Positions 1-64,000 of a stretch of 64,000 nucleotides of DNA are shown here, piece after piece. Numbering within the stretch: the first letter of the stretch is position 1; the number at the start of each line of letters is the position of its first letter. The stretch comes from Candidatus Omnitrophota bacterium (GTDB taxonomy: Bacteria; Omnitrophota; Gorgyraeia; Zapsychrales; Zapsychraceae). The position numbers and the translations under genes were made by a program. The notes beneath the pieces are model-generated. The model made no database searches. It saw only the letters and a list, made by a program, of their open reading frames with translations, and was not told the DNA's origin. The stretch covers positions 48,196 to 112,195 of the forward strand of contig JAJDCB010000030.1 in assembly GCA_029261065.1 (NCBI GenBank). The letters run 5' to 3'.

Positions 1-10
1 GACATTACGT

Positions 11-541
11 TTGATTATAGGATTTTTTATTTCATTAACGGTATTGTTTTTGGGGACGAATGTTGATGCGCATCACATTCGTGGGCTTCCTCATTATGGT
101 TATGCCGATAATTATCCGCAGACACCGACATATGAAGAAATACGTAGTGTAGGTGATTGGGAGATTAACTATTCTTATATTAGAATTTTTGAGACTAAAG
201 TGTGTGATCTAGCGGTCTATATCAAAAATACAAAAACAGGCAAACCGTATCAGGGGTCAGTTTCTTTTCATGTTTTTGCGCAGTGGGAAAAGCCGGAAGA
301 TACACACGCCTTTGACACGTTATTAGATCCTACAAATACGTTTCGTGTTCAATGGGTGTATGAAGACGATGGTTATTATTTTGTTCGGATTAAATTTGTC
401 GTTGATAATGAAGAGATTGTCGAAGAGTTTAAAATGCAGATGGGGGAGGTTGGTTTTAACTTCTTGTGGCTTATCTTGCCAGGTTCTGTCCTTTTGATTC
501 TTGTGTTGTTAGTTGTGTTTAAGAGGAGAGTGTCAAAGTGA
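11..541 (+). CDS. hypothetical secreted/membrane-anchored protein (N-terminal signal peptide, C-terminal TM helix)
   Basis: 176-aa ORF. Hydrophobic N-terminus MIIGFFISLTVLFLGTNVDA and C-terminal hydrophobic stretch followed by KRR. No recognisable catalytic motif. Confidence 0.4.
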   Translation: MIIGFFISLTVLFLGTNVDAHHIRGLPHYGYADNYPQTPTYEEIRSVGDWEINYSYIRIFETKVCDLAVYIKNTKTGKPYQGSVSFHVFAQWEKPEDTHAFDTLLDPTNTFRVQWVYEDDGYYFVRIKFVVDNEEIVEEFKMQMGEVGFNFLWLILPGSVLLILVLLVVFKRRVSK

Positions 542-2136
542 AGGGAAGCATGAAAGGAAGTATGAGCAGTTCCTTGGGGACGGATGGGTCCATGATTCAG
601 GACTCAGAGATGATTATGTCCGGGATCCCTGCATGGTTATTTTTTTTGGGAATTGGTCTTATATTAGTTGTGTCTTTTATAGCGGTTGAACTTCTCAATC
701 AAAAAACCAAGGAGAAGAAAAAATATTGGACGTTTAATCTGTTGAGTATAAAGTTTCTGGATACGTTAGTAAAAAAACCTTATTTTAAATTTTTATTTCA
801 GTTTCCGATGTTTTTGATTTTTTGTTTTATTATTTATGCAGGAATTTTTGGTCATGGCATCATCAATATAGCTCCTATTCTAACTTGGACGATTTGGTGG
901 ACAGGTTTGATATTTCTTATTTTGTTTTTTGGAAAAGCATGGTGTTTTGTTTGTCCGTGGGATTTTGTGGCGACATTATTTCAACATGGCAAACCGTTTG
1001 GTGTGAGCCGGCGCCCCTTTACTCTTGGATTAAAATGGCCTGAGAAATTTAACAATATTTATTTAGCGATCGGATTCTTTGTTGTTTTAACATGGTTTGA
1101 ACTCGGGTATAAAGTGACCTCCTCCCCGAGGGGAACAGCGATTATGGCTATTATGATGGTCTTCTTGGCTGTTTTTTCTGCTTTGATTTTTGAAAAAAGA
1201 TCATTCTGTAAACACGCCTGCCTGGTGGGACGCATTCAGGGTTTGTATTCAATGTTTGCTCCGGTTGAAATACGTGCTAATAAGTTATCGGTATGTGCCA
1301 CATGTGATACCAAGGATTGCTATTCAGGAAATGATAAAGGCAATGTTTGTCCGACATCGTTGACGATGCCGCAGGTGACAGCGAACAGTTATTGCATCCT
1401 ATGTACGGAGTGTATTAAAAGCTGTCCGCATGATAATATTGGTATTAATATTAGGCCGTTTGGAACTGACCTTGGCCGTTTTAAACGCGTTTTACCAGAT
1501 GAAGCGTGGCTGGCATTAGTTCTTCTTGTCTTAACGAGTTTTCACGGTTTAACCATGACACCGATGTGGGATTCTTTATCAGGGCCTTCCATTATTGGTT
1601 CTATACAATCTACATTTCACGTTGGCCGATTAAGTGCGTTTACGATAGGGATGGTTTCTTTTAATGGACTTTTGTTAGCTTTTTATTATTTGATCGCGTT
1701 ACTGACTTTTTATGTCGTCAAGGAAAAGGACGTTCCTATAAAGAGAATATTTGTTTATTATGCCTTCTCTATCCTTCCGGTTGCTTTGTTCTATCATTTG
1801 GCGCATAATGTCATGCATATTTTTATGGAAGGACCAATGGTTATTCCATTATTGTCTGATCCGCTAGGCGAAGGGAAGAATTTATTTGGAACAGCCACTT
1901 GGCAGGTTGGATCGGTGTTATCAACGAATGCGATCTGGATTATTCAAGTAGGGCTTGTCCTCTTAGGGCATATCTTTGGTATTGTGATTGCTCATTATGT
2001 GTCACGCAAATTATACAGCGATCCAAAGAAAGCCAGGGTGTCCCTTTTTCCTATGCTCTTAGGAATGATTGCCTATTCCTTTCTGTCGTTATGGATCATG
2101 CATTTAGATATGAATATGAGAAGCAGTTTGATGTAA
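538..2136 (+). CDS. polytopic membrane iron-sulfur protein, NapH/MauN/CcoG-like polyferredoxin
   Basis: GTG at 538 overlaps the upstream stop, and an RBS-like aagaggagag lies upstream. Multiple TM segments. Cys motifs CFVCPWD, CATCDTKDC...CP and CILCTECIKSCP indicate ferredoxin-type 4Fe-4S binding. An alternative ATG start is near 592. Confidence 0.5.
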   Translation: MKGSMKGSMSSSLGTDGSMIQDSEMIMSGIPAWLFFLGIGLILVVSFIAVELLNQKTKEKKKYWTFNLLSIKFLDTLVKKPYFKFLFQFPMFLIFCFIIYAGIFGHGIINIAPILTWTIWWTGLIFLILFFGKAWCFVCPWDFVATLFQHGKPFGVSRRPFTLGLKWPEKFNNIYLAIGFFVVLTWFELGYKVTSSPRGTAIMAIMMVFLAVFSALIFEKRSFCKHACLVGRIQGLYSMFAPVEIRANKLSVCATCDTKDCYSGNDKGNVCPTSLTMPQVTANSYCILCTECIKSCPHDNIGINIRPFGTDLGRFKRVLPDEAWLALVLLVLTSFHGLTMTPMWDSLSGPSIIGSIQSTFHVGRLSAFTIGMVSFNGLLLAFYYLIALLTFYVVKEKDVPIKRIFVYYAFSILPVALFYHLAHNVMHIFMEGPMVIPLLSDPLGEGKNLFGTATWQVGSVLSTNAIWIIQVGLVLLGHIFGIVIAHYVSRKLYSDPKKARVSLFPMLLGMIAYSFLSLWIMHLDMNMRSSLM

Positions 2137-2169
2137 GAAAACTGTTGTTCCAAAAAAAACCTGTAAACC

Positions 2170-2194
2170 TGTCATTCCCGAGACATCGGGAATC
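2170..2194. repeat. short palindromic repeat unit tgtcATTCCCgagacatcGGGAATc (ATTCCC-N8-GGGAAT), member of a window-wide family
   Basis: Perfect 6-bp inverted arms around an 8-nt spacer, 14 bp upstream of the NapG-like start. Same architecture as the units at 22908-23020 and 44276-44372. Confidence 0.6.
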
Positions 2195-2207
2195 TAATTA
2201 GAGATCC

Positions 2208-2798
2208 ATGAGCGATAAACCGATATCAAGAAGAGATTTTTTTAAACAAGGTTTCACAGAAGCGTTTAATTCTGTCCGGGAAGTCACGAATGCAGCGTGG
2301 GGGCCTGAAAAAGCGAAAGCACACAAGCCAGAACTTATTCGTCCTCCAGGAGCCTTGTTGGAGGAGCAATTTCTTGATAAATGCACACGATGCAACGAAT
2401 GCGCGAAAGTTTGTCCAGAAGAAGCTATTATACAATTTGTTGGTGAAGACTCGGTCAATCATTTAACACCCATGCTCAATTTACGTAAATCAGCATGTGT
2501 TTTGTGTGAAGGTTTTCCATGTGTCAAGGCGTGTGAACCAGCAGCGTTAGTGATGCCTTCATCGGCTAAAGAAGTCAAGATGGGAACAGCGGTTATTAAT
2601 CAAAAACTGTGTCACGCTTGGGCTGATGGGGCTGATTGTGATTATTGTGTTAAAGAGTGTCCTTTTCCCCAAGAGGCGATTTATTTGGATGACAACCGGC
2701 ATCCCGTTGTTAATGAAGAGATATGTACAGGATGCGGTTTATGTGAGAATATATGTCCTAGCCGTCAATCTGCGATTATCATAAAAAGATTAGAGTAG
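2208..2798 (+). CDS. Tat-signal ferredoxin-type protein with four 4Fe-4S motifs (NapG/MauM-like)
   Basis: N-terminal SRRDFFK twin-arginine motif. Four CxxCxxCxxxCP-type clusters: CTRCNECAKVCP, CVLCEGFPCVKACEP, CDYCVKECPF and CTGCGLCENICP. Confidence 0.65.
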   Translation: MSDKPISRRDFFKQGFTEAFNSVREVTNAAWGPEKAKAHKPELIRPPGALLEEQFLDKCTRCNECAKVCPEEAIIQFVGEDSVNHLTPMLNLRKSACVLCEGFPCVKACEPAALVMPSSAKEVKMGTAVINQKLCHAWADGADCDYCVKECPFPQEAIYLDDNRHPVVNEEICTGCGLCENICPSRQSAIIIKRLE

Positions 2799-2850
2799 TT
2801 CTGATGGTGGGATGAAATTTTTTTTGTTACTAATTAAGGAATGAACTGAT

Positions 2851-3336
2851 ATGGATGATCATACAGAAAACAATCAACCCCACGTTCTTTCGATCAATAT
2901 TTCAAAAGGTGGCGTTCCTAAGTTGCCCGTGGATGCGGTGTTTATTAATGTTCAAGGTTTAGAGGGGGATGGTCATAATCACGAAAAACATTATCGTCTG
3001 ACACAAGCTGTTTGTATTCAGGATATGGAACAACTTGAAGAGCTTGTGAAAAAAGGATATCCCTTGGGACCTGGTAGTGCAGGTGAAAATCTTACGGTTT
3101 GTTGTTTAAACGTTAATTCTTTGCCTATTGGAACGATATTGGAGTTCGCCGGTGGTGTTAAACTTGAGATTACGCGCGTCCGGCCGACGTGTTATGTCAT
3201 GGATCAAATCAATCCTATGCTCAAAGAGGATGCAGATGGTTGTCATGGTATGTATGCTAAAGTTATACAAAGTGGAACGATGAAGAAAAATGAAATGATT
3301 AGCGTGCATCAAGAAACAAAGCAGGGGTCTTATTAA
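2851..3336 (+). CDS. MOSC domain-containing protein (YiiM-like)
   Basis: GENLTV...LPIG...LEITRVRPTCY pattern typical of the MOSC beta-barrel with its conserved Cys. 161 aa. Confidence 0.55.
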   Translation: MDDHTENNQPHVLSINISKGGVPKLPVDAVFINVQGLEGDGHNHEKHYRLTQAVCIQDMEQLEELVKKGYPLGPGSAGENLTVCCLNVNSLPIGTILEFAGGVKLEITRVRPTCYVMDQINPMLKEDADGCHGMYAKVIQSGTMKKNEMISVHQETKQGSY

Positions 3337-3495
3337 TACGCGGAATTCTTCTTATATTTATTCATCTTTATTTTTTAAAAAATAATGTTATAATCATGAA
3401 TTAATTTCGCTCATACTCTATGTTATAGAGCGTTTACCTGTTTAGTTGTACGAATTCGTTCAAATTGTGACGGGCTCACTTTTAATAGAGTTAAT

Positions 3496-4515
3496 ATGAA
3501 AATTATTAGAAGAATTTTTCTTTGGTTTGTCGTTATAACCATTACAATCCTCACTTTAACGTGTGTTTTTCTTCAAACAAAAGGGCGAGAGCTTCTTGCT
3601 CAGAATTTTAGCAATGCCTTAAATCGTGATGTCAAGATTAGGGAAGTCCGCTATGTTTATCCAGCCGGATTTCAATTGTATGATACGTCCGTGGATGGTC
3701 TCATCATTGCGCGTCGTATTAGAATTTTTGCCAGATTGAGTACGTTGTGGCAGAAAGAATATAGGATAACGGAATTAAAGATTATTGAGCCAAAGCTAAC
3801 TTTTTTAAGATTAGAAAATGGTAAGTTTTTAATCGATGGCCTAGATAAGCAGTTAATAAGTCCTTCGCAATCAGAAGGTCAACCCGGCAATTCTCCGTAT
3901 GTTACGGATCTAGAAGAGACTTCAAAAGACAGTACAGAAGCGCAAATATTTATTGATAAAGTTGTCATCGAGGAGGGGGAATTTCAATTTAAAGATTTAT
4001 ACGTCAACTCTGTTAACCCCGCTTTTGATATGCGTGAATTAACGTTTGATCATACGGCAGTAACTTTGACGAATATAAAGCTTCCTATGAAGCAAGATAA
4101 ATTGAATTTTGATTTTTTGGCAAATGTAAAGGCTAAAGGTAAACCGCTCAATGATAATCGTTTAAAAATTTTGGGTTGGATGGATTACGAGAAAAAGGAT
4201 ATGGATGCCGCGCTAACATTATTTAATCTCGATGGGAGTGAGGGGGCATCAGCTCAGATGATTTCAGAGAATAATCACATGCAAGTCAGCGGTGTTTTAA
4301 GTATTCATGATTTAAATTTATTCAATCAAAAAAGTAAGCCATCACAAGGAGCATCTGTGGATCAAATTGTTTTAGGCGCCCTTTCTTCGATGAATGTTGC
4401 CATTGATACCCAATTTTCATTTGAAACACTTATGGATGATTTCCAGATTAAGAACATCTCTTTTTCAGGTAATTTGACAGATAAGGGTGTTGATAAGCAA
4501 AAAGTGCCTCAGTAA
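3496..4515 (+). CDS. hypothetical membrane-anchored protein (possibly AsmA-like N-terminal region)
   Basis: 339 aa with an N-terminal TM helix followed by a soluble domain. No catalytic motifs recognised. Confidence 0.3.
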   Translation: MKIIRRIFLWFVVITITILTLTCVFLQTKGRELLAQNFSNALNRDVKIREVRYVYPAGFQLYDTSVDGLIIARRIRIFARLSTLWQKEYRITELKIIEPKLTFLRLENGKFLIDGLDKQLISPSQSEGQPGNSPYVTDLEETSKDSTEAQIFIDKVVIEEGEFQFKDLYVNSVNPAFDMRELTFDHTAVTLTNIKLPMKQDKLNFDFLANVKAKGKPLNDNRLKILGWMDYEKKDMDAALTLFNLDGSEGASAQMISENNHMQVSGVLSIHDLNLFNQKSKPSQGASVDQIVLGALSSMNVAIDTQFSFETLMDDFQIKNISFSGNLTDKGVDKQKVPQ

Positions 4516-4593
4516 GGATTTTATTGCTGAATTAGAAATTTGTGATAAAATTGAGCCATTCTTTTGTTCTAAAAAAAGTTAAAATATTTTTAT

Positions 4594-4671
4594 GGTGGGT
4601 GTAGCTCAGTCCGGTAGAGCTCCTGGTTGTGGTCCAGGCGGTCGCGGGTTCAAGTCCCGTCACTCACCCCA
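4594..4671 (+). tRNA. tRNA-His (anticodon GTG) with extra 5' G(-1) and encoded CCA
   Basis: Cloverleaf is readable. Acceptor gGTGGGTG pairs with CACTCACC. D-arm is GCTC...GAGC. Anticodon stem CCTGG/CCAGG with loop TTGTGGT gives U33 and anticodon GTG. T-arm is GCGGG-TTCAAGT-CCCGT. The G-1:C73 eighth acceptor pair is the hallmark of tRNA-His. It resembles E. coli tRNA-His. Confidence 0.85.
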
Positions 4672-6231
4672 TTTTTCATTTTTTGCGTAGGATTTTTCGT
4701 AAACCTCAGTGTTTTCAACAGGATGATGAGGTTCTAACCGTTTATGAAGGGCCTGAACTCCTGGGGCTACTTCTCCAACTAGTTCAAGTGGTTTGTCGAG
4801 GGGAATAGATAGCTTTCTATCTAAAAGAAAGAGGTTCGAACCTAAAGCAGCTAGAATATCTCGTTTGTCATCTATCGTACCGAGTTCAAACCTATCTTTA
4901 GCGGTCTCAGCAAAATTCAGCATTGTTTCAGCGCGATCCAGCCACGTTTCTGCACGATTATTGGAATCATTTATTAATTCTTCGTATTTGTGCTTTTCTT
5001 GAATTAGCTTTTCTTTATGTTTTGAGAATTCTTCCGAACTGACCTCCCCGCTTAATCGGAGATCGAGTAATGCATCTAGTTTTCGTTTGCAAGTATCCCA
5101 CGCTTTACGGTGTGCGGTGACAATTTCCTTTTGATCTTCGGTTTCGTTAGCCTGTTCGGCTTTGAGTTGTTTGATTGCCCATTGATGAAATGAGGGAGGG
5201 ATGTTAATCTTGATTAAGGTATCTGTGATCTGTGTTTCAAGATCTTCCATTCGAACAGGTTTTTGAGAACATTTTTTAATTCGTTTAGTACAACGATAGT
5301 AAGTATAGTGATGAGTATTTCCATTTTTTTGATGTTTGGTTTTTTCTTCGGCTGTAATAGCCGCGCCACATTCACCGCAACGGATTAATCCTGTATAAGC
5401 GAAGCTGTGTGTTTTAGAGCAGGTAAAGGATCGTCTATCTAGAATTGTCTGAATCTCATTAAATTGGGATTTACTGATCATGGGTTTATGGTTACCAGGA
5501 TAAAGATTACTTTTCCATTTAAAATGACCATAATAAAATGGGTTACGAAACAACTCATGCATCTTACTTAGACTAAGAGGTTTATTGTTTGACGATGTTA
5601 ACCCAATTTTCTTAGAAAAAGTGTGGATAGATTTAATCGAACATTTTTTCTGGATTAATGTATCCCACAATTTTCTAACGAGTGCAAATTTGTCAGGATC
5701 TTTGTGTATAGGGGGAAGGTCGGGAAGTTTGTGTTTGTTATTCAAATATCCAATAGGTGGTTTATGTGGATACCAGCCATCTTCAACTTTTTTCCGCATA
5801 CCTCGTTTTGTATTTACGCTTAAATCAATTACAAATTGATTCGCCATACCAAATTCCAAGTTCATCATTAAAACGTTGTCAGAGGGCAAATAACCACGTT
5901 GGAAGGTCTGTATGTGTTGGATGATGCCTTGTTGGAGCATCCAGTTAATTTTGCCTCCGTCAATGGGATTTCGAGCTAGGCGGTCAAGTTTCCAGCAAAT
6001 AATACCATTCGCCTGTCCGTTTTGAATAGCATCAAGCATTTCATTGATTATTGGACGACCAGGTGCTTTAGCTGATTTTTCTTCGGTATAAATATCAGTA
6101 ATTTTCAGATTTTTATCTTTAGCAAGGTTTTTAAGTTCACTAATTTGGGAGGGAATGGAGGCTACTTGTTTGTCTTCACTCTCAGAAGATTTTCGTGCAT
6201 AAAGAAAATATTTAATTGGTGTCGAAATCAT
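4660..6231 (-). CDS. large serine recombinase (integrase) of an integrated element
   Basis: N-terminal resolvase catalytic domain YARKSSESEDKQ with the serine nucleophile and LDRLARN, then a recombinase domain. Zinc-ribbon CGECG...CTKRIKKC and a C-terminal coiled-coil are present. The stop overlaps the tRNA-His 3' end by about 12 bp. Confidence 0.85.
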   Translation of the reverse strand: MISTPIKYFLYARKSSESEDKQVASIPSQISELKNLAKDKNLKITDIYTEEKSAKAPGRPIINEMLDAIQNGQANGIICWKLDRLARNPIDGGKINWMLQQGIIQHIQTFQRGYLPSDNVLMMNLEFGMANQFVIDLSVNTKRGMRKKVEDGWYPHKPPIGYLNNKHKLPDLPPIHKDPDKFALVRKLWDTLIQKKCSIKSIHTFSKKIGLTSSNNKPLSLSKMHELFRNPFYYGHFKWKSNLYPGNHKPMISKSQFNEIQTILDRRSFTCSKTHSFAYTGLIRCGECGAAITAEEKTKHQKNGNTHHYTYYRCTKRIKKCSQKPVRMEDLETQITDTLIKINIPPSFHQWAIKQLKAEQANETEDQKEIVTAHRKAWDTCKRKLDALLDLRLSGEVSSEEFSKHKEKLIQEKHKYEELINDSNNRAETWLDRAETMLNFAETAKDRFELGTIDDKRDILAALGSNLFLLDRKLSIPLDKPLELVGEVAPGVQALHKRLEPHHPVENTEVYEKSYAKNEKWGE

Positions 6232-6431
6232 TGCTCAATTTTTTGTAACAGCTTTTTTAAGTCGGATTCTTTATAAAGACGATAGTTATTTATTGGATGT
6301 CTGTGTGGTTTTAGCTTGTCCGCTTTATCCCAATTTCGTAAAGTCTGTCCGGTTACTTTTAAAAGTTTTGCGGCTTCTTTAATTGTTATGTAATTGCTCA
6401 TAATGCCCCTCTCCTTAACCTTATAAAACAT
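6228..6431 (-). CDS. AlpA/excisionase-type helix-turn-helix DNA-binding protein
   Basis: ITIKEAAKLLKVTGQTLRNW is an HTH_17/MerR-like excisionase motif. It overlaps the integrase start by 4 bp. An internal Met at MSNYITIKEAA may be the real start, near 6401. Confidence 0.5.
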   Translation of the reverse strand: MFYKVKERGIMSNYITIKEAAKLLKVTGQTLRNWDKADKLKPHRHPINNYRLYKESDLKKLLQKIEQ

Positions 6432-6631
6432 TATAAATTAGTAAGATAGTAAATCAAAGCATATTCTTTTCTTTTAAAATTTGGTAAATATGATTTAAAA
6501 TTTGTGTTTTATTTAGTCGAACAATTATTTTTTTCATTGTTTATAATTTGAATGACAAGAATGACAAGTTTTTCTTATTTAAACCATTAATCGTGAATAA
6601 TAATTAAAGTATAGTGTTATTGTCATTCTTG

Positions 6632-8833
6632 TCATTGATTTTTTTTGAAAAAGTAAGAGCTTTTAATTCCTACCCAATAATGTGACTGCGCGTCTTTGTC
6701 TTCGCCAATAGAAAAATGTTTTATGAGCTGTTTGCCAAATTTAATCTTAGACAGTGGTCTGAAACAATTATCTTTGCACCAATTTTGATAGGTTTGGTGG
6801 AGATCACCTTTTTTGCTTGTTAATCCCTTCCCCAATCTACACGCCTCATCGACAAAAAGAAGAACATTGTTATTTTCTTTTTGATAATCAATCAGTTCTT
6901 CGCGGATAGATTTGTCTACTTCAAAATAATTTCGTTTTCGAAGTCGATTGAGTCCTAGTAAACACCAATTAAAAATTCCATTTAATTCGGTTTCCAGCTC
7001 ATATTTTAGGTTTTTGTTTTGTTCGCATTCGGGAAATTCCCGATTAAACCTTAATATAAGTAGTCTTCGAAAAAATGCGGGAGTCTTATCATCAACACGA
7101 GGCATATTGTTTAACGAAAAAACTAATTTGGAAAATGGGTTAAATTTAAAGGGTTGTTTAAATTTGTGGTCTGCCTGTATTTCATCGCCACTTATTACAG
7201 CTTTAAACATACTGTCGTATACTTCTGATTTGACGTTTGTTTCGGTACTGATATTAGCTAATTTTCCAAAAAGATTGGCTAAATAATGCGAATCATTAAA
7301 TTTTTCTAAAGAAATAGCTGAATAATTATCTTTACCTAGAATTAAGCCAAGGATGTAAAGAATAACACTTTTGCCATTAGCGCCATCACCAATAAGAAAA
7401 AGGGCTTTTTCATATTTTGTTTCTTTTGTAAGACACAATCCCATAAATTCTTGAAGTGCCTGAATTTTCTCAATGTTCTGCTCAAATATTTCGTTAATAG
7501 TCTGTTCCCATAAGGGGCAATGGGTATGTTTATTGAACTCAATATTTAGTTGAATCGTTGAGTAATTGTCTTGGTTGTGTTCTGTTAAAGCAAAGTTATC
7601 AAGATTAAATAGTCCATTCTTTAAATTGAGATATGGAGAACAATTAAGAATATTAGGGACAATAAAAGATTTTATTTTTAAAAAATGTATTATTTCATGG
7701 CTTTTGCGTTGGCTCGTTTTTGTTTTAAGGATTTCTAAGGTTAATTGATGTATTTGTTCTTCATGTGTTTTTGTGTAAACTCCCTCTGAATATTGATAAA
7801 AATTTTCTGCAGAGAATATGATTTTATTTTGCCCGAGTATTAAGTCAGCAATTTTTACGGAATTTATGCTTCCTCCGTCAATAAACTCTATGTTAGATGC
7901 GCTTTCTTTAGATTTGATAAAATCTTTAAGAAGGGAATCTTTTGCTTTTTGGAGTGAGTGCTTAAGATATGGATTTCCTTGTAACCTATATTTTTCTCCA
8001 ATAGGGTAATGTGTAAAAATTTTATATATTTCGTTATCAGTTGCTCCTGATTTGAGTAGGTTGATGATAACTTTAAAGTCAGCTTCGCTTCTCGACTCAA
8101 AACTATCTTGTGGTTTTTTGCCTTTTTCAATAAGTTGTCTGGTTTCATTAGAGAGATTAAGGGTATTTAGATTAATATTGTCTTGGATTGAGAGTTCTTT
8201 ATTAATTTTTAGGTTTTTTTGAAAGTCGCTAATTTTATAACGTAATGAATCGTCAAAATAGATGATTTTTACTTCTTTATGGTCATGTAGTACTTTACAG
8301 TTAGTTGTTGATGGTATTCGTAGTATTCGGTCAATATTATGAGTTCCATTATCTCCATGAAGGTCGGTGACTAATAGTTTCAGTATGTTTTCTATATTTT
8401 CAAAATTGTCTACAGGGAATAAGCCCGTTAATAACCAATAACAATGCAAACCATACCCGGAATCAACGATAATGGAAGGGGGTAGTTTGTAGCTTTTGAT
8501 AAATGTTATAGCCTCGCTTTGGGTTTTAAAGAAACAGTATTTTTTGTGTCCAATTTTTCCATAGTCAACATCTGTCCAGAGGCTTGTAATAAATTCTATT
8601 GATTCTTTTTTTCCTGATTGTTTTGATCGTGGAGCTACACCAAAATAGATGTCACCTGTTAATGTTGGCGTTAATTCAATAGCTTCAGTAATAGACTTTG
8701 CGAAATGTTGTTCTGCCTTACTATTTTTGATTGTTCGAATTTCTAAATAGCCTGACTGGTAGTCGAAAAAAGGAAGGAATAATGCATTAAAGAATTTTTG
8801 AGTTTCAAGTATTTTCATGAGTTGGGTGGTCAC
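6632..8833 (-). CDS. bifunctional primase-polymerase (PrimPol) fused to D5_N/P4-family SF3 helicase, replication protein of the mobile element
   Basis: N-terminal motifs WTDVDYGK, SGYGLHCYW (sGxGxH) and HNIDRILRIPST. C-terminal Walker A FLIGDGANGKSV with P4/D5-type helicase architecture. Confidence 0.75.
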   Translation of the reverse strand: MTTQLMKILETQKFFNALFLPFFDYQSGYLEIRTIKNSKAEQHFAKSITEAIELTPTLTGDIYFGVAPRSKQSGKKESIEFITSLWTDVDYGKIGHKKYCFFKTQSEAITFIKSYKLPPSIIVDSGYGLHCYWLLTGLFPVDNFENIENILKLLVTDLHGDNGTHNIDRILRIPSTTNCKVLHDHKEVKIIYFDDSLRYKISDFQKNLKINKELSIQDNINLNTLNLSNETRQLIEKGKKPQDSFESRSEADFKVIINLLKSGATDNEIYKIFTHYPIGEKYRLQGNPYLKHSLQKAKDSLLKDFIKSKESASNIEFIDGGSINSVKIADLILGQNKIIFSAENFYQYSEGVYTKTHEEQIHQLTLEILKTKTSQRKSHEIIHFLKIKSFIVPNILNCSPYLNLKNGLFNLDNFALTEHNQDNYSTIQLNIEFNKHTHCPLWEQTINEIFEQNIEKIQALQEFMGLCLTKETKYEKALFLIGDGANGKSVILYILGLILGKDNYSAISLEKFNDSHYLANLFGKLANISTETNVKSEVYDSMFKAVISGDEIQADHKFKQPFKFNPFSKLVFSLNNMPRVDDKTPAFFRRLLILRFNREFPECEQNKNLKYELETELNGIFNWCLLGLNRLRKRNYFEVDKSIREELIDYQKENNNVLLFVDEACRLGKGLTSKKGDLHQTYQNWCKDNCFRPLSKIKFGKQLIKHFSIGEDKDAQSHYWVGIKSSYFFKKNQ

Positions 8834-9101
8834 TTCCCGAGGTAATTGATCTATAAAGATTTAGTAGTTGGATTCCATTTTTTTCAGCTTCATCTTGAGT
8901 AAGATGAATTTTGTATTCATTGAAGTAAATTTCTTGAAATTTTTTAATGGCCTTTTGAGATAGCATAGGTTATCCATGAGTGATTAAACCTTTATAATGT
9001 CTAATATACTATGTTCTCATTTTTATATAAGGGACAGGAAGGGGGGTGAGTTTTTAGGAACAAATGTCCCCTTGTGTAGGGGGTGAGGATTGTAACTTTA
9101 T

Positions 9102-10001
9102 TTATTTCATAGATTTAGGAATTGCAAAAGCTCTTAAAAAATCACTATCATCGATAAGTTCTTTAAAGATTGTAGAATGATTTTTTATTTTGAGAAATTT
9201 AAGAATAGCATGCAATTCATTAAAATATAAGCCGTCAGAAAATTTTTCATTTTGTTGAATTGATTTTTTTATAAGCCCTGAAAGATATAGGTTACGAATG
9301 TGTCTTTTTAATCCTGATTTTGTTTTAAAGAGAGATTTTGTTTTTGACCCAATCTTTAGATTGTTTTTTAATGAACTTTTATAAGATATAATGCGATTTC
9401 TTTCATATCGTTTAAATTTTTTGCTTTGAAGTTCTGATTTAAAATAATATGGTAACCTTTGTAATCTTTTTTTTATATTATCAACAGTTTTTAGATAGTA
9501 GTTTGGATGTCGTTTTTTCCAATCTTTCATACATGTTTTATCTGGAGTATTTTTGATAAGCAGGAAGAGGTCCGCCATAATTTCGCAGCGTTTTTTATCC
9601 CCTAATCTCATTAATAGGGTTTTCATGCTCATTAAGAATAAGGCTATATTAAATTCTTTTTTTTCTTTAGACCGGAAACGCTTGCGATACTCTTTGCCAA
9701 CTTTTAACTCAATTCTGAGAAATCTGTGCATAGGTTCAAATATATTCTTGTGAGTTTTAATTTTGGCTAACAGGTTACAATCTTGCTCAAGCTTTGATAG
9801 ATAAGCACGTGCTGGATCGGGCAATTCATTCTTCTTGTTAATATAATTCATGCTTTCAGCTATCCTTTTGGAATAGTCATTTCTCAAGAAAATCCAATTT
9901 TCTCTCTTTGAATTTTTTTTAATATCCTGAAAAAATTCATCTAAAACCCCAGTGGAGATTAATTGTTTTCCTGTGATTTTATTATAATTATTATCTTTCA
10001 T
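9102..10001 (-). CDS. hypothetical basic (Lys/Arg-rich) protein, co-oriented upstream of the replication gene
   Basis: 299-aa ORF with no recognisable motif and very high K/R content. It is the first gene of the leftward int/rep module. Confidence 0.3.
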   Translation of the reverse strand: MKDNNYNKITGKQLISTGVLDEFFQDIKKNSKRENWIFLRNDYSKRIAESMNYINKKNELPDPARAYLSKLEQDCNLLAKIKTHKNIFEPMHRFLRIELKVGKEYRKRFRSKEKKEFNIALFLMSMKTLLMRLGDKKRCEIMADLFLLIKNTPDKTCMKDWKKRHPNYYLKTVDNIKKRLQRLPYYFKSELQSKKFKRYERNRIISYKSSLKNNLKIGSKTKSLFKTKSGLKRHIRNLYLSGLIKKSIQQNEKFSDGLYFNELHAILKFLKIKNHSTIFKELIDDSDFLRAFAIPKSMK

Positions 10002-10162
10002 GATTATTTTTGTAAGTTCTTATAATTTTATATTTGGAAAATGCTCTTCATTCGATTATAATGTTTTATAAGGTTTTTGTAAAATTAAATTACAAAGTAA
10101 GAAAATATTATTAAAATGATGTAGAGTATTGTGTTAGTGAAACTGGAGATTAAATTTCTAAA

Positions 10163-10381
10163 ATGAAAATAGGTTTTGATAAATTTAACTTGAACCAGAA
10201 ATTATATTCAGTAATTGGTGCTGTTATAGCTATTTTGACTTATATGGTCGACGCTGATAATTTAAATGTTGCGATAGGAATAGCTTTGCTAACTATTATT
10301 TTAGTGTTGATGCTGAAAAATCAATATATTTCTTATTGTCCTAGACACCCCTACCCTTACCTACCCAGATCCATTGACTAA
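10163..10381 (+). CDS. small hypothetical membrane protein
   Basis: 72 aa with two hydrophobic helices. First gene of the rightward cargo cluster. Confidence 0.25.
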   Translation: MKIGFDKFNLNQKLYSVIGAVIAILTYMVDADNLNVAIGIALLTIILVLMLKNQYISYCPRHPYPYLPRSID

Positions 10382-10429
10382 TTATTAATCATAGAGCATA
10401 CTTGTACTTTAATATTAAAGGGGAGAAGT

Positions 10430-11128
10430 ATGAAGAAAATAGGATTAATGGTCATAGGAATGTTGCTTTTTATAGTTAGCAATGCATGTGCTGTAATATT
10501 TGTGCATACAAGCGATTTTATTGTAAATTCTGATAGAACTAATTTTAATGGTTTTGAAGGCTTATCAACCCCGGGAACTGGTCAAATTTTAGCAAATGGT
10601 GTGTTTATATTAAATGATCCTTCTGAAGCAACTTACGAAGAAGATGGAATTGTAGTGACCCAGATTTTTGATCAATTTGTAGCGGGAAATGAAAGTTTTG
10701 GAATCTGGACTACACATTTTCCATCAGAAGGAACAAGAGATTGGTATCCTAATGGAGGAGATGATGGATATACGCGAATTACTAGATTGGGAGATTTAGA
10801 TTTTTTCAATGTTGGTTTTGATGTATCAAGTGGGACTGGAGGAAATAAATATCTTTTCATCCTATTGAATGATGGATCTATTGTTAGTCAAGGAAATGTC
10901 AATCGTCCAAATGGTCATAGTTATCTGGGCTTTTCTCATGGAGGTTTTGATGAAATATTGGTTAGATCAATAGATTCACCTTTAAGTAATCCAGAATTCT
11001 ATGATATGAGTTTGAACGGATTAAGCATTGATGAAATTGAACTTTCAGGTGTAATACCAGAGCCTACATCAATTATACTATTGGGAATTGGTTTAAGTGG
11101 AGCAGGTTTCTTTAGAAGAAAAAGATGA
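10430..11128 (+). CDS. PEP-CTERM sorting-domain protein (exosortase substrate)
   Basis: N-terminal signal peptide. C-terminal IPEPTSIILLGIGLSGAGFFRRKR is a canonical PEP motif + TM helix + Arg-rich tail. Confidence 0.7.
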   Translation: MKKIGLMVIGMLLFIVSNACAVIFVHTSDFIVNSDRTNFNGFEGLSTPGTGQILANGVFILNDPSEATYEEDGIVVTQIFDQFVAGNESFGIWTTHFPSEGTRDWYPNGGDDGYTRITRLGDLDFFNVGFDVSSGTGGNKYLFILLNDGSIVSQGNVNRPNGHSYLGFSHGGFDEILVRSIDSPLSNPEFYDMSLNGLSIDEIELSGVIPEPTSIILLGIGLSGAGFFRRKR

Positions 11129-11240
11129 AGAGATTGTTACTAATATGTATAACAGAAAAAAGCAGTATCAGAAATCTCTAATTATCGCTATCTTTACTTT
11201 GAAAACGGCATCCTAACCTCTTGGCAAGACTAGGTTAATC

Positions 11241-11429
11241 ATGGACACTATTATTTCTATAATCTGCTTAGTAGCAATTATCACTCTCTTTGTGCTATTG
11301 TTTTCAATCAACGCAACATTGAAAAACATCCTTGAAGAAATGTACAAGCAAAACGGAACAACCCCCCCATCAAATTTTGACTCTCAAGGGTTCTCTTCCC
11401 AACCCCCTGCCAATAAAGATGATTATTAA
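11241..11429 (+). CDS. small hypothetical membrane protein
   Basis: 62 aa. N-terminal TM helix and a Ser/Pro-rich tail. Confidence 0.25.
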   Translation: MDTIISIICLVAIITLFVLLFSINATLKNILEEMYKQNGTTPPSNFDSQGFSSQPPANKDDY

Positions 11430-11624
11430 ATCAACTGTTATCGCTATCTAACCTATTTTGTATTTAGGGCTTACTTGATGTAGGGAATCATCCTAAAGGT
11501 GCCAAAACTAATTATTAAGAGCCCCGGAGGAAAAAATATTTAAATTCATTAGATGAGTTGTTATAATAACTTCGTAAAGAGGTTGGTATTGTTTTTTATT
11601 GTTATTTACAGTGAGGGGGTTATT

Positions 11625-11933
11625 ATGCCGTTTAAAAGTGGTGTTAGTGGGAATCCTAATGGTCGTCCCAAGGGTAGCAGTTATTTTTCCAAGAAAGAGT
11701 TAGAAGAAGCTATAAGAAAGGTTGAGGGTGAGAATAAGGAAAATCTTTATGAGCATTTTGTAAGGCGTGCCTTTTTGAATGACAGGGTGCTGACAGTGTT
11801 AATGAATAAATTAGTGTCTGATGTTAGAAATGTTGAAATTGATAGTGATATCGATTTGATAAATGAAGAGTTAGAGTTTTTTCATGGAGAAAAAAAAGGA
11901 GATATGAAACGATTCGAGAAGTTTTATCAGTGA
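11625..11933 (+). CDS. hypothetical protein with N-terminal GNPNGRPKG motif
   Basis: Strong RBS gaggggg lies 5 nt before the ATG at 11625. The track ORF starts at 11553 but that stretch is hydrophobic and lacks an RBS. The motif SGNPNGRPKGS recurs in small phage/plasmid-associated proteins. Confidence 0.4.
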   Translation: MPFKSGVSGNPNGRPKGSSYFSKKELEEAIRKVEGENKENLYEHFVRRAFLNDRVLTVLMNKLVSDVRNVEIDSDIDLINEELEFFHGEKKGDMKRFEKFYQ

Positions 11934-12080
11934 TTTATTTTTTTAATTATTATACACTCTCTAATGCTAAAATTGTTTTTGACGGGATGAAGGGATCTGG
12001 CACTTTGTTTTCAAGCAAAGTCTTCGCCAAGATATATAAAGTTTCATTTCGTTTAGAGGAATACAAATAAGGAGATAAGT

Positions 12081-12509
12081 ATGAAAAACCTAATACTCGT
12101 ATTCACGTGCCTATTAATCATCGGATGCGCGACAACTAGCATTGGGAAAAAGTCTGCAATGCTTAGGATTGGAATGACAAAAGATGAAGTAATTGAGATT
12201 TTAGGAACTCCAAAGACAACTTCAGTTAAGGAAAAAAGCGATGGTGTTGTTGAAAAATGGTCATATTGGTCAAAAATGTTTTACGGCACTATTATTCTTG
12301 ATGATCCTAACATGGCAGGAGCAGGAAACCGCATAACTGTAACTTTCAAAAACGAACTTGTTTCATCTTGGGGGGATCAGCTAGATTATTCAGACATCAT
12401 GGAAAATTCTACTCAATTAATGGGTGAATATATGAAAAATATGCCTACTATTCAGGTTGAGCAAAAAGTTTATGACGGCGATAGGCAAGATGCTAAAGAG
12501 CAAGAATGA
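12081..12509 (+). CDS. hypothetical lipoprotein
   Basis: Signal peptide with lipobox LIIGC-ATT. 142 aa. Confidence 0.4.
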   Translation: MKNLILVFTCLLIIGCATTSIGKKSAMLRIGMTKDEVIEILGTPKTTSVKEKSDGVVEKWSYWSKMFYGTIILDDPNMAGAGNRITVTFKNELVSSWGDQLDYSDIMENSTQLMGEYMKNMPTIQVEQKVYDGDRQDAKEQE

Positions 12510-12575
12510 ACGTAAAAGGGAGTAAGAGTAAGGGTGGAGTTCCCCCGATAAAATGGACACAAACATGGGTGAATA

Positions 12576-13253
12576 ATGGATGAAAAAACTCCTTGGGGAA
12601 AATTACATGAGGAATGCATAATCCACGATTTTGATAATTTTGTAAAATATTTTGATGATGAGTTAGCTTCAGTTGTATTGTCGTTGGTTATTTGTGCTAA
12701 TGATTTAAAAATTTGTTTAGATTTGATTTTTACTGAAAAAAATGAATTCCCACATAAGGCGAACTATTTTTTTAAATTAGCAATATCACATCTTAGAGAG
12801 CTGGCTACAGTAGTTGGGAAAAAAGGAGAATTGGTTCAAAATTTTCTTCAAAGACATAATGATAAAACACTTTTAGAAAGTTGGAAAATTCTAGAAGATA
12901 ATTTGGCTAATTATGAAGGGCTTGTCAAAGATGTGTTAAAGGAAGTTAGAGATGATGCTTTTCATTATGAGTATTCGAAGGAAACTGTGAGTGCTTTAAA
13001 AAATTTTGATAAATTACAGGTTGCCTATCAAAAAAAGGGGGTTTTCAAAGAAAATCCAATAGGTCAGGTTTATTTGTTTGGGCATAAGGTGTCAGGGACG
13101 ATAATGAATGTTCATTTAGATAAAAAAAGTGTCCAGAAAATGAGTGAGGCTTCAAGTAATCTTTTTACATTTGTGGATAGTCTATTACATATTGCACAAC
13201 AAGAAGATGTATATTTGAGGAGTCTTGTAAAGAAACTAACAAAGAATAATTAA
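12576..13253 (+). CDS. hypothetical cytoplasmic protein
   Basis: 225 aa with no signal peptide and no recognisable domain. Confidence 0.3.
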   Translation: MDEKTPWGKLHEECIIHDFDNFVKYFDDELASVVLSLVICANDLKICLDLIFTEKNEFPHKANYFFKLAISHLRELATVVGKKGELVQNFLQRHNDKTLLESWKILEDNLANYEGLVKDVLKEVRDDAFHYEYSKETVSALKNFDKLQVAYQKKGVFKENPIGQVYLFGHKVSGTIMNVHLDKKSVQKMSEASSNLFTFVDSLLHIAQQEDVYLRSLVKKLTKNN

Positions 13254-13324
13254 TTTATTTGGAAAAGCCTATTTTCAACTATTTAACAAAATCATAACAC
13301 AACTATTTATTAAGAGGGGTATTT

Positions 13325-13834
13325 ATGAGAATAAAGGAAATACACAAGATTGTTTATTTGTTAATTACGGTTGTGATAGTAAGTGGTTGTTCTGCTATTA
13401 GAAATCATAGGAATTTTCAGCAACCATTAGAACAAAGCCTTACAGCATCTGTAGGTTCTGCTCTTGTGAGAATGAATCGGATTGGAGATTTACCAAACGC
13501 CTATGGTGGTAGAGATATTTATGGTGGAAAGGTTGATAAAGGTTATGTAGAGGTGAAATTAGTAGAAATCACCGATACTAAGGGATTAACCTTAAGTGTT
13601 AGTGATGTTGCTGTCCAATCGACTGAATCAACAATGACTAGATATGTAAATCCGAAATTAGTTGATGTAACTCAAAATGTTAACATTAGTTCTTCTGATA
13701 ATAGTAGTACAATTGTTGAAATTGATGGGAATGCTGAAAACGAATATGTTATTGGTGGTGTAAAAATAACATTTTTAGAAATAAGGAAATCATCAATAGT
13801 TTATACCATTGAAGATCTAATGGCGGTTAAATAA
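13325..13834 (+). CDS. hypothetical lipoprotein
   Basis: Signal peptide + lipobox IVSGC-SA. 169 aa. Confidence 0.4.
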   Translation: MRIKEIHKIVYLLITVVIVSGCSAIRNHRNFQQPLEQSLTASVGSALVRMNRIGDLPNAYGGRDIYGGKVDKGYVEVKLVEITDTKGLTLSVSDVAVQSTESTMTRYVNPKLVDVTQNVNISSSDNSSTIVEIDGNAENEYVIGGVKITFLEIRKSSIVYTIEDLMAVK

Positions 13835-14122
13835 AAATATGTTAATATTAACCTATGCAATGGGCGAGGGAAGAAGTTCTAACTTGGCTTAACCACCGAC
13901 CACATTTGTTATAACCCGTTGCAGTGTAATAAATTGCAGCGTGTTATTTTTATAATATAAATCCGACCAAACTAAGATGTCATGTAAGTTTGGTCTTGAC
14001 AAGGTGATTTCTTTAAAATAAACAGTGACAGGCACGGATTAAGGCAAGGCTGCGAGGCGGATCGGAAAAGAATGCCTGGCACTCATTATTTTTAAACGAA
14101 ATTATCTTCTATTTCTGATTTC

Positions 14123-14485
14123 ATGAAATTTAAAAATATTATTACATCTTTCCTTCAATATGGACTTGCTATATATGTTTTTATTATTATGGCATTTATA
14201 ATTTCCTTTAAATTAACAGAAGCGGTTTTGGAACCTTTTTATTGTCAACGATTGTTAGTATATGTTACAGGTATATGGATTGTAATGATGTTTCTTTTGA
14301 TAATCATTCATTATAAAATTATTTACCCTTATTCTCGTAGTAGTCCTATTAAAGGTCTTGTAATCCTTGCTTTGATTTTAAATTTTGTCACTTATATAAT
14401 TTCTTCAGGAGACTTTGGGAGTGAGTGTGGGAAGGCTTGGCTTGAATGCAACCAGGGAAATTGCAAAAAATCGAGTGAATTTTAA
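14123..14485 (+). CDS. hypothetical integral membrane protein
   Basis: 120 aa with 3 predicted TM helices and a Cys-rich C-terminus (CGKAWLECNQGNCKK). Confidence 0.3.
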   Translation: MKFKNIITSFLQYGLAIYVFIIMAFIISFKLTEAVLEPFYCQRLLVYVTGIWIVMMFLLIIIHYKIIYPYSRSSPIKGLVILALILNFVTYIISSGDFGSECGKAWLECNQGNCKKSSEF

Positions 14486-14510
14486 TAAGTTTGTTTAGTG
14501 TTCATTAATG

Positions 14511-14547
14511 AAGCAAACAGGTTCTAACCTGTTTCAGCCAGCCACCC
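14511..14547. repeat. 36-bp direct repeat copy 1 (aagcaaacaggttctaacctgtttcagccagccaccc) containing a 7-bp-stem hairpin
   Basis: Identical except for 1 nt to the copy at 16823-16860. Both lie about 25 bp after a + strand stop codon. Hairpin is aaacagg-ttctaa-cctgttt. Confidence 0.6.
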
Positions 14548-14634
14548 TTATTTTGTCTAACATGTTGGTATGCATGAGGTTAACTATATGCTCCTGACGA
14601 GATAGGTGGAAAGATTTTAAGAAGGAATGCCGAG

Positions 14635-15000
14635 ATGAAAAAGCCTCTAGTATGGATTGTTCTTATTGTTGTGATTGGTGTTTGTGTTTACAAAGCAAAT
14701 GAATTCAATGAAAATTATAAGAAGGGAATGAGTCGAGTAAAGTATGTCCCTCCTCATGAAAATGCGACGATTGATGAAGTGGAAAAGAAAATTGGAGACA
14801 AATTAACTATTACTAAGAAAGAGAATATCATTTTTGGAGTTGCTGAAGAACCAATGGGAATTTATATGGGTTCAGGTCCTCCTGTGTATATATTTGATGA
14901 GAACAATACACTAATTGATTACACATTAGATAGAGGGGATGATTTAAAATTTAGAAGAAGATGGTACATAGATAAAAAAGGTAATTCAACTGAAAATTAA
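14635..15000 (+). CDS. hypothetical secreted protein
   Basis: 121 aa with an N-terminal signal/anchor helix. Confidence 0.35.
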   Translation: MKKPLVWIVLIVVIGVCVYKANEFNENYKKGMSRVKYVPPHENATIDEVEKKIGDKLTITKKENIIFGVAEEPMGIYMGSGPPVYIFDENNTLIDYTLDRGDDLKFRRRWYIDKKGNSTEN

Positions 15001-15082
15001 TTTTGGATTAAAGTATTCAACAAGTTTTCTGACATTAAGCTCGTCAACGAAGCGACCTTTATTCCTAACTAAAGGAAATACA

Positions 15083-15769
15083 ATGAATAAATTATTATTC
15101 CTCTTTGTGTTATTATCCCTTTCTTCAAATGTTTTTGCAGAATCAATAAATTCTTCACCTAAAGAAGTTTCCAGATCTGAAATAATTGAAAAACTATCAG
15201 CAATTAACTCTTTATATTACGAGATGACATCAAGAACTTCATCGGACACGCCGTTACCGGGTGGCGATGCAATTTCTGATGAAAAAGTGTGGTTTAAGGA
15301 AGGCTACTGGCGTACAGATATTCATTCAGAATCCGCTAATGCAAAGAAAAGAATAAATATTTCAACACCGGAAGCAAGTTATTTCTATAATTCATTTTCA
15401 GATGAAACAAAAAAAAGAGACGGGGGAGCAGGACAGGATTTAAAGAATTTCTTATTTCGATTCTTCTTTGCAACGCTAAAAAGAGAGGAGTCTTTTAAAA
15501 TATTAGGAACAGAGGAGATAGATGGTAAGATTACTACGATACTAGAAATTATTCAAAGTCCTAAGAAGATGAATGTGGAAGGTCAAGATATCAGTATAAA
15601 GGAGAAAAGAATTAAAGTTTGGATTTGGAATGAGAAAGGTGTACCACTCAAACAAGAAGAAAAGTGGCAGGATAATGATTTTCCAATAGAGTATACAACA
15701 ATGATTACATATAAAAATTATAGTTTTGATGAAATACCAAGTGAAATATTTGATATATTAAAAGAATAA
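15083..15769 (+). CDS. hypothetical secreted protein (possibly LolA-like fold)
   Basis: 228 aa. Signal peptide MNKLLFLFVLLSLSSNVFA. The domain assignment is speculative. Confidence 0.35.
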   Translation: MNKLLFLFVLLSLSSNVFAESINSSPKEVSRSEIIEKLSAINSLYYEMTSRTSSDTPLPGGDAISDEKVWFKEGYWRTDIHSESANAKKRINISTPEASYFYNSFSDETKKRDGGAGQDLKNFLFRFFFATLKREESFKILGTEEIDGKITTILEIIQSPKKMNVEGQDISIKEKRIKVWIWNEKGVPLKQEEKWQDNDFPIEYTTMITYKNYSFDEIPSEIFDILKE

Positions 15770-15850
15770 TTTAGCGTTCAAATTAATTTTTTATTGCGTC
15801 AATTTCGTGTATTATTTGGATGTTATGAAACTTTTTTGTTTGGAGGCCAG

Positions 15851-16798
15851 ATGACGAATAAATCTAATAATCTAAAAAGCATTCAGACAGTTTTTATTCC
15901 CCTAACTACAAAAATTATTTTAATTTTAATTTTAATTTTTTGTTTTTACTCTTCTTCATTTGGGCAGGATATTTCAAATATGGAGGAGCGAATAAAGAAT
16001 GCTCAGATATTTTATGTTAATGAGCAAGTCAATAAGAAGCCTGAAATATATGAAGGGGATAGGTTGGTTTGTAAACTAAAATCGGCAGAAATATATTACG
16101 CTGGTCAAAAAAGCATTAATTATTTGAGCAATGAGACCAGTCAAAAATCTACTGAAGAGTTGCGCTTTAAGTTAGAAATTTTTGGTCCAGAAAAATATAA
16201 TCTTATCCCCAGAGAACGATTATCAAGCAGTGTTATAAAAGGTGGGAAAATAACAATCGCAGAAGATGAAATAGGTAAGAATCTTGTGAGCAATAAATCT
16301 TCAATATCACATGATTCAAATTATTATACTTTTACTCAACATCCTATAACAATGCATGGAGAAGCAACCATTACTGGGCTTCAATTGCCTTCTAAGGATG
16401 CGAAAATATTAAAATTGTTAGAAGGTTATTTAACTGTCCACAATGCAGAACAGACAAGTGAGAAAGAATTGAATCCTTTAATAGGTAATGTAGGAAAAGG
16501 CATTGCGATTAATGAAGAAGCAGAAATTACATTTAAAGTTTATGATGATAATGTTGAATACATTTTAGAGTGGGAGGAGGGTCAAGATAAGCCGTATCTT
16601 GATATAGAGTATTATTCGAAAGACGGCACAAAATTAAAGCGTAAAGGTGGGGGGAGTTCAGGAGTTAATAGGAAAATTGAATATCAGCAGAAGTTTGTTG
16701 AGGCATTTCCTCCTGATGCTTACGTTATAATAAAATATCCAAAAAAAGTAAATGAAATTCAAATTTCTTTTTCTTTTAAGGATATTCCTTTACCATAG
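15851..16798 (+). CDS. hypothetical secreted/membrane-anchored protein
   Basis: A ggagg RBS precedes the ATG at 15851. Long hydrophobic signal-anchor. Track ORF begins at 15794. Confidence 0.4.
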   Translation: MTNKSNNLKSIQTVFIPLTTKIILILILIFCFYSSSFGQDISNMEERIKNAQIFYVNEQVNKKPEIYEGDRLVCKLKSAEIYYAGQKSINYLSNETSQKSTEELRFKLEIFGPEKYNLIPRERLSSSVIKGGKITIAEDEIGKNLVSNKSSISHDSNYYTFTQHPITMHGEATITGLQLPSKDAKILKLLEGYLTVHNAEQTSEKELNPLIGNVGKGIAINEEAEITFKVYDDNVEYILEWEEGQDKPYLDIEYYSKDGTKLKRKGGGSSGVNRKIEYQQKFVEAFPPDAYVIIKYPKKVNEIQISFSFKDIPLP

Positions 16799-16822
16799 TT
16801 ATTGATAATTATTAGTGAGTGG

Positions 16823-16860
16823 CAAGCAAACAGGTTCTAACCTGCTTCAGCCAGCCACCC
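16823..16860. repeat. 36-bp direct repeat copy 2 (caagcaaacaggttctaacctgcttcagccagccaccc)
   Basis: Matches 14511-14547. Lies about 30 bp outside the left IR of the IS481 element. Confidence 0.6.
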
Positions 16861-16891
16861 CATTCTGTTTCAGGTCCATACCGGACACATG

Positions 16892-18159
16892 GGTAACAGT
16901 TTGTACCGGAGACATAGGTTACACTATCTCCGGTGCAAACGGGTACTCTAACGGTTCGACTTTTTTGGTTTCTAAATCAAAAAATCCTAAGTCATAATTC
17001 ATAAAAGTAACAAGCCACACATCATCGTTGATTTCTTTAACACCAACGACCTGTCCAGCAAGAGCACGGCTTAAATTAATTTTGTTTCTTCTAATACAAA
17101 TTCTACCGCAATTTGTTACCGTAACAGTTCTATCATGAAAAGGGTAGTTAAGTTCTTCAATTCCTTTGTAAATGCGAGTTGAAGTCTTATATAATTCGCT
17201 AGGGTATTTCATATCAATGGCTTGATGAGGTCTATCTGTATTAAACTCTTGAATAAAGTTATCGAATTTTTCTTGTTGTTGCAATAAGTTTATTCCTGGA
17301 GGTTTTGTTGCCTCTTGTTTGAGTGTTAAATGCATACGTTCATGTCTTCCATTTTGCTGCGGATTACCTGGCTTAATTCTTTCAATAGCAATACCAAGAC
17401 GTAGCCACCAAACAGAAAGTTTGCTTAATCCAAACAGTGCATTGGCAGAAGAGAATGGGAGGCCATTATCTGTACGAATAGTTTTTGGTAAGCCATATTT
17501 CTGAAAAGTTTGTTTTAAGGTGCTGAAGGCATGGATTTCTTTGGTGCTTTCCTGTCCTTCACAAGCGAGTAAATAGCGACTACAGAAGTCTGTAATCGTT
17601 AAGGGATAACAATAAGTTTTATTGCCAAGCATAAATTCACCTTTGTAATCAGCGCACCATAAGTCATTAGGATTTTGATGTTTTGAAAAAGGAGTCCCCT
17701 GAGGTTTAAATCGTCTTCTTTTTCTTCGTTTGACTAAACCATTTCGATCAAGAACACAATGAATAGTGTTTTTAGCAGGAGTCTTTACTTCTGGATACTT
17801 TCGTTTTAATTGTTCTTGTATTTTAGGAGCACCCCAGGAAGGTTTGTCTTGTTTTATTCTTAAGATTTCATTTTCGATTTGAATTGGTAATTTATTTGCG
17901 TAACGATGCGGCTTCCTGGCTCGATTTGTAAGGCCGTGAAGACCGATATCCTTGTAGCGATTCCAAAATTTATAACCTGTCTTTCGTGAGATATCAAATT
18001 CACGGCAAAGTTCAGACATTTTGTCACCTTGTATTAATCTTCCTATAAATTTCATTTTTTCATCCATAATAACACTCTCTTTCCATGGCATATGTAGTAC
18101 CTCCTTATATGCCATTATTGTATAAAGTGTTACCTATGTCTCCGGTATATTGTGTTACC
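16892..18159 (-). mobile_element. IS481-family insertion sequence (about 1.27 kb) with imperfect terminal inverted repeats
   Basis: Left end ggtaacagtttgtaccggagacataggttacact matches the reverse complement of the right end aagtgttacctatgtctccggtatattgtgttacc, about 28/34 identical. It encloses a single DDE transposase gene. No clear target-site duplication was identified. Confidence 0.7.
16919..18115 (-). CDS. IS481-family DDE transposase (integrase core, rve)
   Basis: N-terminal HTH then a DDE/rve core (...TDNGLPF...). The transposase sits within the IRs. The likely true start is MDEKMKFIGRL, near 18067. Confidence 0.8.
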   Translation of the reverse strand: MAYKEVLHMPWKESVIMDEKMKFIGRLIQGDKMSELCREFDISRKTGYKFWNRYKDIGLHGLTNRARKPHRYANKLPIQIENEILRIKQDKPSWGAPKIQEQLKRKYPEVKTPAKNTIHCVLDRNGLVKRRKRRRFKPQGTPFSKHQNPNDLWCADYKGEFMLGNKTYCYPLTITDFCSRYLLACEGQESTKEIHAFSTLKQTFQKYGLPKTIRTDNGLPFSSANALFGLSKLSVWWLRLGIAIERIKPGNPQQNGRHERMHLTLKQEATKPPGINLLQQQEKFDNFIQEFNTDRPHQAIDMKYPSELYKTSTRIYKGIEELNYPFHDRTVTVTNCGRICIRRNKINLSRALAGQVVGVKEINDDVWLVTFMNYDLGFFDLETKKVEPLEYPFAPEIV

Positions 18160-18193
18160 TATCTCTCAGGAAGCACACCGAAGGAAAAAACAA

Positions 18194-18272
18194 GGAATTG
18201 TCTCGATGTTTTTGCGAGACAATTCCCAATCTGTTTTAAAGACAGAACTTCTCTTGTTGAGGTTCTGTCTTT
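18194..18272. repeat. two adjacent perfect hairpins outside the right IS481 IR (ggaattgtctcg-N8-cgagacaattcc, then aaagacagaac-N13-gttctgtcttt)
   Basis: A 12-bp and an 11-bp perfect inverted repeat read directly. The second is followed by a T-rich run. They may be terminator or att remnants. Confidence 0.5.
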
Positions 18273-18380
18273 TCCTTTTGTTGACAAAAAAAAGTAGAAA
18301 AAAATGAAATTTTACATATTTCATAGTAAAATATTAGGAAAAGCTGACTTTTTTATCAAATTTAATATTATTATTCCACT

Positions 18381-18938
18381 ATGAATCTTAAAAGACTTTT
18401 AAATGATGCTCTAATAGATGCGGTAATTCAAACGTTTCAGAGTATGACTAATTACATTCCTTTGCCCACCGAAGGTAATATCGAAATCACGAGCGAAGAT
18501 AGTATTATGACCTCGATTAGCCTAGTTGGCATAATCAAAGGTGATCTGGAGCTATATATATCCTTAGCCGAGGCTAAAAAGATTGTTTCGATCATGCTAG
18601 ATAAAGATGTGGATGAAGCTTCCGCATCTGTAACGGATGGAATGTGTGAGGTTGTTAATATCATGGCCGGACTGTTCAAGAAAAATCTTAGCAAGAATAA
18701 GTTTAGTTTTGAAGTCAGTATTCCAAAAGCCATAAAAGGGACAAGGATTAGCAGATGTATTCCTTCTCAAATAACGGTTATTAACCAAAGTTTTATTTAC
18801 GAAGCTATTTCTTTTAGTGCTATGCTCGTCTATTCGATCAATAAAAGTCACATCCAGGAGATGGGGTTTGATGATATCGAAGAAGAAAAGGCCTTTACAG
18901 AATCCTTGAGGATGTTAAAAGATACATTAGAACCTTAG
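18381..18938 (+). CDS. CheX/CheC-like chemotaxis phosphatase-fold protein
   Basis: Collinear similarity to CheX: N-terminal ALIDAVIQTF, central SLVGIIKGDLELYISLAEAKKIVSIM, and the E..N motif VTDGMCEVVNIMAGLF. Confidence 0.55.
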   Translation: MNLKRLLNDALIDAVIQTFQSMTNYIPLPTEGNIEITSEDSIMTSISLVGIIKGDLELYISLAEAKKIVSIMLDKDVDEASASVTDGMCEVVNIMAGLFKKNLSKNKFSFEVSIPKAIKGTRISRCIPSQITVINQSFIYEAISFSAMLVYSINKSHIQEMGFDDIEEEKAFTESLRMLKDTLEP

Positions 18939-18956
18939 TCACCAAGTGTATTTTTT

Positions 18957-18993
18957 TTAAAAACCTTTGTTAATACAACAAAGGTTTTTTTTA
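18957..18993 (+). terminator. rho-independent terminator (aaaaacctttgtt-aataca-acaaaggttttttttt)
   Basis: 11-bp stem followed by a U-tract 20 bp after the stop of the CheX-like gene. Confidence 0.7.
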
Positions 18994-19196
18994 TTTAGGA
19001 ATTTCGGGGCTTAAACGAAATTCCATATTTGTGTAATACTCGGTAGTTTATTCTGGGGTTTATACCGTTGAGTTGGATTGGGATTAAGATGAGTCAAAAT
19101 AAGAGGTTTTCTTCTTTGTTATTTATTGACATATTGTAATATAAAAAGTAATCATGATCTTAAGGGTTATTCTAGGAAGGTAGGAGGAGTTTAGGA

Positions 19197-20645
19197 GTGC
19201 TGAAGAAAATAATATTGAGTTTTGGGGTGCTTTTTTGTTTTGCATCATGCATAGCGGCCGATGAGGGGTTTAAGATTTATGATCTTAAGGTGCCGGGCCA
19301 GACACAGCAGGTCCACTATCAGCTTTATTATCCCCAAATGTTTAAAGATAAGAATTTGCCTGTCTTAATTTGTGTGGGAGGCCTGCCGATTATTGATGGG
19401 AAATATGTGCATTCGGACACGAAAGAGTGTTTTGGGCCCGCTTGGAAACAAATGGCTGATGAGCGTGGCTTGGCTATTTTAGGGGTTGGGTTTTTGTTTG
19501 ATGAAGAGGATTGGAAGCACAAGAAGAGTTATCAGTATCCACGTGCTTGGTCGGGAAGAGCGGTATTAGATATTCTTCAAAAATTAAGTCAAGAACATCG
19601 AATAAACATCGATGAGCTATTTTTGTATGGTGTATCCGCGGGTTCTCAGTTTTCGATGCGATTTGCGTTTATGAATCCTTTAAAAGTGAAGGGTGTGACG
19701 GCACATGCAGCAGGGGGGTATGATCCGCCATTAGGCAAAATTCCAACTAAGTTTTTAATGACAGTTGGTGAGAATGATAATGTTAAATTTGTGCGTAAAG
19801 ACATGGCAGTCGAGTTTTCTCAAGCAGCTAGTTTGTTTGACATTGATCATCAATTAGAAATCATTCCAGATATTGCGCATATTCAGACAGAAAAGCAAAA
19901 TGAAATGTCGCGTGAGTTTATTCAGGATGTTTTGGACTCAGAAAATATTAAAGAAGATTTAAGTTTCGATATTCCGAGCGTAGCTATGGGAATTCGCGAA
20001 GAAGATTTGTTTACGACTTTTCCGCGTGATCAGGCACGGACACGCCGCGTCCAAGGTTCTGATGAATGGATTACTTACCTATATGGTCCCCAACAGAAAG
20101 ATTTTATTACTTTTTATATTAAGGAAGGGCAAGTTTTTAATTGGGGGCTGAATGCGCGTAGTGAAATTGTTGATGAGTATTTAAGTGAGTTTGCCTCTGG
20201 TGGATTGATGCGTAGCTATCCTAATATTTCTAAAGCATTAGTTAATGCGATGAATCACCTGCCAGAAGAAGCCTTTTTTAAAGTTACGGATCGTAAGAAA
20301 CCTCTTGTCTTTTTAGATGTGATCACCTCCGGTATCGCACGATATGCTAATGCAACACAGATGCGATTAAGAGCAGATGATCCGCCCGCATTTCAAGATG
20401 GATTTTATGTGATTAAGCTTGGCGATGAGCTTAATAATGGAGATGCGAAGGCTATTGAAGGGGTTATTTTGCATGAAATCATTCATGATTATTTGGATCA
20501 TTTAAATGGGGCTCCAGTCACATGCGATACAGAACGTCAAACGAATCGGCTTCTTAAAGAATGGGGATTTGAAGAAAATTGGCAGATGGCGAGTGATCAA
20601 TTTGGGGCAAAAAACAAGTCTGATAGTCCCTGTTTTGATGAATAA
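19197..20645 (+). CDS. secreted alpha/beta-hydrolase (esterase/depolymerase-like) with C-terminal HExxH-containing domain
   Basis: Signal peptide. GxSxG nucleophile elbow GVSAGSQ. A separate C-terminal region carries ILHEIIHDYLDH. Confidence 0.5.
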   Translation: MLKKIILSFGVLFCFASCIAADEGFKIYDLKVPGQTQQVHYQLYYPQMFKDKNLPVLICVGGLPIIDGKYVHSDTKECFGPAWKQMADERGLAILGVGFLFDEEDWKHKKSYQYPRAWSGRAVLDILQKLSQEHRINIDELFLYGVSAGSQFSMRFAFMNPLKVKGVTAHAAGGYDPPLGKIPTKFLMTVGENDNVKFVRKDMAVEFSQAASLFDIDHQLEIIPDIAHIQTEKQNEMSREFIQDVLDSENIKEDLSFDIPSVAMGIREEDLFTTFPRDQARTRRVQGSDEWITYLYGPQQKDFITFYIKEGQVFNWGLNARSEIVDEYLSEFASGGLMRSYPNISKALVNAMNHLPEEAFFKVTDRKKPLVFLDVITSGIARYANATQMRLRADDPPAFQDGFYVIKLGDELNNGDAKAIEGVILHEIIHDYLDHLNGAPVTCDTERQTNRLLKEWGFEENWQMASDQFGAKNKSDSPCFDE

Positions 20646-20735
20646 GCCCAAATTTATTCACCCTATAAATCTCTTTCCAATACAATTATTCGATGGTATC
20701 GTGATTTAAGTTTTATAAATAATGATAAACAGAAA

Positions 20736-22937
20736 TTGTGTTCCATGCCTCTGTCCCCAAACCATCACATAATATTTACTAAAAAAAAGTCTATCGTATT
20801 ATTTGCTTTATCTTTTTGTCTTTGGATGTTTTGTTTCAAAGGATTTATATTTGGCGATTTAACACTCACCTCCGATGCGTTGGCCTATTTCGAACATTTT
20901 CAATATTTCTTAAATAATGTCTCTCGTGGTGTTTTTCCTCTGTGGGAACCAGCTCGGCTGGAGGGAACGCCTGTGGATTTCTTCTGGCGACGCATTGGCT
21001 GTTATAATCCTACTTTTAGTCTTATCTTATTATTAAAGACGGTTGGTTTTTCTTATTTAACGTCTTATTTGATATATTTTTCACTGTATTATTTTTTAGG
21101 ATGTTTTGCCTTCTACCTTCTTTGTAACCGTATTTTTAAAAATGCCAACGTTGCTTTTGTTGCCTTTTTATTGTTGTACTTTTCTTCCCTTTCAACCCGT
21201 ATTTTTGATTCTTATATCCTCCTGACATGCGTGCCTTTGAGTTGGTTGTTTTATTTTATTGTTGCCTTTAGCCAATCACCAAAGCGTAAAAATTTTCTTG
21301 GAGCTACATTTAGCATGATGATTCTTCTGACAACGTACGTACCTTTTTATTTTTTTACGATTGTCATGACCTTTGTTTTTTGCTTTTTTATTGTCTATTT
21401 CAAAACATCCCTGTTTTATTTAAAACAGTTTTTAACCTTTATAAAAGACAATAAAGTCTTAGCGGTGCTTTGTACTGCATTTTTGCTAGCATCGTTAATA
21501 CCTGGAATTTTGTTTTTTATCGAGGGGAGAAGTGGGGAGCTGGTCATTCCGTTGCGTCATGGAGAATCGACTTCAGAGAATATGATGGCTGTTGATTATG
21601 TGAATATTACTCGTTGGGGTCTCGAGGAGGATTTGGCTTATTCAGCCGCTTACTCCAATTTAAGAAGGTTTAAATTCGCCATTCTTTATGTTCCTGCCTT
21701 TAGCTTTGTGATTTTGGCTATTGGGTTATTGTTGGGGCTTAGAAAAAGATTGGTGTTTCTTTTTACGTGGGGATTGCTTCTCCTGCTTATGTTTTCACAC
21801 TATGCGCCTATTTATGATTTTTTGTATGATCATATTTTTTATTTTGAATACTTTCGCAATCTTCATTTCTTTTTGTGGATGATTATTTTACCCATTTTTA
21901 TTTTGTTTGTTGCAGAACAATTAAGCATCTATTTTTCCTTAAAAGAAAGAAAAGACATCAAGAATATGGCTATTGTGGTAGTTCCCTTAATTGGGTTGCT
22001 CGTCGTACTTCTTTTACAAAAAGATGCAATTCTTTCAACCTATCTCGTTGTATTTGGATCTTTGCTCTTTTTTGTTCTTTATGGATTAGGGATTCTAAAA
22101 GAAAAGGGATGGGTCTTATCCTGTATCCTTTTAGGATTAATCGTTATTCAGCCGTTAGAAGTTTATCGTTATTTACATCTTAATACGGAAATTTTTGATT
22201 CAGGGTATCGGCAAGTGGAACCAAAACTAACTCTTTCATTGCCTGATAAAGAAACACGAGAAGGTTTGGGTTTAAGTGAGAAATATCGAGATTTAAAAAG
22301 TTATAAAGAAGAGGCGCCTTTTAGTGTTTATATGGGTGTCAGTTGGTTGCATTCTCTTCGACGGGAGTTAAATAATGAGGTTTTTAGTGATTACAGTGCA
22401 AATAAACTGATTCTTTATGATAACGTTCAGTGGGTGGATGACAATGATGTAGATATCGACTTTGTTGGAGATGTGTTTGTTCAGAATAAAAATGTTGCTC
22501 TTATTGCATCAAAGGATCCGCAATTTTTACGAGAAGGGGGATCAAAGACTAAAAATCCACAAGCTCAGTTTGTAACAAAAACTTCTTCTAAAGTGAAAGT
22601 GAAACATTACGATATTAATGATTTGAAATTAGAAACACATTTGGATCGCGATCAGTTTTTAGTCTTTAACGATTCTTTTCATAGTGGTTGGCAGGCGTAT
22701 ATTGATGGAACCAAAGTTGATATTGTTAGGGCGAACCTTGCTTTTAAGGGATTGTGGATTCCAAAGGGGGAACATGTTGTAGTTTTTCGATTTGGACATT
22801 TATGGCAATACGCTTTGAACTTCTCTTTAATGGCCTTGTTTTATGCGGTGTTTGGCTATTTGCTAATTTTATTTTATTGTTGCAAGTATAAGACGAAAAG
22901 TAATAGTGTCGTCCCCGCGAAAGCGGGGATCAAGTAA
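20736..22937 (+). CDS. large polytopic membrane protein, YfhO/GT-C-like (putative glycosyl- or lipid-transferase); C-terminus fused to a palindromic repeat
   Basis: About 14 TM helices then a roughly 250-aa extracytoplasmic C-terminal domain. The last 9 codons (VVPAKAGIK) are encoded by repeat unit 22908-22931. Confidence 0.45.
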   Translation: MCSMPLSPNHHIIFTKKKSIVLFALSFCLWMFCFKGFIFGDLTLTSDALAYFEHFQYFLNNVSRGVFPLWEPARLEGTPVDFFWRRIGCYNPTFSLILLLKTVGFSYLTSYLIYFSLYYFLGCFAFYLLCNRIFKNANVAFVAFLLLYFSSLSTRIFDSYILLTCVPLSWLFYFIVAFSQSPKRKNFLGATFSMMILLTTYVPFYFFTIVMTFVFCFFIVYFKTSLFYLKQFLTFIKDNKVLAVLCTAFLLASLIPGILFFIEGRSGELVIPLRHGESTSENMMAVDYVNITRWGLEEDLAYSAAYSNLRRFKFAILYVPAFSFVILAIGLLLGLRKRLVFLFTWGLLLLLMFSHYAPIYDFLYDHIFYFEYFRNLHFFLWMIILPIFILFVAEQLSIYFSLKERKDIKNMAIVVVPLIGLLVVLLLQKDAILSTYLVVFGSLLFFVLYGLGILKEKGWVLSCILLGLIVIQPLEVYRYLHLNTEIFDSGYRQVEPKLTLSLPDKETREGLGLSEKYRDLKSYKEEAPFSVYMGVSWLHSLRRELNNEVFSDYSANKLILYDNVQWVDDNDVDIDFVGDVFVQNKNVALIASKDPQFLREGGSKTKNPQAQFVTKTSSKVKVKHYDINDLKLETHLDRDQFLVFNDSFHSGWQAYIDGTKVDIVRANLAFKGLWIPKGEHVVVFRFGHLWQYALNFSLMALFYAVFGYLLILFYCCKYKTKSNSVVPAKAGIK

Positions 22938-23020
22938 TAGTTGTTATCGCGCACGGTTCCCCGCTTTCGCGGGGATGACACATTTAGTATCAATAGGTTC
23001 ACGCTTTCACGGGAATGACA
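22908..23020. repeat. cluster of three ATyCCC-N8-GGGrAT palindromic repeat units
   Basis: Units are gtcgtccccgcgaaagcggggatc (22908-22931, +), gttccccgctttcgcggggatgacac (22956-22981, inverted) and ggttcacgctttcacgggaatgaca (22996-23020, inverted, degenerate). The same family occurs at 2170, about 26533 and 44276-44372. Confidence 0.7.
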
Positions 23021-23038
23021 AATTTAGTTGTATAAAAC

Positions 23039-23965
23039 ATGAAATCATTTATTCATTACCTAAAACTCATCTCAACCCGCATTATCATCCTGTATCTCAT
23101 CGGCTATGGCATTATCCACATCTGTTTGGATGCAAAAGCCTCACAGCGTACGGCTAATCTATTGGCCTTAAATCGTATTCGGCCGGAGAGTTTTAATTAT
23201 CTCGTTAAGCTTTCAAAGGAGCAAGTTGAGCCTGATGCAGATAGTATTGATGGGTTTGTTCATTATTATGAAAAGGTCTTACAATTTGTTGGCCATCGCG
23301 CGGATGGTTATGGGCTGTTGGCCTATAGTTTGTGTCAAAAAGGTGAAAAGAAAAAATGTGTGGAAGCTTATAAGAGGGCTATTAAAGAGAATGCGACATT
23401 TTTTTGGTATTATCATAATTTGGGCGTGGTATATTATCAGGATGGTCGATACAAAGAGGCCTTTGATATTCTAAGCCAAGGGGTTGTTTTGCCTCCGGAG
23501 GCAACGTTTACGTATATAGGAACCTCACAGCGCTTGTATGTGCCTTTATTATCAATGGATTCCGAGGATATTCGGCCAAAACTCATTTCAGAATATAGGC
23601 TAGGGCATAAAGATAGTTATTTGATGATGGTTCAAAGCGCTTATGGATTGAAGGATTACAAAGAGGGGCTTCAATTGGCAATAAGAGCGATTGAGAATCA
23701 GTTAGACCAGCGAGGAGAGTTTTATTTTTATGCGGGTTTGGCATCGCATGAATTAAAGGATTATCCTAAAGCTGTGTATTTTTTCAAAGAAAGTATGAAA
23801 AGAGATGAAAAAAATCATGAGGTGGTGTACCATTTAGCGTTAAGTATTCAGGCCGCGGGAAAAGCCCAGATGGCGCAGAAAATTATTCAAAAATCAGAAG
23901 GGCTTAAACGTCTGTCGGGATCAACAGCATATTCAGATCAAAACTTTGCGTTAAAATTGTATTAA
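23039..23965 (+). CDS. TPR-repeat protein with N-terminal membrane anchor
   Basis: Several 34-residue W/LG/Y-A-F/A-P TPR-like repeats (e.g. ATFFWYYHNLGVVYYQDGRYKEAF). Hydrophobic N-terminus. Confidence 0.5.
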   Translation: MKSFIHYLKLISTRIIILYLIGYGIIHICLDAKASQRTANLLALNRIRPESFNYLVKLSKEQVEPDADSIDGFVHYYEKVLQFVGHRADGYGLLAYSLCQKGEKKKCVEAYKRAIKENATFFWYYHNLGVVYYQDGRYKEAFDILSQGVVLPPEATFTYIGTSQRLYVPLLSMDSEDIRPKLISEYRLGHKDSYLMMVQSAYGLKDYKEGLQLAIRAIENQLDQRGEFYFYAGLASHELKDYPKAVYFFKESMKRDEKNHEVVYHLALSIQAAGKAQMAQKIIQKSEGLKRLSGSTAYSDQNFALKLY

Positions 23966-23975
23966 AGGGATAAGT

Positions 23976-25172
23976 ATGAATAAATCAAAACCGAGCATCC
24001 TACATCTGGCAACACTTTTTTTGATCGGATTGTATTTTTTTCTTTGTTTGACTCACTTTTCATTTCAAAGACCATTATGGAATGATGAGAGCTGTGTTTT
24101 TTTAAGCATTCAACAATTCTCTCAGAAAGAAATATTTACAAGGACGATGTTGGCTGATCAGGTGTTTCCTCGAACTTATTTATTTTTTATTCAAAGTTTT
24201 TCCACCATTTTTAATTTTCATCCTCTTAGTCTACGTTTACCTTCCTTGATATGTATGTTTATAGCCTTCTTTTTGTGGCTTAAAATTGCAAAGATTGTTT
24301 TTAAGAGTGAATTAGAACGTTTTATTTTTGTGTTATGTTGGTGCGCATCCATTCCGTTGGTGTATTATTCGGCGGAATTAAAACAATATTCGATGGATCT
24401 AATGGCAGGGGCCTTATTTTTGTTGTTTCTTTTTAAACAGCAACAGTGGCAGGCTTCTGAGGATAAGAAAAAATTTGGGTTAACACTTATGGCCCTGCCT
24501 TTTTTAGGGTTGTTTTCTTATCCAGCCTTAATGTTATCTTTTCTTCCTTTATACAATTTGTGTTTGTATGCCAAAAATGAGAATAAAAAACATTTTAAAT
24601 ACGTTCTACTATATGGAACGTCTATGGCGATTGTTATTCTCATATCTTATTTTTTTGATATGCGTTTAAGACCAATTAAGACTGTTACAGATGGATTTGG
24701 CGATTATTTTATTTCTTTTGCTTCGTTCGGTGAGTTTTTTAAGACCTTAGGGGAGGGAGTAAATAACTTGTTTTCGCGTTATTTGGCGGAACATCCAAAG
24801 GTTTTAAAGAAGTTTGTTCGTAGTTTTATGACATTTGGTTTGTTTTATATGTTTTATGCTTTTTTTAAAAATTTTAAAAAGCAACGCTATTATCTTAACA
24901 CCTTAAATGTCCTTGCCTTTGCTATCTTTCTGGAATTGTTTATGTTAGGTGCGTTAAAAAAATATCCCTTTACTGTACCAAGAACGTCTTTGTTTTTTTC
25001 TCCAATAGTTTTCTTTTTAACGATTAAGGGGATTGGTGTGCTTAAGGATATTAACAAGCCAATTTATTATATAATTAATACTAGTTTTATTATATTTTTA
25101 ATAGCGTTAACGGTGGGGCTTACAAACGTTGTTTTATTTCAGTATTTGGGAGGACAATCGGCCCTTTGGTGA
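23976..25172 (+). CDS. hypothetical polytopic membrane protein
   Basis: 398 aa with about 10 TM helices. No diagnostic motif. Confidence 0.35.
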   Translation: MNKSKPSILHLATLFLIGLYFFLCLTHFSFQRPLWNDESCVFLSIQQFSQKEIFTRTMLADQVFPRTYLFFIQSFSTIFNFHPLSLRLPSLICMFIAFFLWLKIAKIVFKSELERFIFVLCWCASIPLVYYSAELKQYSMDLMAGALFLLFLFKQQQWQASEDKKKFGLTLMALPFLGLFSYPALMLSFLPLYNLCLYAKNENKKHFKYVLLYGTSMAIVILISYFFDMRLRPIKTVTDGFGDYFISFASFGEFFKTLGEGVNNLFSRYLAEHPKVLKKFVRSFMTFGLFYMFYAFFKNFKKQRYYLNTLNVLAFAIFLELFMLGALKKYPFTVPRTSLFFSPIVFFLTIKGIGVLKDINKPIYYIINTSFIIFLIALTVGLTNVVLFQYLGGQSALW

Positions 25173-25336
25173 TTTAAAGGACTCAAAAATATTCTTGCCA
25201 CAAAGGGAGCCCCCATATATAATAGGCTCCAATAAAGGACTTCATTTGGTGAAAAAGAATGTAAGTTGTTATATAATCAGAACTTGAGTGTTAATCGTAT
25301 TAATGCTTGAGTCATCAATACAAGTGGAGGTTTTGT

Positions 25337-25660
25337 ATGGCTGTTTTGGAAATAACAAATGACAATTTTGAGAGTGAAGTATTAAAGTCAGATTTGCCTG
25401 TATTAGTCGACTTTTGGGCAGAATGGTGTGGGCCATGCAAAATGATTGCCCCTATTGTGGATGAAATTTCAGGTGAGTTAGAAGGAAAGTTAAAGGTGTC
25501 CAAATTAAATATCGACGATTCGCAGGAATTAGCGGTTAAATTCAATGTTATGTCTATTCCTACTCTTTTGATATTTAAAAATGGTGAGCCTGTCGAAGCT
25601 ATTGTTGGTGCAATGTCCAAAGACCAGCTATTAGATAAAATCAACCCTCACGTAGCATAA
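25337..25660 (+). CDS. trxA: thioredoxin
   Basis: WAEWCGPCK active site. About 107 aa from the ATG at 25337, which is preceded by a ggagg RBS. Track ORF starts at 25307. Confidence 0.85.
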   Translation: MAVLEITNDNFESEVLKSDLPVLVDFWAEWCGPCKMIAPIVDEISGELEGKLKVSKLNIDDSQELAVKFNVMSIPTLLIFKNGEPVEAIVGAMSKDQLLDKINPHVA

Positions 25661-25669
25661 AGGTCAATT

Positions 25670-26020
25670 ATGTTTATAGAATTTTGTAAATCCAAATTAG
25701 CACACGCTACAATTACCGATTCCCATCTGCATTATGAAGGAAGCATTACGGTTGATATTGATTTATTAAACGTTGTTGATATTGTTCCAGGAGAGAAGGT
25801 TCAGATTCTTAATATGAACAATGGGCAACGGTTTGATACTTATGCGATTGAAGGCAAGGCAGGATCTGGTGAAGTCTGTTTAAATGGTCCAGCGGCAAGA
25901 TTAGGTTTGATTGGTGATAAGATTATGATCTTAAGTTATGCAATGGTAGACCATCAAGAAGCCAAGACTATAAAGACAAAAGTTGCGCATTTAAACGATA
26001 AGAATGAAATTAAGGTTTAA
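25670..26020 (+). CDS. panD: aspartate 1-decarboxylase proenzyme
   Basis: KLH.ATIT...LHYEGSITVD. 116 aa with the conserved G-S self-cleavage region. Confidence 0.8.
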   Translation: MFIEFCKSKLAHATITDSHLHYEGSITVDIDLLNVVDIVPGEKVQILNMNNGQRFDTYAIEGKAGSGEVCLNGPAARLGLIGDKIMILSYAMVDHQEAKTIKTKVAHLNDKNEIKV

Positions 26021-26022
26021 TT

Positions 26023-26520
26023 ATGGGGTCTCTCCTAAAGGTACGTCAATACGGTGATCCTTGTCTTAGGCAGAAGTCGGTTCTTGTAGAGGAAATTGGT
26101 GTCCCTGAAAGAATGCTTATACAAGCGATGGTTCAGACGATGCATGAAGACAAGGGCATTGGTCTTGCTGCTCCTCAAGTTGGTATTAATAAACGTATAT
26201 TTGTAATAGACATCGGTGATGGGCCTATGGTGTTCATCAATCCTAAAATTATTAACGCCGAAGGAGCTAGTGTTTTAGAAGAGGGATGTTTAAGTATTCC
26301 CGAAGCATTAGTAAAAGTTGAGCGCCCTGAGAAGATTCGCGTGCAGTATAGAGATGAAGATAATAAGTTGTTTGAACGAGATTTTGATGAGTTGCAGGCG
26401 CGTGTGATTCAGCATGAAAATGACCATTTGGATGGTAAGATGATTGTTGATTATGCGACGGAAGAAGAGTTGGCGAAGTGGAAGAAGAAGCTTGAAGAGA
26501 TTGAGAAAGAAAAAAAGTAA
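26023..26520 (+). CDS. def: peptide deformylase
   Basis: The three PDF motifs GIGLAAPQVG, EGCLSIP and HENDHLDG. Confidence 0.85.
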   Translation: MGSLLKVRQYGDPCLRQKSVLVEEIGVPERMLIQAMVQTMHEDKGIGLAAPQVGINKRIFVIDIGDGPMVFINPKIINAEGASVLEEGCLSIPEALVKVERPEKIRVQYRDEDNKLFERDFDELQARVIQHENDHLDGKMIVDYATEEELAKWKKKLEEIEKEKK

Positions 26521-26530
26521 AGGCCATATT

Positions 26531-26555
26531 GGCATCCCCGCGCGAGGATAACACA
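26531..26555. repeat. degenerate copy of the palindromic repeat family (gcATCCCCgcgcgaggATaacac) in the def-lipA spacer
   Basis: Left arm ATCCCC is intact and the right arm is degenerate. It generates a spurious N-terminal extension (MASPREDN) on the lipA ORF. Confidence 0.4.
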
Positions 26556-26561
26556 ATTCTT

Positions 26562-27449
26562 ATGACTACTACAACACCACAAAAACTTCCCTCCTGGTTC
26601 CGTCAGGACATTCCCAATATAGAAAAAATTCGTTCCATGCAAAAGATGTTTCGTTCAACAGGCTTACATACTGTTTGTGAGAGTGCGCGATGTCCTAATA
26701 TGGGTAAATGCTGGGGGCAGGGAGTTGCTACATTTATGATTCTCGGTGAAATTTGTACACGGGCGTGTCGGTTTTGTGCGGTTAAGGCGGGTCATCCTAT
26801 GAAGGTCGATGAAAAGGAACCAAAACACATTGCTGATGCAGTCAAGGCTTTGCAGTTGCGGTATGTTGTTATAACATCTGTTGCACGCGATGATTTGCCA
26901 GATGAAGGGGCCCAACATTTTTATGAGACGATTCAAGCGGTTCGTCAAGCGATGCCAAATATTAAAATTGAAGTGCTTATTCCAGATTTTTCAAATAAGT
27001 GGGATAGTTTAAAGGTTGTTGTTGATGCAAAACCTGAGGTTGTTAGCCACAATGTTGAGAGTGTTAAACGTTTATCAAACCGGATCCGTCCACAGGCGAG
27101 TTATGAGCGTTCGTTGGATGTTTTAAGGAACTTTAAGAAGCTAGATCGTGATATCTTTACAAAATCAAGTATTATGGTTGGATTAGGAGAAACGGAAGAG
27201 GAACTTATATCGACAATGAAGGATCTTTTGGCTGTTGAATGCGATATTTTAACAATTGGTCAATACCTGGCTCCAACCCAATTAAAGAGACATCTTCCTG
27301 TTGAAACATTTTATACACCGGATCAATTTAAATCATTAAAAACACTTGGCATGAAATTAGGATTTAAACATGTTATGAGCGGTCCCTTGGTAAGAAGTTC
27401 GTTTATCGCTGAAGAAGGGTATCGTGAGTGTGTGGAGAGTTTAGGATAA
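26562..27449 (+). CDS. lipA: lipoyl synthase (radical SAM)
   Basis: N-terminal auxiliary cluster CESARCPNMGKCW and radical-SAM CTRACRFCAV. Start chosen at MTTTTPQKL, downstream of the repeat-derived extension. Confidence 0.8.
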   Translation: MTTTTPQKLPSWFRQDIPNIEKIRSMQKMFRSTGLHTVCESARCPNMGKCWGQGVATFMILGEICTRACRFCAVKAGHPMKVDEKEPKHIADAVKALQLRYVVITSVARDDLPDEGAQHFYETIQAVRQAMPNIKIEVLIPDFSNKWDSLKVVVDAKPEVVSHNVESVKRLSNRIRPQASYERSLDVLRNFKKLDRDIFTKSSIMVGLGETEEELISTMKDLLAVECDILTIGQYLAPTQLKRHLPVETFYTPDQFKSLKTLGMKLGFKHVMSGPLVRSSFIAEEGYRECVESLG

Positions 27450-27451
27450 AC

Positions 27452-28462
27452 ATGGCAGAGAATAATAAATTAAAAGATATCGGCTCCTTTATTATGCGCT
27501 TTGGCGTTAGCGCATTATTATTGTGGTTTATTTATACAAAAATTGATGTCGAACAGACGAAAGAAGTTTTAAAAACAGCAAAAATTTCTTATATTGTTTA
27601 TGCCTTCTTGATTTTTTCTTTTGGCCATTCTTTTCTGATTTATCGGTGGTGGATTTTTATTAAGGCGTTGGATTTAGTGACAACAGTGATGAATGTTACC
27701 CGCTATTTTTTTATTGGTCTGTTTGGGAATCTCGTTTTGCCAAGTGCCATTGGGGGAGATGTGATAAAAATTTTAGGCATGTGTAAGACCAGCGATCAAA
27801 AGCCGCGTGTGATTGCCTCTGTTTTGCTTGATCGTTTAAGTGGGTTTGCTGGGCTTGTGATTGTCGCTGTTTTCTCGTTTATATTTGGTTTTAATCTTAT
27901 CGAAAATAAAATGTTGGCGATTCCTATTGTATTGATGGGTGTTGGGTCCTTCTGTATTATTTCTATTTTATTTAATGAAAAGATCTATTCGTTTTTTTGT
28001 AAAGTTTTTGGCAAGTTTCCTAAGCTCCAAAAAAGTCTTATGAATATGCATTATGATATTATGTTGCTCAAAGATAAACCAATGGAGGGGTGGAAGGCTA
28101 TTGGTTTATCCGCTTTTGGACAAATCAATTTGGCACTTTGTTATTATTTGCTTGCTTTAGGGTTACATCAAAGTGTAAATCCTGTTTATTTTTTAATTTT
28201 TATTCCTATTATTTGTGTCGGCTCTGCTTTTCCATCGATTGGGGGATTAGGTGTCAGAGAGGTTGTTGCTGCTATTTTGTTTGCTCAAATTGGGGTTGGA
28301 GAAGGGATCGCGGTAAGCATGACACTGCTTAATTATTTATTTATGATTGTTATGGGTTTATTAGGAGGATTGTTTTATGTCGTTACAATACCTTCTGGAC
28401 GGGTACAACATCAGTCATCAGATCGAGATGCCGGAGAATCTGTCTCTTCAGGAACAGCGTGA
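27452..28462 (+). CDS. flippase-like / lysylphosphatidylglycerol-synthase TM-domain family membrane protein (UPF0104)
   Basis: 8 TM helices with ...IGGDVIKILGM...LDRLSG... signature. ATG at 27452 follows the lipA stop. The 3' end overlaps the next gene by 86 bp. Confidence 0.5.
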   Translation: MAENNKLKDIGSFIMRFGVSALLLWFIYTKIDVEQTKEVLKTAKISYIVYAFLIFSFGHSFLIYRWWIFIKALDLVTTVMNVTRYFFIGLFGNLVLPSAIGGDVIKILGMCKTSDQKPRVIASVLLDRLSGFAGLVIVAVFSFIFGFNLIENKMLAIPIVLMGVGSFCIISILFNEKIYSFFCKVFGKFPKLQKSLMNMHYDIMLLKDKPMEGWKAIGLSAFGQINLALCYYLLALGLHQSVNPVYFLIFIPIICVGSAFPSIGGLGVREVVAAILFAQIGVGEGIAVSMTLLNYLFMIVMGLLGGLFYVVTIPSGRVQHQSSDRDAGESVSSGTA

Positions 28463-28895
28463 ATTTCTCATATCGTGGATTGAAAGGCAGCGGCCTCAAG
28501 GGAGTCTGCGTAATACGGTGACAGTCGTTTTTGATGGTCAGTCAGGGATGTGGGGTGGATCTTTGTCAAATCAGCAGATGAAAGTGATGTTTTCATCAGA
28601 TGGACAAACGGCAGACGATCTTATTAAACGTCTTGTTGAAGAGGCCGATCATAAGAAAAATATTATTGTGGTCACTGATGATCGTGCTATTCAATATGCT
28701 GTTCGGGCTTCAGGTGCTAAAGTGTTAGCCGTCAAAGAGTTCTTTGCAAAGACAACATCATTGAAATCCCAAAGTAGACAAAAGTCTTCTTCGATAGATC
28801 AATCTAAGCCCAAAAACATTTCAAAGACAGTAGAATCTGAAATAAACAGCGAACTGACAAAGATTTGGTTGAATAAAAAAAATAAGGGTAAATAG
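28377..28895 (+). CDS. NYN-domain ribonuclease, YacP/Rae1-like
   Basis: LLDGYNISHQ start motif, TVVFDG and SSDGQTADDLI acidic residues typical of the YacP NYN family. Confidence 0.6.
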   Translation: MSLQYLLDGYNISHQIEMPENLSLQEQREFLISWIERQRPQGSLRNTVTVVFDGQSGMWGGSLSNQQMKVMFSSDGQTADDLIKRLVEEADHKKNIIVVTDDRAIQYAVRASGAKVLAVKEFFAKTTSLKSQSRQKSSSIDQSKPKNISKTVESEINSELTKIWLNKKNKGK

Positions 28896-29035
28896 GATCC
28901 AGTCCGAGAATAGCTTACTTCAGAATTGTATGTTGTAAAAAAATAACTTACAATATAACATATGATAAAAAATTTATTCGTGGACAATCTCTTAGATTAA
29001 CAATTTTTTAACTTTGACTTATAATAGAAGCATTA

Positions 29036-29806
29036 ATGAACGTTATAATCAAGCCTTGTATAAATTTTATATTCAGTTTGGGGCGAGCCTTTTGTTTTTT
29101 AGGTGAAGTATTATGGTGTATTATCAGTGGACGGATTCGATTTGGAGAGTTACTTAAGCAAATTTATGAACAAGGTTTGCAATCTGTAGTTATTATTGCT
29201 TTAACTTCTTTGGCATCAGGCATCGTATTGGCCTTACAAGGTTATGTGATGATGGTTCGATTTGGGGCCAAGGAATATATTGCCCAATTGGTTGCTCTTT
29301 CTTTGGTTCGAGAGCTGAGTCCTGTTTTTACAGCCTTGATCTTCTCTGGAAAAGCGGGTGCTCGTATCGCAGCTGAACTGGGTACGATGAATGTTAACGA
29401 TCAGATGTTAGCAACACGGACGTTGGGCGTTGACCCAATCGAATTTCTTGTCGCCCCACGGATGTTAGCTTGTATTTTAGTTTTGCCTTTGTTAACGGTT
29501 TTTTCTGAAATTGTAGGTATTGCTGGCGGGTATTATATCGGAGTTCATGAAGCGAATATTCCAAGCAGTTTTTATATCAATCAAACGTTAAAATCGATTC
29601 GTTTTGTCGATTTTTTTAGCGGATTTGCTAAGATAATATTTTTCTCTGGTATTGTTGGTTGGGTATGCTGTTATCAAGGATACTCGACCAAAGGCGGGTC
29701 ATTGGGCGTTGGTAAGTATACAACAAATGCGGTTGCCTATTCGTATATTTTGGTCATTGTTTTTAATACTATTTTAACGAAGGTCATATTAACGTTGTGG
29801 GAATAG
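29036..29806 (+). CDS. mlaE: ABC transporter permease, MlaE family
   Basis: 256 aa with 5-6 TM helices and the conserved MlaE layout (...SLVRELSPVFTALIF...). Confidence 0.7.
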   Translation: MNVIIKPCINFIFSLGRAFCFLGEVLWCIISGRIRFGELLKQIYEQGLQSVVIIALTSLASGIVLALQGYVMMVRFGAKEYIAQLVALSLVRELSPVFTALIFSGKAGARIAAELGTMNVNDQMLATRTLGVDPIEFLVAPRMLACILVLPLLTVFSEIVGIAGGYYIGVHEANIPSSFYINQTLKSIRFVDFFSGFAKIIFFSGIVGWVCCYQGYSTKGGSLGVGKYTTNAVAYSYILVIVFNTILTKVILTLWE

Positions 29807-29848
29807 GGTGAAATCATTTTTTTATAATTTGCCTAGGAGACAAAGACA

Positions 29849-30184
29849 TTGCGAAAAATAATTTTAATGAGTCTTTTACTTGTTGTTGTGGTATTCCATA
29901 GCGGCTGTACGAGAAGGTCGGGTAATATCGGAAACCTTCAAAGTTATGGGTTTCAAGCAGCAGAAGCCGATTGGATTCGAAATGGAGAGCCGATTGAATT
30001 TGAAGAGGGGTATTGGTATCCTGCGGATGATATTGAGGTGTTAATTGATGCTGAGGTGTATGTTGTTGGTGAATTCCGAGGGGTGCAGATATTTGTTGAT
30101 AAATTAGATGTGCGTCCTTATCGACGACTATACACAAAGTTTGGAAGAAATAAGTTCCGATTTTATGAGAAGATGCGTGAATGA
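29849..30184 (+). CDS. small lipoprotein inserted between mlaE and mlaF
   Basis: Signal peptide + lipobox FHSGC-TRR. 111 aa. Overlaps the mlaF start (ATGA). Confidence 0.4.
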   Translation: MRKIILMSLLLVVVVFHSGCTRRSGNIGNLQSYGFQAAEADWIRNGEPIEFEEGYWYPADDIEVLIDAEVYVVGEFRGVQIFVDKLDVRPYRRLYTKFGRNKFRFYEKMRE

Positions 30185-30897
30185 TAAATGTCGAGAATAT
30201 TAAAAAGTCGTTTAGTGGTCAGGTCATTCTTGATGAGATTAATTTAAAGATTCCATCGGGTGAAATATTAGCTATTTTAGGAGAAAGTGGTACCGGAAAA
30301 AGTGTTTTGCTTAAGACGATTATGGGTTTACTCAAACCTGATGGCGGAAAAGTTGAGATAGATGGTGTTAATATGACGAAATTACCGGAGAGAAAGAAGT
30401 TAGATCTTCGTAAGAAAATCGGGTATTTATTTCAAGAAGGCGCTCTTTACGATTTTATGAATGTTTTTGAGAACATCGCTTTTCCTTTAAAGGAACATAC
30501 GAAGTTATCCCGTGGGGACATTAAAGAAAAAGTTCTTAACGTTTTAAAGGTTGTTGATCTAGAGGGAGTGGAGGCGAAGTACCCAACAGAATTAAGTGGT
30601 GGTATGAAAAAACGGGTAGGGTTAGCACGTTCCATTATTCTTGATTGTAAAGTTTTATTATGTGACGAACCAACCTCAGGGTTGGATCCTATTCGAAGCC
30701 GTGATATTTCGGATTTGATTAGAGATGTATCAAAGAAAATAAACTGTACAACGGTTATAACATCTCACGATATAGAAAACGCCTTTCGCGTTTCCGACCG
30801 TTTAGCGCTTCTACGTGAGGGTAAATTTGTTGCCATCGGAACACAACAAGATTTAGAAAGCAGTGAAGATCTTTTTGTAAAAGATTTTATTCGTTAA
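30181..30897 (+). CDS. mlaF: ABC transporter ATP-binding protein, MlaF family
   Basis: Walker A GESGTGKS, signature LSGGMKKR, Walker B LLCDEP. Confidence 0.8.
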   Translation: MINVENIKKSFSGQVILDEINLKIPSGEILAILGESGTGKSVLLKTIMGLLKPDGGKVEIDGVNMTKLPERKKLDLRKKIGYLFQEGALYDFMNVFENIAFPLKEHTKLSRGDIKEKVLNVLKVVDLEGVEAKYPTELSGGMKKRVGLARSIILDCKVLLCDEPTSGLDPIRSRDISDLIRDVSKKINCTTVITSHDIENAFRVSDRLALLREGKFVAIGTQQDLESSEDLFVKDFIR

Positions 30898-30917
30898 CCG
30901 TATGAGGTTGGGAAATT

Positions 30918-31589
30918 ATGGAACAGAGAGAGCTAAAAAGATATTTTTTTGCAGGTCTATTTGTCATGGTTGGTGTTTTTCTTTTGTTTCAAGTCATCTA
31001 TATTCTGGGTAAGGATAAAGGATTAACTCAACCTAAATTTCAGATCATCGTACATTATTTAGATGTTAATGGTCTACAAAAAGGCGCTCCTATTCGGATT
31101 GCTGGGGTTAATGTGGGAAATGTTGCAAGTGTAGGTTTTTTGGAACAAGAAGTTGATGGTCGGCGTGTGGAGGTTGTTTTAAACATTTTTAATAAATATA
31201 GAAAACAACTGCAGAAGCCTTCCAACTTTGTTATTCAATCGGAAGGAATTTTAGGAGAAAAGTTAATCGAAATAACAGAGTCCAGTGAAGGGCCCCCCTT
31301 AGATTTAACACAACCTATAAAAGGCGCTGATTCTATTAGTGTTGACGATTTAGCTGCAGTCTTTGCACAAGCGGCCCAAGCTTTTACAAAGGCCTCGGAA
31401 GATTTAAGTACCATTGATTATAAACACATCTCAGAAATCGTGGCTGAAGGTGGCGAGTCATTAACAGCAACGTCCAGAGGAATTAATGAAGTTTTGATAG
31501 AAATGAAATATGTTACTAAAAAAACAAAACGGCTTATCAATCGTGTCGAGGGTAAATTAATCGATGACGATCTATTTAAGGTTTTTTAA
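30918..31589 (+). CDS. mlaD: MCE-domain substrate-binding protein, MlaD family
   Basis: N-terminal TM anchor then an MCE domain (GAPIRIAGVNVGNVASV). Confidence 0.7.
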   Translation: MEQRELKRYFFAGLFVMVGVFLLFQVIYILGKDKGLTQPKFQIIVHYLDVNGLQKGAPIRIAGVNVGNVASVGFLEQEVDGRRVEVVLNIFNKYRKQLQKPSNFVIQSEGILGEKLIEITESSEGPPLDLTQPIKGADSISVDDLAAVFAQAAQAFTKASEDLSTIDYKHISEIVAEGGESLTATSRGINEVLIEMKYVTKKTKRLINRVEGKLIDDDLFKVF

Positions 31590-31609
31590 ATTAGTTAAAG
31601 GATGCCAAT

Positions 31610-32683
31610 ATGTCTGAAATTATTATTTTTGGAATAACAATGCCCGCCTGGATTGTTGTGCCTGTCGCTTTCTTTTTATGGATTACGATATTTACAATCA
31701 TTAAGAGGCTTGTATTTAAAGCTGTCCGTAAATTAACAGAAAAGACAAAGACAAAGGCCGATGATATTTTTATAAAGGCTGCTGATTTCCCTCTTAATTT
31801 ATTAATTTTTACAAGTGGTGGTGCAATTGTTGAAAGAATGCTGCCTCTGGCTACAAATGTCGAATTAACCCAATATTTTCTCATCGCCTTTAAAGCAACA
31901 ACGATTATCGCTGTTGTTGTGTTTGTGGAAAGATTTATTAATGGTCTTATCTTAGAGTATTCAAGTAAAGTTCCTGTCTTGCGGACATCAGGGGGGATAG
32001 CTAAAGGGCTTGTGCGTGTTATTGTTATTGGTTTGGGTATGCTTATTTTGTTGGATAGTTTTGGTGTTTCTATCACACCGATTATTGCTTCTTTAGGAAT
32101 TGGATCGTTGGCAGTAGCGCTAGCTCTTCAGCCGACATTGGAGAACTTTTTCTCTGGGATTCAATTGATTATCGATAAACCGATTCAAGTAGGACATTTT
32201 GTAAAGTTGGAAACAGGAGAAGAAGGTTACGTTCATAAGATTGGTTGGCGATCGACGTGGGTAAGGTTTTTGGGCAATAACATGGTTATTATGCCTAATA
32301 GTTCTTTAGTGAATTCAAGGATCGTTAATTATTATTATCCAGAGAGAGAGCTTGCTGTATTAGTGCAGGTTGGTGTTCATTATGGCTCGGATTTAGAACA
32401 TGTTGAAAAGGTAACATGTGAGGTGGGTAAAGAGGTTCTTACTAAACTTGATGGGGGTGTTGATGAGTTTGATCCGTTTATTCGTTATCATACTTTTGAT
32501 AACTCAAGCATAAATTTCTCTGTTATATTGCGTGCGAAAGAATTTGTAGATAACTATCTCATTAAGCATGAGTTTATTAAACTGTTACATAAAAGGTTTA
32601 ATGAAGAAGGGATTACCATTCCGTATCCCATTCGTGCGATTAATTACGATCAGGAAAAATCTTTTTCTACTGAAGAATCATAA
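31610..32683 (+). CDS. mechanosensitive ion channel, MscS family
   Basis: TM helices followed by the conserved MscS beta-domain (PIQVGHFVKLETGEEGYVHKIGWRSTWVR). Confidence 0.75.
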   Translation: MSEIIIFGITMPAWIVVPVAFFLWITIFTIIKRLVFKAVRKLTEKTKTKADDIFIKAADFPLNLLIFTSGGAIVERMLPLATNVELTQYFLIAFKATTIIAVVVFVERFINGLILEYSSKVPVLRTSGGIAKGLVRVIVIGLGMLILLDSFGVSITPIIASLGIGSLAVALALQPTLENFFSGIQLIIDKPIQVGHFVKLETGEEGYVHKIGWRSTWVRFLGNNMVIMPNSSLVNSRIVNYYYPERELAVLVQVGVHYGSDLEHVEKVTCEVGKEVLTKLDGGVDEFDPFIRYHTFDNSSINFSVILRAKEFVDNYLIKHEFIKLLHKRFNEEGITIPYPIRAINYDQEKSFSTEES

Positions 32684-32702
32684 TTAAAGAAAGGAATAGT
32701 AA

Positions 32703-32999
32703 ATGTTTGTCCTAGGAAATTTTATTCAAGCCCTTGCTTATGTGTTAAATACCCTTATTACGCTTTATTATTACATCCTTATTATTCGTGTTTTACTCAG
32801 TTGGGTCAATCCGGATCCTTATAATCCTATTGTACAGATGTTGTATAAAGCGGCTGATCCGTATCTTAATTTATTCAGACGTTTTATTCCTCCATTGGGA
32901 AGGGTGGATATCTCTGCTATTATAGGTATTCTGGCGTTGGTTTTTGTTCAGCAATTTTTGATACAATCCTTGTATCAAATCGCTGCTATGTTTCAATAA
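32703..32999 (+). CDS. YggT family membrane protein
   Basis: 98 aa with two TM helices and IRVLLSWV...DPYNPI typical of YggT/Ycf19. Confidence 0.6.
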   Translation: MFVLGNFIQALAYVLNTLITLYYYILIIRVLLSWVNPDPYNPIVQMLYKAADPYLNLFRRFIPPLGRVDISAIIGILALVFVQQFLIQSLYQIAAMFQ

Positions 33000-33079
33000 A
33001 TTTGTGCTTGAAAATTTTTAAGTTTGCGTATATGATTGACGCAAATTAATTATCGTTTTTTAAAGATTGGAGATTTGAA

Positions 33080-33370
33080 ATGTTAGACAAAATGAAACAA
33101 CTAATGGATATGAAGAAACAAGCGGACAAAATTAAGCGCGAACTTGATGGCGTTAGTGTGGACGTTGAAGAAGTCCGAGGAATAAAGATTACAATTAATG
33201 GTTCCCAAGTTTTTCAGGCCGTTGAGATTGAAGAAGGTTTGGTTGAATCAATTGATAAAAAGAAGTTAGAATCTCATTTATTAAGAAGTATGAATGCTGC
33301 TGTTAAGAAATCACAAAATATGGCAGCGATGAAGATGAGAGATGTTATGCCGGGATTTCCTGGTATGTAA
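33080..33370 (+). CDS. ybaB: YbaB/EbfC nucleoid-associated protein
   Basis: MLDKMKQLMDMKKQADKIKREL... layout matches YbaB (helix then beta-hairpin dimer). About 96 aa. Confidence 0.65.
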   Translation: MLDKMKQLMDMKKQADKIKRELDGVSVDVEEVRGIKITINGSQVFQAVEIEEGLVESIDKKKLESHLLRSMNAAVKKSQNMAAMKMRDVMPGFPGM

Positions 33371-33462
33371 GAGATTGTCCAATTGCGGATAATCTTATAA
33401 GTGGATTTATTCCTTCAGGTTGTAGGAATGACAATATTAACTGGTTTTAAGGAGGATAAGAA

Positions 33463-33699
33463 ATGCCTTACGATAAATCGCTAGATGTAGAATCATTTAA
33501 AGAAACAAAAGAATTTGAGGGCTCACGAATTTCTGTTGGAGTTTTTTCATATAATGGGGGAGAGATGAAAATTCAGATTTCGCGTGAAAATCAAAATGCT
33601 AATGAAGAGTGGCGCTTTGCCAAATTAGGTCGTTTAACTAAAGATGAGGCAAAAGAAGTTGTTCCTATTATGATGAAGGCTGTAGAAAGTATAGGATAA
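33463..33699 (+). CDS. hypothetical protein (possible PC4/YdbC-like ssDNA-binding fold)
   Basis: 78 aa. Weak resemblance (ISRENQNANEEWRFAKLGRLTKDE) to bacterial PC4-like proteins. Speculative. Confidence 0.25.
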   Translation: MPYDKSLDVESFKETKEFEGSRISVGVFSYNGGEMKIQISRENQNANEEWRFAKLGRLTKDEAKEVVPIMMKAVESIG

Positions 33700-33744
33700 G
33701 TTTTAAGTAAAGTATTAAAGATTTAATTTTAAGGAGTTTGTATT

Positions 33745-34224
33745 ATGTCTGATGATGTTGTTTATCTTACAAGAGCGGGTTACAATAAGTTATTTGCAGA
33801 ACTTGAAGCTTTAAAATCGGAAAGAATTAAAATCTCTGCAGCTATTGAAGACGCTCGTCTACAGGGTGATCTAAAAGAGAATGCTGAATATGCTGCAGCA
33901 AAAGAAGCTCAAGGTTACAATGTCGCGCGCGGCACAGATATTGAATCCAAATTAGCCAAAGTTCGAATCATTGAAGATGAAGATATTCCTGGAGATAAAA
34001 TTTATATCGGAGCCATCGTTACGTTGATGGATTTGGATATGGATGAAGAGTTTACTTATATGTTAGTCTCACCTGAGGAGGCTGATTATGATGAAAACAA
34101 AATATCGATTATCTCCCCCATCGGAAAAGCCTTAATGGGCCACGCCGAAGACGAAGAACTCGCCATAGATGTTCCAGCCGGAACACTTAATTATAAAGTT
34201 TTAAAAATAGAGCGTCCTAAATAA
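33745..34224 (+). CDS. greA: transcription elongation factor GreA
   Basis: N-terminal coiled-coil with acidic tip (AIEDARLQGDLKENAEYAAAKE) and a C-terminal FKBP-like domain. Confidence 0.85.
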   Translation: MSDDVVYLTRAGYNKLFAELEALKSERIKISAAIEDARLQGDLKENAEYAAAKEAQGYNVARGTDIESKLAKVRIIEDEDIPGDKIYIGAIVTLMDLDMDEEFTYMLVSPEEADYDENKISIISPIGKALMGHAEDEELAIDVPAGTLNYKVLKIERPK

Positions 34225-34233
34225 ATCATTTTT

Positions 34234-34260
34234 CCTTCCTCGCCTTATAAGCGAGGAAGG
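34234..34260. terminator. convergent-gene hairpin (ccttcctcgc-cttataa-gcgaggaagg) between greA and the minus-strand membrane gene
   Basis: Perfect 10-bp stem. A T-run precedes it on + and an A-run follows it. Plausible bidirectional terminator. Confidence 0.5.
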
Positions 34261-34261
34261 A

Positions 34262-35701
34262 TTAAGATACCGTCTTTTTTCCTACCGAAATTTTCTGTGA
34301 CTCCCACAAAGAATAATATACCCAAAATAATATTGTTGGTAAGACAGCAAAAAGAATCCTGTGTAAGGTGTTTTGTAGCCACCAACCAATTTCAAAGTAA
34401 GTATTTAAAAAATAATAAAATGTGACAATCCCTGTATAACACAAAAGAAAGATAGGGATAATGATTATTTTAGAAGACAAACATTTTAATCGACTCATAA
34501 TAAGTCCAATAAAGACAATCACCCATAACCCATTCCATTTTGGTTCCAAATAAGTAAACTCTCCCATGGTTTTTCCTACCATTTTATAAAAAGCGTTCCA
34601 TAAGGGGGCGCACATCTCAAAGAAATAAAATCCGAAGACTGTTTTAATGCGGTTTAGGGTAATTGGTTTTGTTGGAGATGTAAGGCCATTAACGAAGGTT
34701 TGATTGTTAGGCGAGTAAAAGATTTCAAAAATAATGGTAGGTAAAAAAGCAAAAAAGGCCCCTAAAAAGAAGGGAATAAGTAATCTTTTTTTGTTAGCCT
34801 CTTTGTTTTTCCAGAAGAAAAAGACTGGAGTTAGAAATAATATGACAAGGGATGCAAGATAACCTTCGCTTTTTGAGAAACTTAATAAACCAAGAAAAAT
34901 ACCACCGAGTAGGGCAAAGCTTTTGTTATTTTCGGTTTTAGCCATAATTAAAGAAAAGAAACTCGCTAATAAATAAAATCCGACAATGTTGTCACTATAT
35001 TGACTGTAAGACAATTTATTTAAAAGGGGCAAGCTCAAAAAAATAAAGGCAATCAAGATAGCATAAACAGATTGTGTGAGGTGTTTTAGGCTGTAATACA
35101 AGAGGCCTAAGCCTAAAATGGTATAAGCGTAAGAAGAGAAGACGGGAACTTTATAGATGGCTTCACTCTGGAACACCCAACCCCAAACATTGACGAGGGG
35201 AAAGAGGAGTGGGTAGTGAGGGCTTGATCGCCATAGAATAGGATCAAACATGTTTTTCCAATTTTCTGCTCCTAAGAAAATAAATTTAGCCTTTAAATTC
35301 CAAACCTGCCACGCATCCCAACCCCCATAAGCGTAAAAATGGGCTTGATACCAAAGTGGAACAGAGGCTCCTATAATGAGTATTAATGGGATAACATTAA
35401 AGGCATCTTTGGGCTGAAACGTTATTAATGGAAGATTATTTTTTTTAATAAGGAATAAAAGGAGAATAGATAGAGCTAGAAAAACAATTCCATGAATAAT
35501 AAGAAGGGCTGTTGGTTGAAAACGATTGAGAAAGATTAACGAAAAGAAATTAATATAAGCACTGAGTCCTAATCCAAGGCCACCGGCAAGCATCAATTTA
35601 AGCATTCGTTCTAGAGAGTGCTTAAGAAATAGGATATGAATAAAAAGATAGCCTATTAGAAGAGAGATAACAAAGGGAAGATAGATAAGTAGTGTTTTCA
35701 T
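34262..35701 (-). CDS. GT-C-fold-like polytopic membrane protein (ArnT/PMT/YkcB-like putative glycosyltransferase), paralog A
   Basis: About 12 TM helices. Acidic first-loop motif YGGWDAW and HYPLLFPLVNVW shared with its paralog at 36120-37487. Confidence 0.45.
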   Translation of the reverse strand: MKTLLIYLPFVISLLIGYLFIHILFLKHSLERMLKLMLAGGLGLGLSAYINFFSLIFLNRFQPTALLIIHGIVFLALSILLLFLIKKNNLPLITFQPKDAFNVIPLILIIGASVPLWYQAHFYAYGGWDAWQVWNLKAKFIFLGAENWKNMFDPILWRSSPHYPLLFPLVNVWGWVFQSEAIYKVPVFSSYAYTILGLGLLYYSLKHLTQSVYAILIAFIFLSLPLLNKLSYSQYSDNIVGFYLLASFFSLIMAKTENNKSFALLGGIFLGLLSFSKSEGYLASLVILFLTPVFFFWKNKEANKKRLLIPFFLGAFFAFLPTIIFEIFYSPNNQTFVNGLTSPTKPITLNRIKTVFGFYFFEMCAPLWNAFYKMVGKTMGEFTYLEPKWNGLWVIVFIGLIMSRLKCLSSKIIIIPIFLLCYTGIVTFYYFLNTYFEIGWWLQNTLHRILFAVLPTILFWVYYSLWESQKISVGKKTVS

Positions 35702-36123
35702 TGTCTTTGAGCGATGACGATTCCAAATTGATTGCGGCCAAGTGCTATTGCTTTAATTTTGTTCATCTCTAAATGGGCAACCCCATCGGATGAGCAGGCA
35801 AAAATGATATATTTATGATTTAAGTTGTTAAAATCTAACACAATGGGAGCTAAGGCGAATTGTGCGTGTGCAAAAAGTTTTGCGTTCTTTGGATCATCCA
35901 TGTCTTTGTCTGTGTAATATCCCATATATTCGACATCTTTTAAAAATGCCTCAATCCCTGCAAATTGATAACCCACCACATTAAAATCCAGAATTTTTTT
36001 ATAATTGTAAATGCGGCGAATTTCCTCTTTGAGTACGACGCTATTTGTTATCGTTAAGACGATAAGTGCTAAACAAAATAAAAATTGAGGGACAGTTCTA
36101 GGTTTTACGCGTGAGAAATTCAT
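35698..36123 (-). CDS. small membrane-anchored partner protein, paralog A
   Basis: 141 aa, N-terminal TM. The motif AQFALAPIVLD is shared with the 142-aa paralog (AQYFLAPTILE). 4-bp overlaps on both sides. Confidence 0.4.
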   Translation of the reverse strand: MNFSRVKPRTVPQFLFCLALIVLTITNSVVLKEEIRRIYNYKKILDFNVVGYQFAGIEAFLKDVEYMGYYTDKDMDDPKNAKLFAHAQFALAPIVLDFNNLNHKYIIFACSSDGVAHLEMNKIKAIALGRNQFGIVIAQRQ

Positions 36124-37487
36124 GTGTTTTCTATTTTTTTATTTTGGGGCCAATATACATAAAAAACATGAAATAGGATGGCCGGTAACAGATAAAAATA
36201 AATTCTAGGCAAAGAATAAGGGATCCACCAGTTAAGTCGGGTCTGTGTGCTGACTAAATATATAAAGATTATGATGATGAAGTAGCTCAAGAAAAAAAGA
36301 GTAACCCATAAGGTTTCTTTTTTTAAAAATTTAAATAATTTGGTAATCACCATGATAAGGATTAACATCCATATGTAACACCATTTTTTGTGAATAATTT
36401 CTTTACCTAAATAATCAAAAATAACGGCTAGACGATTGACGTTGATCATTTGTAATCCGGTTTGAGAGATGTTTGGTAAGATATCGCTATTAGGAGGTGC
36501 TAGAAATAACTTAAAGATAATGGTTGGTAAACAGGCTATAAGAAGTGTTATCAGAAAAAGCACATAGCAGGGCAGGTTGCTTTTTTGTTTGTTGCGTTGT
36601 TGCCAGAGTCGAATGAGAAAGATAACGGATAGTAATGCAGCAAAAACAATGCCTTCATTTTTTGCAAAGGTTAAGAATCCTAAATTTAAACCAGCTAGAA
36701 TAGAGATAGCAGGGTTTGACTCTTTATCGAGGAGATAAAAACAAATAAGGCTTATCAAGACAAACAAAGCAATAAGGATATCCGCATATTGTTGTGTGGC
36801 GCTAAATGCAAAATAAGGATGAAAGCCTAAGATAAGGGTCGCAAGTAGAGCATAGCCTTTTTTGATAAACAATGATAATCCTGTGTACATAAACATCGCA
36901 CAAGAGACGGTCAGCAGTATGCACGTGATAAACGGGACATAAAGCATGTGGGTATGAGAGAAGCTATTAAGCCATACATTGATAAGCGGCAATAACAAGG
37001 GATAGTCGGGGTGTGTGTGCCAAGAAAGGTTTGTTAGAATGTCGTCTAAGGGTGCACTACTTAGAAGTAAAAATTTCATTTTCATATTCCACATCGCCCA
37101 AGCATCCCATTCTCCATGAGGGTGGACGGATGCCACATAGTAATAAAGAGCAATAAGAAGTGTGAAGGCACAAATGACACTATAAGAAAAGAAAGAAAGT
37201 TTGTGTATGCGAAAGGGGTTGAGTAAGGTTCTGATGTTTTTGTTTGTTTTTAAGTTAAGTAGGATGACGCCTAAGAGGCTTAGAAGATTAAGACCTACAA
37301 TCAGCCAAGCATAAAATTTGTTAAAGAGAAGAAAGACAAAGAATGTCAGATAAGCCGAGAGACATAGGCCTGTGATGATAGATAAGCTTAAGTGTAGGAG
37401 GCTTTGATAGTATCGGGTTTCTTTGAAAATAAGCGAAAGGCTAAAGTACCCGAGGAGAAAAGAAATTAAGTGTGCGATGATAAACAT
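36120..37487 (-). CDS. GT-C-fold-like polytopic membrane protein, paralog B
   Basis: HGEWDAWAMWNMKMKF and HPDYPLLLPLINVW are collinear with the 479-aa paralog. Confidence 0.45.
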   Translation of the reverse strand: MFIIAHLISFLLGYFSLSLIFKETRYYQSLLHLSLSIITGLCLSAYLTFFVFLLFNKFYAWLIVGLNLLSLLGVILLNLKTNKNIRTLLNPFRIHKLSFFSYSVICAFTLLIALYYYVASVHPHGEWDAWAMWNMKMKFLLLSSAPLDDILTNLSWHTHPDYPLLLPLINVWLNSFSHTHMLYVPFITCILLTVSCAMFMYTGLSLFIKKGYALLATLILGFHPYFAFSATQQYADILIALFVLISLICFYLLDKESNPAISILAGLNLGFLTFAKNEGIVFAALLSVIFLIRLWQQRNKQKSNLPCYVLFLITLLIACLPTIIFKLFLAPPNSDILPNISQTGLQMINVNRLAVIFDYLGKEIIHKKWCYIWMLILIMVITKLFKFLKKETLWVTLFFLSYFIIIIFIYLVSTQTRLNWWIPYSLPRIYFYLLPAILFHVFYVYWPQNKKIENT

Positions 37488-37489
37488 TG

Positions 37490-37918
37490 TTATTTTCGTC
37501 TTAAGAGTAAAGCTTGTCCATATTCGTTGTTGGTTGTGCGCATGGCATTGAGCGTTTTAATTGTTTTAACAATATAAGGTGGATCCTCAGAGTCAATGAT
37601 ACTAAAGAGATGCGAGTCATCTTGCAACTCAAGAATAGTTGGCGCTAAAAAATATTGGGCCTGAAGAAGGATGCCGTCATTATCTTCTCGTGTAATAGCT
37701 TTGCTGGTTAGATAGCCGGCCCTTTTTTCGTTTTTAAGAAAAGGTTTAAATGTTTCAAATTGTGTGCCTGGTTCAAGATAAACGGGTAGGTTTAAATTTT
37801 CATGGTATTTCTTAATGCAATAGACGCCTGCATGAAAAATATTGTAAATGATTAAACACAGGCAAAGAGAGGCGATTGCTCCATTGAGGGAGAAGAGATA
37901 TTTGAGGGCCTGACGCAT
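37490..37918 (-). CDS. small membrane-anchored partner protein, paralog B
   Basis: 142 aa, homologous to 35698-36123. Confidence 0.4.
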   Translation of the reverse strand: MRQALKYLFSLNGAIASLCLCLIIYNIFHAGVYCIKKYHENLNLPVYLEPGTQFETFKPFLKNEKRAGYLTSKAITREDNDGILLQAQYFLAPTILELQDDSHLFSIIDSEDPPYIVKTIKTLNAMRTTNNEYGQALLLRRK

Positions 37919-37955
37919 GGACTTATTTTACAATTGTTAAGGAATTGTGTGGTAA

Positions 37956-39644
37956 TTATTTCAACTTTTCTTGAATCTCTGCGATCAGGTTATGATCAAA
38001 TTCATATTCTAATTCTTTGGCACGTAGGATGTGTGTTAATGCTTTTGGGTAATCCTTTTTGTGTCTATAAATTTTCGAAAGAAAATAATGCCCTTTTCCT
38101 GAGTCTTTATTCGTTTCTATGGCTTTAAGCCCTGATACTAAAGCCTCATCGTATCGATTTGATTTGATATATAAAAGACACTTATTAATAAGAGCTTTGG
38201 TGTATTCGGGATCATATTTAAGAGCTAAGTTGTAATTAACAACGGCGAGATCATATTTTTCTGAGTTTTGATATACAAGCCCAAGGTTGTAATGAGCATT
38301 TACATATTTAGGACGAAGCTTGACGGCTTTAGTAAAATCGGCGATCGCTAAATCGTATTGCTTTTTGCGAAGATAGATAACGCCTCTGTTATTAAGGATG
38401 AGAGGCGTGTTGGAAGAATATTCCATGGCTTTATCCCAAACCTTACCAGCATCTTTCCAGACTTTGTTTTGAAAGTGTGTTCGTGTGCCCAGTAATCCTA
38501 AGATGATGACGATACAAGTTGAAGCGATAAGAAAATGTTTTTGTTTGCGTTTTTTTGTTTGGGTTAATAATTGATCGGCTAGAGAACCTAATAAAAGACA
38601 GAGCCCTAAGCTGGGTAGGTACATAAAGCGATCAGCCACAACACTAACATGAACTTCTTCGGCCATGCGTAATAGGAAAAAGATGGAAAAGTAATAGTAG
38701 AGAAGAGCAAATAGGACTAAACGGTTTTTTCGAAAGCGAATTAGCAAATAGATAATAAGGGCAAAGACAATGACAGCAATGTTGTAATGAAGGTGATCAA
38801 ATCCAATGGGTTTGGGTAATTCATAAATTGGGCTTAAGTGAATGGGCAGGAAGAACTTTTGAATGTAAAATGTAAATGACCAGGTCCAGATCATGATTGC
38901 TTGGATAAAGTCTTTGGCTGGGACCCTCGCGTTAATTAAATAGGTAACTGCCGCGACAGGAACGATATAGAAAAAATGAGGAATTTTTTCTTTTAGAACA
39001 TTAAATGTGATCTTTCGGCCATGGTACCAGTCGAGGACCAGGAGAATAAAGGGTAAACTTAAGGCCATGGATTTTGCCAAGATGCTTAATAATCCTGCTA
39101 ACATTGATAAGATGAAAAATTTAATTTTTTTGTTGTCAAGATAATGCCAATAACTGCATAAGGCTAACATATAGAAAAAGGCATAAAGGACATCTTTTCT
39201 CTCCGTAATCCAAGCAACCGATTCGACATGCATCGGATGAATACCAAAGAGAAGGGCTGCCAGAAAAGCAGCCCGTATGCTGAGCCCCATCTGCAGGGCC
39301 AAAAGATAAATGAGGCCGCAGACGGCAACGTGTAAAAGGATGTTATTTAATATATAGAGAAAAGGCTTATCTTCAACGAAATGCCATTCTATGGCAAATG
39401 ATAAGACGCTTAAAGGAGCGTAAGTCTTTGTGACAGTTGATTTAAAGATATTTTTGATGCTCTGGAAACTAAGATGATGGACATCTACATTATCTGTCAC
39501 ATAAACATCATCATCCCAATTGGTGAATTCGTTTCCTAGATTTGAGGAAAAAAGGACAAATACAATGATTCCTAAGCAAATAGCCGTTAAAATGGCCTTT
39601 TTTTTGGGGATCGGGGGCGTAATAGTCTTAGATCGCTTTTTCAT
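37956..39644 (-). CDS. TMTC-like membrane glycosyltransferase: N-terminal GT-C/PMT-like TM domain + C-terminal TPR repeats
   Basis: Conserved N-terminal FTNWDDDVYVTDN (FxxDD) motif, about 10 TM helices, and a C-terminal run of TPR units (AHYNLGLVYQNSEKYDLA...). Confidence 0.55.
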   Translation of the reverse strand: MKKRSKTITPPIPKKKAILTAICLGIIVFVLFSSNLGNEFTNWDDDVYVTDNVDVHHLSFQSIKNIFKSTVTKTYAPLSVLSFAIEWHFVEDKPFLYILNNILLHVAVCGLIYLLALQMGLSIRAAFLAALLFGIHPMHVESVAWITERKDVLYAFFYMLALCSYWHYLDNKKIKFFILSMLAGLLSILAKSMALSLPFILLVLDWYHGRKITFNVLKEKIPHFFYIVPVAAVTYLINARVPAKDFIQAIMIWTWSFTFYIQKFFLPIHLSPIYELPKPIGFDHLHYNIAVIVFALIIYLLIRFRKNRLVLFALLYYYFSIFFLLRMAEEVHVSVVADRFMYLPSLGLCLLLGSLADQLLTQTKKRKQKHFLIASTCIVIILGLLGTRTHFQNKVWKDAGKVWDKAMEYSSNTPLILNNRGVIYLRKKQYDLAIADFTKAVKLRPKYVNAHYNLGLVYQNSEKYDLAVVNYNLALKYDPEYTKALINKCLLYIKSNRYDEALVSGLKAIETNKDSGKGHYFLSKIYRHKKDYPKALTHILRAKELEYEFDHNLIAEIQEKLK

Positions 39645-39844
39645 AATTCCATAAGCATATCATTTTTTAGGCCAAAAGCAAAGAATTGATTAGAGGTCAT
39701 TTAAAAGAGCCCTTAATGGTGTTCGTTTCTTAAGAGTACGTATTTTTCCTTGTATCCCATATGTTTAGGGGCTAGAATAATGACCTAACTTAAGTGTTTC
39801 TCCCTTTTTTTAATGAGATTTTTTAAAAAAGTATCCAAAAGTGT

Positions 39845-41524
39845 ATGAAACGTAATATTTGGTTTTTATGTATTGGCCTCATTATCGTTACTGGTATTTT
39901 TGCTAGAGTATATGATTTGAGTGGTCATTTTAGCCATATAGATGATATTGGTGTTGCCAAAACGATACTCGATCACAAGCTCGCTGATAAATCTCCTTTT
40001 CTAGCCGTTCCTTCCCGTTGGACATTCGCCCCTTTTCAATATTTTATTACCCCTTTTTTAGTCTCTATTGATCACACCTATCGTCAGCTTTTATTTTGGG
40101 GTCGTTTGCCTTCCTGTTTTTTTGGGATCTTAGGGATATTTTTTATGATTCAGTTTTATCGCCTTTATGAAGGTGATTTTTCTTATAAGACTCTTGTTCC
40201 GTTGTTCTTTTTTTGCTGTACCTGGGAAAACATCATATTCTCGAAACTTATGTATAATTATGCATTGGCTGTGACCGCATTCGTCGTATTGCTGATCCTT
40301 TATATGGATTATTTAAAGAAAATGAACTTTACTCTTAAAAAAGTTCTTTTTAACAGTTTGTGTTTAGGGGCGTTATGTTGGATGCATTATATTTTTCTTT
40401 ATTTTGTTCCTGTGTTTTATTTGTGTACATTTTTATATGCTTGCCAGTTCACGGAAAATAAGGGCAAAGTTGTTTTACAATATTGTTTAGGTGGGATCGT
40501 TGTCATTGTGTCTGTGTTTCCTTTGTGGTTTCTTTTTCTTCGGAAATTAATAGCCTCTGGACATTATGGGTTATATGGTTGGAATAGTGGAATTGATAAA
40601 GAATTTGTTTTTCATCTCCCAGAGGCGGGCTTCTTTCACGATATAGGTTATGCCGTTTCTTTTTTCTTTAAAAATTTCTTCTATATTTTTCAATTAAACA
40701 CAGGGTTTTTCCCAAACACACACTCCATTTTCCTACCTTTAAGTATAGTATTTCTTATTTTCTTTGTAATTGGGTTTTTTAGATTATTAACTCACAAAAA
40801 TTTGCATAAACGCTATTTAGGAATTTTCTTTGTTGTAACGATAATTGTATGGATTCTTTTAGTATGTACGCAGCGTCTTACTTTTTCACCAACGCGACAT
40901 AATTTTATTTTTATGCCGTTAATTGTTATTACACTGACCGAAGGGCTTTACTTGGTGCTTAAGGAGATTGGAAAGCGGATCGGGAGAAGTCATTTTAAGG
41001 ATTGGGGACAAGCAGTAATAATTGTAGGGTTGTTAATTTTGTTTGGATGTCATTATCAAACATTTCTTATCGAACGAAAAGATCGGTTAAATGAGCAAGA
41101 GATTTTAAAAATAGTTAAAACATACAATGTTGATACCATTATTCTGGCTGTTTGGACTCAACAAGTTGAGATGATGAAGAGTATTCGAGATCATTTTCAA
41201 TTTTATGAAACAGGATTTCGTGAAGATGCCAATATCTCGAAGGGGCCATCGACATATAAAAGGATTGCTTGGATTAGTCATCGAGATAAATTTAGTCCCA
41301 AATCTTACGAAAGGGCGAGATCAGCTGTAAATCATTATATTTATTACACTAATCCTAGACGTGTTAAGCGTAATAAGAAAGAATTGTCGTTGTTAAGATA
41401 TACTTTTAGATCTTATCGGGTGATTTATAAAAAGGTTATTGATTCAGATGTCGAACTCGAATTTGATAATAGAACACATAATGGAACGAATAATTTGTAT
41501 ATCTATATATTAGAGAGAAATTAA
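39845..41524 (+). CDS. polytopic membrane protein, GT-C-like (putative glycosyltransferase)
   Basis: 559 aa. First-loop acidic motif SHIDDIGVA and more than 10 TM helices. Confidence 0.4.
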   Translation: MKRNIWFLCIGLIIVTGIFARVYDLSGHFSHIDDIGVAKTILDHKLADKSPFLAVPSRWTFAPFQYFITPFLVSIDHTYRQLLFWGRLPSCFFGILGIFFMIQFYRLYEGDFSYKTLVPLFFFCCTWENIIFSKLMYNYALAVTAFVVLLILYMDYLKKMNFTLKKVLFNSLCLGALCWMHYIFLYFVPVFYLCTFLYACQFTENKGKVVLQYCLGGIVVIVSVFPLWFLFLRKLIASGHYGLYGWNSGIDKEFVFHLPEAGFFHDIGYAVSFFFKNFFYIFQLNTGFFPNTHSIFLPLSIVFLIFFVIGFFRLLTHKNLHKRYLGIFFVVTIIVWILLVCTQRLTFSPTRHNFIFMPLIVITLTEGLYLVLKEIGKRIGRSHFKDWGQAVIIVGLLILFGCHYQTFLIERKDRLNEQEILKIVKTYNVDTIILAVWTQQVEMMKSIRDHFQFYETGFREDANISKGPSTYKRIAWISHRDKFSPKSYERARSAVNHYIYYTNPRRVKRNKKELSLLRYTFRSYRVIYKKVIDSDVELEFDNRTHNGTNNLYIYILERN

Positions 41525-43588
41525 ATGTTAAACCAAATAGGATTGGATAGACTTTTGTATAAAGGGTTTGGATTGCAAACAAAGAAGGCGCAGGTTGCTT
41601 TTTTAGTGATACTGGCCATTAAAGTGTTGGTGATGATTCTATTTTCTTCAGATTATCAGAATCGCCTTTTTATTCCTTTTGTACAATATTTTATCGAAGT
41701 CTCTGGTAATCCTTGGGATTATTTCTATGCGCAAGGGAGATATGATCAATTCCCATATTCACCTGTTATGCTTTACTTTTTATCTATTTGTTATGCGCCT
41801 TTTTATTTATTAGGAGCTACCCATTCTTTATTAGGCCAGTTTTTCTTTAAATTACCAACGCTGTTTGCTGATCTCACCATTTTTTATTTATTGTGTCGTA
41901 TGTTTGAAGACAAAATGAAGGTGATGATTTATTATTTTGCAACACCTATCATTATTTATGCCTGTTATATGCATTCTCAGTTGGATCTTATACCAACGGC
42001 ATTACTTTTTTTATCGGTTTATTTATTAACTAAACGAAACTGTATCACCTCAGCGCTTGTATTCGGTTTGGCCGTGTGTGCCAAATTACATGTTGTTGCA
42101 GCTTTCCCGCTCCTGCTTATTTATTTACTAAAAACACACAAATTAAGAGGTGTTATGACTTTTTTATTCATAGCACCGTCAGTGTTTTTGATTATTGTTT
42201 TTCCTTTTTGGACAGAAGGTTATCAGCAGTTGGTGCTTAATAATTCCAAGCAAACGTTGATTTATGATTCTTACATCGCTGTAGGCAACCTGAAAGTATA
42301 CTTTACCGTTTTGTTGGTGGCCATTTTTTATGCGCGCGTCAGTGCTTTTCGTAAGATGAATAAAGATCTGCTCTACACATTTTTGGCCCTTATTTTTTCA
42401 ACGTTTGTATCATTGGCCCAACCCTCGCCGGGATGGTATGTGTGGTTGTTTCCTTTTCTTAGTATCTTTTTTATAAAATTTCATGAAAAAGCTCAACATA
42501 TTATTCGCTTATATGTGGCACTAAACGTGATGTATTTAGTTTATATGTTGCTTTTTTATTTACCCGAGTATCATGATCTTATTTTCTTGAAAACACCTAT
42601 TCATTTTAAGATCGATATTGAGAAATATCGTAATGTTAGTTTTACATTGCTCGAAGCTGTATTAATAGCGAGTATGTATGCTTTTTATAAGTTTGGAATC
42701 AGAAGTAACTTTTATTATAAGAAAAATACACCAGGCGTTATTGGGATTTCTGGTGATAGTGCCGCCGGTAAAACGACGATCCTATCTGATATAAGAAAGC
42801 TTTTTGGCCATCGTGTTTTAGAGTTAGAAGGGGACGCTGATCATAAGTGGGAACGCGATGATGAGCATTGGGAGGAGTTAACGCATTTAAATCCGAAAGC
42901 CAATTATCTTCATCGGCAATATAATGATATTCTTAATCTTCATAATCGTAATGCTGCTTTTCGTTGTGATTATGATCATAGTACGGGTAGGTTTACAAGT
43001 TCAAGAAAAGTAAGGGCAGATGACTATATTGTTTTAAGCGGACTACATGCTTTTTATCTTCCTAAAATGCGTAAGATTATTGATTTAAAAGTATTTGTTG
43101 ATACAGATGAAGGGTTGCGTCGATATTGGAAGGTTCAACGGGACACACGTGATCGTGGACGTAAAGTCAAAGATATCTTAAAGCAGATGGACCAGCGTGC
43201 TTTAGATGTTAAAAAATATATTCACCCTCAATATGATTTTGCAGATATTGTTGTTCAGTACTTTACGGATGATCCTATTAAATATGAAGAGCGTAATGCC
43301 AGGTATCATATGAAGTGTAAGGTTATTCTTGATTCAAACGTTTCTCTTCAAGCGATTGTTCATCGATTAGAAACAAAGCTTGATGTAACTTGGGACTATT
43401 CTCAAGATTTAAAAAATCAAAGTCTTATTGTGGATGGATGGCTTGAAAAAGAATATATCGCAAAGATGGCCCAAGAATATATAGTCAATTTAGAAGAATT
43501 GTTGGGTGATGATCCTATTTGGTTGGATGGTTACCGAGGTCTTGTTCAGTTTATGGTGTTGTTAATGTTAAGTGAGAAATTAAAATGA
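41525..43588 (+). CDS. fusion protein: N-terminal polytopic membrane domain (GT-C/DUF2029-like) + C-terminal uridine-kinase/PRK-family P-loop kinase domain
   Basis: C-terminal 230 aa: Walker A GISGDSAAGKTT and ...VLSGLHAFYL...VFVDTDEGLRRYWKVQRDTRDRGR...YDFADIVV, collinear with Udk. The N-terminal 400 aa has about 11 TM helices. Confidence 0.6.
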   Translation: MLNQIGLDRLLYKGFGLQTKKAQVAFLVILAIKVLVMILFSSDYQNRLFIPFVQYFIEVSGNPWDYFYAQGRYDQFPYSPVMLYFLSICYAPFYLLGATHSLLGQFFFKLPTLFADLTIFYLLCRMFEDKMKVMIYYFATPIIIYACYMHSQLDLIPTALLFLSVYLLTKRNCITSALVFGLAVCAKLHVVAAFPLLLIYLLKTHKLRGVMTFLFIAPSVFLIIVFPFWTEGYQQLVLNNSKQTLIYDSYIAVGNLKVYFTVLLVAIFYARVSAFRKMNKDLLYTFLALIFSTFVSLAQPSPGWYVWLFPFLSIFFIKFHEKAQHIIRLYVALNVMYLVYMLLFYLPEYHDLIFLKTPIHFKIDIEKYRNVSFTLLEAVLIASMYAFYKFGIRSNFYYKKNTPGVIGISGDSAAGKTTILSDIRKLFGHRVLELEGDADHKWERDDEHWEELTHLNPKANYLHRQYNDILNLHNRNAAFRCDYDHSTGRFTSSRKVRADDYIVLSGLHAFYLPKMRKIIDLKVFVDTDEGLRRYWKVQRDTRDRGRKVKDILKQMDQRALDVKKYIHPQYDFADIVVQYFTDDPIKYEERNARYHMKCKVILDSNVSLQAIVHRLETKLDVTWDYSQDLKNQSLIVDGWLEKEYIAKMAQEYIVNLEELLGDDPIWLDGYRGLVQFMVLLMLSEKLK

Positions 43589-44304
43589 GAGAGATCCCTT
43601 GGAGTCCTATAACTGGTTTATTGTTGGATTTGGATAATACGTTATACGATTACAACAAAGCACATCAACCAGCTTTACGAGAAGTTGTTCAGTTTTTATC
43701 TCAAAAGACTGGAGTTGTTAAAGAGGATATAGAAAAAGAATATGGTGTTGCTCGTGGGATGATTCATCAGCAGTTAAAGGGTAAAGCATCAAGTCATAAT
43801 CGTTTACTGTATTTTCAAAAGTTATTAGAAAATATAAATAAACCCATCATGCCTTATGCCTTAGAAGCGTATGATTTGTATTGGGATGTGTTTATTGAAC
43901 ATATTGTTTTGTTTGATGAGGTGATGTCTTTTTTAGAGAAAAATCAGGATAAAAGGATTTGTATCTTAACGGATTTAACAGCTGATATTCAGCATAAGAA
44001 GTTGCATAAGCTTGGATTAAGTTCTTATATTCACGCCCTTGTAACAAGTGAAGAAGTGGGCGTTGAGAAACCTGATCGCGGGATGTTTGAATGTGGGTTA
44101 AAGAAGTTAGGATGTATGAAAGAAGAGGTTTGTATGATCGGGGATAACTATGAGAAGGATGTGATGGGAGCGGTTGAGTTGGGTATGAAAGCGATTTGGG
44201 TGAATAAGGAGGGGGGGGAGCGTAGGGAGAGAGCTCTGGTTGTGGAGGTTGAGGATTTAAATTTTTCTTTAATGAGTTCCCCGCTTTCGCGGGGACGACA
44301 GTAG
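43585..44304 (+). CDS. HAD-superfamily phosphatase
   Basis: Motif I LLDLDNTLYD, motif III K, motif IV GDNYEKDV. The last about 10 codons (SSPLSRGRQ) come from palindromic repeat unit 44276-44300. Confidence 0.65.
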   Translation: MREIPWSPITGLLLDLDNTLYDYNKAHQPALREVVQFLSQKTGVVKEDIEKEYGVARGMIHQQLKGKASSHNRLLYFQKLLENINKPIMPYALEAYDLYWDVFIEHIVLFDEVMSFLEKNQDKRICILTDLTADIQHKKLHKLGLSSYIHALVTSEEVGVEKPDRGMFECGLKKLGCMKEEVCMIGDNYEKDVMGAVELGMKAIWVNKEGGERRERALVVEVEDLNFSLMSSPLSRGRQ

Positions 44305-44372
44305 TATGCGATCTCTGTTTTCGCGGGGACGACAACTATACTGTCATCCTCGCGAAAGCGGGGATCCGTGCG
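44276..44372. repeat. cluster of palindromic repeat units (gttccccgctttcgcggggacgaca; half-unit gttttcgcggggacgacaa; tgtcatcctcgcgaaagcggggatccgtgcg)
   Basis: Same ATCCCC-N8-GGGGAT family as at 22908-23020. It spans the end of the HAD gene and the start region of the next gene. Confidence 0.7.
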
Positions 44373-44395
44373 GTTTTACTGTTCAAAGAGTAACC

Positions 44396-46042
44396 ATGCA
44401 AATTATAATCCCTATGTCCGGCGTAGGCAAGCGTTTCATTGACGCTGGCTATAAAGATGTTAAACCGTTAATCGAAGTGGACGGTTTGCCTATCATTGCA
44501 CATGTTATCAACATGTTTCCGGGTGAAAATAATTTTACTTTTGTCTGCAATAAAACGCATTTACAAGAAACGCCAATGGAAGAAATTTTAAAAGGTCTTG
44601 CTCCTTTTGGAAAAATTATAGGGATCGAACCTCATAAGAAAGGTCCTGTCTATGCGGTGGCAGAAGTGTTTGACGCAATTGATGAAAGGGAGGAGACAAT
44701 CGTTAACTATTGTGATTTTTCAAAGTATTGGGATTATGATGGCTTTCTTTCTCATACAAGAGCGCGGCAGGCTGATGGTGCGATAGCAGCGTATAAGGGG
44801 TTTCATCCTCATATGTTAGGTTCTACCAATTATGCCTTTATGCGCGACGATCAACAATGGCTTTTAGAAATTCAAGAGAAAGAGCCGTTTACGGATAATC
44901 GTATGCAAGAATATGCTTCTGATGGAACGTATTATTTTAAAAACGGCGGACTCGTAAAAAAATATTTTCAGCAATTGATGGATGAGGATATAAACCTTAA
45001 AGGAGAATATTATATAAGTTTGGTCTATACGTTAATGCTGAGAGATGGTCTTAAGTCTTCTGTTTATGAAATACAACATATGTTGCAATGGGGGGAGCCT
45101 GGACATTTACAAGAGTATCAACAATGGTCAAAATATTTTTCTAAAATGGTTGATGAGACAAAAAGCATTATCAATAATGAAGAGACGATTAATCTAATAC
45201 CTTTAGCTGGACGTGGACAACGATTTGTTGATGAAGGCTATCAAACACCAAAACCTCTTATAGATGTCAGTGGAAAACCAATGATTGTTCAGGCGGCCTC
45301 TTATTTGCCTCAATCGGGGGCGCAAACTTTTATTTGTTTAGAAGATCATCTAAAAGAATATCCTATCAAAGTTGCTCTTCTAGAAGCCTATCCCCAAGCC
45401 AATATTGTTTCCCTTAATGAAGTTACAGAAGGTCAGGCGTGCACGTGTGAGAAAGGAATAAGAGAAGAGGATTATGATAAACCGTTGTTTATTGCCGCCT
45501 CAGATAATGGAATGATATGGTCTGAAAAAAAGTTGCAATCCTTATTGGATGATACCTCAATAGGTTGTCTCGTTTGGAGTTTCCGGCATCATCCTTCAAG
45601 CGCTCAAAATCCTCAAATGTATGGTTGGATTAAAACGGATGAGAAAGAAAATGTTTTAGGCGTCTCAGTTAAAGTTCCAATTTCAGATGATCCGTTTAAT
45701 GATCATGCCATCATCGGGGCTTTTTATTTTCGTAAAGCCAGATTTTTTATTGATGCATTAGAACGACTTTATAAGAGTGATGTTCGTGTTAATAATGAAT
45801 TTTATGTCGATAGCTGCATTAACGAAATTGTGGCCATGGGTTTAAAGGCAAAAGTCTTTGAGGTGGATCATTATATCTGTTGGGGAACGCCGAATGATTT
45901 AAAAACATACGAATACTGGCAAAGTTATTTTCATAAAAGTGATCAACATCCGTATTGTTTAGAGAAAGATCGGAGAATGGAGTTAAGTAAATTGAAGGAT
46001 TATGAAAAAAAATATTCTTCTTTTAAACAGGAGCACAATTAA
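44396..46042 (+). CDS. tandem double nucleotidyltransferase (two sugar-phosphate/alcohol-phosphate NTP-transferase domains, LicC/IspD-like)
   Basis: Duplicated N-terminal signatures IIPMSGVGKRF...KPLIEVDGLPII and LIPLAGRGQRF...KPLIDVSGKPMI. Start placed at MQIIIPMSG (ATG 44396), because the upstream 30 codons are repeat-derived. Confidence 0.55.
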   Translation: MQIIIPMSGVGKRFIDAGYKDVKPLIEVDGLPIIAHVINMFPGENNFTFVCNKTHLQETPMEEILKGLAPFGKIIGIEPHKKGPVYAVAEVFDAIDEREETIVNYCDFSKYWDYDGFLSHTRARQADGAIAAYKGFHPHMLGSTNYAFMRDDQQWLLEIQEKEPFTDNRMQEYASDGTYYFKNGGLVKKYFQQLMDEDINLKGEYYISLVYTLMLRDGLKSSVYEIQHMLQWGEPGHLQEYQQWSKYFSKMVDETKSIINNEETINLIPLAGRGQRFVDEGYQTPKPLIDVSGKPMIVQAASYLPQSGAQTFICLEDHLKEYPIKVALLEAYPQANIVSLNEVTEGQACTCEKGIREEDYDKPLFIAASDNGMIWSEKKLQSLLDDTSIGCLVWSFRHHPSSAQNPQMYGWIKTDEKENVLGVSVKVPISDDPFNDHAIIGAFYFRKARFFIDALERLYKSDVRVNNEFYVDSCINEIVAMGLKAKVFEVDHYICWGTPNDLKTYEYWQSYFHKSDQHPYCLEKDRRMELSKLKDYEKKYSSFKQEHN

Positions 46043-46755
46043 TGGCTAAGAAAAAACTTTCTATTGTTGTTCCTTGTTACAATGAAGAAAAAAATATTCC
46101 TCTTATTCTTAATCGCTTTCTTAAAGTTTTAGGTCGAGCTGATATTGAAGTTATTTTGGTCAATAATGGATCAACGGATGATAGTGAGAATGTTTTAAAG
46201 GAATTATTACCTCAGTATCCTTTTGCAAGATCGGTTAGAGTTGAAGTCAATCAAGGTTATGGTTTTGGTATTATTGCCGGGCTTAATGAAGCTGTTGGTG
46301 ATTATATCGGTTGGACGCACGCAGATATGCAAACAGATCCTAATGATGTGATGAGAGCGTTGGCTATCATTGAAGAAAAAGGGAGTCCATTAAACATTTT
46401 TATTAAGGGAGACCGCCGAAATCGACAATTGTTTGATCAAGTGTTTACCTGGGGGATGAGTTGTTTTGAGTCAATGTATTTGGGGAAACGATTATGGGAT
46501 ATTAATGCGCAACCAAATATTTTTTCTCGGTCATTTTATTCAACGTGGAAAAATCCTCCACATGATTTCTCGTTAGATTTGTATGCTTTATATATGGCTA
46601 GGCGGCAAGATATAGAAGTTGTTCGATTTGAAGTTGTTTTTCCCAAACGGATTTACGGTCAATCCAGTTGGAATACAGGATTAAAATCAAAAGGTAAGTT
46701 TATTAAAAGAACACTCGATTTTAGTGTCTCTTTAAAAAAGAGATTAAAAGTATGA
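46042..46755 (+). CDS. GT2 family glycosyltransferase, Dpm1/GtrB-like polyprenyl-phosphate sugar synthase
   Basis: LSIVVPCYNEEKNI with DxD-like NNGSTDDS. Short soluble catalytic-domain size (237 aa). Confidence 0.65.
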   Translation: MAKKKLSIVVPCYNEEKNIPLILNRFLKVLGRADIEVILVNNGSTDDSENVLKELLPQYPFARSVRVEVNQGYGFGIIAGLNEAVGDYIGWTHADMQTDPNDVMRALAIIEEKGSPLNIFIKGDRRNRQLFDQVFTWGMSCFESMYLGKRLWDINAQPNIFSRSFYSTWKNPPHDFSLDLYALYMARRQDIEVVRFEVVFPKRIYGQSSWNTGLKSKGKFIKRTLDFSVSLKKRLKV

Positions 46756-47357
46756 TTTACATCGCACATCGTATCAACTCTAAAGAAGAGTTAAAAAAAT
46801 TACCTCAAGAATTTGGTGTTGAATTAGATTTGCGTGATCATGGTGAGCAACTCATTGTTCAACATGACCCTTTTAAAGATGGAGAAAATTTTGAAGAGTA
46901 TCTAGGAGAATATCAACACGGGCTTATGATACTTAATATTAAAAGCGAACGCATTGAACATCGTGTTTTGGATTTGCTTGAAAAATATGCTATTAAAGAT
47001 TATTTCTTCCTCGATTCATCTTTTCCTATGGTTTATACATTAAGCCAATCGGGCGAGCACAATGTCGCTGTGCGTTTTTCGGAATTTGAAGGGATTGATA
47101 CTGTTTTAGCTATGAAAAAACAAGTCAATTGGGTTTGGGTCGATTGTTTTACAAAAATGCCTTTGGATCGAGATAAAAGTTTAGCTATTAAACAAGCGGG
47201 TTTAAAAATATGTTTAGTTTCTCCAGAGTTGCAAGGCCGAGATGATCAAATAGAGGCGTATGCCAAAGAAATTCTGGATGCTTCAATAGATGTTGATGCT
47301 ATTTGTACAAAAAGTTACAATATTGAGAGATGGCAATCCATTCTTAAACGAGCATAA
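46752..47357 (+). CDS. glycerophosphodiester phosphodiesterase (GDPD)-like domain protein
   Basis: IAHRIN...ELDLRDHGEQLIVQHD matches the GDPD TIM-barrel N-terminal catalytic His/Asp pattern. 201 aa. Confidence 0.45.
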   Translation: MIYIAHRINSKEELKKLPQEFGVELDLRDHGEQLIVQHDPFKDGENFEEYLGEYQHGLMILNIKSERIEHRVLDLLEKYAIKDYFFLDSSFPMVYTLSQSGEHNVAVRFSEFEGIDTVLAMKKQVNWVWVDCFTKMPLDRDKSLAIKQAGLKICLVSPELQGRDDQIEAYAKEILDASIDVDAICTKSYNIERWQSILKRA

Positions 47358-47360
47358 ATT

Positions 47361-48431
47361 ATGAAACAAGAAATTACGATAAACGATCCTTTAGAAAAAT
47401 ATCAGAAGGAGCTTTCTGATATTAAGTTTGCTCTTGATGCTTCGACCATTGTTGCGATGACCGACCAAAAGGGCAAGATCACTTATGTTAATGATAAGTT
47501 CTGCAAAATATCTCAGTATAGTCGTGATGAACTCATAGGAGAAGATCATCGCATTATTAATTCGAACCATCACCCTAAAGAGTTTTTTAAAAATTTGTGG
47601 GATACAATTAAAAAGGGAGAGGTTTGGAGTGGAGAAATTAAGAATAGAACGAGAAGGGGGACTTATTATTGGGTTAGCACGACCATTGTTCCTTTTCTAG
47701 ATTTTGAAGGTAAGCCCTATCAGTATGTGGCTATTCGTCATGAAATAACAAAACGTAAAGAGATGGAGGCGGCTGTTAAGCAGTTGCCACAACGCATTAT
47801 TCATGCGCAGGAAAAAGAAAGAGAAGGGATCTCGCGAGAAATTCATGATGACTTAGGGCAATCCTTGGCTATGCTAAAGATGTCGATTCAGTCGACGATT
47901 CATAATGATCAACTGAGACCGGAAATAGCGTCATACGAGAAGATATTGCAATATCTAAATAAGATTATTGATAAAACTCGCCATTTAGCTTCTGGCTTAA
48001 GGCCTTCTACATTAGAGGTTGTTGGATTAACGACAGCTTTAAAAACTCTTATTAACGATTTTAAGACGTATTCTTCAATTGAAGTTCATTTTCATTGTAT
48101 TGATCTAGAAGATTTTAATTTTAAAGGTGAGGTGATAAATATTTACAGAATTGTTCAAGAAGCCTTAAATAACATTACTAAACATTCTCAAGCGAGTACT
48201 CTTAACATTGATATTAACTATTGTGATCAGATGTTAAATCTTAGCATTAAAGACAATGGAGTTGGCATGGAGATAGAGAGTAGTTCTTTTGAAAATAGTG
48301 TAGTTGGTGGCTTGGGGCTTACGACGATAAAAGAACGTGTTAGCATGCTTAAAGGAGAAATGTTCATTAAATCAAAATCTAATCAAGGAACAAAACTTTT
48401 GTTTCGTATCCCAGTTGATAAGAAAGGTTGA
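47361..48431 (+). CDS. PAS sensor histidine kinase (HisKA_3 / NarX-type)
   Basis: PAS ([26 protein letters not shown]), H-box [17 protein letters not shown], and HATPase N/G boxes ([18 protein letters not shown]). Confidence 0.75.
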
Positions 48432-49081
48432 ATGTAATGGATCGGTTACGTATTATCATCGCAGATGATCATCAAATATTTAGAGAAGGTTTAAAAAATT
48501 TAATTGAGTCCAACGAGAACTATTCTGTTGTTGGAGAAGCAAATGATGGAGAAAAGCTTTTAGAGCTTGTGAAGCATAAAAAGAGCGATGTGATTATTTC
48601 TGACATATCAATGCCCAATATGGATGGGTTAAGTGCTATAAAAAAAATTTCAGAACAATTTCCAGATATTAAAATCTTAGTTCTTTCGATGCTAAAAGAC
48701 AATGTGCATTTAAAGAATGCCCTTAGTCATGGTGCGGCGGGTTACATTTTAAAAGATGATGCCTATGATGAGTTGCAAATGGCCATTGAGCGAGTGAGAA
48801 AAGGGAAACGATACATATCATCGGCCTTATCACAGTTATTTGTCGAAAGGCATGTTTGTGCAGATAACGATCTTGACGCCCCTTCATTAGAAATTCTTAC
48901 GAAAAGAGAGCGAGAGGTTCTTAAATATGTTGCAAAGGGTTATCCGAACAAGTTGATAGCAAGCAGGCTAAAAATTAGTTCACGCACAGTTGAGGCCCAC
49001 CGTGGTAATCTTTCCAAAAAGCTTGGCATTTTTAACACAGCAGGTTTAGTCAAATATGCCCTTTCTAAAACCCTCCTTTAG
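48428..49081 (+). CDS. response regulator, NarL/LuxR family
   Basis: REC domain (IIADDH..., D in VIISDISMP) + C-terminal LuxR HTH ([36 protein letters not shown]). Confidence 0.8.
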
Positions 49082-49204
49082 TTAAACTTCGTAATAATAC
49101 TTAGATTGTTTGTGGAACCTCCTTATTTCGGATAAGTCCTATTTGTCTTAAAATATTAGTGTAAGGTTAACTTAATAGAGGAATGATTTAAAAAGGATGA
49201 TTTT

Positions 49205-49594
49205 ATGAAAACAAAGATTTTATTAATCGAAGACAATGATGATTTTAGGAATGCGGTGAAGGGCTACTTAAATGAACAAATACTAGATATTGAGATTTTT
49301 GAAGCTTGTACAGGGGAAATGGGTGTAACGAAAGCTTCTTTAGTTAAGCCTGATATTGCTATTGTTGATCTAAACTTGCCGCATGCTAATGGGTTTGAAG
49401 TCATTAAAATGTTGAAAGAAGATCATCCGAATTGTTTTCTTATTGTATTAACCATGCTTGAGGTAGAACAGTTTAAGCAGTTGGCCAAAGAGTTGAACGT
49501 TGTTGATTTTGTTGGGAAAAGTGAGCTTTTTGATCGTCTCGTACCTGTCGTTAATAAATATGTAGAAAAATGCAGAGAAGCCAGTATGGTCTAG
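49205..49594 (+). CDS. single-domain response regulator (receiver only)
   Basis: KILLIEDN...DIAIVDLNLP...VLTM receiver signature. 129 aa. Confidence 0.65.
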   Translation: MKTKILLIEDNDDFRNAVKGYLNEQILDIEIFEACTGEMGVTKASLVKPDIAIVDLNLPHANGFEVIKMLKEDHPNCFLIVLTMLEVEQFKQLAKELNVVDFVGKSELFDRLVPVVNKYVEKCREASMV

Positions 49595-49603
49595 AAGAAA
49601 GGG

Positions 49604-49861
49604 GTGATAAAAATGATTACAGAGATCGGAATCGTTTCAGGTGAAATATTGACAGCTCTTGATGAGATAGACACGCCTTTAGATATTCAACAACTTTTCC
49701 TTTATGTCGATGCCCCTCAGGATGTCATCACTATGGGGATAGGTTGGCTAATTCGCGAGGGTTATGTACATTTACACTTTGAAAATGGGCATTATTTTAT
49801 TGAAAAGCAAAAAAGGCGCTGCGATAAGAGTAATCTAGCCAGCAATACTTTTGGTGTGTAG
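49604..49861 (+). CDS. hypothetical small protein (possible winged-helix)
   Basis: 85 aa, 9 bp after the receiver gene. Fold assignment is speculative. Confidence 0.25.
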   Translation: MIKMITEIGIVSGEILTALDEIDTPLDIQQLFLYVDAPQDVITMGIGWLIREGYVHLHFENGHYFIEKQKRRCDKSNLASNTFGV

Positions 49862-50026
49862 AGTTTCGTTTTACAGATATTCCATTTTTACTCAATTTTT
49901 CCTTCCTTAAATTTAGGCAATTTTTTCTACATTTTTCCTCCATTAGGCTTTACAATCAATAAAACAAAATACTAGATATAATATTTTTTCATTATTAATG
50001 AAATTTCTTAAAGGTATTCTGATTCT

Positions 50027-51043
50027 ATGATTAAAGTAGGTATTATTGGATGTGGGTATTGGGGGCCGAATCATATACGTATTTTTTCTCAATTGGCTAA
50101 CTCTCAAGCTGTGATGTGTGCTGATTTGGATGAAAATCGGTTGGCAAATGTTAAAGATTTATACCCTAATCTCCAAACAACAACAAATTATAAAGATATT
50201 TTGACCAATGATGAGATAAGGGCTGTGTGTATCGCATCACCTACCAATACCCATTTTAATCTCACCAAAGAGGCTTTAGAGCATGGCAAGCATGTTCTTG
50301 TAGAAAAACCTCTTGCTTTACATACAAAAGAATGTCAGGAACTCAAGGAGTTAGCTGAAAAAAAGAAGTTGGTGCTTATGGTGGGCCACGTTTTTCTTTT
50401 TAATTCCAGCATCCAATGGCTTAAAGATTACATTAAAGCCGGAGAGATGGGACAAATTTATTATGCTTATTGTACGCGAACCAATTTAGGACCATTTCGT
50501 TATGATGTTAATGCGTTATGGGATTTAGCCCCACACGATATTTCTATCTTAAATTATTTATTTGAAGGTTCTCCTATTAATGTCTCGGGACGCGGTCAGA
50601 AATCATTAGGCAGTTCGCTTGAAGATTTATCATTTGCTACTATGGAATACGAACAAGGCATTATTGCAAACGTTCATGTGAGTTGGTTGGATCCAAAGAA
50701 GGTGAGGCAGATGACAATTGTTGGAGAGAAAAAGATGGTGACGTGGGATGATTTAGATGGTTTAGGTCCGATTAAGCTTTATGATAAACATGTTGAGAAA
50801 ACCTCAACCTATTATGCGACGTACGGGGAGTTTCAGTTGCTTTCTAAAGAAGGAAGTATCACGTTACCCAATATCTCAGCAAGTGAACCTTTAAAGGCGC
50901 AGGGTCAGTATTTTATGGAGTGTGTGGAGAAGGTAAAAAATCCTGATCTAGCCGATGCGCAAAAAGGATTGGAGGTTGTTAAAACGTTGTGTGGTATTCA
51001 AGAATCCATGGATTTAAAGGGAACTTGTGTTGCCATTATATAG
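50027..51043 (+). CDS. Gfo/Idh/MocA family NAD(P)-dependent sugar oxidoreductase
   Basis: Rossmann KVGIIGCGYWGPNH, then EKPLA and the C-terminal alpha/beta domain typical of the family. Confidence 0.7.
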   Translation: MIKVGIIGCGYWGPNHIRIFSQLANSQAVMCADLDENRLANVKDLYPNLQTTTNYKDILTNDEIRAVCIASPTNTHFNLTKEALEHGKHVLVEKPLALHTKECQELKELAEKKKLVLMVGHVFLFNSSIQWLKDYIKAGEMGQIYYAYCTRTNLGPFRYDVNALWDLAPHDISILNYLFEGSPINVSGRGQKSLGSSLEDLSFATMEYEQGIIANVHVSWLDPKKVRQMTIVGEKKMVTWDDLDGLGPIKLYDKHVEKTSTYYATYGEFQLLSKEGSITLPNISASEPLKAQGQYFMECVEKVKNPDLADAQKGLEVVKTLCGIQESMDLKGTCVAII

Positions 51044-51055
51044 AGAGATAAAGCT

Positions 51056-51619
51056 ATGAGTTATTTTAAACACGAAAAAGCGATTGTTCACCCAGAAGCC
51101 GAAATAGGCGAGGGGACACGTTTATGGGCGAACACTAATATTCAGCAGGGCGCTACGATTGGCAAAGATTGTAATATTTGTGATGGAAGTTTTGTAGAGA
51201 GTGGCGCGATTGTTGGTAATCATGTCACGGTCAAACATCATGTTTCTATTTTTGATGGTGTCACGATTGAAGATGATGTATTTATCGGATCCAATATTGC
51301 CTTTATTAACGATCGGTATCCTCGGAGTAATAACGGGGGTGAGTGGACGTTAGAGAAGACTACGGTTAAAGAAGGTGCGACGTTAGGAAGTAATGTTGTT
51401 ATACTTTGCGGGTTAAGTGTTGGGCGTTACGCTGTTGTTGGGGCGGGAAGTGTTGTAACAAAAGATGTTGATGATTACACGATTGTAGGTGGTAATCCTG
51501 CGCGTCAAATGGGTTATGCTTGTGTGTGCGGTAAAAAGTTAGATAAGGAATTATCTTGTAGTTGTGGGAAAAAATATTTATTGAAAGATAAAGCGCTTGT
51601 GATGGATGATCAAAAATGA
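51056..51619 (+). CDS. hexapeptide-repeat (left-handed beta-helix) sugar N-acetyltransferase with C-terminal Cys4 motif
   Basis: Repeating [LIV]G.... hexads (IGKDCNICDGSFVESGAIVGNHVTV...). C-terminal CVCGKK...CSCGKK. Confidence 0.65.
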   Translation: MSYFKHEKAIVHPEAEIGEGTRLWANTNIQQGATIGKDCNICDGSFVESGAIVGNHVTVKHHVSIFDGVTIEDDVFIGSNIAFINDRYPRSNNGGEWTLEKTTVKEGATLGSNVVILCGLSVGRYAVVGAGSVVTKDVDDYTIVGGNPARQMGYACVCGKKLDKELSCSCGKKYLLKDKALVMDDQK

Positions 51620-52347
51620 GCAAAGTTCTCGTCTCCCCGGTCGCGTTCAACGAAAAAATTAAGTTACAAAATGTTATAAAACGATTTTTGAAAAGTGAGT
51701 TTAACGGTACGTTTGATTATTTGATCGTGGATGATGCCTCAACAGATGGGCAAACAGAGATGATTGCCGGGTATAAAGATCAAGGGGTTATGACCCTTAG
51801 ACATCAAACACGTCAAGGCGTTGGTTCGGCCATTCGTACAGCTATACGGTATGCTCAAAAACATGATTACGATGTATTGGTGATTATGGCCGGTAATGAT
51901 AAAGATAACCCAGAGGAAATTGCAAGATTAACAGATCCGATCATTAAAGACGGGTGCGATCTTGTCCAAGGATCTCGTTATTTAGGAAAAAATGGCATTG
52001 GTGGGGATATGCCTTTTTATCGAAAGATTGCAACGAGATTACATCCGATGTTACTTTCTTTAATTTCTGGACGTCGTGTTACAGATTCGACAAATGGTTT
52101 TAGGGCTTTTCGTTTATCTCTTTTTAATGATGAACGCATTAACATTGATCAATCTTGGTTAGATCAATATGAGCTGGAACCTTATTTGTTATATAAAGTT
52201 ATTAAATTAGGTCATAAATTTCAAGAAGCTTCTGTAACAAAGATATATCCAGCTAAGAAGTTGGGTTATACAAAAATGCGTCCTTTAATCGGTTGGTGGA
52301 GTATATTGCGCCCGCTGATTTATTTAGGATTGGGTATAAGAAAATAA
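51616..52347 (+). CDS. GT2 family glycosyltransferase, Dpm1-like
   Basis: DYLIVDDASTDGQT and LVQGSRY motifs. 243 aa. Confidence 0.6.
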   Translation: MSKVLVSPVAFNEKIKLQNVIKRFLKSEFNGTFDYLIVDDASTDGQTEMIAGYKDQGVMTLRHQTRQGVGSAIRTAIRYAQKHDYDVLVIMAGNDKDNPEEIARLTDPIIKDGCDLVQGSRYLGKNGIGGDMPFYRKIATRLHPMLLSLISGRRVTDSTNGFRAFRLSLFNDERINIDQSWLDQYELEPYLLYKVIKLGHKFQEASVTKIYPAKKLGYTKMRPLIGWWSILRPLIYLGLGIRK

Positions 52348-52380
52348 AAAGATAAACCTCTTTAAATAAAGGAACGAATA

Positions 52381-52650
52381 ATGGCTAAAATACTCGCTTT
52401 CTTTTTGGTGTGTTGCATTTCGATTGGTTGTAGTTATGAAGGAAAATCTATTCAATCATATTTGAAAGATCCTCGATCCATCATCCAGGATCCTCATTTT
52501 ACTAGTTATCAAGAAAAGAGAGGGGATTTGGAAAGCCAGTATTTAAAGAAAGAAATTGCTTACGTTGATTATGTTGAGCAAATGGATCAGTTAGATCAAA
52601 AATATTCACAAGAAGTTCAAGAGAGAAGTTCGATTATTAATACACAATAG
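52381..52650 (+). CDS. small hypothetical lipoprotein
   Basis: Lipobox SIGC-SYE. 89 aa. Confidence 0.35.
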   Translation: MAKILAFFLVCCISIGCSYEGKSIQSYLKDPRSIIQDPHFTSYQEKRGDLESQYLKKEIAYVDYVEQMDQLDQKYSQEVQERSSIINTQ

Positions 52651-52651
52651 A

Positions 52652-53413
52652 TTGTGTGTGTTTGGAGTGCTTATGAAGTTGTATGGGAAAAATCCAGTGT
52701 TAGAAAGGCTACGGTCGAATCCGAAAAGCATTAAAAAGATTCATGTGGAGCAAGGTGTTCAAGGTTTAACGGTGATCAGGCAAAAAGCGAAACAATGGAA
52801 TATCCCTGTTATAGCGACAACGCGATCCAAGATGCAAAAGATTGGACGGTCGCTTAATACGCAAGGAATTGTGGTTGTTGTAGACGATTTTGAATATATG
52901 CCATTTGATGATTTGTTAGAACAAGCTCTTAAGAAAAAACGGTGTATTCTTTTTCTAGATGAGATTAATGATCCGCAGAATTTAGGGGCTATTATTCGTA
53001 GTGCAGGGTGCTTAGGACATTTTTCAATAGTGTTACCTTCCCATAAATCTGTTTCCGTGACTGAGGCTGCTTTACGAGTAGCTTCAGGAGGGGAAAGTCA
53101 TGTTGCTATTGCTAAGGTGTCGAATTTAAATCAGGCGATTAGAGAGGCTAAAGGTGAAGGGTTTCATATTGTTGGTACGGTTGTCAATGCCAAACAAACA
53201 CTAGAGAAGACGCAACTCCCGTTTCCTTTGGGTATTGTTGTTGGGTCGGAACAAAAAGGAATTCGGGATGTGATTCGCAAAAATTTGGATTTAGAAGTTC
53301 AAATACCGATGTACATTGATCGGCTTTCATTTAACGTTGCTCATGCAACAACAATTCTTTGTTATGAAGTCACAAGACAAAAACTTATCAGAAAAAAACC
53401 AAGAGACAGCTGA
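52652..53413 (+). CDS. SpoU/TrmH-family RNA 2'-O-methyltransferase (RlmB-like)
   Basis: LFLDEINDPQNLGAIIRSAGCLG, GSEQKGI, and the SPOUT C-terminal knot LSFNVAHA. Confidence 0.7.
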   Translation: MCVFGVLMKLYGKNPVLERLRSNPKSIKKIHVEQGVQGLTVIRQKAKQWNIPVIATTRSKMQKIGRSLNTQGIVVVVDDFEYMPFDDLLEQALKKKRCILFLDEINDPQNLGAIIRSAGCLGHFSIVLPSHKSVSVTEAALRVASGGESHVAIAKVSNLNQAIREAKGEGFHIVGTVVNAKQTLEKTQLPFPLGIVVGSEQKGIRDVIRKNLDLEVQIPMYIDRLSFNVAHATTILCYEVTRQKLIRKKPRDS

Positions 53414-53981
53414 TCTAAACGCAATTAACTTTTTTGCAGAAGCGGGTCTTCTTAAAAGAGTAAAACGTAGCGGTTGGTGGGTTGCTGGTATCAAGGATCC
53501 TGAAAGTGTTGCCGAGCATTGTTATCGTTGTGCTGTCATTGGATATTATATGGCGCATGAAGAAAAGGTCGATCCTTTTAAGGTTATGACCATGACATTG
53601 TTTAATGATATTCATGAAGCGCGTATTAATGATTTGCATAAGATGGGACATTATTATATTGATTTTCGAGAAGCAGAAAAGAAGGTTTTTAAAGATCAAA
53701 CTAAGGGTTTAAAAAGTGAAGTAAGAGAAGAGTTGGAAGGGACGAGAAAAGATTATGATGAGCAGGTCACCAAAGAAAGTCTTGTCGCGCGCGATGCGGA
53801 TATTTTTGAATGTTTAATTCAAGCGAAAGAATACACTGATAACGGTCACGCCCAAGCTAAAAAATTTTTGAAAGTAGCACCAGGTCACTTAAAAACAAAA
53901 ACCGCTAAGCGTTGGTGGAAACAGTTAGAAAATTGGCATAGTGGAGACTGGTGGGAGAATGTTGTTAAGTTTGAACGGTGA
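53364..53981 (+). CDS. HD-domain phosphohydrolase (YfbR-like)
   Basis: H...HD motif: AEHCYRCAVIGYY...LFNDIHEARINDL...D. Start uncertain: the track ORF begins at 53316 inside the upstream gene. Confidence 0.5.
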   Translation: MKSQDKNLSEKNQETADLNAINFFAEAGLLKRVKRSGWWVAGIKDPESVAEHCYRCAVIGYYMAHEEKVDPFKVMTMTLFNDIHEARINDLHKMGHYYIDFREAEKKVFKDQTKGLKSEVREELEGTRKDYDEQVTKESLVARDADIFECLIQAKEYTDNGHAQAKKFLKVAPGHLKTKTAKRWWKQLENWHSGDWWENVVKFER

Positions 53982-54749
53982 TTGATGAAAATGCGCAGAT
54001 TTTTTTCATTTTGTTGTGTTATAAGTTTATTGTTTCTTTTTGGCTGTTCGTACAATGCGGCTACGGGACGGCGAGAGATTATTGCGATTTCTACCTCTGA
54101 AGAAGTTGCTCTTGGCCAAAAAGCCCACAATGGTATTCTTAAAGAATTTACTCTTTCTTCCGATGAAACGCTAAATGAGAAGGTTAATCGTATCGGTAAA
54201 AGGCTTGTCCGTGTTTCTGATCGGCAAGATTATCAATATCATTTTTATGTTATTGATAAAAAAGAGTTTAATGCTTTTACCACCCCAGGTGGACATATCT
54301 ATTTTCATGCAGGTCTTTTAGAGCATTTAAGTACGGATGATCAGATTGCTGGAGTCTTGGCTCATGAAATTGGTCATTGTGCGGCTAAACATACTATTAA
54401 AAAATATCAGGCGGCATTGGGATATAACTTTTTAGGAAATCTTGTTTTAAACCGTATTGGTGGCGGCGCTCAGCAAATTGCTAATTTAAGTTCAGGTGTT
54501 ATCATGAACTTGGCTTTTTCAGCCTATGGCCGCAAAGATGAATATGAAGCAGATCGTTTAGCTATAAAATATATGTATTTAGCTGGTTACGATATTGATG
54601 GCATGATTGGTGTATTGAAAGTTTTGGAACAAGCCTCAAAGGGGGCTTCTAAAACGCCTCTTATTTTGAGAAGTCATCCGTATTTGAAAGATAGGATTAC
54701 AGCGGCCAAGCAGGAGATTGTCAATATTAAGGTAAAGTTTGGGGAATGA
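53982..54749 (+). CDS. M48-family zinc metallopeptidase lipoprotein
   Basis: Lipobox LFGC-SY, HExxH VLAHEIGHCAAKH, downstream E (EYEADRLA). Confidence 0.7.
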   Translation: MMKMRRFFSFCCVISLLFLFGCSYNAATGRREIIAISTSEEVALGQKAHNGILKEFTLSSDETLNEKVNRIGKRLVRVSDRQDYQYHFYVIDKKEFNAFTTPGGHIYFHAGLLEHLSTDDQIAGVLAHEIGHCAAKHTIKKYQAALGYNFLGNLVLNRIGGGAQQIANLSSGVIMNLAFSAYGRKDEYEADRLAIKYMYLAGYDIDGMIGVLKVLEQASKGASKTPLILRSHPYLKDRITAAKQEIVNIKVKFGE

Positions 54750-54824
54750 AATTTTGATAACATCCAATAATCTTTGATTTTCCATTTGCGATTAGTAATT
54801 TAATGTTAGAATGGAGCTAATACA

Positions 54825-55130
54825 ATGAAACGAATTGGTATTGCTGCTAGTAAAATGGCCAAGGGAAATCGTGCGCTTTACAACGGCTATGTTGTATTGA
54901 TTTCCGCCCTTTTTTCATTGTTTATTTTTGTCATTGCTGGTGCTAGTGTTGTCTTTGCGCTAATCATTATTGCCACCATTGGTAATGAAATTATGCCAGA
55001 TGACAATTTTACAGAAAACTGGAAATCCATCCTTACTGTTTGTATGGTTTCTCTAACAGTCATCATTGCCATTTTTAACGTTTTTGCTATTACAAAGAAT
55101 ATTAAATTTCCTAAAGGAATAGAAAAATAA
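54825..55130 (+). CDS. small hypothetical membrane protein
   Basis: 101 aa, 3 TM helices. Confidence 0.3.
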
Positions 55131-57436
55131 TGGTTCAGAATAAAATAGATTTTGAGCAGTGTTTAAATCAACTCCCCGTTGGTTTCTTTCGTGCCCATGT
55201 GGGTAGAAATTCCAAACTTACTTTTGTAAACGAGAATATTTTGAAATTATTGGGATATTCGAAAACAGAGATGATGAAAGTTAAAGCGTCATCTTTTTTT
55301 GTAGAGAAAAAAAGCTACAACTTACTTATAAAAAATGTTGCGGCTGATGGTTATGTTCACGATATGGAAGTGTGTTTTAAGAAAAAAAATAAAAAAACGA
55401 TATGGTGTTTATTGTCGGCTCAATATGTTCAAGGAGTTGGACGTAAGGAAGCGTACATGGATGTTACGGTGAGAGATTTCTCTCAACGTAAACAGATTGA
55501 GAAGGATTTGATCGAATCAAAAGAGATGTTTCAAACTGTCTTTAATAATTCGGCCACCGCAATTACTGTAACGGATAAAAACGAAAAAATTGTCGCTTGG
55601 AATCCTTTTGCTGAAAGGATGTTGGGTATGGAGCGAGAAGCTTTGTTTAATAAACCCATCAAAGATTTATACCCACCTAAAGAGTGGCGCCGGTTGCGTT
55701 CTTTTAGAATTAGAAGAAAGGGGATGCTCTCTGATATTGAAACGCAGATTATAAAACCGGATGGTAAAATTATAGATGTTAATATCTCGGTTACGGTTTT
55801 AAAAAATCTTGAGGGAAAAGTGGTAGGTTCTATTGGGATTATGAGAGATATTACGAACCAAAAGATTGCAGATAAAAAGGTAAGAGAATCGGAAAATAAG
55901 ATTCGTGTTATTCTTGATAATTCTGCAGCAGCGATCACCTTAACAGATGACCAAGAGCGTATCGTTTCTTGGAATAAATATACAGAACATATGCTGGGCA
56001 TGAAAAAGAACGATCTTTATCTTAAAGATGTTAGCTCGTTATATCCTGAAGATGAATGGAAAAAAATTCGTTCTGAGAAAATTCGAAAAATTGGTTCCAA
56101 GCATCATTTAGAAACAAAGGTTGTTAAGAGAGATGGTCATATCATTGATATCGATTTATCCATTAATGTCCTTAGAGATGATAAAGGGAAATTGATTGGA
56201 TCGGTTGGTATTATGCAAGATATCACTGAACAAAAACGTTTTCAGGAAATGCTTATTCAGGCAAAACTGTCCGCCGAGGAAGCCAATAGCGCTAAAACTC
56301 TTTTTCTAGCTAATATGTCACATGAAGTGCGTACACCCATGAACACCATTTTGGGAATGGTTGATCTGACATTGGATACAGAGCTCTCTGATGAACAAAA
56401 AGAAAATTTATCAGTTGTTAAAGATGCTGCTGATAATCTGTTGGGTCTTTTAAATGATATTCTTGATTTATCTAGGGTTGAGGCGGGAAAAATTTCTTTA
56501 GAAAAAATAGAGTTTCACTTACATAACGTTGCTAGAAGTGTTTGTAAGGGGTTGTCCGTTATCTCACGGGCAAAAAAATTGGAGATTGTTTTAAACTTTG
56601 CAGATGATGTCCCAGAGATGATTTTAGGGGACCCTGTTCGATTAAGACAGGTTTTGGTTAATTTGATTAATAATGCCATTAAATTTACGCATAAAGGTAA
56701 CATCACCTTAGATATTAGTTTAGCTTCAAAAAAGGGTGAGGATGTATTGATTAGTTTTGCTGTTAAGGATCAAGGGATCGGTATTCCGTTGGATCGACAA
56801 GATAAAATTTTTGAGGTGTTTACTCAAGCGGATGACTCGACAACAAGAAGATTTGGAGGCACAGGTCTTGGACTTGCTATCTCAAAGCGATTAGTTGAGA
56901 TGATGGGGGGAGATATTGGGGTCGAGAGTAAAGAAGGAAAGGGGAGTACGTTTAAATTTACGGCTGCGTACAAAGCATTGTCGGAGGAGAGGGTTTCAGC
57001 GTTAGGGATCGCTTCTCAAGAGGTTGAAAAAGAAAAGAGTGATGCTCCTGAGGTAAAAGATTTAAAAATTTTGTTAGCAGAAGATAATATTGTAAATCAA
57101 AAAATTGCAGCGCGCATGTTAGAAAAACAAGGATGGACGGTGACGTGTGCGGATAACGGAAAAGAAGTTCTTGATTTGATTATTGCCAATGAATTTGATG
57201 TTGTGCTTATGGATGCACATATGCCCATTCTTGATGGGTTAGAAGCCACACAAATTATTCGAAAAAATGAAACAAATACAGGTAAGCATATTCCTATCAT
57301 TGCTTTAACGGCTCGTGCTATGCAGGAAGACCGTAAAAAGTGTTTGGATTCTGGAATGGATGGTTATGTATCAAAACCGATAGATCGAAAAAAATTATTT
57401 GATGAAATCATTAATACAGTTAGAAAGGAAAAATAA
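55130..57436 (+). CDS. hybrid sensor histidine kinase (multiple PAS + HisKA + HATPase + receiver)
   Basis: Three PAS-like repeats ending DIT.QK/RDIT. H-box [12 protein letters not shown] boxes [19 protein letters not shown]-terminal REC ILLAEDN...VLMDAHMP...KP. Confidence 0.8.
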
Positions 57437-57437
57437 C

Positions 57438-57797
57438 ATGAGTGAACACGTTATAGATTTAGAAGAATTTTTGGAAAGAGTTCAGGATGATAAAGAATTA
57501 TTGCTAGAACTTTTAGATATATTCATGGATGATTTTCAACAAAAGCGCAAATTGTTAGACACCGCTATTTCATCTAATGATTTTGAGGAAGTAAAAAATA
57601 TTTCTCATTCTATAAAAGGTGCATCGGGTAATATTTCTGCTAAGTCTTTGCGTATGTTGTTTCTTCGGCTAGAAGATATGGGTGGCAATAGTGACCTTTC
57701 TGGGGCGCAAGATTTATTGATAGATGTTGATAAAAGCTTTGATGATTTGAAAAAGAGATGTGCAGAGTTAAAAACGGAGTTAGGAAGTGATAATTAA
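57438..57797 (+). CDS. Hpt (histidine phosphotransfer) domain protein
   Basis: HSIKGASGNISA is the HxxKG phospho-His motif. ATG at 57438 has RBS aaaggaa. Track ORF begins at 57399. Confidence 0.65.
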   Translation: MSEHVIDLEEFLERVQDDKELLLELLDIFMDDFQQKRKLLDTAISSNDFEEVKNISHSIKGASGNISAKSLRMLFLRLEDMGGNSDLSGAQDLLIDVDKSFDDLKKRCAELKTELGSDN

Positions 57798-57805
57798 AGC
57801 CTTCG

Positions 57806-59668
57806 ATGTCCATCCTCAAAAAAATTCATAATACACTTTATAACATTAAACAATCTCAAGTTTTGTTGTTGTTGTGCGCCATAGGATTGTTATGTTATTT
57901 CAATACCCTTACCTTTCCCTTCGTCCACGATGATGTTGTTTTTATCGTTCAAAATCCTAATATTGATCGTATCGATCTAAAACAAATATTTGATAGAACC
58001 TCCCCTTTAACGCAAGACCATTCGATCGTTAATGATTATTACAGGCCTTTTTTGGAAATTCTTTATCGTCTCCAATACAAGGTGTTTCGATTTCATGCGG
58101 GAGGGTATCATTTTTTAAACATCATTCTTCATGTTTTAAATAGTTTTTTAGTTTTTCTTATTGCGATGTGTTTGGTTAAGGATCGGGAAGAAAAGGACGT
58201 TCGCCAAGATCAAGAAGGGCTTGGGTTTTCTGGGAAGATGTTTGCTTTAGCCGTCTCTGTCTTTTTTCTGACGCATCCTGTTCAAAGTGAGGCTGTTGCT
58301 TGTATATCAGGTATATCCAATCTTATTTTTGTTTTTTTGTTATTGGGAAGTTTTTATTTTTATATTCAGTTTGAAGAAAAGAGAAGGGTTGGTTTATATG
58401 TGGCTTCTTTATTTGCGTTTTTGCTCTCCCTGCTAGCTAAAGAGCAAGCAATCGTCTTGCCATTTTTGATTGTTCTTTATGATTTATGGATATCAAAATA
58501 TTCTAAAAGTTATTTAAAGAAGGTGTTTCAGTGTTTGCCATTTTTTGTTTTGTTGCTTGGTTATTTTCTTGCTAGGGAGCACATCTTAGGATTGTCGATG
58601 GCGAGTGTGTTTGATTTTAAGGGAGAGCTTTGGTTGCGGATATTAGCCATCCCTCAAACCCTGTTAATGTATATTAAGATAATGTTTTATCCCGTTGATT
58701 TGCATTATTATCGCAACACCGATATCTTGCTGCCTTGGGTATTGCCAACAGTTTTTTTAAGTTTATTAATAGGAATTCTTCTTTTTCTTGTTTTAAAATT
58801 AAAGTCTTTTCATCGTCGATACGTTGCTTTTGGTCTTGGGTTCTTTTTTATAACGTTGGCTCCGGTTTTAAACATTGTTCCGTTAGTTAATGAATATTCT
58901 TTCATTTTAACAGCCGAGCATTTTTTGTATTTACCTTTGTTGGGGGTTATAATCAGCGTTTTGGTGGCATTTGATTTCTTGGCAAAAAAATTTAATTGCA
59001 ATAGGCATATACTGTTTCAAATATCCCTGTTTCTTGTCTTGGTTTTTATTGGTATCACTCATAAGCAGGTCACCTATTGGAGGGGAGAAATCCCACTGTT
59101 TGAAAGAACCATCGCTTTTGAGAAAGATTTTGGACGGGGTCATCTTCTTTTGGCTAAAGCATATTTTAGGGCAGGTAGGCTAATTGAAGCGCAAAAAGAA
59201 TATGAACGCGCGTTGGAAATTATGACGCGATATGTTGAAATTTCTTACCATCAGGGTGCTAAAGAAGTCTATCTAGGCTTCATTAAGGAAATACATAGGG
59301 AATTGGCCCAATGTTTGTTTGCTAAAACAGATTACCAAGGTTCCATAGATCATTATTTAAGTCTTTTAAAGATGCAAGAAGGGGATATGAATCTGTATAA
59401 TGGTATTGCGATGAGTTATTGTGGCATTTATGATAGTAAGAATGCTGAATTTTATTTTGAGAAGACATTGCAGTTTGATCAAGGAAACTTGATGATTAGA
59501 AATAATATGGGGGTTTGTTTTATGAAAAGTGGGGCATTTCAAAAGGCATTTAATGTTTTTGATAGTATTCTTAAAATGGATTCTGATTATGCGCCAACAT
59601 TAGAGAATTTAGAGCTACTTAAAGAAACACTGAAATTAAGAGAACACAAAATCAAGGGCTTAGAATGA
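57806..59668 (+). CDS. TMTC-like membrane glycosyltransferase (GT-C TM domain + C-terminal TPR repeats), second copy
   Basis: N-terminal FPFVHDDVVFIVQN (FxxDD) motif as in 37956-39644, about 11 TM helices, and a C-terminal TPR-like region. Confidence 0.55.
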   Translation: MSILKKIHNTLYNIKQSQVLLLLCAIGLLCYFNTLTFPFVHDDVVFIVQNPNIDRIDLKQIFDRTSPLTQDHSIVNDYYRPFLEILYRLQYKVFRFHAGGYHFLNIILHVLNSFLVFLIAMCLVKDREEKDVRQDQEGLGFSGKMFALAVSVFFLTHPVQSEAVACISGISNLIFVFLLLGSFYFYIQFEEKRRVGLYVASLFAFLLSLLAKEQAIVLPFLIVLYDLWISKYSKSYLKKVFQCLPFFVLLLGYFLAREHILGLSMASVFDFKGELWLRILAIPQTLLMYIKIMFYPVDLHYYRNTDILLPWVLPTVFLSLLIGILLFLVLKLKSFHRRYVAFGLGFFFITLAPVLNIVPLVNEYSFILTAEHFLYLPLLGVIISVLVAFDFLAKKFNCNRHILFQISLFLVLVFIGITHKQVTYWRGEIPLFERTIAFEKDFGRGHLLLAKAYFRAGRLIEAQKEYERALEIMTRYVEISYHQGAKEVYLGFIKEIHRELAQCLFAKTDYQGSIDHYLSLLKMQEGDMNLYNGIAMSYCGIYDSKNAEFYFEKTLQFDQGNLMIRNNMGVCFMKSGAFQKAFNVFDSILKMDSDYAPTLENLELLKETLKLREHKIKGLE

Positions 59669-60375
59669 CGACAGTCGAAATAGTATTATTTATTGGAATT
59701 ATTTTTTTCTTAATCCTAATTGTGGTTATATTTTTAATTCCAACGGAGTCTCGTCTTAAAAAGAAAAGACGAAGGGTTGCAAATAAACCGCCGGAGAAAA
59801 GTAAGGATTGGAAAGAGACAGCTTTAAGGTTGGAGCAACATATTCATTCAAAAAGTCAGACAATCGTTACACTTGAACGAGAAGCAAAGGCTCGCAATAA
59901 AGCGTTGTTAATTGAAAAAGCAAAAGTGGATAAGGTGAAAGACAAGTTGAAACAAGAGAGAGGATGGCAGCAAAAAGAGTTGGGTTCTGTAGAGCGGCAA
60001 ACGAAAGAATTGCAGGTTTTGAAAAACGAATTACGGGTGATTCAAGATAATTTGGGTAAGGAACATTCTGCTAACATTCGACTTAGGAAGGAGCTCGAGG
60101 AAGTTAATAAGAAATGTGAAGCCTATAATGCCAAACGAAGAGCAGCCGAGGCAGAAGTATCACAATTTAAAACGCATACAGCAGCTCAAAAGCAGGAGAT
60201 TTCCCATCTTAAGAAGGATGTTGCCGAGTTATCAAAGAAAAAACAAGATACGCAATGGGTTGCCAAAACGGAATATCTCAAGCTTGAACGAGAGTTAAAA
60301 GAAACGGAAAAGAGTCTTCAACGGAAATTAAGAGAAGCAGAGCAGCAGCTTGATAAGATTAAACGTGAATTTTAG
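59665..60375 (+). CDS. membrane-anchored coiled-coil protein
   Basis: N-terminal TM helix then about 200 aa of K/E-rich heptad-like sequence. Confidence 0.35.
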   Translation: MTTVEIVLFIGIIFFLILIVVIFLIPTESRLKKKRRRVANKPPEKSKDWKETALRLEQHIHSKSQTIVTLEREAKARNKALLIEKAKVDKVKDKLKQERGWQQKELGSVERQTKELQVLKNELRVIQDNLGKEHSANIRLRKELEEVNKKCEAYNAKRRAAEAEVSQFKTHTAAQKQEISHLKKDVAELSKKKQDTQWVAKTEYLKLERELKETEKSLQRKLREAEQQLDKIKREF

Positions 60376-60383
60376 TATAAGTT

Positions 60384-61571
60384 ATGTCGTCTAAAAATAT
60401 TTTTGCAAAACGAACAAATTGGCCGTTAGAAATTAATCAGATTAGTGAACGGCTTAGCTATCTTAAGAAAAATAAAATCCCCTATATTGATCTTACCTTA
60501 TCAAATCCAACCCGGTGTGGTTTTGATTATCCTTCCAAAGAAATATTGTCAGCTTTAAGTGATGAAAGGGCAATGGAATATTATCCAGAATCATTTGGAT
60601 TGGATGATGCGCGTAATGCGGTTTGTGATTATTATCGTAAAAAAGGTTTAAAGGTCGATAAGAATCAGATTATTCTAACGTCAAGCACATCAGAGGCGTA
60701 TTCTTATTTATTTCGTTTGTTAGCAAATCCCAATGACCGCGTTCTTTTCCCACAACCAAGTTATCCGTTGTTTGAATTTTTAGTAGATCTGCATGATTTA
60801 CGAATGGGGTATTACACCCTTAACTATGATGGGGCATGGGGGCTGGGTGAAGATTTTTTAAATAATTTTGATAAATCGACACGTGCCTTTATTTTGGTTA
60901 ATCCGAATAACCCAACAGGCTCTTATATAAAGTTTTTAGAGTTAGCTCGAATTAATGATCTTTGTGATGAATACGAGGTGCCTATTATTTGTGACGAAGT
61001 TTTTCATGATTTTCCGTTTAATGAGAAGCTTAAACCAATAAGCATGGTGACAAATAATAAAGTTTTAACCTTTACGTTAGGTGGGTTATCGAAATCTTTG
61101 GGTTTGCCCCAAATGAAATTATCTTGGATTGTGATCAATGGCCCTGTTAACCTGGTTGAGGAAGCTAAAAAGCGTTTGGAGATTATCGCCGATACGTATC
61201 TTTCTGTAAATACACCAGCTCAACTTTCTTTAAGACAATGGTTTACGCTCAAAGATAATATTCAAAGCCAAATAAAGTCGCGCATATTAAACAATTATCA
61301 TTTTGCTCAGCAGCAAGTTAAGTTATTGAAACGTATACAATTGTTGGATGTTGAAGGAGGCTGGTATATTACATTAAAGTTATCCACTTCACGTAATGAG
61401 GATGAATGGGTGTTAAAGTTGCTTAATAATTATCATGTCTATGTTCATCCAGGGTATTTCTTTGATTTTGATCAAGGAAATCATCTCATTGTTAGTTTAT
61501 TGGGACCTCAAGAGGCCTTCCAAGAGGGTTTGACGAGAGTTTTAAGCCGAATTGAGCAAGAAGGCGGATAG
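60384..61571 (+). CDS. PLP-dependent aminotransferase, class I/II fold
   Basis: NPNNPTG, LCDEVF and GLSKSLGLP (PLP-Lys) motifs. Confidence 0.65.
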   Translation: MSSKNIFAKRTNWPLEINQISERLSYLKKNKIPYIDLTLSNPTRCGFDYPSKEILSALSDERAMEYYPESFGLDDARNAVCDYYRKKGLKVDKNQIILTSSTSEAYSYLFRLLANPNDRVLFPQPSYPLFEFLVDLHDLRMGYYTLNYDGAWGLGEDFLNNFDKSTRAFILVNPNNPTGSYIKFLELARINDLCDEYEVPIICDEVFHDFPFNEKLKPISMVTNNKVLTFTLGGLSKSLGLPQMKLSWIVINGPVNLVEEAKKRLEIIADTYLSVNTPAQLSLRQWFTLKDNIQSQIKSRILNNYHFAQQQVKLLKRIQLLDVEGGWYITLKLSTSRNEDEWVLKLLNNYHVYVHPGYFFDFDQGNHLIVSLLGPQEAFQEGLTRVLSRIEQEGG

Positions 61572-61646
61572 CTTTTTAAAGCCCTTTAAATGAAGACAAA
61601 TGATGTTATAATGTGAAAAATATAAAGAGCGTAAGGAGTTACAATT

Positions 61647-62120
61647 ATGAGTGAAAGACCTCAATGGGATGAATATTTTTTAAAGTTGGCCATGTTGGCC
61701 TCAGAGAGGGCAACGTGTCCACGTATGCATTGTGGGTGTGTTTTGGTCAAGGATAAGGAGGTTATTGCCTCTGGATATAATGGTTCTATTCCTGGAGATG
61801 TGCATTGTGAGGATGAGGGGTGTTTGATTGTTGATAATCATTGTGTGAGGACGGTTCATGCAGAGATGAATGCTGTTGTTCAGGCTGCCAAAAGAGGGCA
61901 TGCCGTTAAAGGAGCTACCGCTTATGTGACAAATATGCCGTGTTCAACGTGTGCCAAATCTTTAATTGCGGCGGGTATAAAACGGGTTGTTGTTTTTTCA
62001 GATTATCATGATACGCTAGCTCTTGATTTTTTTAAGACAGCCAACGTTGTGATAGATAAGATAAAAATGCCCTCTACGACTATTTCTTATAACTTAAAAG
62101 ATTATTCTTCAGCGAGGTAA
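61647..62120 (+). CDS. dCMP (deoxycytidylate) deaminase, ComEB-like
   Basis: Zinc motifs HAEMNA and PCSTCAKS. Confidence 0.75.
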   Translation: MSERPQWDEYFLKLAMLASERATCPRMHCGCVLVKDKEVIASGYNGSIPGDVHCEDEGCLIVDNHCVRTVHAEMNAVVQAAKRGHAVKGATAYVTNMPCSTCAKSLIAAGIKRVVVFSDYHDTLALDFFKTANVVIDKIKMPSTTISYNLKDYSSAR

Positions 62121-62124
62121 CCTT

Positions 62125-62520
62125 ATGAGCAAAGCTAAAGTTCTTATAGCAGATGATGAGCCTGAAATTCTCGATGTCATGGTACGTAAAGTGGCTTTGG
62201 AAGGTTACGAGGTTTTTGATGCGAAGGATGGTCAGGAGGCCTGGGAGAAGATTCAAAAAGAAAATCCGGATGTTATCGTTTTAGACATTACAATGCCTCA
62301 CAAAGGTGGGTTAGAGGTTTTAAGGGATCTTCGTAAAAATCCTTCGTCTTTGAAATGGCAACCGGTTATTTTAGTATCAGCTCATCGGGATTTAGAAGAT
62401 TTAAAAAAAGGCTTCGCGCTTGAGGCAGATCATTACATTGGTAAACCTTGTCGCGTGGAAGATATTATAAAGGCTATTAAATTGATGTTAAGTTTAGCTC
62501 CCAAAAGAGATGTTCTCTAA
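62125..62520 (+). CDS. single-domain response regulator (receiver)
   Basis: VLIADDE...VIVLDITMP...ILVSAH...K receiver signature. 131 aa. Confidence 0.65.
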   Translation: MSKAKVLIADDEPEILDVMVRKVALEGYEVFDAKDGQEAWEKIQKENPDVIVLDITMPHKGGLEVLRDLRKNPSSLKWQPVILVSAHRDLEDLKKGFALEADHYIGKPCRVEDIIKAIKLMLSLAPKRDVL

Positions 62521-62609
62521 AATACAAATGATTAGAAGTTTTTCAATAATTAATTTTAGTTTAGTTTAATGGGCCTGAAGTTAATTTTGAATAACTTCTA
62601 GAAGAATAT

Positions 62610-63413
62610 ATGAAGATTATTTTAGTATTTATTTTATTTATAGTCCTTTTTGTTCTTTATGTGCGTTACCTAGAAAATAAAACTCTTTTTTATCCAGCCA
62701 AATTATTATCATCAACTCCAAATGATATTGGTGTCTCCTACGAAGATGTCTTTATAACTACTGAAGATGGCTGTAAGTTACATGGTTGGTTTGTTCCTGC
62801 AGAAGATAGCCGCAGTACATTACTTTTTTTTCATGGCAATGCGGGTAATATTTCTGATAGATTAGGAAAGATTCAACTTTTTCATCGGATGCGTTTAAAT
62901 GTGTTGATTATCGATTATAGAGGTTTTGGACAAAGTAACGGTAAGCCAACAGAATCAGGAATGTACTTAGATGCAAAGGCTGCTTTTGATTATTTGAAAA
63001 ATAGTAAAAAAGATATGCTTGATTCCCTTATTGTTTATGGCGCTTCGTTAGGTGGCGTAGCTGCCATTAATTTGGCATCTCGTGAAGAGATAACAGCGTT
63101 AATTGTAGATTCATCTTTTTCTAATGCCGTTGATATGGCGAAAAGGATTTATCCTTTTATTCCATCATTTTTGGTGACCATAAAGCTGGATAATATTTCA
63201 AAGATAAAAAAAATATCAATACCGAAGCTTTTTATTCATAGTGTTGATGATATGACGATTCCTTATTCTTTGGGCCAAAAATTGTTTGAAGCAGCCAAAG
63301 ATCCAAAAGAGATGCTTACAATTAGTGGGGGGCATAATGATGGTCATATTCATGACGAAGAAAAATACAACTCCGCAATTGAGATATTTTTAGATCAACA
63401 TCAATTACGATAA
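62610..63413 (+). CDS. alpha/beta-hydrolase fold protein
   Basis: FHGNAGN oxyanion region, nucleophile elbow GASLGG, C-terminal D and H (SGGHNDGH). Confidence 0.6.
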   Translation: MKIILVFILFIVLFVLYVRYLENKTLFYPAKLLSSTPNDIGVSYEDVFITTEDGCKLHGWFVPAEDSRSTLLFFHGNAGNISDRLGKIQLFHRMRLNVLIIDYRGFGQSNGKPTESGMYLDAKAAFDYLKNSKKDMLDSLIVYGASLGGVAAINLASREEITALIVDSSFSNAVDMAKRIYPFIPSFLVTIKLDNISKIKKISIPKLFIHSVDDMTIPYSLGQKLFEAAKDPKEMLTISGGHNDGHIHDEEKYNSAIEIFLDQHQLR

Positions 63414-63431
63414 CAAAGGTAGTCGTTTACA

Positions 63432-64000
63432 ATGACAGAAAATATTACAAGTTTACAAAATCCTCGGATTAAACAATTGGTTAAATTGCGTGATCGTAAG
63501 ACACGCGATAAAACAGGTTATACTCTAATTGACGGATTGCGCGAATTAATGCTAGCCGTTAGTTCAAAGCAAGAGATAAAGGAAATATTTATTTGTTCGC
63601 CTTTGTTAGATGAAAAAAGTTATCGTATTATAAAAAAGCAGAAAGTATCCGTTTTCGAAGTTCCAAAAAAAGTATTTGATAAAATTAGTTACGGAGATCG
63701 TCAAGAAGGGCTTCTTGCTGTTTGTCAGCCAAAGCAATCTTCTATTACTAATTTAACATTGCCCAAAAATCCACTTTGTGTTGTTATCGAACATCTTGAG
63801 AAACCAGGAAATCTAGGAGCCATTTTAAGAACGTGTGATGGAGCTGGTGTTGATGCAGTGTTTGCTTGTGAATCTTTAACAGATCTTTATAACCCTAATG
63901 TGATTCGAGCAAGTTTGGGAACAGTTTTTTCTGTTAACACAGTTGTTTGTACGAATGAAGAGGCGTATGGCTATTTTCAAGATCACAACATTACAAGTTG
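63432..64000 (+). CDS. SpoU/TrmH-family RNA methyltransferase (partial, runs off window end)
   Basis: ATG at 63432. N-terminal substrate-binding domain, then HLEKPGNLGAILRTCDGAGVDAVF SPOUT motif. No stop before 64000. Confidence 0.6.
   Translation, partial: MTENITSLQNPRIKQLVKLRDRKTRDKTGYTLIDGLRELMLAVSSKQEIKEIFICSPLLDEKSYRIIKKQKVSVFEVPKKVFDKISYGDRQEGLLAVCQPKQSSITNLTLPKNPLCVVIEHLEKPGNLGAILRTCDGAGVDAVFACESLTDLYNPNVIRASLGTVFSVNTVVCTNEEAYGYFQDHNITS

What the first reader, a model, noticed from the sequence alone, without database searches (positions are those of the whole stretch)
4594..18300. tRNA-His-associated integrative element with serine integrase, AlpA/Xis, PrimPol-helicase and about 7 kb of unknown secreted cargo
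The stop codon of a 523-aa large serine recombinase overlaps the last about 12 nt of an intact tRNA-His, which suggests the recombination site lies in the tRNA 3' end and the element restores it. The leftward module (basic 299-aa protein, PrimPol::P4/D5 helicase, HTH excisionase-like gene, integrase) resembles satellite/PICI-like or small integrative replicons. Rightward transcription diverges at 10002-10162 into a cargo of secreted, lipoprotein or membrane proteins with no recognisable function, then an IS481 element. Serine (not tyrosine) integrases at tRNA genes are uncommon.
Basis: partly seen in the sequence, partly recalled or inferred. Interest (0 to 1): 0.6.

Follow-up and report, generated by a model that had tools for sequence, protein, structure and literature searches.

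The report
Serine-integrase element targeting tRNA-His 3' end
A 12-kb self-replicating mobile element sits at the 3' end of a tRNA-His gene, and its serine integrase belongs to a large, apparently undescribed clade that targets tRNA and tmRNA gene ends using a site on the element that copies the tRNA end with 5 extra bases.

Summary
An intact tRNA-His (4595-4671) overlaps by 12 nt the last four codons of a 523-aa large serine recombinase (4660-6231, minus strand).

The right end is a 30-nt imitation of the tRNA 3' half at 16833-16862 (GGTTC...CCACCCCA). An IS481-like element starts about 18 nt further on. The element is therefore about 12.2 kb (about 4669-16862).

The overlap holds across the family. 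In 48 of 80 related loci from many phyla the integrase gene ends in or beside the 3' end of a convergent tRNA or tmRNA. His is commonest; Asn, Gln, Lys, Asp, Trp, Ile, Met, Gly, Leu and tmRNA also occur.

Where the far end or an unintegrated form is visible, the imitation places GGTTC exactly 5 nt further from the end than the real tRNA does. This matches the published 5-bp attP/attB offset of the zinc-ribbon-domain motif in serine integrases. Crossover maps to tRNA positions about 70-73, so integration swaps the integrase's C-terminal tail.

There are no phage structural genes, so it looks like an integrative plasmid-like replicon. No excision evidence or empty site exists for this host. A related host shows an empty tRNA-His site. 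I found no description of such a clade in the literature searched, only a 2020 hint.

The parts
4595..4671 (+). tRNA-His(GTG), intact, CCA encoded. Its last few nucleotides (from about position 70-73 onward) are inferred to be supplied by the element.
   Evidence: ARAGORN; Rfam tRNA 62.2 bits; sequence
4647..4700 (+). attL. The B arm is the tRNA T-arm plus the acceptor 3' strand; GGTTC is at 4647-4651, 25 nt from the CCA end. The inferred crossover zone is 4665-4668 (tRNA positions 70-73). The P' arm is 4669 to about 4700, inside the integrase's last codons.
   Evidence: Blocks of identity between tRNA ends and P arms intersect at positions 70-73. The outer limit of P' is estimated.
4660..6231 (-). 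Large serine recombinase, 523 aa. Its stop codon and last three codons lie inside the tRNA gene.
   Evidence: Pfam Resolvase/Recombinase/Zn_ribbon_recom. 6959 homologues at E<=1e-20. Catalytic-domain residues R13, S15, D83, R84, R87 and zinc-ribbon cysteines are invariant in alignment A1.
6228..6431 (-). MerR/HTH_17 excisionase-like gene, overlapping the integrase start by 4 nt. The real start is probably M11 at 6401, after an AAGGAG ribosome-binding site. Putative directionality factor or regulator (inferred).
   Evidence: Pfam MerR, HTH_17; PHROG excisionase families; TIGR01764 24.8 bits, below the 28.8 cut-off; the same gene precedes the integrase in L086, L089, L090, L092
6417..6436 (-). 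Conserved 20-nt promoter/operator motif TTATAATGTTTTATAAGGTT, copy 1, just upstream of the MerR-integrase operon.
   Evidence: 100% inverted repeat with 10056-10075. The same motif is upstream of the MerR gene in L086, L090, L003, L092, L006, L014, L024, L039, L089. Promoter-like match.
6632..8833 (-). PrimPol-like primase fused to a P4/D5-type helicase (replication module).
   Evidence: Pfam D5_N, DUF5906, Pox_D5; TIGR01613 224 bits; PHROG DNA primase 1.7e-93; orthologues in L086/L090 carry Pfam Prim-Pol
8805..8966 (-). Small ORF (53 aa) at a conserved position just upstream of the primase.
   Evidence: ORFs of 53-64 aa sit at the same position in L086, L090, L092.
9102..10001 (-). 299-aa lysine-rich protein, function unknown. 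It is the first gene of the leftward module.
   Evidence: No Pfam, PHROG or NCBIfam match. Not detectably similar to the proteins at the same position in L086/L090.
10056..10075 (+). Promoter/operator motif, copy 2, inside the divergent promoter region 10002-10162. On the minus strand, TTTACA-17-TATAAT matches the consensus at 11 of 12 positions.
   Evidence: A second inverted copy followed by TTTGTAAA is conserved in L086, L090, L092, L006, L014.
10163..13834 (+). Cargo block 1: 72-aa membrane ORF, PEP-CTERM protein (10430-11128), 62-aa ORF, DUF5681 protein (11553-11933), BamE-like lipoprotein (12081-12509), 225-aa protein, lipoprotein (13325-13834).
   Evidence: low G+C
13866..13902 (+). Degenerate sequence resembling a tRNA 3' half or P arm (GAAGTTCTAACTTGGCTTAACCACCGACCA).
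   Evidence: Repeat family D1; sequence. Weak.
14515..14547 (+). Internal second copy of the P arm (32 of 33 nt identical to 16828-16860). It ends CCACCC|TTATTTTG and lacks the final CA.
   Evidence: No integrase remnant follows it.
14123..16798 (+). Cargo block 2: membrane protein (14123-14485) and three secreted or membrane proteins (14635-15000, 15083-15769, 15794-16798), no family matches.
16833..16880 (+). attR. The P arm is 16833-16862 (GGTTCTAACCTGCTTCAGCCAGCCACCCCA), a tRNA 3'-half imitation with GGTTC 30 nt from the end. The host B' arm follows (TTCTGTTTCAGGTCCATA).
   Evidence: The same 30-mer with 1 mismatch marks the far end of the related element in L086/L088. Unintegrated forms carry 30-nt arms. 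Offset test.
16881..18170 (-). IS481-like insertion sequence just outside attR. Not part of the element.
   Evidence: Inverted repeats of 45 nt, 80%; Pfam rve, LZ_Tnp_IS481; NCBIfam IS481 211 bits, just under the 224 cut-off

Best explanation
The region from about 4669 to 16862 is a roughly 12.2-kb plasmid-like integrative replicon inserted at the 3' end of tRNA-His by its own large serine recombinase.

Mechanism:
- Host site (attB). It consists of the tRNA's T-arm and acceptor 3' strand as the B arm, plus about 20 nt downstream as the B' arm.
- Element site (attP). It consists of a P arm that imitates the tRNA 3' half, with the T-loop motif GGTTC placed 5 bp further from the crossover, and a P' arm that lies in the last codons of the integrase gene.
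- Recognition. I infer that the zinc-ribbon domain reads the near-universal GGTTC(R)A T-loop motif. I infer that the recombinase domain reads the acceptor-strand bases next to the crossover. This would explain how relatives have moved between different tRNAs and tmRNA.
- Strand exchange. It occurs within about tRNA positions 70-73. Only the last few nucleotides of the tRNA are replaced by identical element sequence, and the gene stays functional.
- Products. attL is a normal tRNA joined to the integrase 3' end. attR is the whole 30-nt imitation joined to host DNA.
- Consequence for the integrase. Its C-terminus depends on state. In the chromosome it ends ...KWGE, with the stop codon supplied by the tRNA. 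In the free form it is predicted to end ...KWGGWLKQVRTCLLATH.

The free element replicates with its primase-helicase. The MerR/HTH_17 protein is the likely directionality factor or regulator.

Shown: anatomy, boundaries by comparison, the family-wide tRNA association, the +5 offset, and the existence of attP-state relatives.
Inferred: which protein domain reads which bases, the exact crossover dinucleotide, the role of the MerR protein, and present-day mobility.
For: 1. Anatomy of the window.

2. Family-wide association. In 48 of 80 loci found with conserved internal peptides of the integrase, ARAGORN places a convergent tRNA or tmRNA 3' end overlapping or within about 60 nt of the integrase stop. 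About nine more show a tRNA 3' half that ARAGORN missed because of a contig end or an intron.

3. Conserved C-terminus. W521 is invariant and G522 is at least 90% conserved in A1. These codons are the complement of CCA and of tRNA positions 71-73.

4. Far end. The 30-mer at 16833-16862 recurs with 1 mismatch 8.3 kb from tRNA-His in L086/L088, whose integrase is 73% identical (A1).

5. The +5 rule. The distance from GGTTC to the end is 25 nt in the tRNA and 30 nt in the P arm for His (window, L086). It is 23 against 28 for Lys (L048; L049, two copies) and Gln (L051), and 25 against 30 for Leu (L074). A scan of 305 kb over 22 offsets gave all true hits at +5 and none on the opposite strand, against about 0.07 expected per offset.

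6. Unintegrated forms. L098 is a head-to-tail repeat of a 9.27-kb unit at 99.6-100% identity, and L092-L097 and L089 also lack a tRNA. All carry a 30-nt P arm directly after the integrase.

7. Protein-level read-out. About 12 of the 120 closest integrase clusters have tails of the form WG.WL..VRTCL, which is antisense to a P arm with R-T at codons 9-10. About 14 read through antisense tRNA with D-S-N at codons 6-8. That is the same 5-nt difference.

8. Published rule. The zinc-ribbon-domain motif lies at positions 16-24 in attP and is shifted 5 bp to positions 11-19 in attB (Rutherford et al. 2013, PMC3783163). With GGTTC at the outer end of an attB half-site, the centre falls at tRNA positions about 71-72. 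The identity-block mapping gives the same place.

9. Insertion shown in a relative. L099, L100, L101 and L103 share synteny with L086, and the L099 tRNA-His, which was read, matches L086's except at its first base. They have DUF748-tRNA-His-224aa-SpoU with no element. L086 has 8.3 kb between tRNA-His and SpoU.

10. Tandem arrangement in a relative. L049 shows a P arm abutting a 23-aa integrase C-terminal remnant, as expected for a junction between tandem elements.
Against: - No empty site or excision junction is available for this host. Its flanking protein has no relatives in the database, and a metagenome DNA scan for a related tRNA found nothing.
- The P' and B' arms show no obvious symmetry with P and B, and B' is not conserved between loci. 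The classical quasi-palindromic site is only half demonstrated.
- The crossover dinucleotide is not pinned down. No single position in 70-73 gives a non-palindromic dinucleotide in all tRNA types examined.
- Many 10-kb flanks showed no recognisable P arm. Those elements may be longer than the flank, or their arms may be more diverged.
- The internal second P-arm copy at 14515-14547 is unexplained.
- The IS481-like insertion begins at the outer edge of the predicted B' arm and might impair excision.
- All of the evidence is comparative. Nothing has been tested biochemically.
Confidence: 0.8

Rival explanations
1. The insert is composite. The active element would end at the internal P-arm copy (about 4669-14547, 9.9 kb). 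The stretch 14548-16862 would then be the relic of an older element of the same kind that integrated first and later lost its integrase and replication module (tandem accretion at one tRNA).
For: There are two nearly identical P arms in direct orientation (32 of 33 nt identical) and a third degenerate one at 13866-13902. L049 shows exactly such a tandem, with an attP-like junction and an integrase remnant. Accretion at one site is well known for other integrative elements (PMC5357655).
Against: No integrase remnant follows 14547. The sequence after it resembles a P' arm only loosely. The copy lacks the terminal CA. L086 has a single P arm.
Confidence: 0.35
2. The element is a fixed, no longer mobile relic. 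The integrase and sites are preserved only by recency, and the IS481-like insertion beside attR has disabled excision.
For: The IS starts about 18 nt after the P arm, at the edge of the predicted B' half-site. There is no evidence of a free form for this particular element. The only other assembly of the locus (Logan SRR15505515, 12.1 kb) matches the window's integrase and flanking protein exactly and has the same gene order.
Against: The integrase is full length with all conserved residues. The tRNA, P arm and both promoter motifs are intact.
Confidence: 0.2
3. Only the integrase-to-299-aa module (about 4669-10100) is the mobile element. The 10.2-16.8 kb genes would be host genes, and the 30-mer at 16833 would be an unrelated intergenic repeat or terminator.
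For: The conserved core of relatives is just this module. Nucleotide similarity to L086 on the cargo side stops right after the promoter motif near 10080. The cargo encodes envelope proteins such as a host might carry.
Against: The 30-mer is the same sequence that bounds the L086 element 8.3 kb from its tRNA, beyond a different cargo gene. It obeys the +5 rule and ends in the tRNA-His 3' sequence. It occurs only twice in 64 kb. Low G+C continues to about 16.5 kb. The empty site of the L086 relative shows that the cargo belongs to the insertion. No tRNA-like or att-like sequence lies near 10100.
Confidence: 0.05
4. Integration follows the usual tyrosine-integrase logic of tRNA islands, with a long identical core and crossover deeper in the tRNA (T-loop or anticodon loop). 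The serine recombinase would be a passenger.
For: The position at a tRNA 3' end, the neighbouring primase and the excisionase-like gene resemble P4-type islands.
Against: No tyrosine recombinase gene is in the element. There is no second copy of the tRNA 3' 14-26 nt. A crossover 5' of the length difference would leave a tRNA 5 nt too long at attL, yet attL tRNAs are normal. The association follows the serine recombinase across phyla.
Confidence: 0.01

Closest known systems
Characterised large serine integrases (Listeria A118/LI, SPbeta SprA/YokA, phiC31, Bxb1)
   Same: Same three-domain architecture. They are the best solved-structure matches: SPbeta YokA 3.9e-10 and A118 8.7e-10. The two kinds of site differ by a 5-bp shift of an outer motif, as described for the zinc-ribbon domain (PMC3783163).
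   Different: Under 30% identity to any integrase in the phage or plasmid collections. The target is the 3' end of a tRNA or tmRNA gene, which is restored, not a protein-coding gene. The P arm imitates the target gene. The site overlaps the integrase's own last codons. The carrier is a small primase-helicase replicon, not a phage.
tRNA-inserted islands with tyrosine integrases (P4-type satellites and similar genomic islands)
   Same: Insertion at a tRNA 3' end with restoration of the gene. The integrase gene lies next to the tRNA. They also carry a P4-family primase-helicase and a small HTH excisionase-like gene.
   Different: The recombinase family is unrelated. The identity between the two ends is only 7-10 nt, not a long direct repeat. 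No helper-exploitation or packaging genes were found.
Serine-integrase islands at t(m)RNA genes noted by TIGER (Mageeney et al. 2020, PMC7192596)
   Same: That study counted 14 of 297 serine-integrase islands at t(m)RNA genes. It said such use had not been reported before and needed proof. These may be the same phenomenon.
   Different: No clade, site anatomy or mechanism was described there. I could not check whether those 14 integrases belong to this clade.
XisF, the fdxN-element excision recombinase of Anabaena (NCBIfam NF041201)
   Same: Best named NCBIfam match over nearly the full length (2e-32).
   Different: The score of 112.8 bits is far below the 375-bit cut-off, so this is not an equivalog. 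XisF excises a developmental element from a protein-coding gene (from memory).
Fusellovirus SSV1-type integrases, whose attP lies inside the integrase gene (from memory, not tested here)
   Same: The recombination site overlaps the integrase ORF, so integration changes the gene.
   Different: SSV1 uses a tyrosine recombinase, and integration splits the gene in two. Here only the residues after W521 are exchanged and the enzyme core stays intact.

Membership tests
Large serine recombinase (serine integrase) | N-terminal resolvase-type catalytic domain with the catalytic serine and conserved arginines | tested here: met
   Pfam Resolvase 67.5 bits against a cut-off of 23.3. R13, S15, D83, R84, R87 are invariant in 30 relatives.
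Large serine recombinase (serine integrase) | Recombinase domain followed by a zinc-ribbon domain with four cysteines | tested here: met
   PF07508 44 bits and PF13408 44.8 bits, both above cut-off. C285, C288, C314, C321 are invariant.
Large serine recombinase (serine integrase) | Short attP and attB sites in which the outer (zinc-ribbon-domain) motif lies 5 bp closer to the centre in attB than in attP | tested here: met
   GGTTC lies 25 (or 23) nt from the end in the tRNA and 30 (or 28) nt in P arms. This holds in the window, L086, L048, L049, L051, L074, L089, L092, L098. The rule is from PMC3783163. It is shown for one half-site only.
Large serine recombinase (serine integrase) | Quasi-palindromic sites with a 2-bp non-palindromic crossover | tested here: inconclusive
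   The crossover is confined to tRNA positions about 70-73 by identity blocks. The dinucleotide is not identified. The P' and B' arms show no clear symmetry with P and B.
Large serine recombinase (serine integrase) | Excision requires a separate directionality factor | not testable with these tools
   A conserved MerR/HTH_17 gene is coupled to the integrase gene, but its role is only inferred.
tRNA island with tyrosine integrase (P4-like) | Tyrosine recombinase (Phage_integrase domain) encoded next to the tRNA | tested here: not met
   No such domain was found in any ORF of 4600-18300 that was scanned.
tRNA island with tyrosine integrase (P4-like) | Direct repeat of the tRNA 3' segment (usually more than 15 nt) at the far end | tested here: not met
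   No second copy was found: 26 nt with up to 3 mismatches, or 14 nt with up to 2 mismatches. Only 7-10 nt are shared with the P arm.
Phage satellite (PICI / P4-like) | Genes for exploiting a helper phage (packaging, capsid remodelling, helper-responsive regulation) | tested here: not met
   PHROGs gave only primase and excisionase-type matches, plus unknown-function families for two cargo proteins. Only 3 weak relatives were found in 2.9 million viral contigs.
Self-replicating integrative plasmid-like element | Own replication initiator or primase-helicase, and existence of a free form | tested here: met
   A P4-family primase-helicase is present. The free-form evidence comes from relatives only: the L098 9.27-kb head-to-tail units, and L092-L097 and L089 with attP junctions. 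It was not shown for the window's own element.
IS481 family insertion sequence (neighbour at 16881-18170) | DDE transposase of IS481 type with terminal inverted repeats | tested here: inconclusive
   Pfam rve, rve_3 and LZ_Tnp_IS481 are above cut-off. NCBIfam IS481 scores 211.4, just under the 224 cut-off. Inverted repeats are 45 nt at 80%. The target duplication is unclear (possibly TCAGG).

The most novel reading that the evidence does not exclude
This clade of serine integrases recognises a structural constant of all tRNA genes, the T-loop GGTTCRA box, through its zinc-ribbon domain. Specificity for a given tRNA would be set only by a few acceptor-stem bases that the element copies into its own P arm. 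Retargeting to another tRNA would then need little more than editing the P arm. That would explain the spread over at least ten tRNA identities plus tmRNA, and over bacteria, candidate-phyla-radiation lineages and possibly DPANN archaea.

In addition, the state-dependent C-terminal tail might take part in controlling directionality or expression. The tail is present only on the free form and is conserved as G-R-W-L-x-x-V-R-T-C-L.
Probability: 0.3. Interest if true: 0.85.

Novelty: new variant of a known kind. Interest (0 to 1): 0.72.

Why it matters
The standard view is that tyrosine integrases use tRNA genes and serine integrases disrupt protein-coding genes. The largest surveys either found only 14 doubtful serine cases at t(m)RNA genes (PMC7192596) or did not consider tRNA targets at all (PMC10083194 has no mention of tRNA).

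This clade has thousands of members. It supplies a concrete site anatomy that can be tested directly with short synthetic sites. It also gives natural, independent support to the 5-bp attP/attB offset model.

Serine integrases need no host factors and are favoured genome-engineering tools. A family whose target is the conserved end of tRNA genes could give ready-made landing sites in uncultivated or genetically intractable lineages such as Omnitrophota and Patescibacteria. It could also give a system in which target choice is readable from the element's own sequence.

These elements also appear to be a major, unrecognised class of small mobile replicons in ultra-small bacteria.

Tried and rejected
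- A second copy of the tRNA 3' end in the window: none found. Long direct repeats of the tRNA on the element side of 40 related loci: none beyond 8-18 nt spanning the junction. This ruled out a deep crossover.
- A crossover in the T-loop, where the T-arm palindrome would form both half-sites. Rejected, because attL would then carry a tRNA 5 nt too long, and attL tRNAs are normal.
- An element ending near 10100, where similarity to L086 stops. Rejected after the shared P arm was found beyond different cargo in both elements.
- An empty site for this host. The flanking DUF748 protein has no relatives.
- An exact-DNA scan of metagenome contigs for the L086 tRNA-His: zero matches, not even its own contig.
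- The viral-contig scan gave only 3 weak relatives.
- The 299-aa protein shows no similarity to the proteins at the same position in relatives.
- No integrase remnant lies next to the internal P-arm copy.
- A regex tally of C-terminal tails anchored on the wrong tryptophan in many sequences. I relied on the listing instead.
- Literature searches found no description of a tRNA-targeting serine integrase clade. The library lacks most subscription journals, so prior description cannot be excluded.

Full report
**1. What is in the window**

ARAGORN finds a single tRNA in the 64 kb. It is tRNA-His(GTG) at 4595-4671 on the + strand, with CCA encoded. Rfam confirms it at 62.2 bits.

On the opposite strand a 523-aa ORF (4660-6231) carries the three domains of a large serine recombinase, all above the Pfam cut-offs. 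Its last codons TGG-GGT-GAG-TGA are the reverse complement of tRNA positions 65-76. The tryptophan codon is the complement of the CCA end, and the stop codon lies in the acceptor stem.

To the right, on the minus strand, lie:
- a MerR/HTH_17 excisionase-like gene whose end overlaps the integrase start by 4 nt;
- a 733-aa primase-helicase (P4-family primase C-terminal region, TIGR01613, 224 bits against 108.7; D5_N/DUF5906/Pox_D5; AEP motifs DVD and SGYGLH near the N-terminus);
- a 53-aa ORF;
- a 299-aa lysine-rich protein with no family match.

From 10163 the genes run rightward. They encode small proteins with signal-peptide, lipobox or membrane N-termini, among them a PEP-CTERM protein, a DUF5681 protein and a BamE-like lipoprotein.

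An IS481-like element with 45-nt inverted repeats occupies 16881-18170. A CheX gene follows. G+C is 29-35% from about 6 to 16.5 kb and 36-41% outside.

**2. The overlap with the tRNA is a property of a whole integrase clade**

The integrase has 6959 homologues at E<=1e-20 among the 8000 candidates scored. The top 120 clusters are 54-81% identical. Those that carry names are from Omnitrophota, Elusimicrobia, Scalindua, Nitrospirae and Margulisiibacteria. In an alignment of 30 of them, W521 is invariant and G522 nearly so.

A scan of one genome per species used two internal conserved peptides, so it was blind to the C-terminus. It returned 584 relatives, of which 80 were kept. These come from Omnitrophota, Planctomycetes, Elusimicrobia, Margulisiibacteria, Rickettsiales, many Patescibacteria and two bins labelled as DPANN archaea.

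In 48 of these 80, ARAGORN places a convergent tRNA or tmRNA whose 3' end overlaps or lies within about 60 nt of the integrase stop. The counts are His 25, Asn 8, Gln 7 and Lys 3, with one each of Asp, Trp, Ile, Met, Gly, Leu and tmRNA.

About nine further loci show a tRNA 3' half that ARAGORN missed. The cause is either a contig end or, in Patescibacteria, what look like intron-containing tRNA-Asn genes (compare PMC13011429).

Closest relatives looked up individually (L086-L091) show the same arrangement at tRNA-His and the same core genes.

**3. Where the other end is**

There is no second copy of the tRNA 3' end in the window. No long tRNA repeat exists on the element side of 40 related loci either. 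Only short matches of 8-18 nt straddle the tRNA terminus.

The informative sequence is at 16833-16862: GGTTCTAACCTGCTTCAGCCAGCCACCCCA. It is followed by TTCTGTTTCAGGTCCATA and then the IS. It looks like a tRNA-His T-arm plus acceptor strand, and it ends in the same CACCCCA as the tRNA.

The same 30-mer, with one mismatch, lies 8.3 kb from tRNA-His in L086 and L088. The L086 integrase is 73% identical to the window's in alignment A1, and its host has the same DUF748-tRNA-His neighbourhood. There it sits beyond a different cargo gene (a MORN/Sel1/trypsin protein) and 13 nt before the host SpoU methylase gene.

Related genomes with a 77-80% identical DUF748 protein carry DUF748-tRNA-His-224aa-SpoU-...-cyclophilin with nothing inserted. 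In L099, the one I read, the tRNA-His matches L086's except at its first base. The 8.3 kb in L086 is therefore an insertion.

For the window's own host no relative exists in the database, so its empty site could not be seen.

**4. The +5 rule**

In the real tRNA, GGTTC (positions 52-56) starts 25 nt from the CCA end. In the imitation it starts 30 nt from the end. The same difference holds in other tRNA types:

| Locus | tRNA | tRNA distance (nt) | Far-end arm (nt) |
|---|---|---|---|
| window, L086 | His | 25 | 30 |
| L048, L049 (two copies) | Lys | 23 | 28 |
| L051 | Gln | 23 | 28 |
| L074 | Leu | 25 | 30 |

I scanned 305 kb of element-side sequence from 38 loci. The pattern was GGTTC, a spacer, and the last 6 nt of the cognate tRNA, at 22 different offsets.
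- All genuine hits fell at +5.
- The two apparent exceptions were an internal GGTTC inside the L086 arm and a mis-anchored T-loop in L048.
- No hits fell on the opposite strand.
- About 0.07 hits per offset are expected by chance.

**5. Unintegrated forms**

Three relatives have no tRNA after the integrase. Instead a 30-nt arm ending in CCCCA lies directly after it:
- L089: GGTTCGCAGGGGACAACAGGAAGGACCCCA
- L092: GGTTCGAAACTCGCTCAGCCAGCGACCCCA
- L098: GGTTCTAACCTCGTCCAAGAAGGGACCCCA

L098 is a head-to-tail repeat of a 9272-9276-bp unit at 99.6-100% identity. That is what a circular or concatemeric free form would give. L092-L097 are six contigs shown, of ten carrying this protein, all with the same arrangement. 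L089 lies among conjugation genes.

The same information is visible at protein level, from the sequence after the CCA-encoded tryptophan in the 120 closest clusters:
- About 80 stop after two residues (GG or GE), inside the tRNA-His acceptor complement.
- About 14 read on through antisense tRNA, with D-S/L-N at codons 6-8. This is GAACC at nt 21-25.
- About 12 have G-R-W-L-x-x-V-R-T-C-L, with R-T at codons 9-10. This is GAACC at nt 26-30.

The window's element, if circularised, would encode ...KWGGWLKQVRTCLLATH from 16812-16862. That matches the third class.

**6. Mechanism**

Rutherford et al. (PMC3783163) showed for the Listeria integrase that the zinc-ribbon domain reads a motif at positions 16-24 of an attP half-site. 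The same motif is shifted 5 bp to positions 11-19 in attB. This difference underlies site discrimination.

Here, if GGTTC(R)A is that motif, the centre of attB falls at tRNA positions about 71-72.

I obtained the same place independently. I intersected the blocks of identity between each tRNA end and its P arm: window 70-76, L086 67-76, Lys 67-73, Gln 70-74, Leu 69-76. The intersection is 70-73.

A crossover further 5' is excluded. attL would then inherit the 5 extra nucleotides, yet attL tRNAs are normal.

The integration reaction therefore joins the tRNA body to the element a few nucleotides before the CCA end. The whole imitation is left at attR.

Assigning GGTTC to the zinc-ribbon domain, and the acceptor bases to the recombinase domain, is inference. 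The P' arm (inside the integrase's conserved YA-N-KW codons) and the B' arm (non-conserved host DNA) show no clear symmetry with P and B. The exact dinucleotide is not fixed.

**7. The rest of the element**

A 20-nt motif, TTATAATGTTTTATAAGGTT, occurs twice in inverted orientation. One copy is at 6417-6436, just before the ribosome-binding site of the MerR-integrase operon. The other is at 10056-10075 in the divergent promoter region.

Both copies are conserved in L086, L090, L092, L006 and L014, and one copy in five more relatives. They coincide with good promoter matches. This looks like a shared promoter/operator pair.

The motif also shows that the MerR-like protein probably starts at M11 (6401).

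No phage structural or packaging genes were found. Only three weak relatives exist in 2.9 million viral contigs. With its own primase-helicase, and with free forms seen in relatives, the element is best called an integrative plasmid-like replicon, not a satellite or prophage.

**8. Open points**

A second, nearly identical P arm lies at 14515-14547, and a degenerate one at 13866-13902. In L049 such an internal arm abuts a 23-aa remnant of an integrase C-terminus, which is the signature of tandem insertion. In the window no such remnant is detectable. Accretion of an older element is therefore plausible but unproven.

The IS481-like element begins at the outer edge of the predicted B' arm and may or may not affect excision.

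**9. Comparison with what is known**

The closest annotated integrases in phage and plasmid collections are under 30% identical. The best named NCBIfam model, XisF, scores far below its cut-off. The best solved structures are SPbeta and A118 integrases, at about 1e-10 to 1e-9.

On target choice, the literature I could search says:
[quoted passage not shown] 14 of 297 serine-integrase islands were found at t(m)RNA genes, with the comment that this 'has not been reported previously' and needs proof (PMC7192596).
- Serine integrases of streptococcal elements insert within genes and disrupt them (PMC5357655).
- The large survey of serine recombinase sites does not mention tRNA (PMC10083194).

I found no description of this clade or of a tRNA-imitating attP arm. 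The library omits most subscription journals, so this is not proof of absence.

**10. Verdict**

The boundaries are refined to about 4669-16862.

The element is a new variant of a known kind: a serine-integrase integrative element. The variant features are:
- systematic targeting of tRNA and tmRNA 3' ends;
- a target-imitating P arm that obeys the 5-bp offset;
- a recombination site that overlaps the integrase's own stop codon;
- a carrier that is a small primase-helicase replicon, widespread in uncultivated small-celled lineages.

Noticed in passing
window 16881-18170: An IS481-like insertion sequence sits about 18 nt beyond attR. TCAGG occurs at 16871-16875 and again at 18166-18170. It could be a 5-bp target duplication if the IS ends are 16876 and 18165. 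Just downstream (18195-18230) is a perfect hairpin, GGAATTGTCTCG...CGAGACAATTCC, which may be the original terminator after tRNA-His.
   Followed up: partly
window 6417-6436 and 10056-10075; also L086, L090, L092, L006, L014: A 20-nt motif, TTATAATGTTTTATAAGGTT, is conserved in two inverted copies per element. It brackets the replication module and overlaps -10 boxes. It is probably a common operator for a repressor carried by the element.
   Followed up: partly
L034, L050, L081 (downstream of the integrase): In several Patescibacteria loci the sequence after the integrase is a tRNA-Asn-like 3' half preceded by about 60-100 nt of non-tRNA sequence (...GATATAGTCCACCC...). ARAGORN calls no tRNA there. 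This fits the group I introns reported in Patescibacteria tRNA-Asn genes (PMC13011429).
   Followed up: no
L030 (Pacearchaeota bin), L043 (Woesearchaeota bin): Integrases of the same clade, about 50% identical, occur on contigs binned as DPANN archaea. L030's lies beside tRNA-Asn. This is either cross-domain spread or mis-binning of Patescibacteria contigs.
   Followed up: no
L089 1512-4927: An attP-state integrase of this clade (72% identical) converges on, and overlaps by 70 nt, a second and unrelated 623-aa serine recombinase. The contig also carries a relaxase, a coupling protein and a tyrosine integrase. The P arm lies inside the 3' end of the other recombinase gene.
   Followed up: no
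window 4834-4845 (inside the integrase gene): The invariant protein motif G464-S-N466-L is encoded by GGTTCGAACC, which is a perfect T-loop-like palindrome, about 165 nt from the tRNA end. It may be coincidence, or a potential internal binding site for the enzyme.
   Followed up: no
window 22901-22986: A strong inverted repeat (29-nt arms, 90% complementary, 28 nt apart) has a GC-rich core: GTCGTCCCCGCGAAAGCGGGGA / TCCCCGCTTTCGCGGGGATGAC. It lies after the 733-aa ORF at 20736-22937. It could be a terminator or a repeat element.
   Followed up: no
L098 (whole locus): The free-form relative uses a different replication module (Phage_rep_O plus an IstB/DnaC-like ATPase) in place of a primase-helicase. 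It carries MORN and pentapeptide-repeat cargo. The integrase/att module therefore moves between replicon backbones.
   Followed up: no

Follow-up and report, generated by a model that had tools for sequence, protein, structure and literature searches.

Some phage lipoproteins, such as Llp of T5 and Cor of phi80, exclude superinfecting phages. Superinfection exclusion is likewise conferred by phage lipoproteins of the Ltp type, for instance Ltp of S. thermophilus phage TP-J34 (PMC3952083). Morons, in turn, are independent transcription units that have spread among phages and are often beneficial to the host (PMC3594210). Finally, tycheposons are tRNA-targeting elements that combine an integration module and a small replication module with up to 10 kb of cargo (bioRxiv 10.1101/2020.12.28.424599).

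The locus described here lies in a window (the whole stretch of DNA that was analysed) of 64 kb, from a low-G+C bacterium with outer-membrane genes. In it, 11 ORFs on the + strand cover 81% of positions 10163-16798; the extent and co-directional layout of this block had been given correctly in a preliminary description. It is placed between a serine-recombinase/primase-helicase backbone, at tRNA-His, and an IS481-family element (Table 1). With moderate confidence, the cargo is best explained as a patchwork of separately acquired, moron-like accessory genes that act singly, probably on the envelope, and that are carried by an integrative element of about 12 kb.

The island and its borders

Table 1. 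Positions of the island, cargo and border features in the window.
Feature	Position	Strand	Evidence or remark
tRNA-His (GTG)	4595..4671	+	Left border of island; ARAGORN; Rfam tRNA 62.2 bits
Large serine recombinase	4660..6231	-	Pfam Resolvase 1.7e-18, Recombinase 2.8e-11, Zn_ribbon_recom 1.7e-11
Island-specific core GGTTCTAACC, left copy	4730..4739	+	Candidate attL crossover region
Small ORF with HTH look (MSNYITIKEAAKLLKVTGQTLRNW..)	6228..6431	-	ORF list and alignment; HTH judged by eye
Primase-helicase (replication module)	6632..8833	-	Pfam DUF5906 3.7e-19, Pox_D5 9.6e-9, D5_N 4.4e-8
299-aa Lys-rich protein, function unassigned	9102..10001	-	Divergent from cargo genes
20-nt element TTATAATGTTTTATAAGGTT	10056..10075	+	Contains -10 box of best cargo promoter candidate
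ORF1, 72-aa small membrane protein	10163..10381	+	Hydrophobic segment
ORF2, 232-aa secreted PEP-CTERM protein	10430..11128	+	Large conserved family, proteins of ~220 aa
ORF3, 62 aa, one TM segment	11241..11429	+	Doubtful as gene
ORF4, 102-aa DUF5681 protein	11625..11933	+	PF18932 4e-8, 34.2 bits (cut-off 27.5)
ORF5, 142-aa lipoprotein, BamE/SmpA-OmlA domain	12081..12509	+	PF04355 26.5 bits (cut-off 23.2)
ORF6, 225-aa cytoplasmic helical-bundle protein	12576..13253	+	Invariant R125-x4-H130-Y131
ORF7, 169-aa lipoprotein	13325..13834	+	Large uncharacterised family
Terminator-like hairpin and T-run, after ORF7	13917..13941	+	Consensus scan
ORF8, 120 aa, three TM segments, Cys-rich tail	14123..14485	+	Hydrophobic segments
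37-nt repeat, palindrome AAACAGGTT-CT-AACCTGTTT	14511..14547	+	Internal att-like copy
ORF9, 121 aa, N-terminal TM anchor	14635..15000	+	Hydrophobic segment
ORF10, 228-aa secreted LolA-like protein	15083..15769	+	N-terminal signal or anchor segment
ORF11, 315-aa exported protein	15851..16798	+	N-terminal signal or anchor segment
37-nt repeat, 97% identical to 14511-14547	16824..16860	+	Candidate attR, right border of island
IS481-family insertion sequence	16881..18170	-	Pfam rve, rve_3, HTH_32, LZ_Tnp_IS481; just beyond candidate attR

Three genes would form the backbone of the element: those of the large serine recombinase and of a D5-type primase-helicase, and a small xis-like gene with an HTH. 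The recombinase and primase-helicase genes are both intact. The 3' terminal 12 nt of the former overlap the 3' end of tRNA-His, and its start shares a 4-nt overlap with the small ORF, a possible Xis/AlpA-type regulator. Relatives of the primase-helicase in genomes and viral contigs reach only 21-31% identity, and the neighbouring Lys-rich protein had no match in Pfam or PADLOC. Capsid, terminase and hijacking genes were not found on the element. The IS481 element is bounded by 45-nt terminal inverted repeats that are 80% complementary.

The 10-mer core occurs three times in the 64 kb (at 4730, 14520 and 16833), against 0.08 copies expected, and all three copies are within the island. The 37-nt repeat at 14511 is predicted to form an RNA hairpin (z = -2.0). 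At the level of confidence of the reading as a whole, these features are best explained by a mobile island of ~12 kb (roughly 4.7-16.85 kb), integrated just downstream of tRNA-His, with putative att ends; an att role for the 4730 core and the 16824 repeat is suggested by the short repeats. No empty integration site was found.

That these are cargo genes of a mobile element and not native envelope genes, as had been proposed, agrees with the flanking recombinase, primase-helicase and IS, with tRNA-His and with the foreign composition of the cargo, where G+C is 0.323 versus 0.372 in 40 host genes (p = 4e-5) and GC3 is 0.247 versus 0.325 in the same genes (p = 2e-4). It also agrees with a shared -10 region: the best cargo candidate in a promoter scan, TTGGAA-17-TATAAT, has its -10 box in a 20-nt element of which an identical copy is located upstream of the xis-like and recombinase genes (- strand, 6417-6436; inverted repeat I5, 100%).

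By contrast, the term operon does not fit the block if a tight unit is meant. Intergenic gaps measure 48-288 nt, there is no overlap between start and stop codons, the interior contains a terminator-like hairpin (although such sites are in total not more numerous than in shuffled sequence), and copies of a 37-nt repeat are present at 14511 and 16824. Good ribosome-binding sites precede 7 ORFs. They are weak or absent at ORF1, ORF3 and ORF8, with none seen at ORF3 or ORF8, and these three may be unexpressed.

Products of the cargo genes

Ten of the 11 ORFs are credible genes. The doubtful one, ORF3, lacks a ribosome-binding site. It also has no entry of identical sequence in the protein collection in which the other ten are present, with NCBI and/or Logan as source. 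Export or membrane signals are found in 8 or 9 of the ORFs. The view that nearly all products are exported stands for the PEP-CTERM protein, the two lipoproteins, the TM proteins and those with N-terminal signals or anchors, but not for ORF4 and ORF6, which are cytoplasmic. A hydrophobic N-terminal or TM segment is present in 9/11 cargo ORFs (p = 6e-4 against a generic 30% background); the same crude measure scores 20 of the 42 host ORFs of the window, which brings the enrichment to p = 0.03. The share of envelope proteins is, in effect, weakly above the window's own background.

The presence of a PEP-CTERM protein was corroborated for ORF2 by PF07589 (24.0 bits, cut-off 20.7), TIGR02595 (27.2, cut-off 16) and an N-terminal hydrophobic signal. 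Its family shows conserved motifs and counts over 100 cluster representatives that are 40-50% identical. In the only context examined, that of GCA_029975915.1, the homologue is a lone, chromosomal and non-mobile gene amid sulfatase and TonB-receptor genes. The family has no relative among 2.9 million viral contigs, so a mobile copy seems unusual. There is no other PEP-CTERM protein in the 64 kb and no exosortase or EPS gene near ORF2; processing would, in principle, depend on a host exosortase.

Both lipoproteins recognized earlier were also recovered, with lipoboxes LIIGC (ORF5) and VSGC (ORF7). ORF5 matches the phage families phrog_18614 (8e-18) and phrog_3135 (7e-8), and Flyfo siphovirus Tbat2_3 has, flanked by tail genes, a relative with 30% identity that is annotated as 'SmpA/OmlA family protein'. 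In ORF7, the lipobox Cys is nearly invariant across 26 homologues and the family shares the invariant motifs DLPNAFG.ADIYGGK and S.ETT..RY. Homologues in Mu-like prophages are situated between Neck1/Mu-F-like and protease/major-head genes, with variable genes around, and another is found ~2 kb from a tyrosine integrase.

ORF4 had been credited with a signal peptide, an artefact of an over-extended ORF. The product from 11625, where a ribosome-binding site precedes the start (gagggggttatt-ATG) and where the Logan gene call is likewise 102 aa, has no hydrophobic segment. It carries the motif GNPNGRPKG and matches phrog_26239 and phrog_4114. The DUF5681 family is phage-associated, and one of its proteins has been recovered in the structural proteome of a phage (PMC8954984).

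ORF1 (sources NCBI and Logan; 90% identity clustering) and ORF8 are singleton clusters, the former without a match in family profile searches, and ORF9 has one homologue, P0023, at 60% identity. For ORF10, there are 8 homologues among 5.8 billion proteins; PF17131 is found in one and LolA_like in 2/8 (up to 1.1e-5), and the neighbours of the homologues, including the closest (54% identity), are unrelated to the cargo. A word-index search gave no relative of ORF11. Its C-terminal module of ~240 aa is present in four copies in an ankyrin-repeat protein from Planctomycetota and in one copy in a lipoprotein of 533 aa. An alternative ORF11 start, TTG at 15794, is less likely than the ATG at 15851, which is preceded by ggagg. 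The 9 cargo clusters at 90% identity that were looked up contain sequences of their own genome only, and neither of two AF2 models yielded an informative structural match.

Linkage of the cargo genes and rival explanations

The block had been put forward as one undescribed system. Each of the 38 loci (344 kb) in which co-occurrence was assessed contains a homologue of a single island gene; a second island gene, or two of the families together, occurs in none. Native synteny, in genomes that lack the integrase, was looked for as well, and no synteny was seen anywhere. Longer-range linkage would be missed, since most related contigs are only 1-8 kb. The families also differ in distribution: ORF2 is chromosomal in its sole context, ORF5 and ORF7 are of phage or prophage association, and ORF6 is defence-island-like. 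The block is cargo, not a conserved system. A shared purpose of the envelope proteins could nevertheless be invisible to a comparison of few short contigs.

A single coherent envelope system is quite improbable. Here, the LolA-like carrier would take the element's lipoproteins to the outer membrane, and a receptor-masking or adhesive surface layer would be formed with the PEP-CTERM protein and ORF11. Such a system would suit the number of envelope-bound products, the LolA-like protein and two lipoproteins within one block, the common direction of all genes and the -10 region common to the recombinase operon. It was already weakened because synteny is lacking, and the other neighbours of the closest LolA-like homologue, the wide gaps, internal repeats and terminator-like site that split the block, and the differing family distributions also speak against it. 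A similarly low probability is given to a decaying remnant, in which many ORFs would be unexpressed leftovers with hydrophobic N-termini due to AT-rich codons. The poor or missing ribosome-binding sites of ORF1, ORF3 and ORF8, the clusters restricted to their own genome, the lack of ORF11 relatives by word index, the adjoining IS and the internal att-like copy, which suggests rearrangement, are consistent with decay. Against it are the 7 good ribosome-binding sites, the intact backbone genes, and ORF2, 5, 6, 7 and 10, which belong to conserved families, are full-length and have kept their invariant residues and export signals.

Unlikely, too, is an anti-phage defence cargo of a PICI/P4-like phage satellite, in which ORF6 (possibly HEPN-like) would act as an RNase of abortive infection, with the membrane proteins as its partners or as exclusion factors. 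The backbone does resemble satellite and tycheposon-type elements (bioRxiv 10.1101/2020.12.28.424599). The preliminary description saw no catalytic motif, which holds for the rest of the block but not for ORF6: R-x4-H-Y is invariant across 36 homologues. Two family members weakly match Ribonuc_2-5A (E = 0.02), and genes adjoining the homologues include GmrSD_N/DUF4062, PIN_12/DUF2513 and RelA_SpoT. However, no defence system was matched by PADLOC, ORF6 has no HEPN match among Pfam or PDB profiles, and Foldseek with its model returned nothing at E <= 0.001. HEPN domains carry the motif where the last helix begins, whereas in the ORF6 model it is found where the third long helix ends. In addition, the family is absent from viral contigs and has no conserved antitoxin-like partner, and the element is without capsid, terminase or hijacking genes. 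Least credible, and very improbable, is a phage-type lysis cassette, in which the small TM proteins would be holin-like and the lipoprotein and anchored proteins spanin-like. The block does combine small TM proteins with two lipoproteins and a protein anchored at its N-terminus, but no endolysin, muramidase or amidase domain was found there and genes are not adjacent in the order holin-endolysin-spanin. Moreover, o-spanins are small and Pro-rich, unlike ORF7, a globular beta protein of 169 aa.

In the favoured patchwork of moron-like genes, every product of the resident element would work alone, presumably with independent expression. The host has an outer membrane, and most products would be destined for its cell envelope: a surface protein of the PEP-CTERM kind, from a host-type family, that a host exosortase would need to process; two lipoproteins from families also carried by phages and prophages; a LolA-like protein in the periplasm; an exported beta-rich protein; and a few small membrane proteins. 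The phage-type DUF5681 protein and the helical Rx4H protein would stay in the cytoplasm, where the latter may be an effector. By analogy with prophage lipoproteins that block superinfecting phages or aid the host, the envelope proteins might alter the surface or periplasm and thereby affect phage or host.

Comparison with known systems

ORF6 resembles HEPN toxins and abortive-infection RNases in its invariant R-x4-H, its helical-bundle model and the defence- or toxin-type neighbours of its homologues. It differs from them in the lack of a profile match, in structural scores that at best equal those of generic bundles, in a motif off the canonical helix in the model and in the lack of a conserved antitoxin-like partner. 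ORF2 has the signal peptide, VPEP motif, TM helix and Arg/Lys tail of the PEP-CTERM/exosortase system, although its gene sits on a mobile island and has neither exosortase nor EPS genes in its vicinity.

Like tycheposons and PICI-like satellites, the island lies beside a tRNA gene, and its recombinase and primase-helicase genes precede several kb of cargo, most of which could not be annotated; its additional internal att-like repeats also recall serial integrations. Unlike in those elements, transcription of the recombinase gene runs outward in the direction of the tRNA, and no terS or capsid gene was found. It is also a large serine recombinase, not of the tycheposon-specific tyrosine recombinase lineage, the cargo encodes envelope proteins instead of nutrient-uptake operons, and the host is a low-G+C bacterium with outer-membrane genes. 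In contrast to phage exclusion lipoproteins, no exclusion phenotype is known for the island families, which have no apparent likeness in sequence or structure to Ltp, Llp or Cor. As regards prophage morons and lysogenic-conversion genes, the carrier here differs in that it is not a prophage and is devoid of capsid, tail and terminase genes. Nevertheless, the likeness extends to small, individually spaced accessory genes with promoter-like sites, carried by an integrated element, to the many envelope products, and to the ORF5 and ORF7 families, which are inserted between conserved phage or prophage structural genes.

Candidate borders and mobility of the element

The 11 ORFs that lie on the + strand between 10163 and 16798 are the cargo of a mobile element, as the preliminary description had proposed. 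This status follows from position, base composition, a repeated 10-mer and a 20-mer common to the control regions. In effect, the block is flanked on one side by the element backbone, where a 67-aa ORF resembling a helix-turn-helix protein (the candidate xis-like gene) overlaps the start of the recombinase gene, and on the other by an insertion sequence. The cargo genes (n = 10) have a G+C of 0.323 and a GC3 of 0.247, compared with 0.372 and 0.325 in 40 host genes of the window (Mann-Whitney, p = 4e-5 and 2e-4, respectively), and the primase and 299-aa genes are as AT-rich as the cargo. The 10-mer GGTTCTAACC has exactly three copies in 64 kb, where 0.08 would be expected: at 4730-4739 (59 nt past the tRNA), at 14520 and at 16833, just after ORF11. 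Finally, the best + strand promoter candidate, located 88 nt upstream of ORF1, has its -10 box within the 20-mer TTATAATGTTTTATAAGGTT (10056-10075, + strand). An exact copy of this 20-mer (6417-6436, - strand) immediately precedes the ribosome-binding site of the xis-like and recombinase genes, and its presence at both promoter-like regions links the cargo with the control regions of the element itself.

Features of the island and its immediate neighbours (lengths in amino acids for proteins)
Feature	Position	Strand	Description
tRNA-His	4595-4671		left neighbour of the serine recombinase
Large serine recombinase	4660-6231	-	Resolvase, Recombinase and Zn_ribbon_recom domains
D5/DUF5906 primase-helicase	6632-8833	-	domain matches
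299-aa protein	9102-10001	-	no family match
ORF1	10163-10381	+	72 aa; small membrane protein
ORF2	10430-11128	+	232 aa; secreted PEP-CTERM protein
ORF3	11241-11429	+	62 aa; single TM segment; lacks a ribosome-binding site; doubtful
ORF4	11625-11933	+	102 aa; DUF5681 protein, no hydrophobic segment
ORF5	12081-12509	+	142 aa; lipoprotein, BamE domain
ORF6	12576-13253	+	225 aa; cytoplasmic, helical
ORF7	13325-13834	+	169 aa; lipoprotein
ORF8	14123-14485	+	120 aa; three TM segments
ORF9	14635-15000	+	121 aa; N-terminal anchor
ORF10	15083-15769	+	228 aa; signal peptide
ORF11	15851-16798	+	315 aa; signal or anchor at the N-terminus
IS481-family element	16881-18170		intact; 398-aa transposase; 45-nt terminal inverted repeats, 80% complementary

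The 10-mer copies at 14520 and 16833 are contained in a 37-nt repeat (14511-14547 and 16824-16860, 97% identical), the core of which is a palindrome, AAACAGGTT-CT-AACCTGTTT, with 9-bp arms and a central CT. The att sites of serine recombinases consist of 9-bp inverted arms flanking a central dinucleotide. Because the repeat has this layout, the copies at 4730 and 16833 are candidates for attL and attR, respectively, and would delimit an element of about 12.1 kb. No empty site for the element was found, nor a copy of the tRNA-His 3′ end at the far border, and the 37-nt repeat is absent from viral contigs. An attC-like or terminator role of the repeat was considered and is unsupported, its hairpin folding being only modest (z about -2). 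A weaker fourth copy, with the palindrome shortened to AAGTT-CT-AACTT, is located at 13866-13902. ORF9-11 are bracketed by the 37-nt repeats, and ORF8 by the weaker copy and that at 14511; the internal copy may mark ORF9-11 as a separate module.

Several other details of the region can be mentioned. The recombinase ORF overlaps the 3′ end of tRNA-His by 12 nt (4660-4671). If crossover takes place near 4735, the last ~25 recombinase codons would be host DNA and would be altered upon excision. Just downstream of the primase-helicase stop codon there is a perfect 17-nt inverted repeat, AATGACAAGAATGACAA (6551-6567 and 6620-6636), built of GAATGACAA-like units in tandem, which could be an origin or an operator. 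At the other border, 21 nt separate the 37-nt repeat from the IS481 element to its right, and in the Logan assembly of SRR15505515 the contig ends inside this element. Beyond it lie host-type genes, among them those encoding CheX, a lipoyl-synthase-like radical-SAM protein, MlaE, MscS and histidine kinases. A strong terminator-like hairpin on the + strand (18238-18272, 14 pairs followed by a T-run), 67 nt past the IS481 element, would fall ~170 nt downstream of tRNA-His if the island and the insertion sequence were removed, and may be the original terminator of the tRNA gene. An Rfam scan of 4-19 kb of the window matched the tRNA as its sole RNA family; a sub-threshold PyrR binding site downstream of the CheX-like gene (18900-18994; 33.6 bits, with the gathering score at 54; E = 0.2) is probably a chance match. 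The backbone did not lead to a related island, as primase-helicase relatives in GTDB species genomes and IMG/VR are only 21-31% identical, and the recombinase has no relatives in IMG/VR.

Organization and families of the cargo

The preliminary description had presented the block as an operon of nearly all exported proteins, and both terms need some qualification. The 11 ORFs are indeed co-directional, but they are not a tight operon: intergenic gaps range from 48 to 288 nt, and a terminator-like hairpin follows ORF7. Promoter-like sites number 60, compared with 42 ± 5.5 in shuffled sequences, and terminator-like sites are not enriched. Regarding export, a signal peptide or TM segment is present in nine of the 11 ORFs, or eight of the ten credible genes (the exact sequence of ORF3 is absent from the protein collection), but ORF4 and ORF6 are cytoplasmic. 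The signal peptide previously assigned to ORF4 lies in the 24 extra codons of its longest ORF, which opens at 11553, while the good ribosome-binding site belongs to the start at 11625. When cargo and host are counted by the same crude test, the enrichment in exported or membrane proteins is clear against a generic background of 30% (p = 6e-4) but reaches only p = 0.03 against the membrane-rich window itself, where 20 of 42 host ORFs are positive.

The PEP-CTERM sorting signal and the two lipoproteins of the preliminary description were recovered. ORF2 ends in a PEP motif, a TM helix and a basic cluster (..VIPEPTSIILLGIGLSGAGFFRRKR), and scores above the cut-offs of both PF07589 (24.0 bits; cut-off 20.7) and TIGR02595 (27.2 bits; cut-off 16). 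Its N-terminal signal peptide (hydrophobic residues 7-25, ..SNACA/VIF) was called by a crude hydropathy test rather than a trained predictor. Among the host ORFs scanned in the 64-kb window there is no exosortase (EpsH/XrtA family), and the window holds no second PEP-CTERM protein. The ORF2 family, of ~220-aa proteins, is large and well conserved, with more than 100 cluster representatives at 40-50% identity, and its motifs include VHTTDFI.D..RTNFNGFE, WYPNGGD.GYT, YLGFSGGGFDEI and NALAIDSIEL. No relatives were found in 2.9 million viral contigs, and in the one context recovered, GCA_029975915.1, the homologue is a lone gene amid sulfatase and TonB-receptor genes. On this evidence, ORF2 is of host type and was captured by the island. 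Residues 167-213 show weak similarity (E = 0.03-0.1) to malectin-like domains of plant ANXUR receptor kinases, which hints at a carbohydrate-binding beta-sandwich.

The lipoproteins ORF5 and ORF7 are related to phage proteins. ORF5 combines a BamE domain (PF04355, 26.5 bits vs 23.2) with a lipobox (LIIGC, Cys16), and its top PDB sequence matches are BamE, at weak E values (0.3-0.4). Its best matches, however, are the phage families phrog_18614 (8e-18) and phrog_3135, and it is 30% identical to an ‘SmpA/OmlA family protein’ of Flyfo siphovirus Tbat2_3. The gene for the latter lies between those for the tape measure and the tail, with a YafO toxin gene two genes upstream. These matches point to a phage-borne paralogue rather than the host's BamE. 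ORF7, in turn, belongs to a large family of lipoproteins of ~150-210 aa for which there is no Pfam model. Its members conserve the lipobox Cys and share two invariant motifs, DLPNAFG.ADIYGGK and S.ETT..RY. The predicted model is all-beta and of high confidence, and has no close counterpart in the PDB. Homologues of ORF7 occur in six viral contigs, four of which (L033-L036) are Mu-like prophages where the gene is flanked by portal/Mu-F-like/Neck1 genes and head protease/major head genes, the adjoining genes varying from one prophage to another. In these IMG/VR loci (55% G+C), the lipoprotein gene (~8001-8564) sits between a Neck1/Mu-G-like gene and the head protease, and the neighbours in the slot measure 163/604, 148/517, 148/271 and 148/433 aa. 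This slot of Mu-like prophages is a variable hotspot for morons, that is, accessory genes inserted between conserved phage genes. Another ORF7 homologue lies ~2 kb from a tyrosine integrase.

ORF6 has ~45 homologues of ~205 aa, none with a Pfam domain. R125-x4-H130-Y131 is invariant in 36 aligned sequences, D126 nearly so, and the AF2 model is a helical bundle (pLDDT 88). A conserved Rx4-6H motif is one mark of the HEPN superfamily, which is further defined by a four-helix fold in which the motif opens the last core helix and by profile similarity to a HEPN family; genes beside the ORF6 homologues include GmrSD_N + DUF4062, PIN_12 + DUF2513 and a RelA_SpoT protein. Nevertheless, Foldseek, Pfam and PDB profile searches with ORF6 returned no match and no conserved partner gene accompanies its homologues, and thus the HEPN assignment stays a lead and not a finding.

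The remaining ORFs have few relatives. Only eight homologues of ORF10 were found in 5.8 billion proteins, and those placed in context, including one at 54% identity, have no neighbours related to the island. Two of the eight match PF17131 (LolA_like; best 1.1e-5), ORF10 itself having no Pfam match, and JGI annotates one as ‘outer membrane lipoprotein-sorting protein’. For ORF11, a word-index search found no relatives. An exhaustive HMMER search, in which ORF6, 7, 9 and 11 and the N-domain of ORF2 were concatenated into one query, located four copies of its C-terminal module (~240 aa) in an ankyrin-repeat protein from Planctomycetota and one copy in a 533-aa lipoprotein. In the former (P0028 / MHC4885250.1, 1143-1155 aa), the four modules are in tandem and are followed by the ankyrin repeats; the module, an unnamed repeat domain, ends in ..I.IPFSFKD.PLP and matches DUF5643 below threshold. 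A single homologue of ORF9 was found, at 60% identity, on a contig of 589 bp. Against the PDB, neither sequence nor profile searches with ORF2, 5, 6, 7, 10 and 11 returned anything significant, and tblastn of ORF4, ORF6 and ORF7 against phages and plasmids gave nothing beyond one weak match to a Pantoea plasmid.

One system or accessory genes acting singly

The preliminary description, although largely right as a whole, had also suggested an undescribed system, and this is the part that found no support. Homologues of ORF2, 5, 6, 7, 10 and 11 and of the primase were gathered with their contexts (38 loci, 344 kb), and none of the 38 loci holding one island family holds a second; most of these contigs are short, so that immediate neighbours were covered while distant linkage could escape. 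Taken with the wide gaps, the repeats inside the block and family distributions that differ, this lack of co-occurrence argues for a patchwork of accessory genes that were acquired separately. The block is thus probably accessory cargo acting gene by gene, and any specific phenotype for it is ranked far below this reading. A bolder proposal is that the ORF7 family represents a new, broad class of outer-membrane lipoproteins, borne by mobile elements, that protect the carrier cell, for instance by keeping phages from adsorbing or their DNA from entering. The island would then be a surface-remodelling kit comprising the PEP-CTERM protein, a LolA-like carrier and a second phage-type lipoprotein, moved between cells by the serine-recombinase element. 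This proposal is improbable.

The element would integrate beside tRNA-His by means of its serine recombinase and could replicate by means of its primase-helicase, as expected from the known roles of these protein families. In the resident element, expression of the accessory genes would be moron-like. Morons are transcribed independently, spread among phages and are often of benefit to the host (PMC3594210), and phage lipoproteins such as Ltp exclude superinfecting phages (PMC3952083). By analogy, the two phage-type lipoproteins, and perhaps other envelope proteins, may each act alone at the outer membrane or in the periplasm. ORF6 may be a cytoplasmic effector. ORF2 would be processed only where the host has an exosortase. 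A PEP-CTERM trait transferable only to hosts that already own this enzyme would constitute a built-in host-range filter for the cargo.

If this reading is right, the finding is of an ordinary kind, namely the accessory cargo of a small integrative element. Three leads come out of it (the ORF7 family, the ORF6 family and the mobile PEP-CTERM gene), none of which alone opens a long-standing question. The pieces most worth following are the large, uncharacterised ORF7 lipoprotein family, which is recurrent in prophage moron slots and the domain of which has no close solved relative, and the cytoplasmic ORF6 family, with its invariant Rx4H and defence-island-like neighbourhoods.

Comparison with known systems

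Two kinds of system were considered and rejected. For known anti-phage defence systems, none of ten proteins (the nine cargo ORFs 1, 2, 4-9 and 11, and the 299-aa protein) matches PADLOC-DB 2.0 at E <= 0.01. A holin-endolysin-spanin lysis cassette would call for an endolysin gene adjacent to the holin and spanins, and no island ORF yielded a lytic enzyme domain. Prophage morons are closer, since the ORF7 and ORF5 families are inserted between conserved phage genes, but the families of ORF2, ORF6 and ORF10 were not found in such insertions. A phage satellite (PICI or P4-like) would combine an integrase, a regulator and a primase or replicase with packaging or capsid-hijacking genes. The island carries an integrase, a candidate regulator and a primase, and Pfam and PHROGs searches revealed no homologue of terS, capsid, sid/psu or ppi genes on it. 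With tycheposons and PICI-like elements it has in common a tRNA, a recombinase, a small replication module, several kb of mostly unknown cargo and extra att-like repeats (bioRxiv 10.1101/2020.12.28.424599), although no packaging or hijacking gene was found on the island. In contrast to tycheposons, its recombinase is of the large serine type rather than a tyrosine recombinase of the tycheposon lineage, and is transcribed toward the tRNA instead of facing inward. The island is, then, not a tycheposon as these are defined, but the general layout is common to both, and the element belongs to a known kind rather than to a new one.

Follow-up and report, generated by a model that had tools for sequence, protein, structure and literature searches.

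The 64-kb window (the whole stretch of DNA analysed here) contains seven short repeat units at three loci, 2170-2194, 22907-23020 and 44276-44366, all of which lie 3' of open reading frames (ORFs) and between co-directional genes. Each unit comprises a 5' TGTC tag, an 8-bp stem, a 4-nt loop and then a C, a plan that describes the elements better than the 6-bp arms around an 8-nt spacer proposed for them by an earlier reading of the same DNA made without database searches (the sequence-only reading). All seven units have TGTC immediately before the stem, and all seven combine GTC before the stem with C after it; the loop is GAAA in six units and GACA in unit A.

Unit A (2170-2194, + strand; TGTC, ATTCCCGA, GACA, TCGGGAAT, C) is a lone unit placed 33 nt past the stop of ORF 538-2136 and ahead of ORF 2208-2798, and it differs from the other units by two compensated stem changes. 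The second locus holds unit B (22907-22931, + strand; TGTC, GTCCCCGC, GAAA, GCGGGGAT, C), unit C (22956-22980, - strand; TGTCATCCCCGCGAAAGCGGGGAAC) and the decayed unit D (22996-23020, - strand; TGTCATTCCCGTGAAAGCGTGAACC), arranged so that B and C form a head-to-head dimer with outward tags and 24 nt between the units, and C and D stand in tandem with a 40-nt period. The third consists of unit E (44276-44300, - strand; TGTCGTCCCCGCGAAAGCGGGGAAC), the decayed unit F (44310-44334, - strand; TGTCGTCCCCGCGAAAACAGAGATC) and unit G (44342-44366, + strand; TGTCATCCTCGCGAAAGCGGGGATC), of which E and F are in tandem with a 34-nt period and E and G make a tail-to-tail dimer with inward tags, for a window total of one head-to-head dimer, one tail-to-tail dimer and two tandem pairs. 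Across the 4-nt loop, all eight stem pairs form in A, B and G (counting G-T wobble) and seven of eight in C and E. The stem opens with G in units B, E and F and with A in the other four, and the tails (CTA, CAA, CCG, CCT, CTC, CGC and CCG) all begin with C, none of them being CCA.

A 10-bp direct repeat, AAGTAATAGT, flanks unit B on the + strand at 22898-22907 and 22932-22941, with a 34-nt period. Rather than a target-site duplication, this repeat most likely represents the leader of a further tandem unit that has decayed (AAGTAATAGT-TGTTATCGCG): the 34-nt period recurs in the F-to-E tandem, and flanking direct repeats are not in excess around 139 copies of the element in other genomes, where the longest direct repeat is distributed as in shuffled pairings.

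By chance, no such units would be expected in the window. With up to three mismatches, TGTCRTCCCCGCGAAAGCGGGGAWC has five matches in the window against 0.00 expected (unit F matching with three mismatches), TGTCRTYCCCG has six exact matches against 0.03 expected, and ATYCCC-N8-GGGRAT, the pattern put forward in the sequence-only reading, has four matches at up to one mismatch against 0.46 expected. A profile built from copies in other genomes gives E values between 1e-9 and 1e-7 for B, C, E and G (1e-9 for B) and 5e-4 for F, with a weak score of 1.7 for D. In DNA folding, units A (-7.7 kcal/mol, z = -3.9) and B (-9.2 kcal/mol) form hairpins and unit D forms no stable one; as RNA, the two clusters fold at -58.5 kcal/mol (22880-23045, z = -5.9) and -67.4 kcal/mol (44255-44400, z = -8.4). 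Three of the five loci originally counted are thus supported, with their seven units, whereas 26533-26549, taken for a degenerate copy, has a profile E value of 15 and no hairpin (fold z = +0.97). Another repeat-search match, at 5036-5064, was also rejected as a copy (profile E = 90).

Protein ends and gene order at the clusters

Both clusters extend into coding sequence. Unit B supplies the last nine codons and the stop (22908-22937; VVPAKAGIK*) of a 733-aa YfhO-like protein, and the + strand reading of unit E supplies those of a 239-aa HAD hydrolase (44275-44304; SSPLSRGRQ*). These tails are exactly as the sequence-only reading had described them, and they have published precedent: CGTC-1 elements, a repeat family discussed below, encode the VIPAKAGI that ends R. 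conorii RC0483, RC0809 and RC1048, and VVPAKAGM/T occurs at the C-termini of sphingomonad proteins (PMC3733652, supplement). Comparison with homologues points the same way, since all 14 aligned HAD homologues stop 6-10 residues before the end of the window protein, and the VVPAKAGIK tail is absent from the YfhO homologues compared.

Repeat DNA also appears in a called gene start. The ORF of a nucleotidyltransferase opens with a false 30-codon N-terminal extension, MRSLFSRGRQLYCHPRESGDPCGFTVQRVT (44306-44395, + strand), that runs through units F and G and that the sequence-only reading had already called false. In the alignment, the start of a homologue (L186:5693-7444), MQIIIP, falls on residue 31 of the extended ORF, and the nucleotidyltransferase Pfam domain begins at residue 37; on this comparison of sequences, the true start is the ATG at 44396 and the 30-aa extension is an artefact. 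A similar extension had been claimed for lipA, where two public gene calls do differ in start (306 aa and 295 aa), but the sequence upstream of that gene is not a supported repeat unit. The main value of the units is one of annotation: they explain the odd C-terminal tails of the YfhO-like protein (VVPAKAGIK) and the HAD hydrolase (SSPLSRGRQ), and they show that the public nucleotidyltransferase call, a 578-aa form with the extension included, has 30 spurious residues at its N-terminus.

Gene order at both clusters is conserved in more distant homologues (46-53% identical), with gaps of 0-5 nt. In one such locus (L185) the YfhO and TPR genes overlap, in another (L186) 5 nt separate the HAD gene from the nucleotidyltransferase gene, and the homologous junctions in these two loci contain no repeat element. 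Because gene order and the 0-5-nt gaps are kept in these homologues, the clusters are read as insertions inside operons and not as island borders. The suggestion that the repeats mark breakpoints of accessory segments was accordingly dropped, both clusters lying within gene pairs whose order is conserved at L185 and L186.

Relation to described hairpin repeats

The units very probably belong to the CGTC-1, or dRS3-type, class of REP sequences, and they are a real but ordinary feature, the family having already been described in many bacteria. CGTC-1 REPs were defined by a CGTC or TGTC tag, an 8-bp stem starting with A,T, a 4-nt loop and a short tail; the first and second stem positions are almost always complementary A and T, and the unpaired tail is mostly CCA (Di Nocera, De Gregorio & Rocco 2013, BMC Genomics 14:522; PMC3733652). 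They are dispersed and multicopy, form mostly head-to-head dimers, and are found downstream of ORFs, between co-directional or convergent genes (PMC3733652). The window units have the tag, stem and loop of this definition, and they seem to resemble CGTC-1 also in their dimers and small groups, in their sites just past ORFs between co-directional genes, and in the VIPAKAGI-type peptides encoded where they overlap an ORF end. Their tails start with C but are never the usual CCA, and the stems of B, E and F differ from the definition in beginning with G rather than A. In addition, the host genome, seemingly Omnitrophota-like (35% GC), falls outside the five phyla listed for CGTC-1 in 2013.

Since Neisseria dRS3 and R. 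conorii RPE-6 are themselves CGTC-1 elements (PMC3733652), the dRS3- or RPE-like architecture noted in the sequence-only reading finds support in the fit of the units to CGTC-1 and in the same repeat-encoded peptide, VIPAKAGI, published at C-termini. As judged from sequence, the likeness to Neisseria dRS3 holds at this level and does not extend to the strict pattern, ATTCCC-N8-GGGAAT, for which unit A is the sole exact match and B, C and G need one mismatch. The 'Ssn-related motifs' (SRM) described in 2025 are the same kind of element. Their search sequence HGTCWYN(0-2)YYVSBRHN(0-5)WNVSBRGN(0-2)RNCYNB (PMC11893778) is matched exactly by C and G, against 0.08 matches expected in shuffled sequence; the other five units fail by position 5 (G) or by the tail, B, E and F having G where A or T is required. 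The units share with Neisseria dRS3/NTS the hairpin plan and the strand-specific flanks, GTC before the stem and C after it (PMC11893778). However, the window stem is ATCCCCGC and that of Neisseria ATTCCCGC, there is no ssn gene within the window, and nothing visible here connects the units with natural transformation, phage insertion or IS insertion; a role as a target of recombination, IS elements or phages is in the literature for Neisseria only. With Rickettsia RPE-6 (and RPE-4) the resemblance includes the same peptides (VIPAKAGI, CHSRESGNP and SFPRKRES inside proteins), although the Rickettsia copies are often in-frame insertions in mid-gene, whereas the window units reach just the last nine codons of two genes.

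The exact 22-mer core, GTCRTCCCCGCGAAAGCGGGGA, occurs at more than 120 genome loci among the matches listed, in records whose titles name Alpha-, Beta-, Gamma- and Deltaproteobacteria, Patescibacteria, Omnitrophota, Hydrogenedentota, Gemmatimonadaceae, Planctomycetota and Chloroflexi, phylum labels that may contain binning errors where the contigs come from MAGs. Around the core, the flanking consensus in other genomes is Y-GTC...-YCCA, and the CCA tail is present in 121 of 246 units. Pairs of neighbouring units there are head-to-head in 55 cases, tail-to-tail in five and tandem in six, in agreement with the published head-to-head preference. The writing of tails is general: among sampled loci, 24 of 215 core matches provide the end of an open frame 150 or more codons long, and the tails ...SPLSRG* and ...VVPAKAGTQ* recur. 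A lineage-specific metagenome scan for the core joined to the CCGTGCG tail common to C and G gave no match. The range of CGTC-1/SRM hairpins now includes an Omnitrophota-like genome, and contigs labelled as Patescibacteria as well.

Candidate origin of the units

We put the probability at roughly three in four that the units are CGTC-1 members that arose as non-autonomous copies of an Ssn-type system and whose insertion wrote new tails onto proteins. Each unit would act as a strand-specific hairpin in single-stranded DNA, in which an unpaired 5' (T/C)GTC precedes a GC-rich stem of 8 bp that encloses a GNRA-type 4-nt loop and is directly followed by C. Seven such non-autonomous copies would have spread, or been copied by some route, into three intergenic spots directly 3' of co-directional genes, and at two of these spots they now stand in clusters of three, as dimers with tandem neighbours. 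On this reading the genes at both cluster junctions were originally 0-5 nt apart, so that native codons at the 3' ends were overwritten by the insertions and the YfhO-like and HAD proteins now take nine codons and the stop from the repeat. The clusters may also affect the transcripts of the two operons.

The Ssn-type system has been described in Neisseria, where a small GIY-YIG nuclease, SsnA, encoded by a gene with repeats on either side, targets the NTS repeat in single-stranded DNA (Nat Commun 2025, PMC11893778). Ssn is a single-domain GIY-YIG nuclease of ~94 aa that binds the hairpin in Neisseria and Wolbachia and cuts the single strand just 5' of the palindrome; the positions most important for SsnA cleavage and binding are GTC before the stem and C after it, and the arrangement of ssn and its repeats is IS-like (PMC11893778). 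Cutting of single-stranded DNA and modulation of transformation have been shown for Ssn, and copying of repeats is not among its demonstrated activities. In 182 sampled loci from other genomes, jackhmmer found six single-domain GIY-YIG ORFs (PF01541, E = 3e-15 to 9e-18) in loci with the identical 22-mer, each of which sits 0-85 nt from a repeat unit, three of them in a REP(+)-gene-REP(-) arrangement. A 94-aa N. gonorrhoeae ORF with NTS/dRS3 on its flanks shares 57% identity (E = 2e-27) with one of the six proteins. The sampled loci provide a small independent confirmation that the company these hairpins keep is that of Ssn-type GIY-YIG genes and not of RAYTs. Clustering of neighbouring genes at 120 loci revealed no recurrent partner among ORFs of at least 100 aa, a size cut that missed the GIY-YIG genes of ~97 aa. 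No Ssn homologue was found by jackhmmer in the 64-kb window, and the 395,355-nt source contig is not among the matches listed for a protein search seeded with an Ssn homologue; on balance we lean slightly towards the view that this genome encodes an Ssn homologue that acts on the units.

It is unlikely that the units are instead REPINs, or inverted REP pairs, mobilised in trans by a RAYT (Y1/HUH) enzyme like the GTAG-type REPs of E. coli and Pseudomonas. The window units do share several properties with REPIN-RAYT systems (GTAG-tagged REPs, BIMEs), being short hairpins with inverted doublets that lie in intergenic positions after genes and belong to a family with a repeat-flanked, single-copy enzyme gene, and the B-C and E-G doublets fold into long hairpins. 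Moreover, a preprint ties the Neisseria REPIN master sequence ATTCCCGCGCAGGCGGGAATC, which is of dRS3 type, to a Group 2 RAYT and reports that the REPINs decay where this RAYT carries a frameshift (10.1101/2021.07.10.451892); because of this link, the mobilising enzyme of the family is not settled. Against a RAYT, the tag is TGTC (C/TGTC in the family) and not GTAG, no CGTC repeat flanked any tyrosine transposase gene in the 2013 survey (PMC3733652), and the gene associated with the repeats in our sample encodes a GIY-YIG nuclease and not a Y1 transposase. When E. coli RayT (L123:1638-2135) was used as a phmmer query against the ORFs of the window and of the 182 loci, the window contained no RAYT homologue (best E = 0.18 among 288 ORFs). 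The 1.29 Mb around the 182 repeat-bearing loci contain one Y1_Tnp gene (L165:11640-12377, Pfam E = 3e-6), which has no units on its flanks, the nearest being 4 kb away, and a jackhmmer search seeded with it found nothing further; by contrast, all six GIY-YIG genes abut units.

Selection in place as RNA elements (mRNA stabilisers, RNase sites or terminators), rather than as mobile or selfish copies, is a still less probable explanation of the hairpins. Since all three loci come immediately after ORFs, with co-directional genes on both sides, transcription of the units is probable; the RNA structures predicted for the two clusters are very stable (z = -5.9 and -8.4), and many REPs have been argued to act as RNA elements (PMC3733652). 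However, both orientations occur at one site, two units are decayed, the homologous L185 and L186 junctions do without the element, and the same 22-mer is found in unrelated contexts in records labelled with many phyla. The units have no Rfam match, tRNA-His being the only family found in the whole window. Intrinsic termination was rejected, as no T-run follows any unit and a scan of 22600-23300 returned no terminator-like site. The units may nevertheless have a secondary, co-opted effect on RNA, alongside the origin as non-autonomous copies that we prefer.

That the units are chance palindromes or the remnant of a CRISPR array is improbable in the extreme. The core presumably resembles type I-E CRISPR repeats, in that TCCCCGC-N4-GCGGGGA bears a superficial likeness to I-E repeat stems, and the units stand in small clusters. 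Chance, however, would give no matches, and an array is contradicted by mixed orientations, by periods of 34, 40 and 49 nt rather than ~61 nt, by the lack of unique spacers and by the same element dispersed singly at 2170.

How these repeats multiply is a question already posed in the literature, and the window units add no new one. A class of transposon driven by a GIY-YIG nuclease is an idea raised, but not demonstrated, in the study of Ssn (PMC11893778). We regard it as a rather doubtful proposition that REP-ssn-REP units are true mobile elements with the GIY-YIG nuclease as their sole protein, which seed non-autonomous copies and have recently crossed phyla. If they were, the 10-bp repeat around unit B would be a target-site duplication. 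Mobility of this kind would fit with a 22-nt core that is unchanged from Neisseria-like proteobacteria to Patescibacteria and Omnitrophota records, with the persistence of intact GC-rich copies in a 35%-GC genome, and with the insertion of window copies into operon junctions of 0-5 nt.

Tagged hairpin repeats in the window

Reading and aligning the four sites named in a sequence-only reading of this DNA revealed seven related units: A (2170-2194, +), B (22907-22931, +), C (22956-22980, -), the decayed D (22996-23020, -), E (44276-44300, -), the decayed F (44310-44334, -) and G (44342-44366, +). In their consensus, TGTC-RTCCCCGC-GAAA-GCGGGGAW-C, an unpaired TGTC tag precedes an 8-bp stem with a loop of 4 nt, and a C follows the stem; this retains the proposed inverted-arm hairpin and describes it more exactly than arms of 6 bp separated by 8 nt. 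The GTC before the stem and the C after it are kept in all seven units, and two compensated stem changes set unit A (ATTCCCGA/GACA/TCGGGAAT) apart from the others. Folding as DNA gave stable hairpins for units A, B, C, E and G (-6.4 to -9.4 kcal/mol) and none for D and F. Two dimers are present, B and C head-to-head with tags outward and E and G tail-to-tail, with D and F as tandem neighbours at periods of 40 and 34 nt, respectively; long RNA hairpins are predicted at both clusters (z = -5.9 at 22.9 kb and -8.4 at 44.3 kb). Units B and C are unchanged in L001, a contig from a separate Logan assembly (run SRR15505515). A further degenerate copy proposed at 26533-26549 was not upheld: it scores E = 15 with a profile derived from other genomes and has a fold z of +0.97.

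Several other explanations for these units were considered. Chance palindromes are excluded by counts in the window, where the 25-mer with at most 3 mismatches has 5 matches (0.00 expected) and TGTCRTYCCCG has 6 (0.03 expected). The units do not behave as intrinsic terminators (no T-tract; 0 sites in a terminator scan of 22600-23300) or as a CRISPR remnant (mixed orientations; irregular periods of 34-49 nt), and the repeats match no Rfam family. The 10-bp AAGTAATAGT found on either side of unit B is probably not a target-site duplication: its 34-nt period equals that of the F-E tandem, the TGTTATCGCG that follows it looks like a decayed next unit, and flanking direct repeats were not enriched among 139 copies elsewhere.

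Family membership and association with a GIY-YIG nuclease

Judged by sequence, the window units are members of the CGTC-1 family (Di Nocera et al., 2013; PMC3733652); the dRS3-like family that had been proposed is real and of a described kind (CGTC-1 REP, equivalent to dRS3/NTS/SRM/RPE-6). Both the dRS3/RPE comparison and the writing of protein tails were correct and already published for this family: CGTC-1 encodes VIPAKAGI at the C-termini of RC0483, RC0809 and RC1048, VVPAKAGM/T in sphingomonads, and CHSRESGNP/CHSRESGDP, and ~10% of repeats are located at the end of an ORF (Di Nocera et al., 2013 and its supplement). A scan for GTCRTCCCCGCGAAAGCGGGGA, with one genome per species, found at least 120 loci. 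Among the matches listed, Alphaproteobacteria (Devosia, Sphingomonas, Bradyrhizobium, Afipia) made up the majority, and record titles also included Beta-, Gamma- and Deltaproteobacteria, Magnetococcales, Patescibacteria, Omnitrophota, Hydrogenedentota, Gemmatimonadaceae, Planctomycetota and Chloroflexi. The core flanks are conserved in other genomes (Y before GTC, YCCA after the stem), and neighbouring units in sampled loci pair head-to-head in 55 cases, tail-to-tail in 5 and in tandem in 6. Among 215 core matches in these loci, 24 (11%) terminate open frames of at least 150 codons, and ...SPLSRG* tails recur, with the TGA stop supplied by the reverse complement of GTCAT.

In Neisseria, dRS3 is contained within the NTS, CGTCATTCCCGCGMAVGCGGGAATCYRG, which a single-domain GIY-YIG nuclease of 94 aa, SsnA, binds and cuts solely as single-stranded DNA and on one strand only; the GTC and the C that follows the stem were found critical, ssn homologues in many bacteria have such motifs on their flanks, and the Ssn-NTS pair of N. 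meningitidis reduces integration of NTS-carrying transforming DNA (PMC11893778, 2025). The regular expression published there for Ssn-related motifs is matched by units C and G. In the sampled repeat-bearing loci, a jackhmmer search identified single-domain GIY-YIG ORFs in L113, L133, L145, L148, L151 and L155 (PF01541, E = 3e-15 to 9e-18), six in all and each 0-85 nt from a unit. Three of the six loci have a complete REP(+)-gene-REP(-) arrangement with tags outward (L151:484-874; L148:1025-1420; L145 around 1709-2264, reverse strand), and the protein of L151 shares 57% identity (E = 2e-27) with an N. gonorrhoeae ORF of 94 aa that has NTS/dRS3 on its flanks.

The same search found no ssn gene in the 64-kb window. 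On the best-supported reading, the seven units there would be non-autonomous copies of an Ssn-type system. Mobilisation by a RAYT instead, for which a preprint that ties Neisseria dRS3-type REPINs to a Group 2 RAYT can be cited (10.1101/2021.07.10.451892), carries low weight: no RAYT was found in the window, no transposase was associated with CGTC repeats by Di Nocera et al. (2013), and 1.29 Mb around 182 repeat-bearing loci contains a single Y1_Tnp gene, which lies 4 kb from a unit and has no flanking units. This gene (L165:11640-12377; Pfam Y1_Tnp E = 3e-6; YIHTNP motif) encodes a RAYT-like transposase on a metagenome contig of 37.7% GC; none of the three CGTC-1 units there is adjacent to it, and other small hairpins lie to either side of the gene.

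The three complete loci share a conserved ATCTTGTAA...TATAAT stretch after the upstream unit that looks like a -35/-10 promoter made partly of repeat tail, and window unit B has a tail, ATCAAGTAATAGT, that is similar to it. The Ssn-like ORF of L145 (1709-2209, -) is 167 aa, compared with ~97 aa in homologues, and is lengthened by reading through the downstream unit (...DPRFRGDDN); therefore the nuclease gene is itself subject to the tail-writing seen in other genes.

Insertion into gene pairs and rewritten termini

The window is ~35% GC with nearly all genes on the + strand, and the nearest named homologues of its proteins come from Candidatus Omnitrophota. All three repeat loci directly follow 3' ends of co-directional genes: the 2170 locus is flanked by two Fe-S protein genes, that at 22.9 kb by genes for a YfhO-like membrane protein and a TPR protein, and that at 44.3 kb by HAD hydrolase and nucleotidyltransferase genes. 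In L185 (GCA_023247445.1), a more distant homologous locus, the end of the YfhO gene and the start of the TPR gene share one base, and the next gene encodes 388 aa, as it does in the window; L186 (GCA_964630825.1) retains the order PRK-like, HAD, nucleotidyltransferase, GT2, with 5 nt between the HAD and nucleotidyltransferase genes. Because both loci keep gene order and neither contained a unit when scanned, the clusters are insertions within conserved operon-like gene pairs, and the suggestion that they mark accessory segments does not hold. With no spacer at the junction, an insertion could hardly spare the last codons of the upstream gene, which accounts for the rewritten termini. L185 also contains two consecutive YfhO-TPR pairs (6001-12247; 723 aa + 306 aa and 745 aa + 307 aa) where the window has one.

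The C-terminal tails that had been attributed to repeats were confirmed for two proteins. The YfhO-like ORF ends ...KSNS-VVPAKAGIK*, with its last nine codons and stop within unit B; this tail is present in 0 of 19 homologues (33-45% identity), most of which end earlier. The HAD ORF reads through unit E to end ...FSLM-SSPLSRGRQ*, and all 14 aligned homologues end 6-10 residues before it. A false N-terminal extension was likewise borne out for the nucleotidyltransferase, whose ORF from ATG 44306 reads MRSLFSRGRQLYCHPRESGDPCGFTVQRVT via units F and G before MQIIIPMSG. Since a 60%-identical homologue begins MQIIIP, at residue 31 of the extended ORF, the true start is placed at ATG 44396; on this alignment, the 578-aa form still in public gene calls is a model with a repeat-derived false N-terminus. 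For lipA, where an extension had also been proposed, the stretch upstream of ATG 26562 is not a supported repeat unit; the start of the gene differs between calls (NCBI TTG 26529, 306 aa; Logan ATG 26562, 295 aa).

What is added to knowledge of the CGTC-1 family is modest: a host lineage new to the family, unit insertions located inside operons, a public gene model with a false N-terminus derived from a repeat, and independent confirmation of the GIY-YIG association in sampled loci.

Other elements nearby

An IS481-family insertion sequence unrelated to the hairpin repeats occupies 16881-18170, with imperfect 45-nt terminal inverted repeats (16881-16925 and 18126-18170; 80% complementary) and a 398-aa transposase gene (16919-18115, -; rve, rve_3, HTH_32, LZ_Tnp_IS481); the Logan contig L001 ends within it. 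A second, unrelated hairpin repeat, AAGCAAACAGGTTCTAACCTG(T/C)TTCAGCCAGCCACCC, is present at 14511-14547 and 16824-16860 in two copies that are 97% identical, each just 3' of an ORF that has no Pfam match (14123-14485 and 15794-16798), the latter copy 20 nt ahead of the left end of the insertion sequence. In L186 (~5837-5990), the nucleotidyltransferase homologue has an in-frame, GC-rich 51-aa insertion (SVRGAHPERARRASRRASDEEILRLRPSASPQDSAQDEG...) absent from the window protein; its DNA looks partly self-complementary by eye, an inverted-repeat search found none, and the insertion may represent a further type of intragenic repeat.
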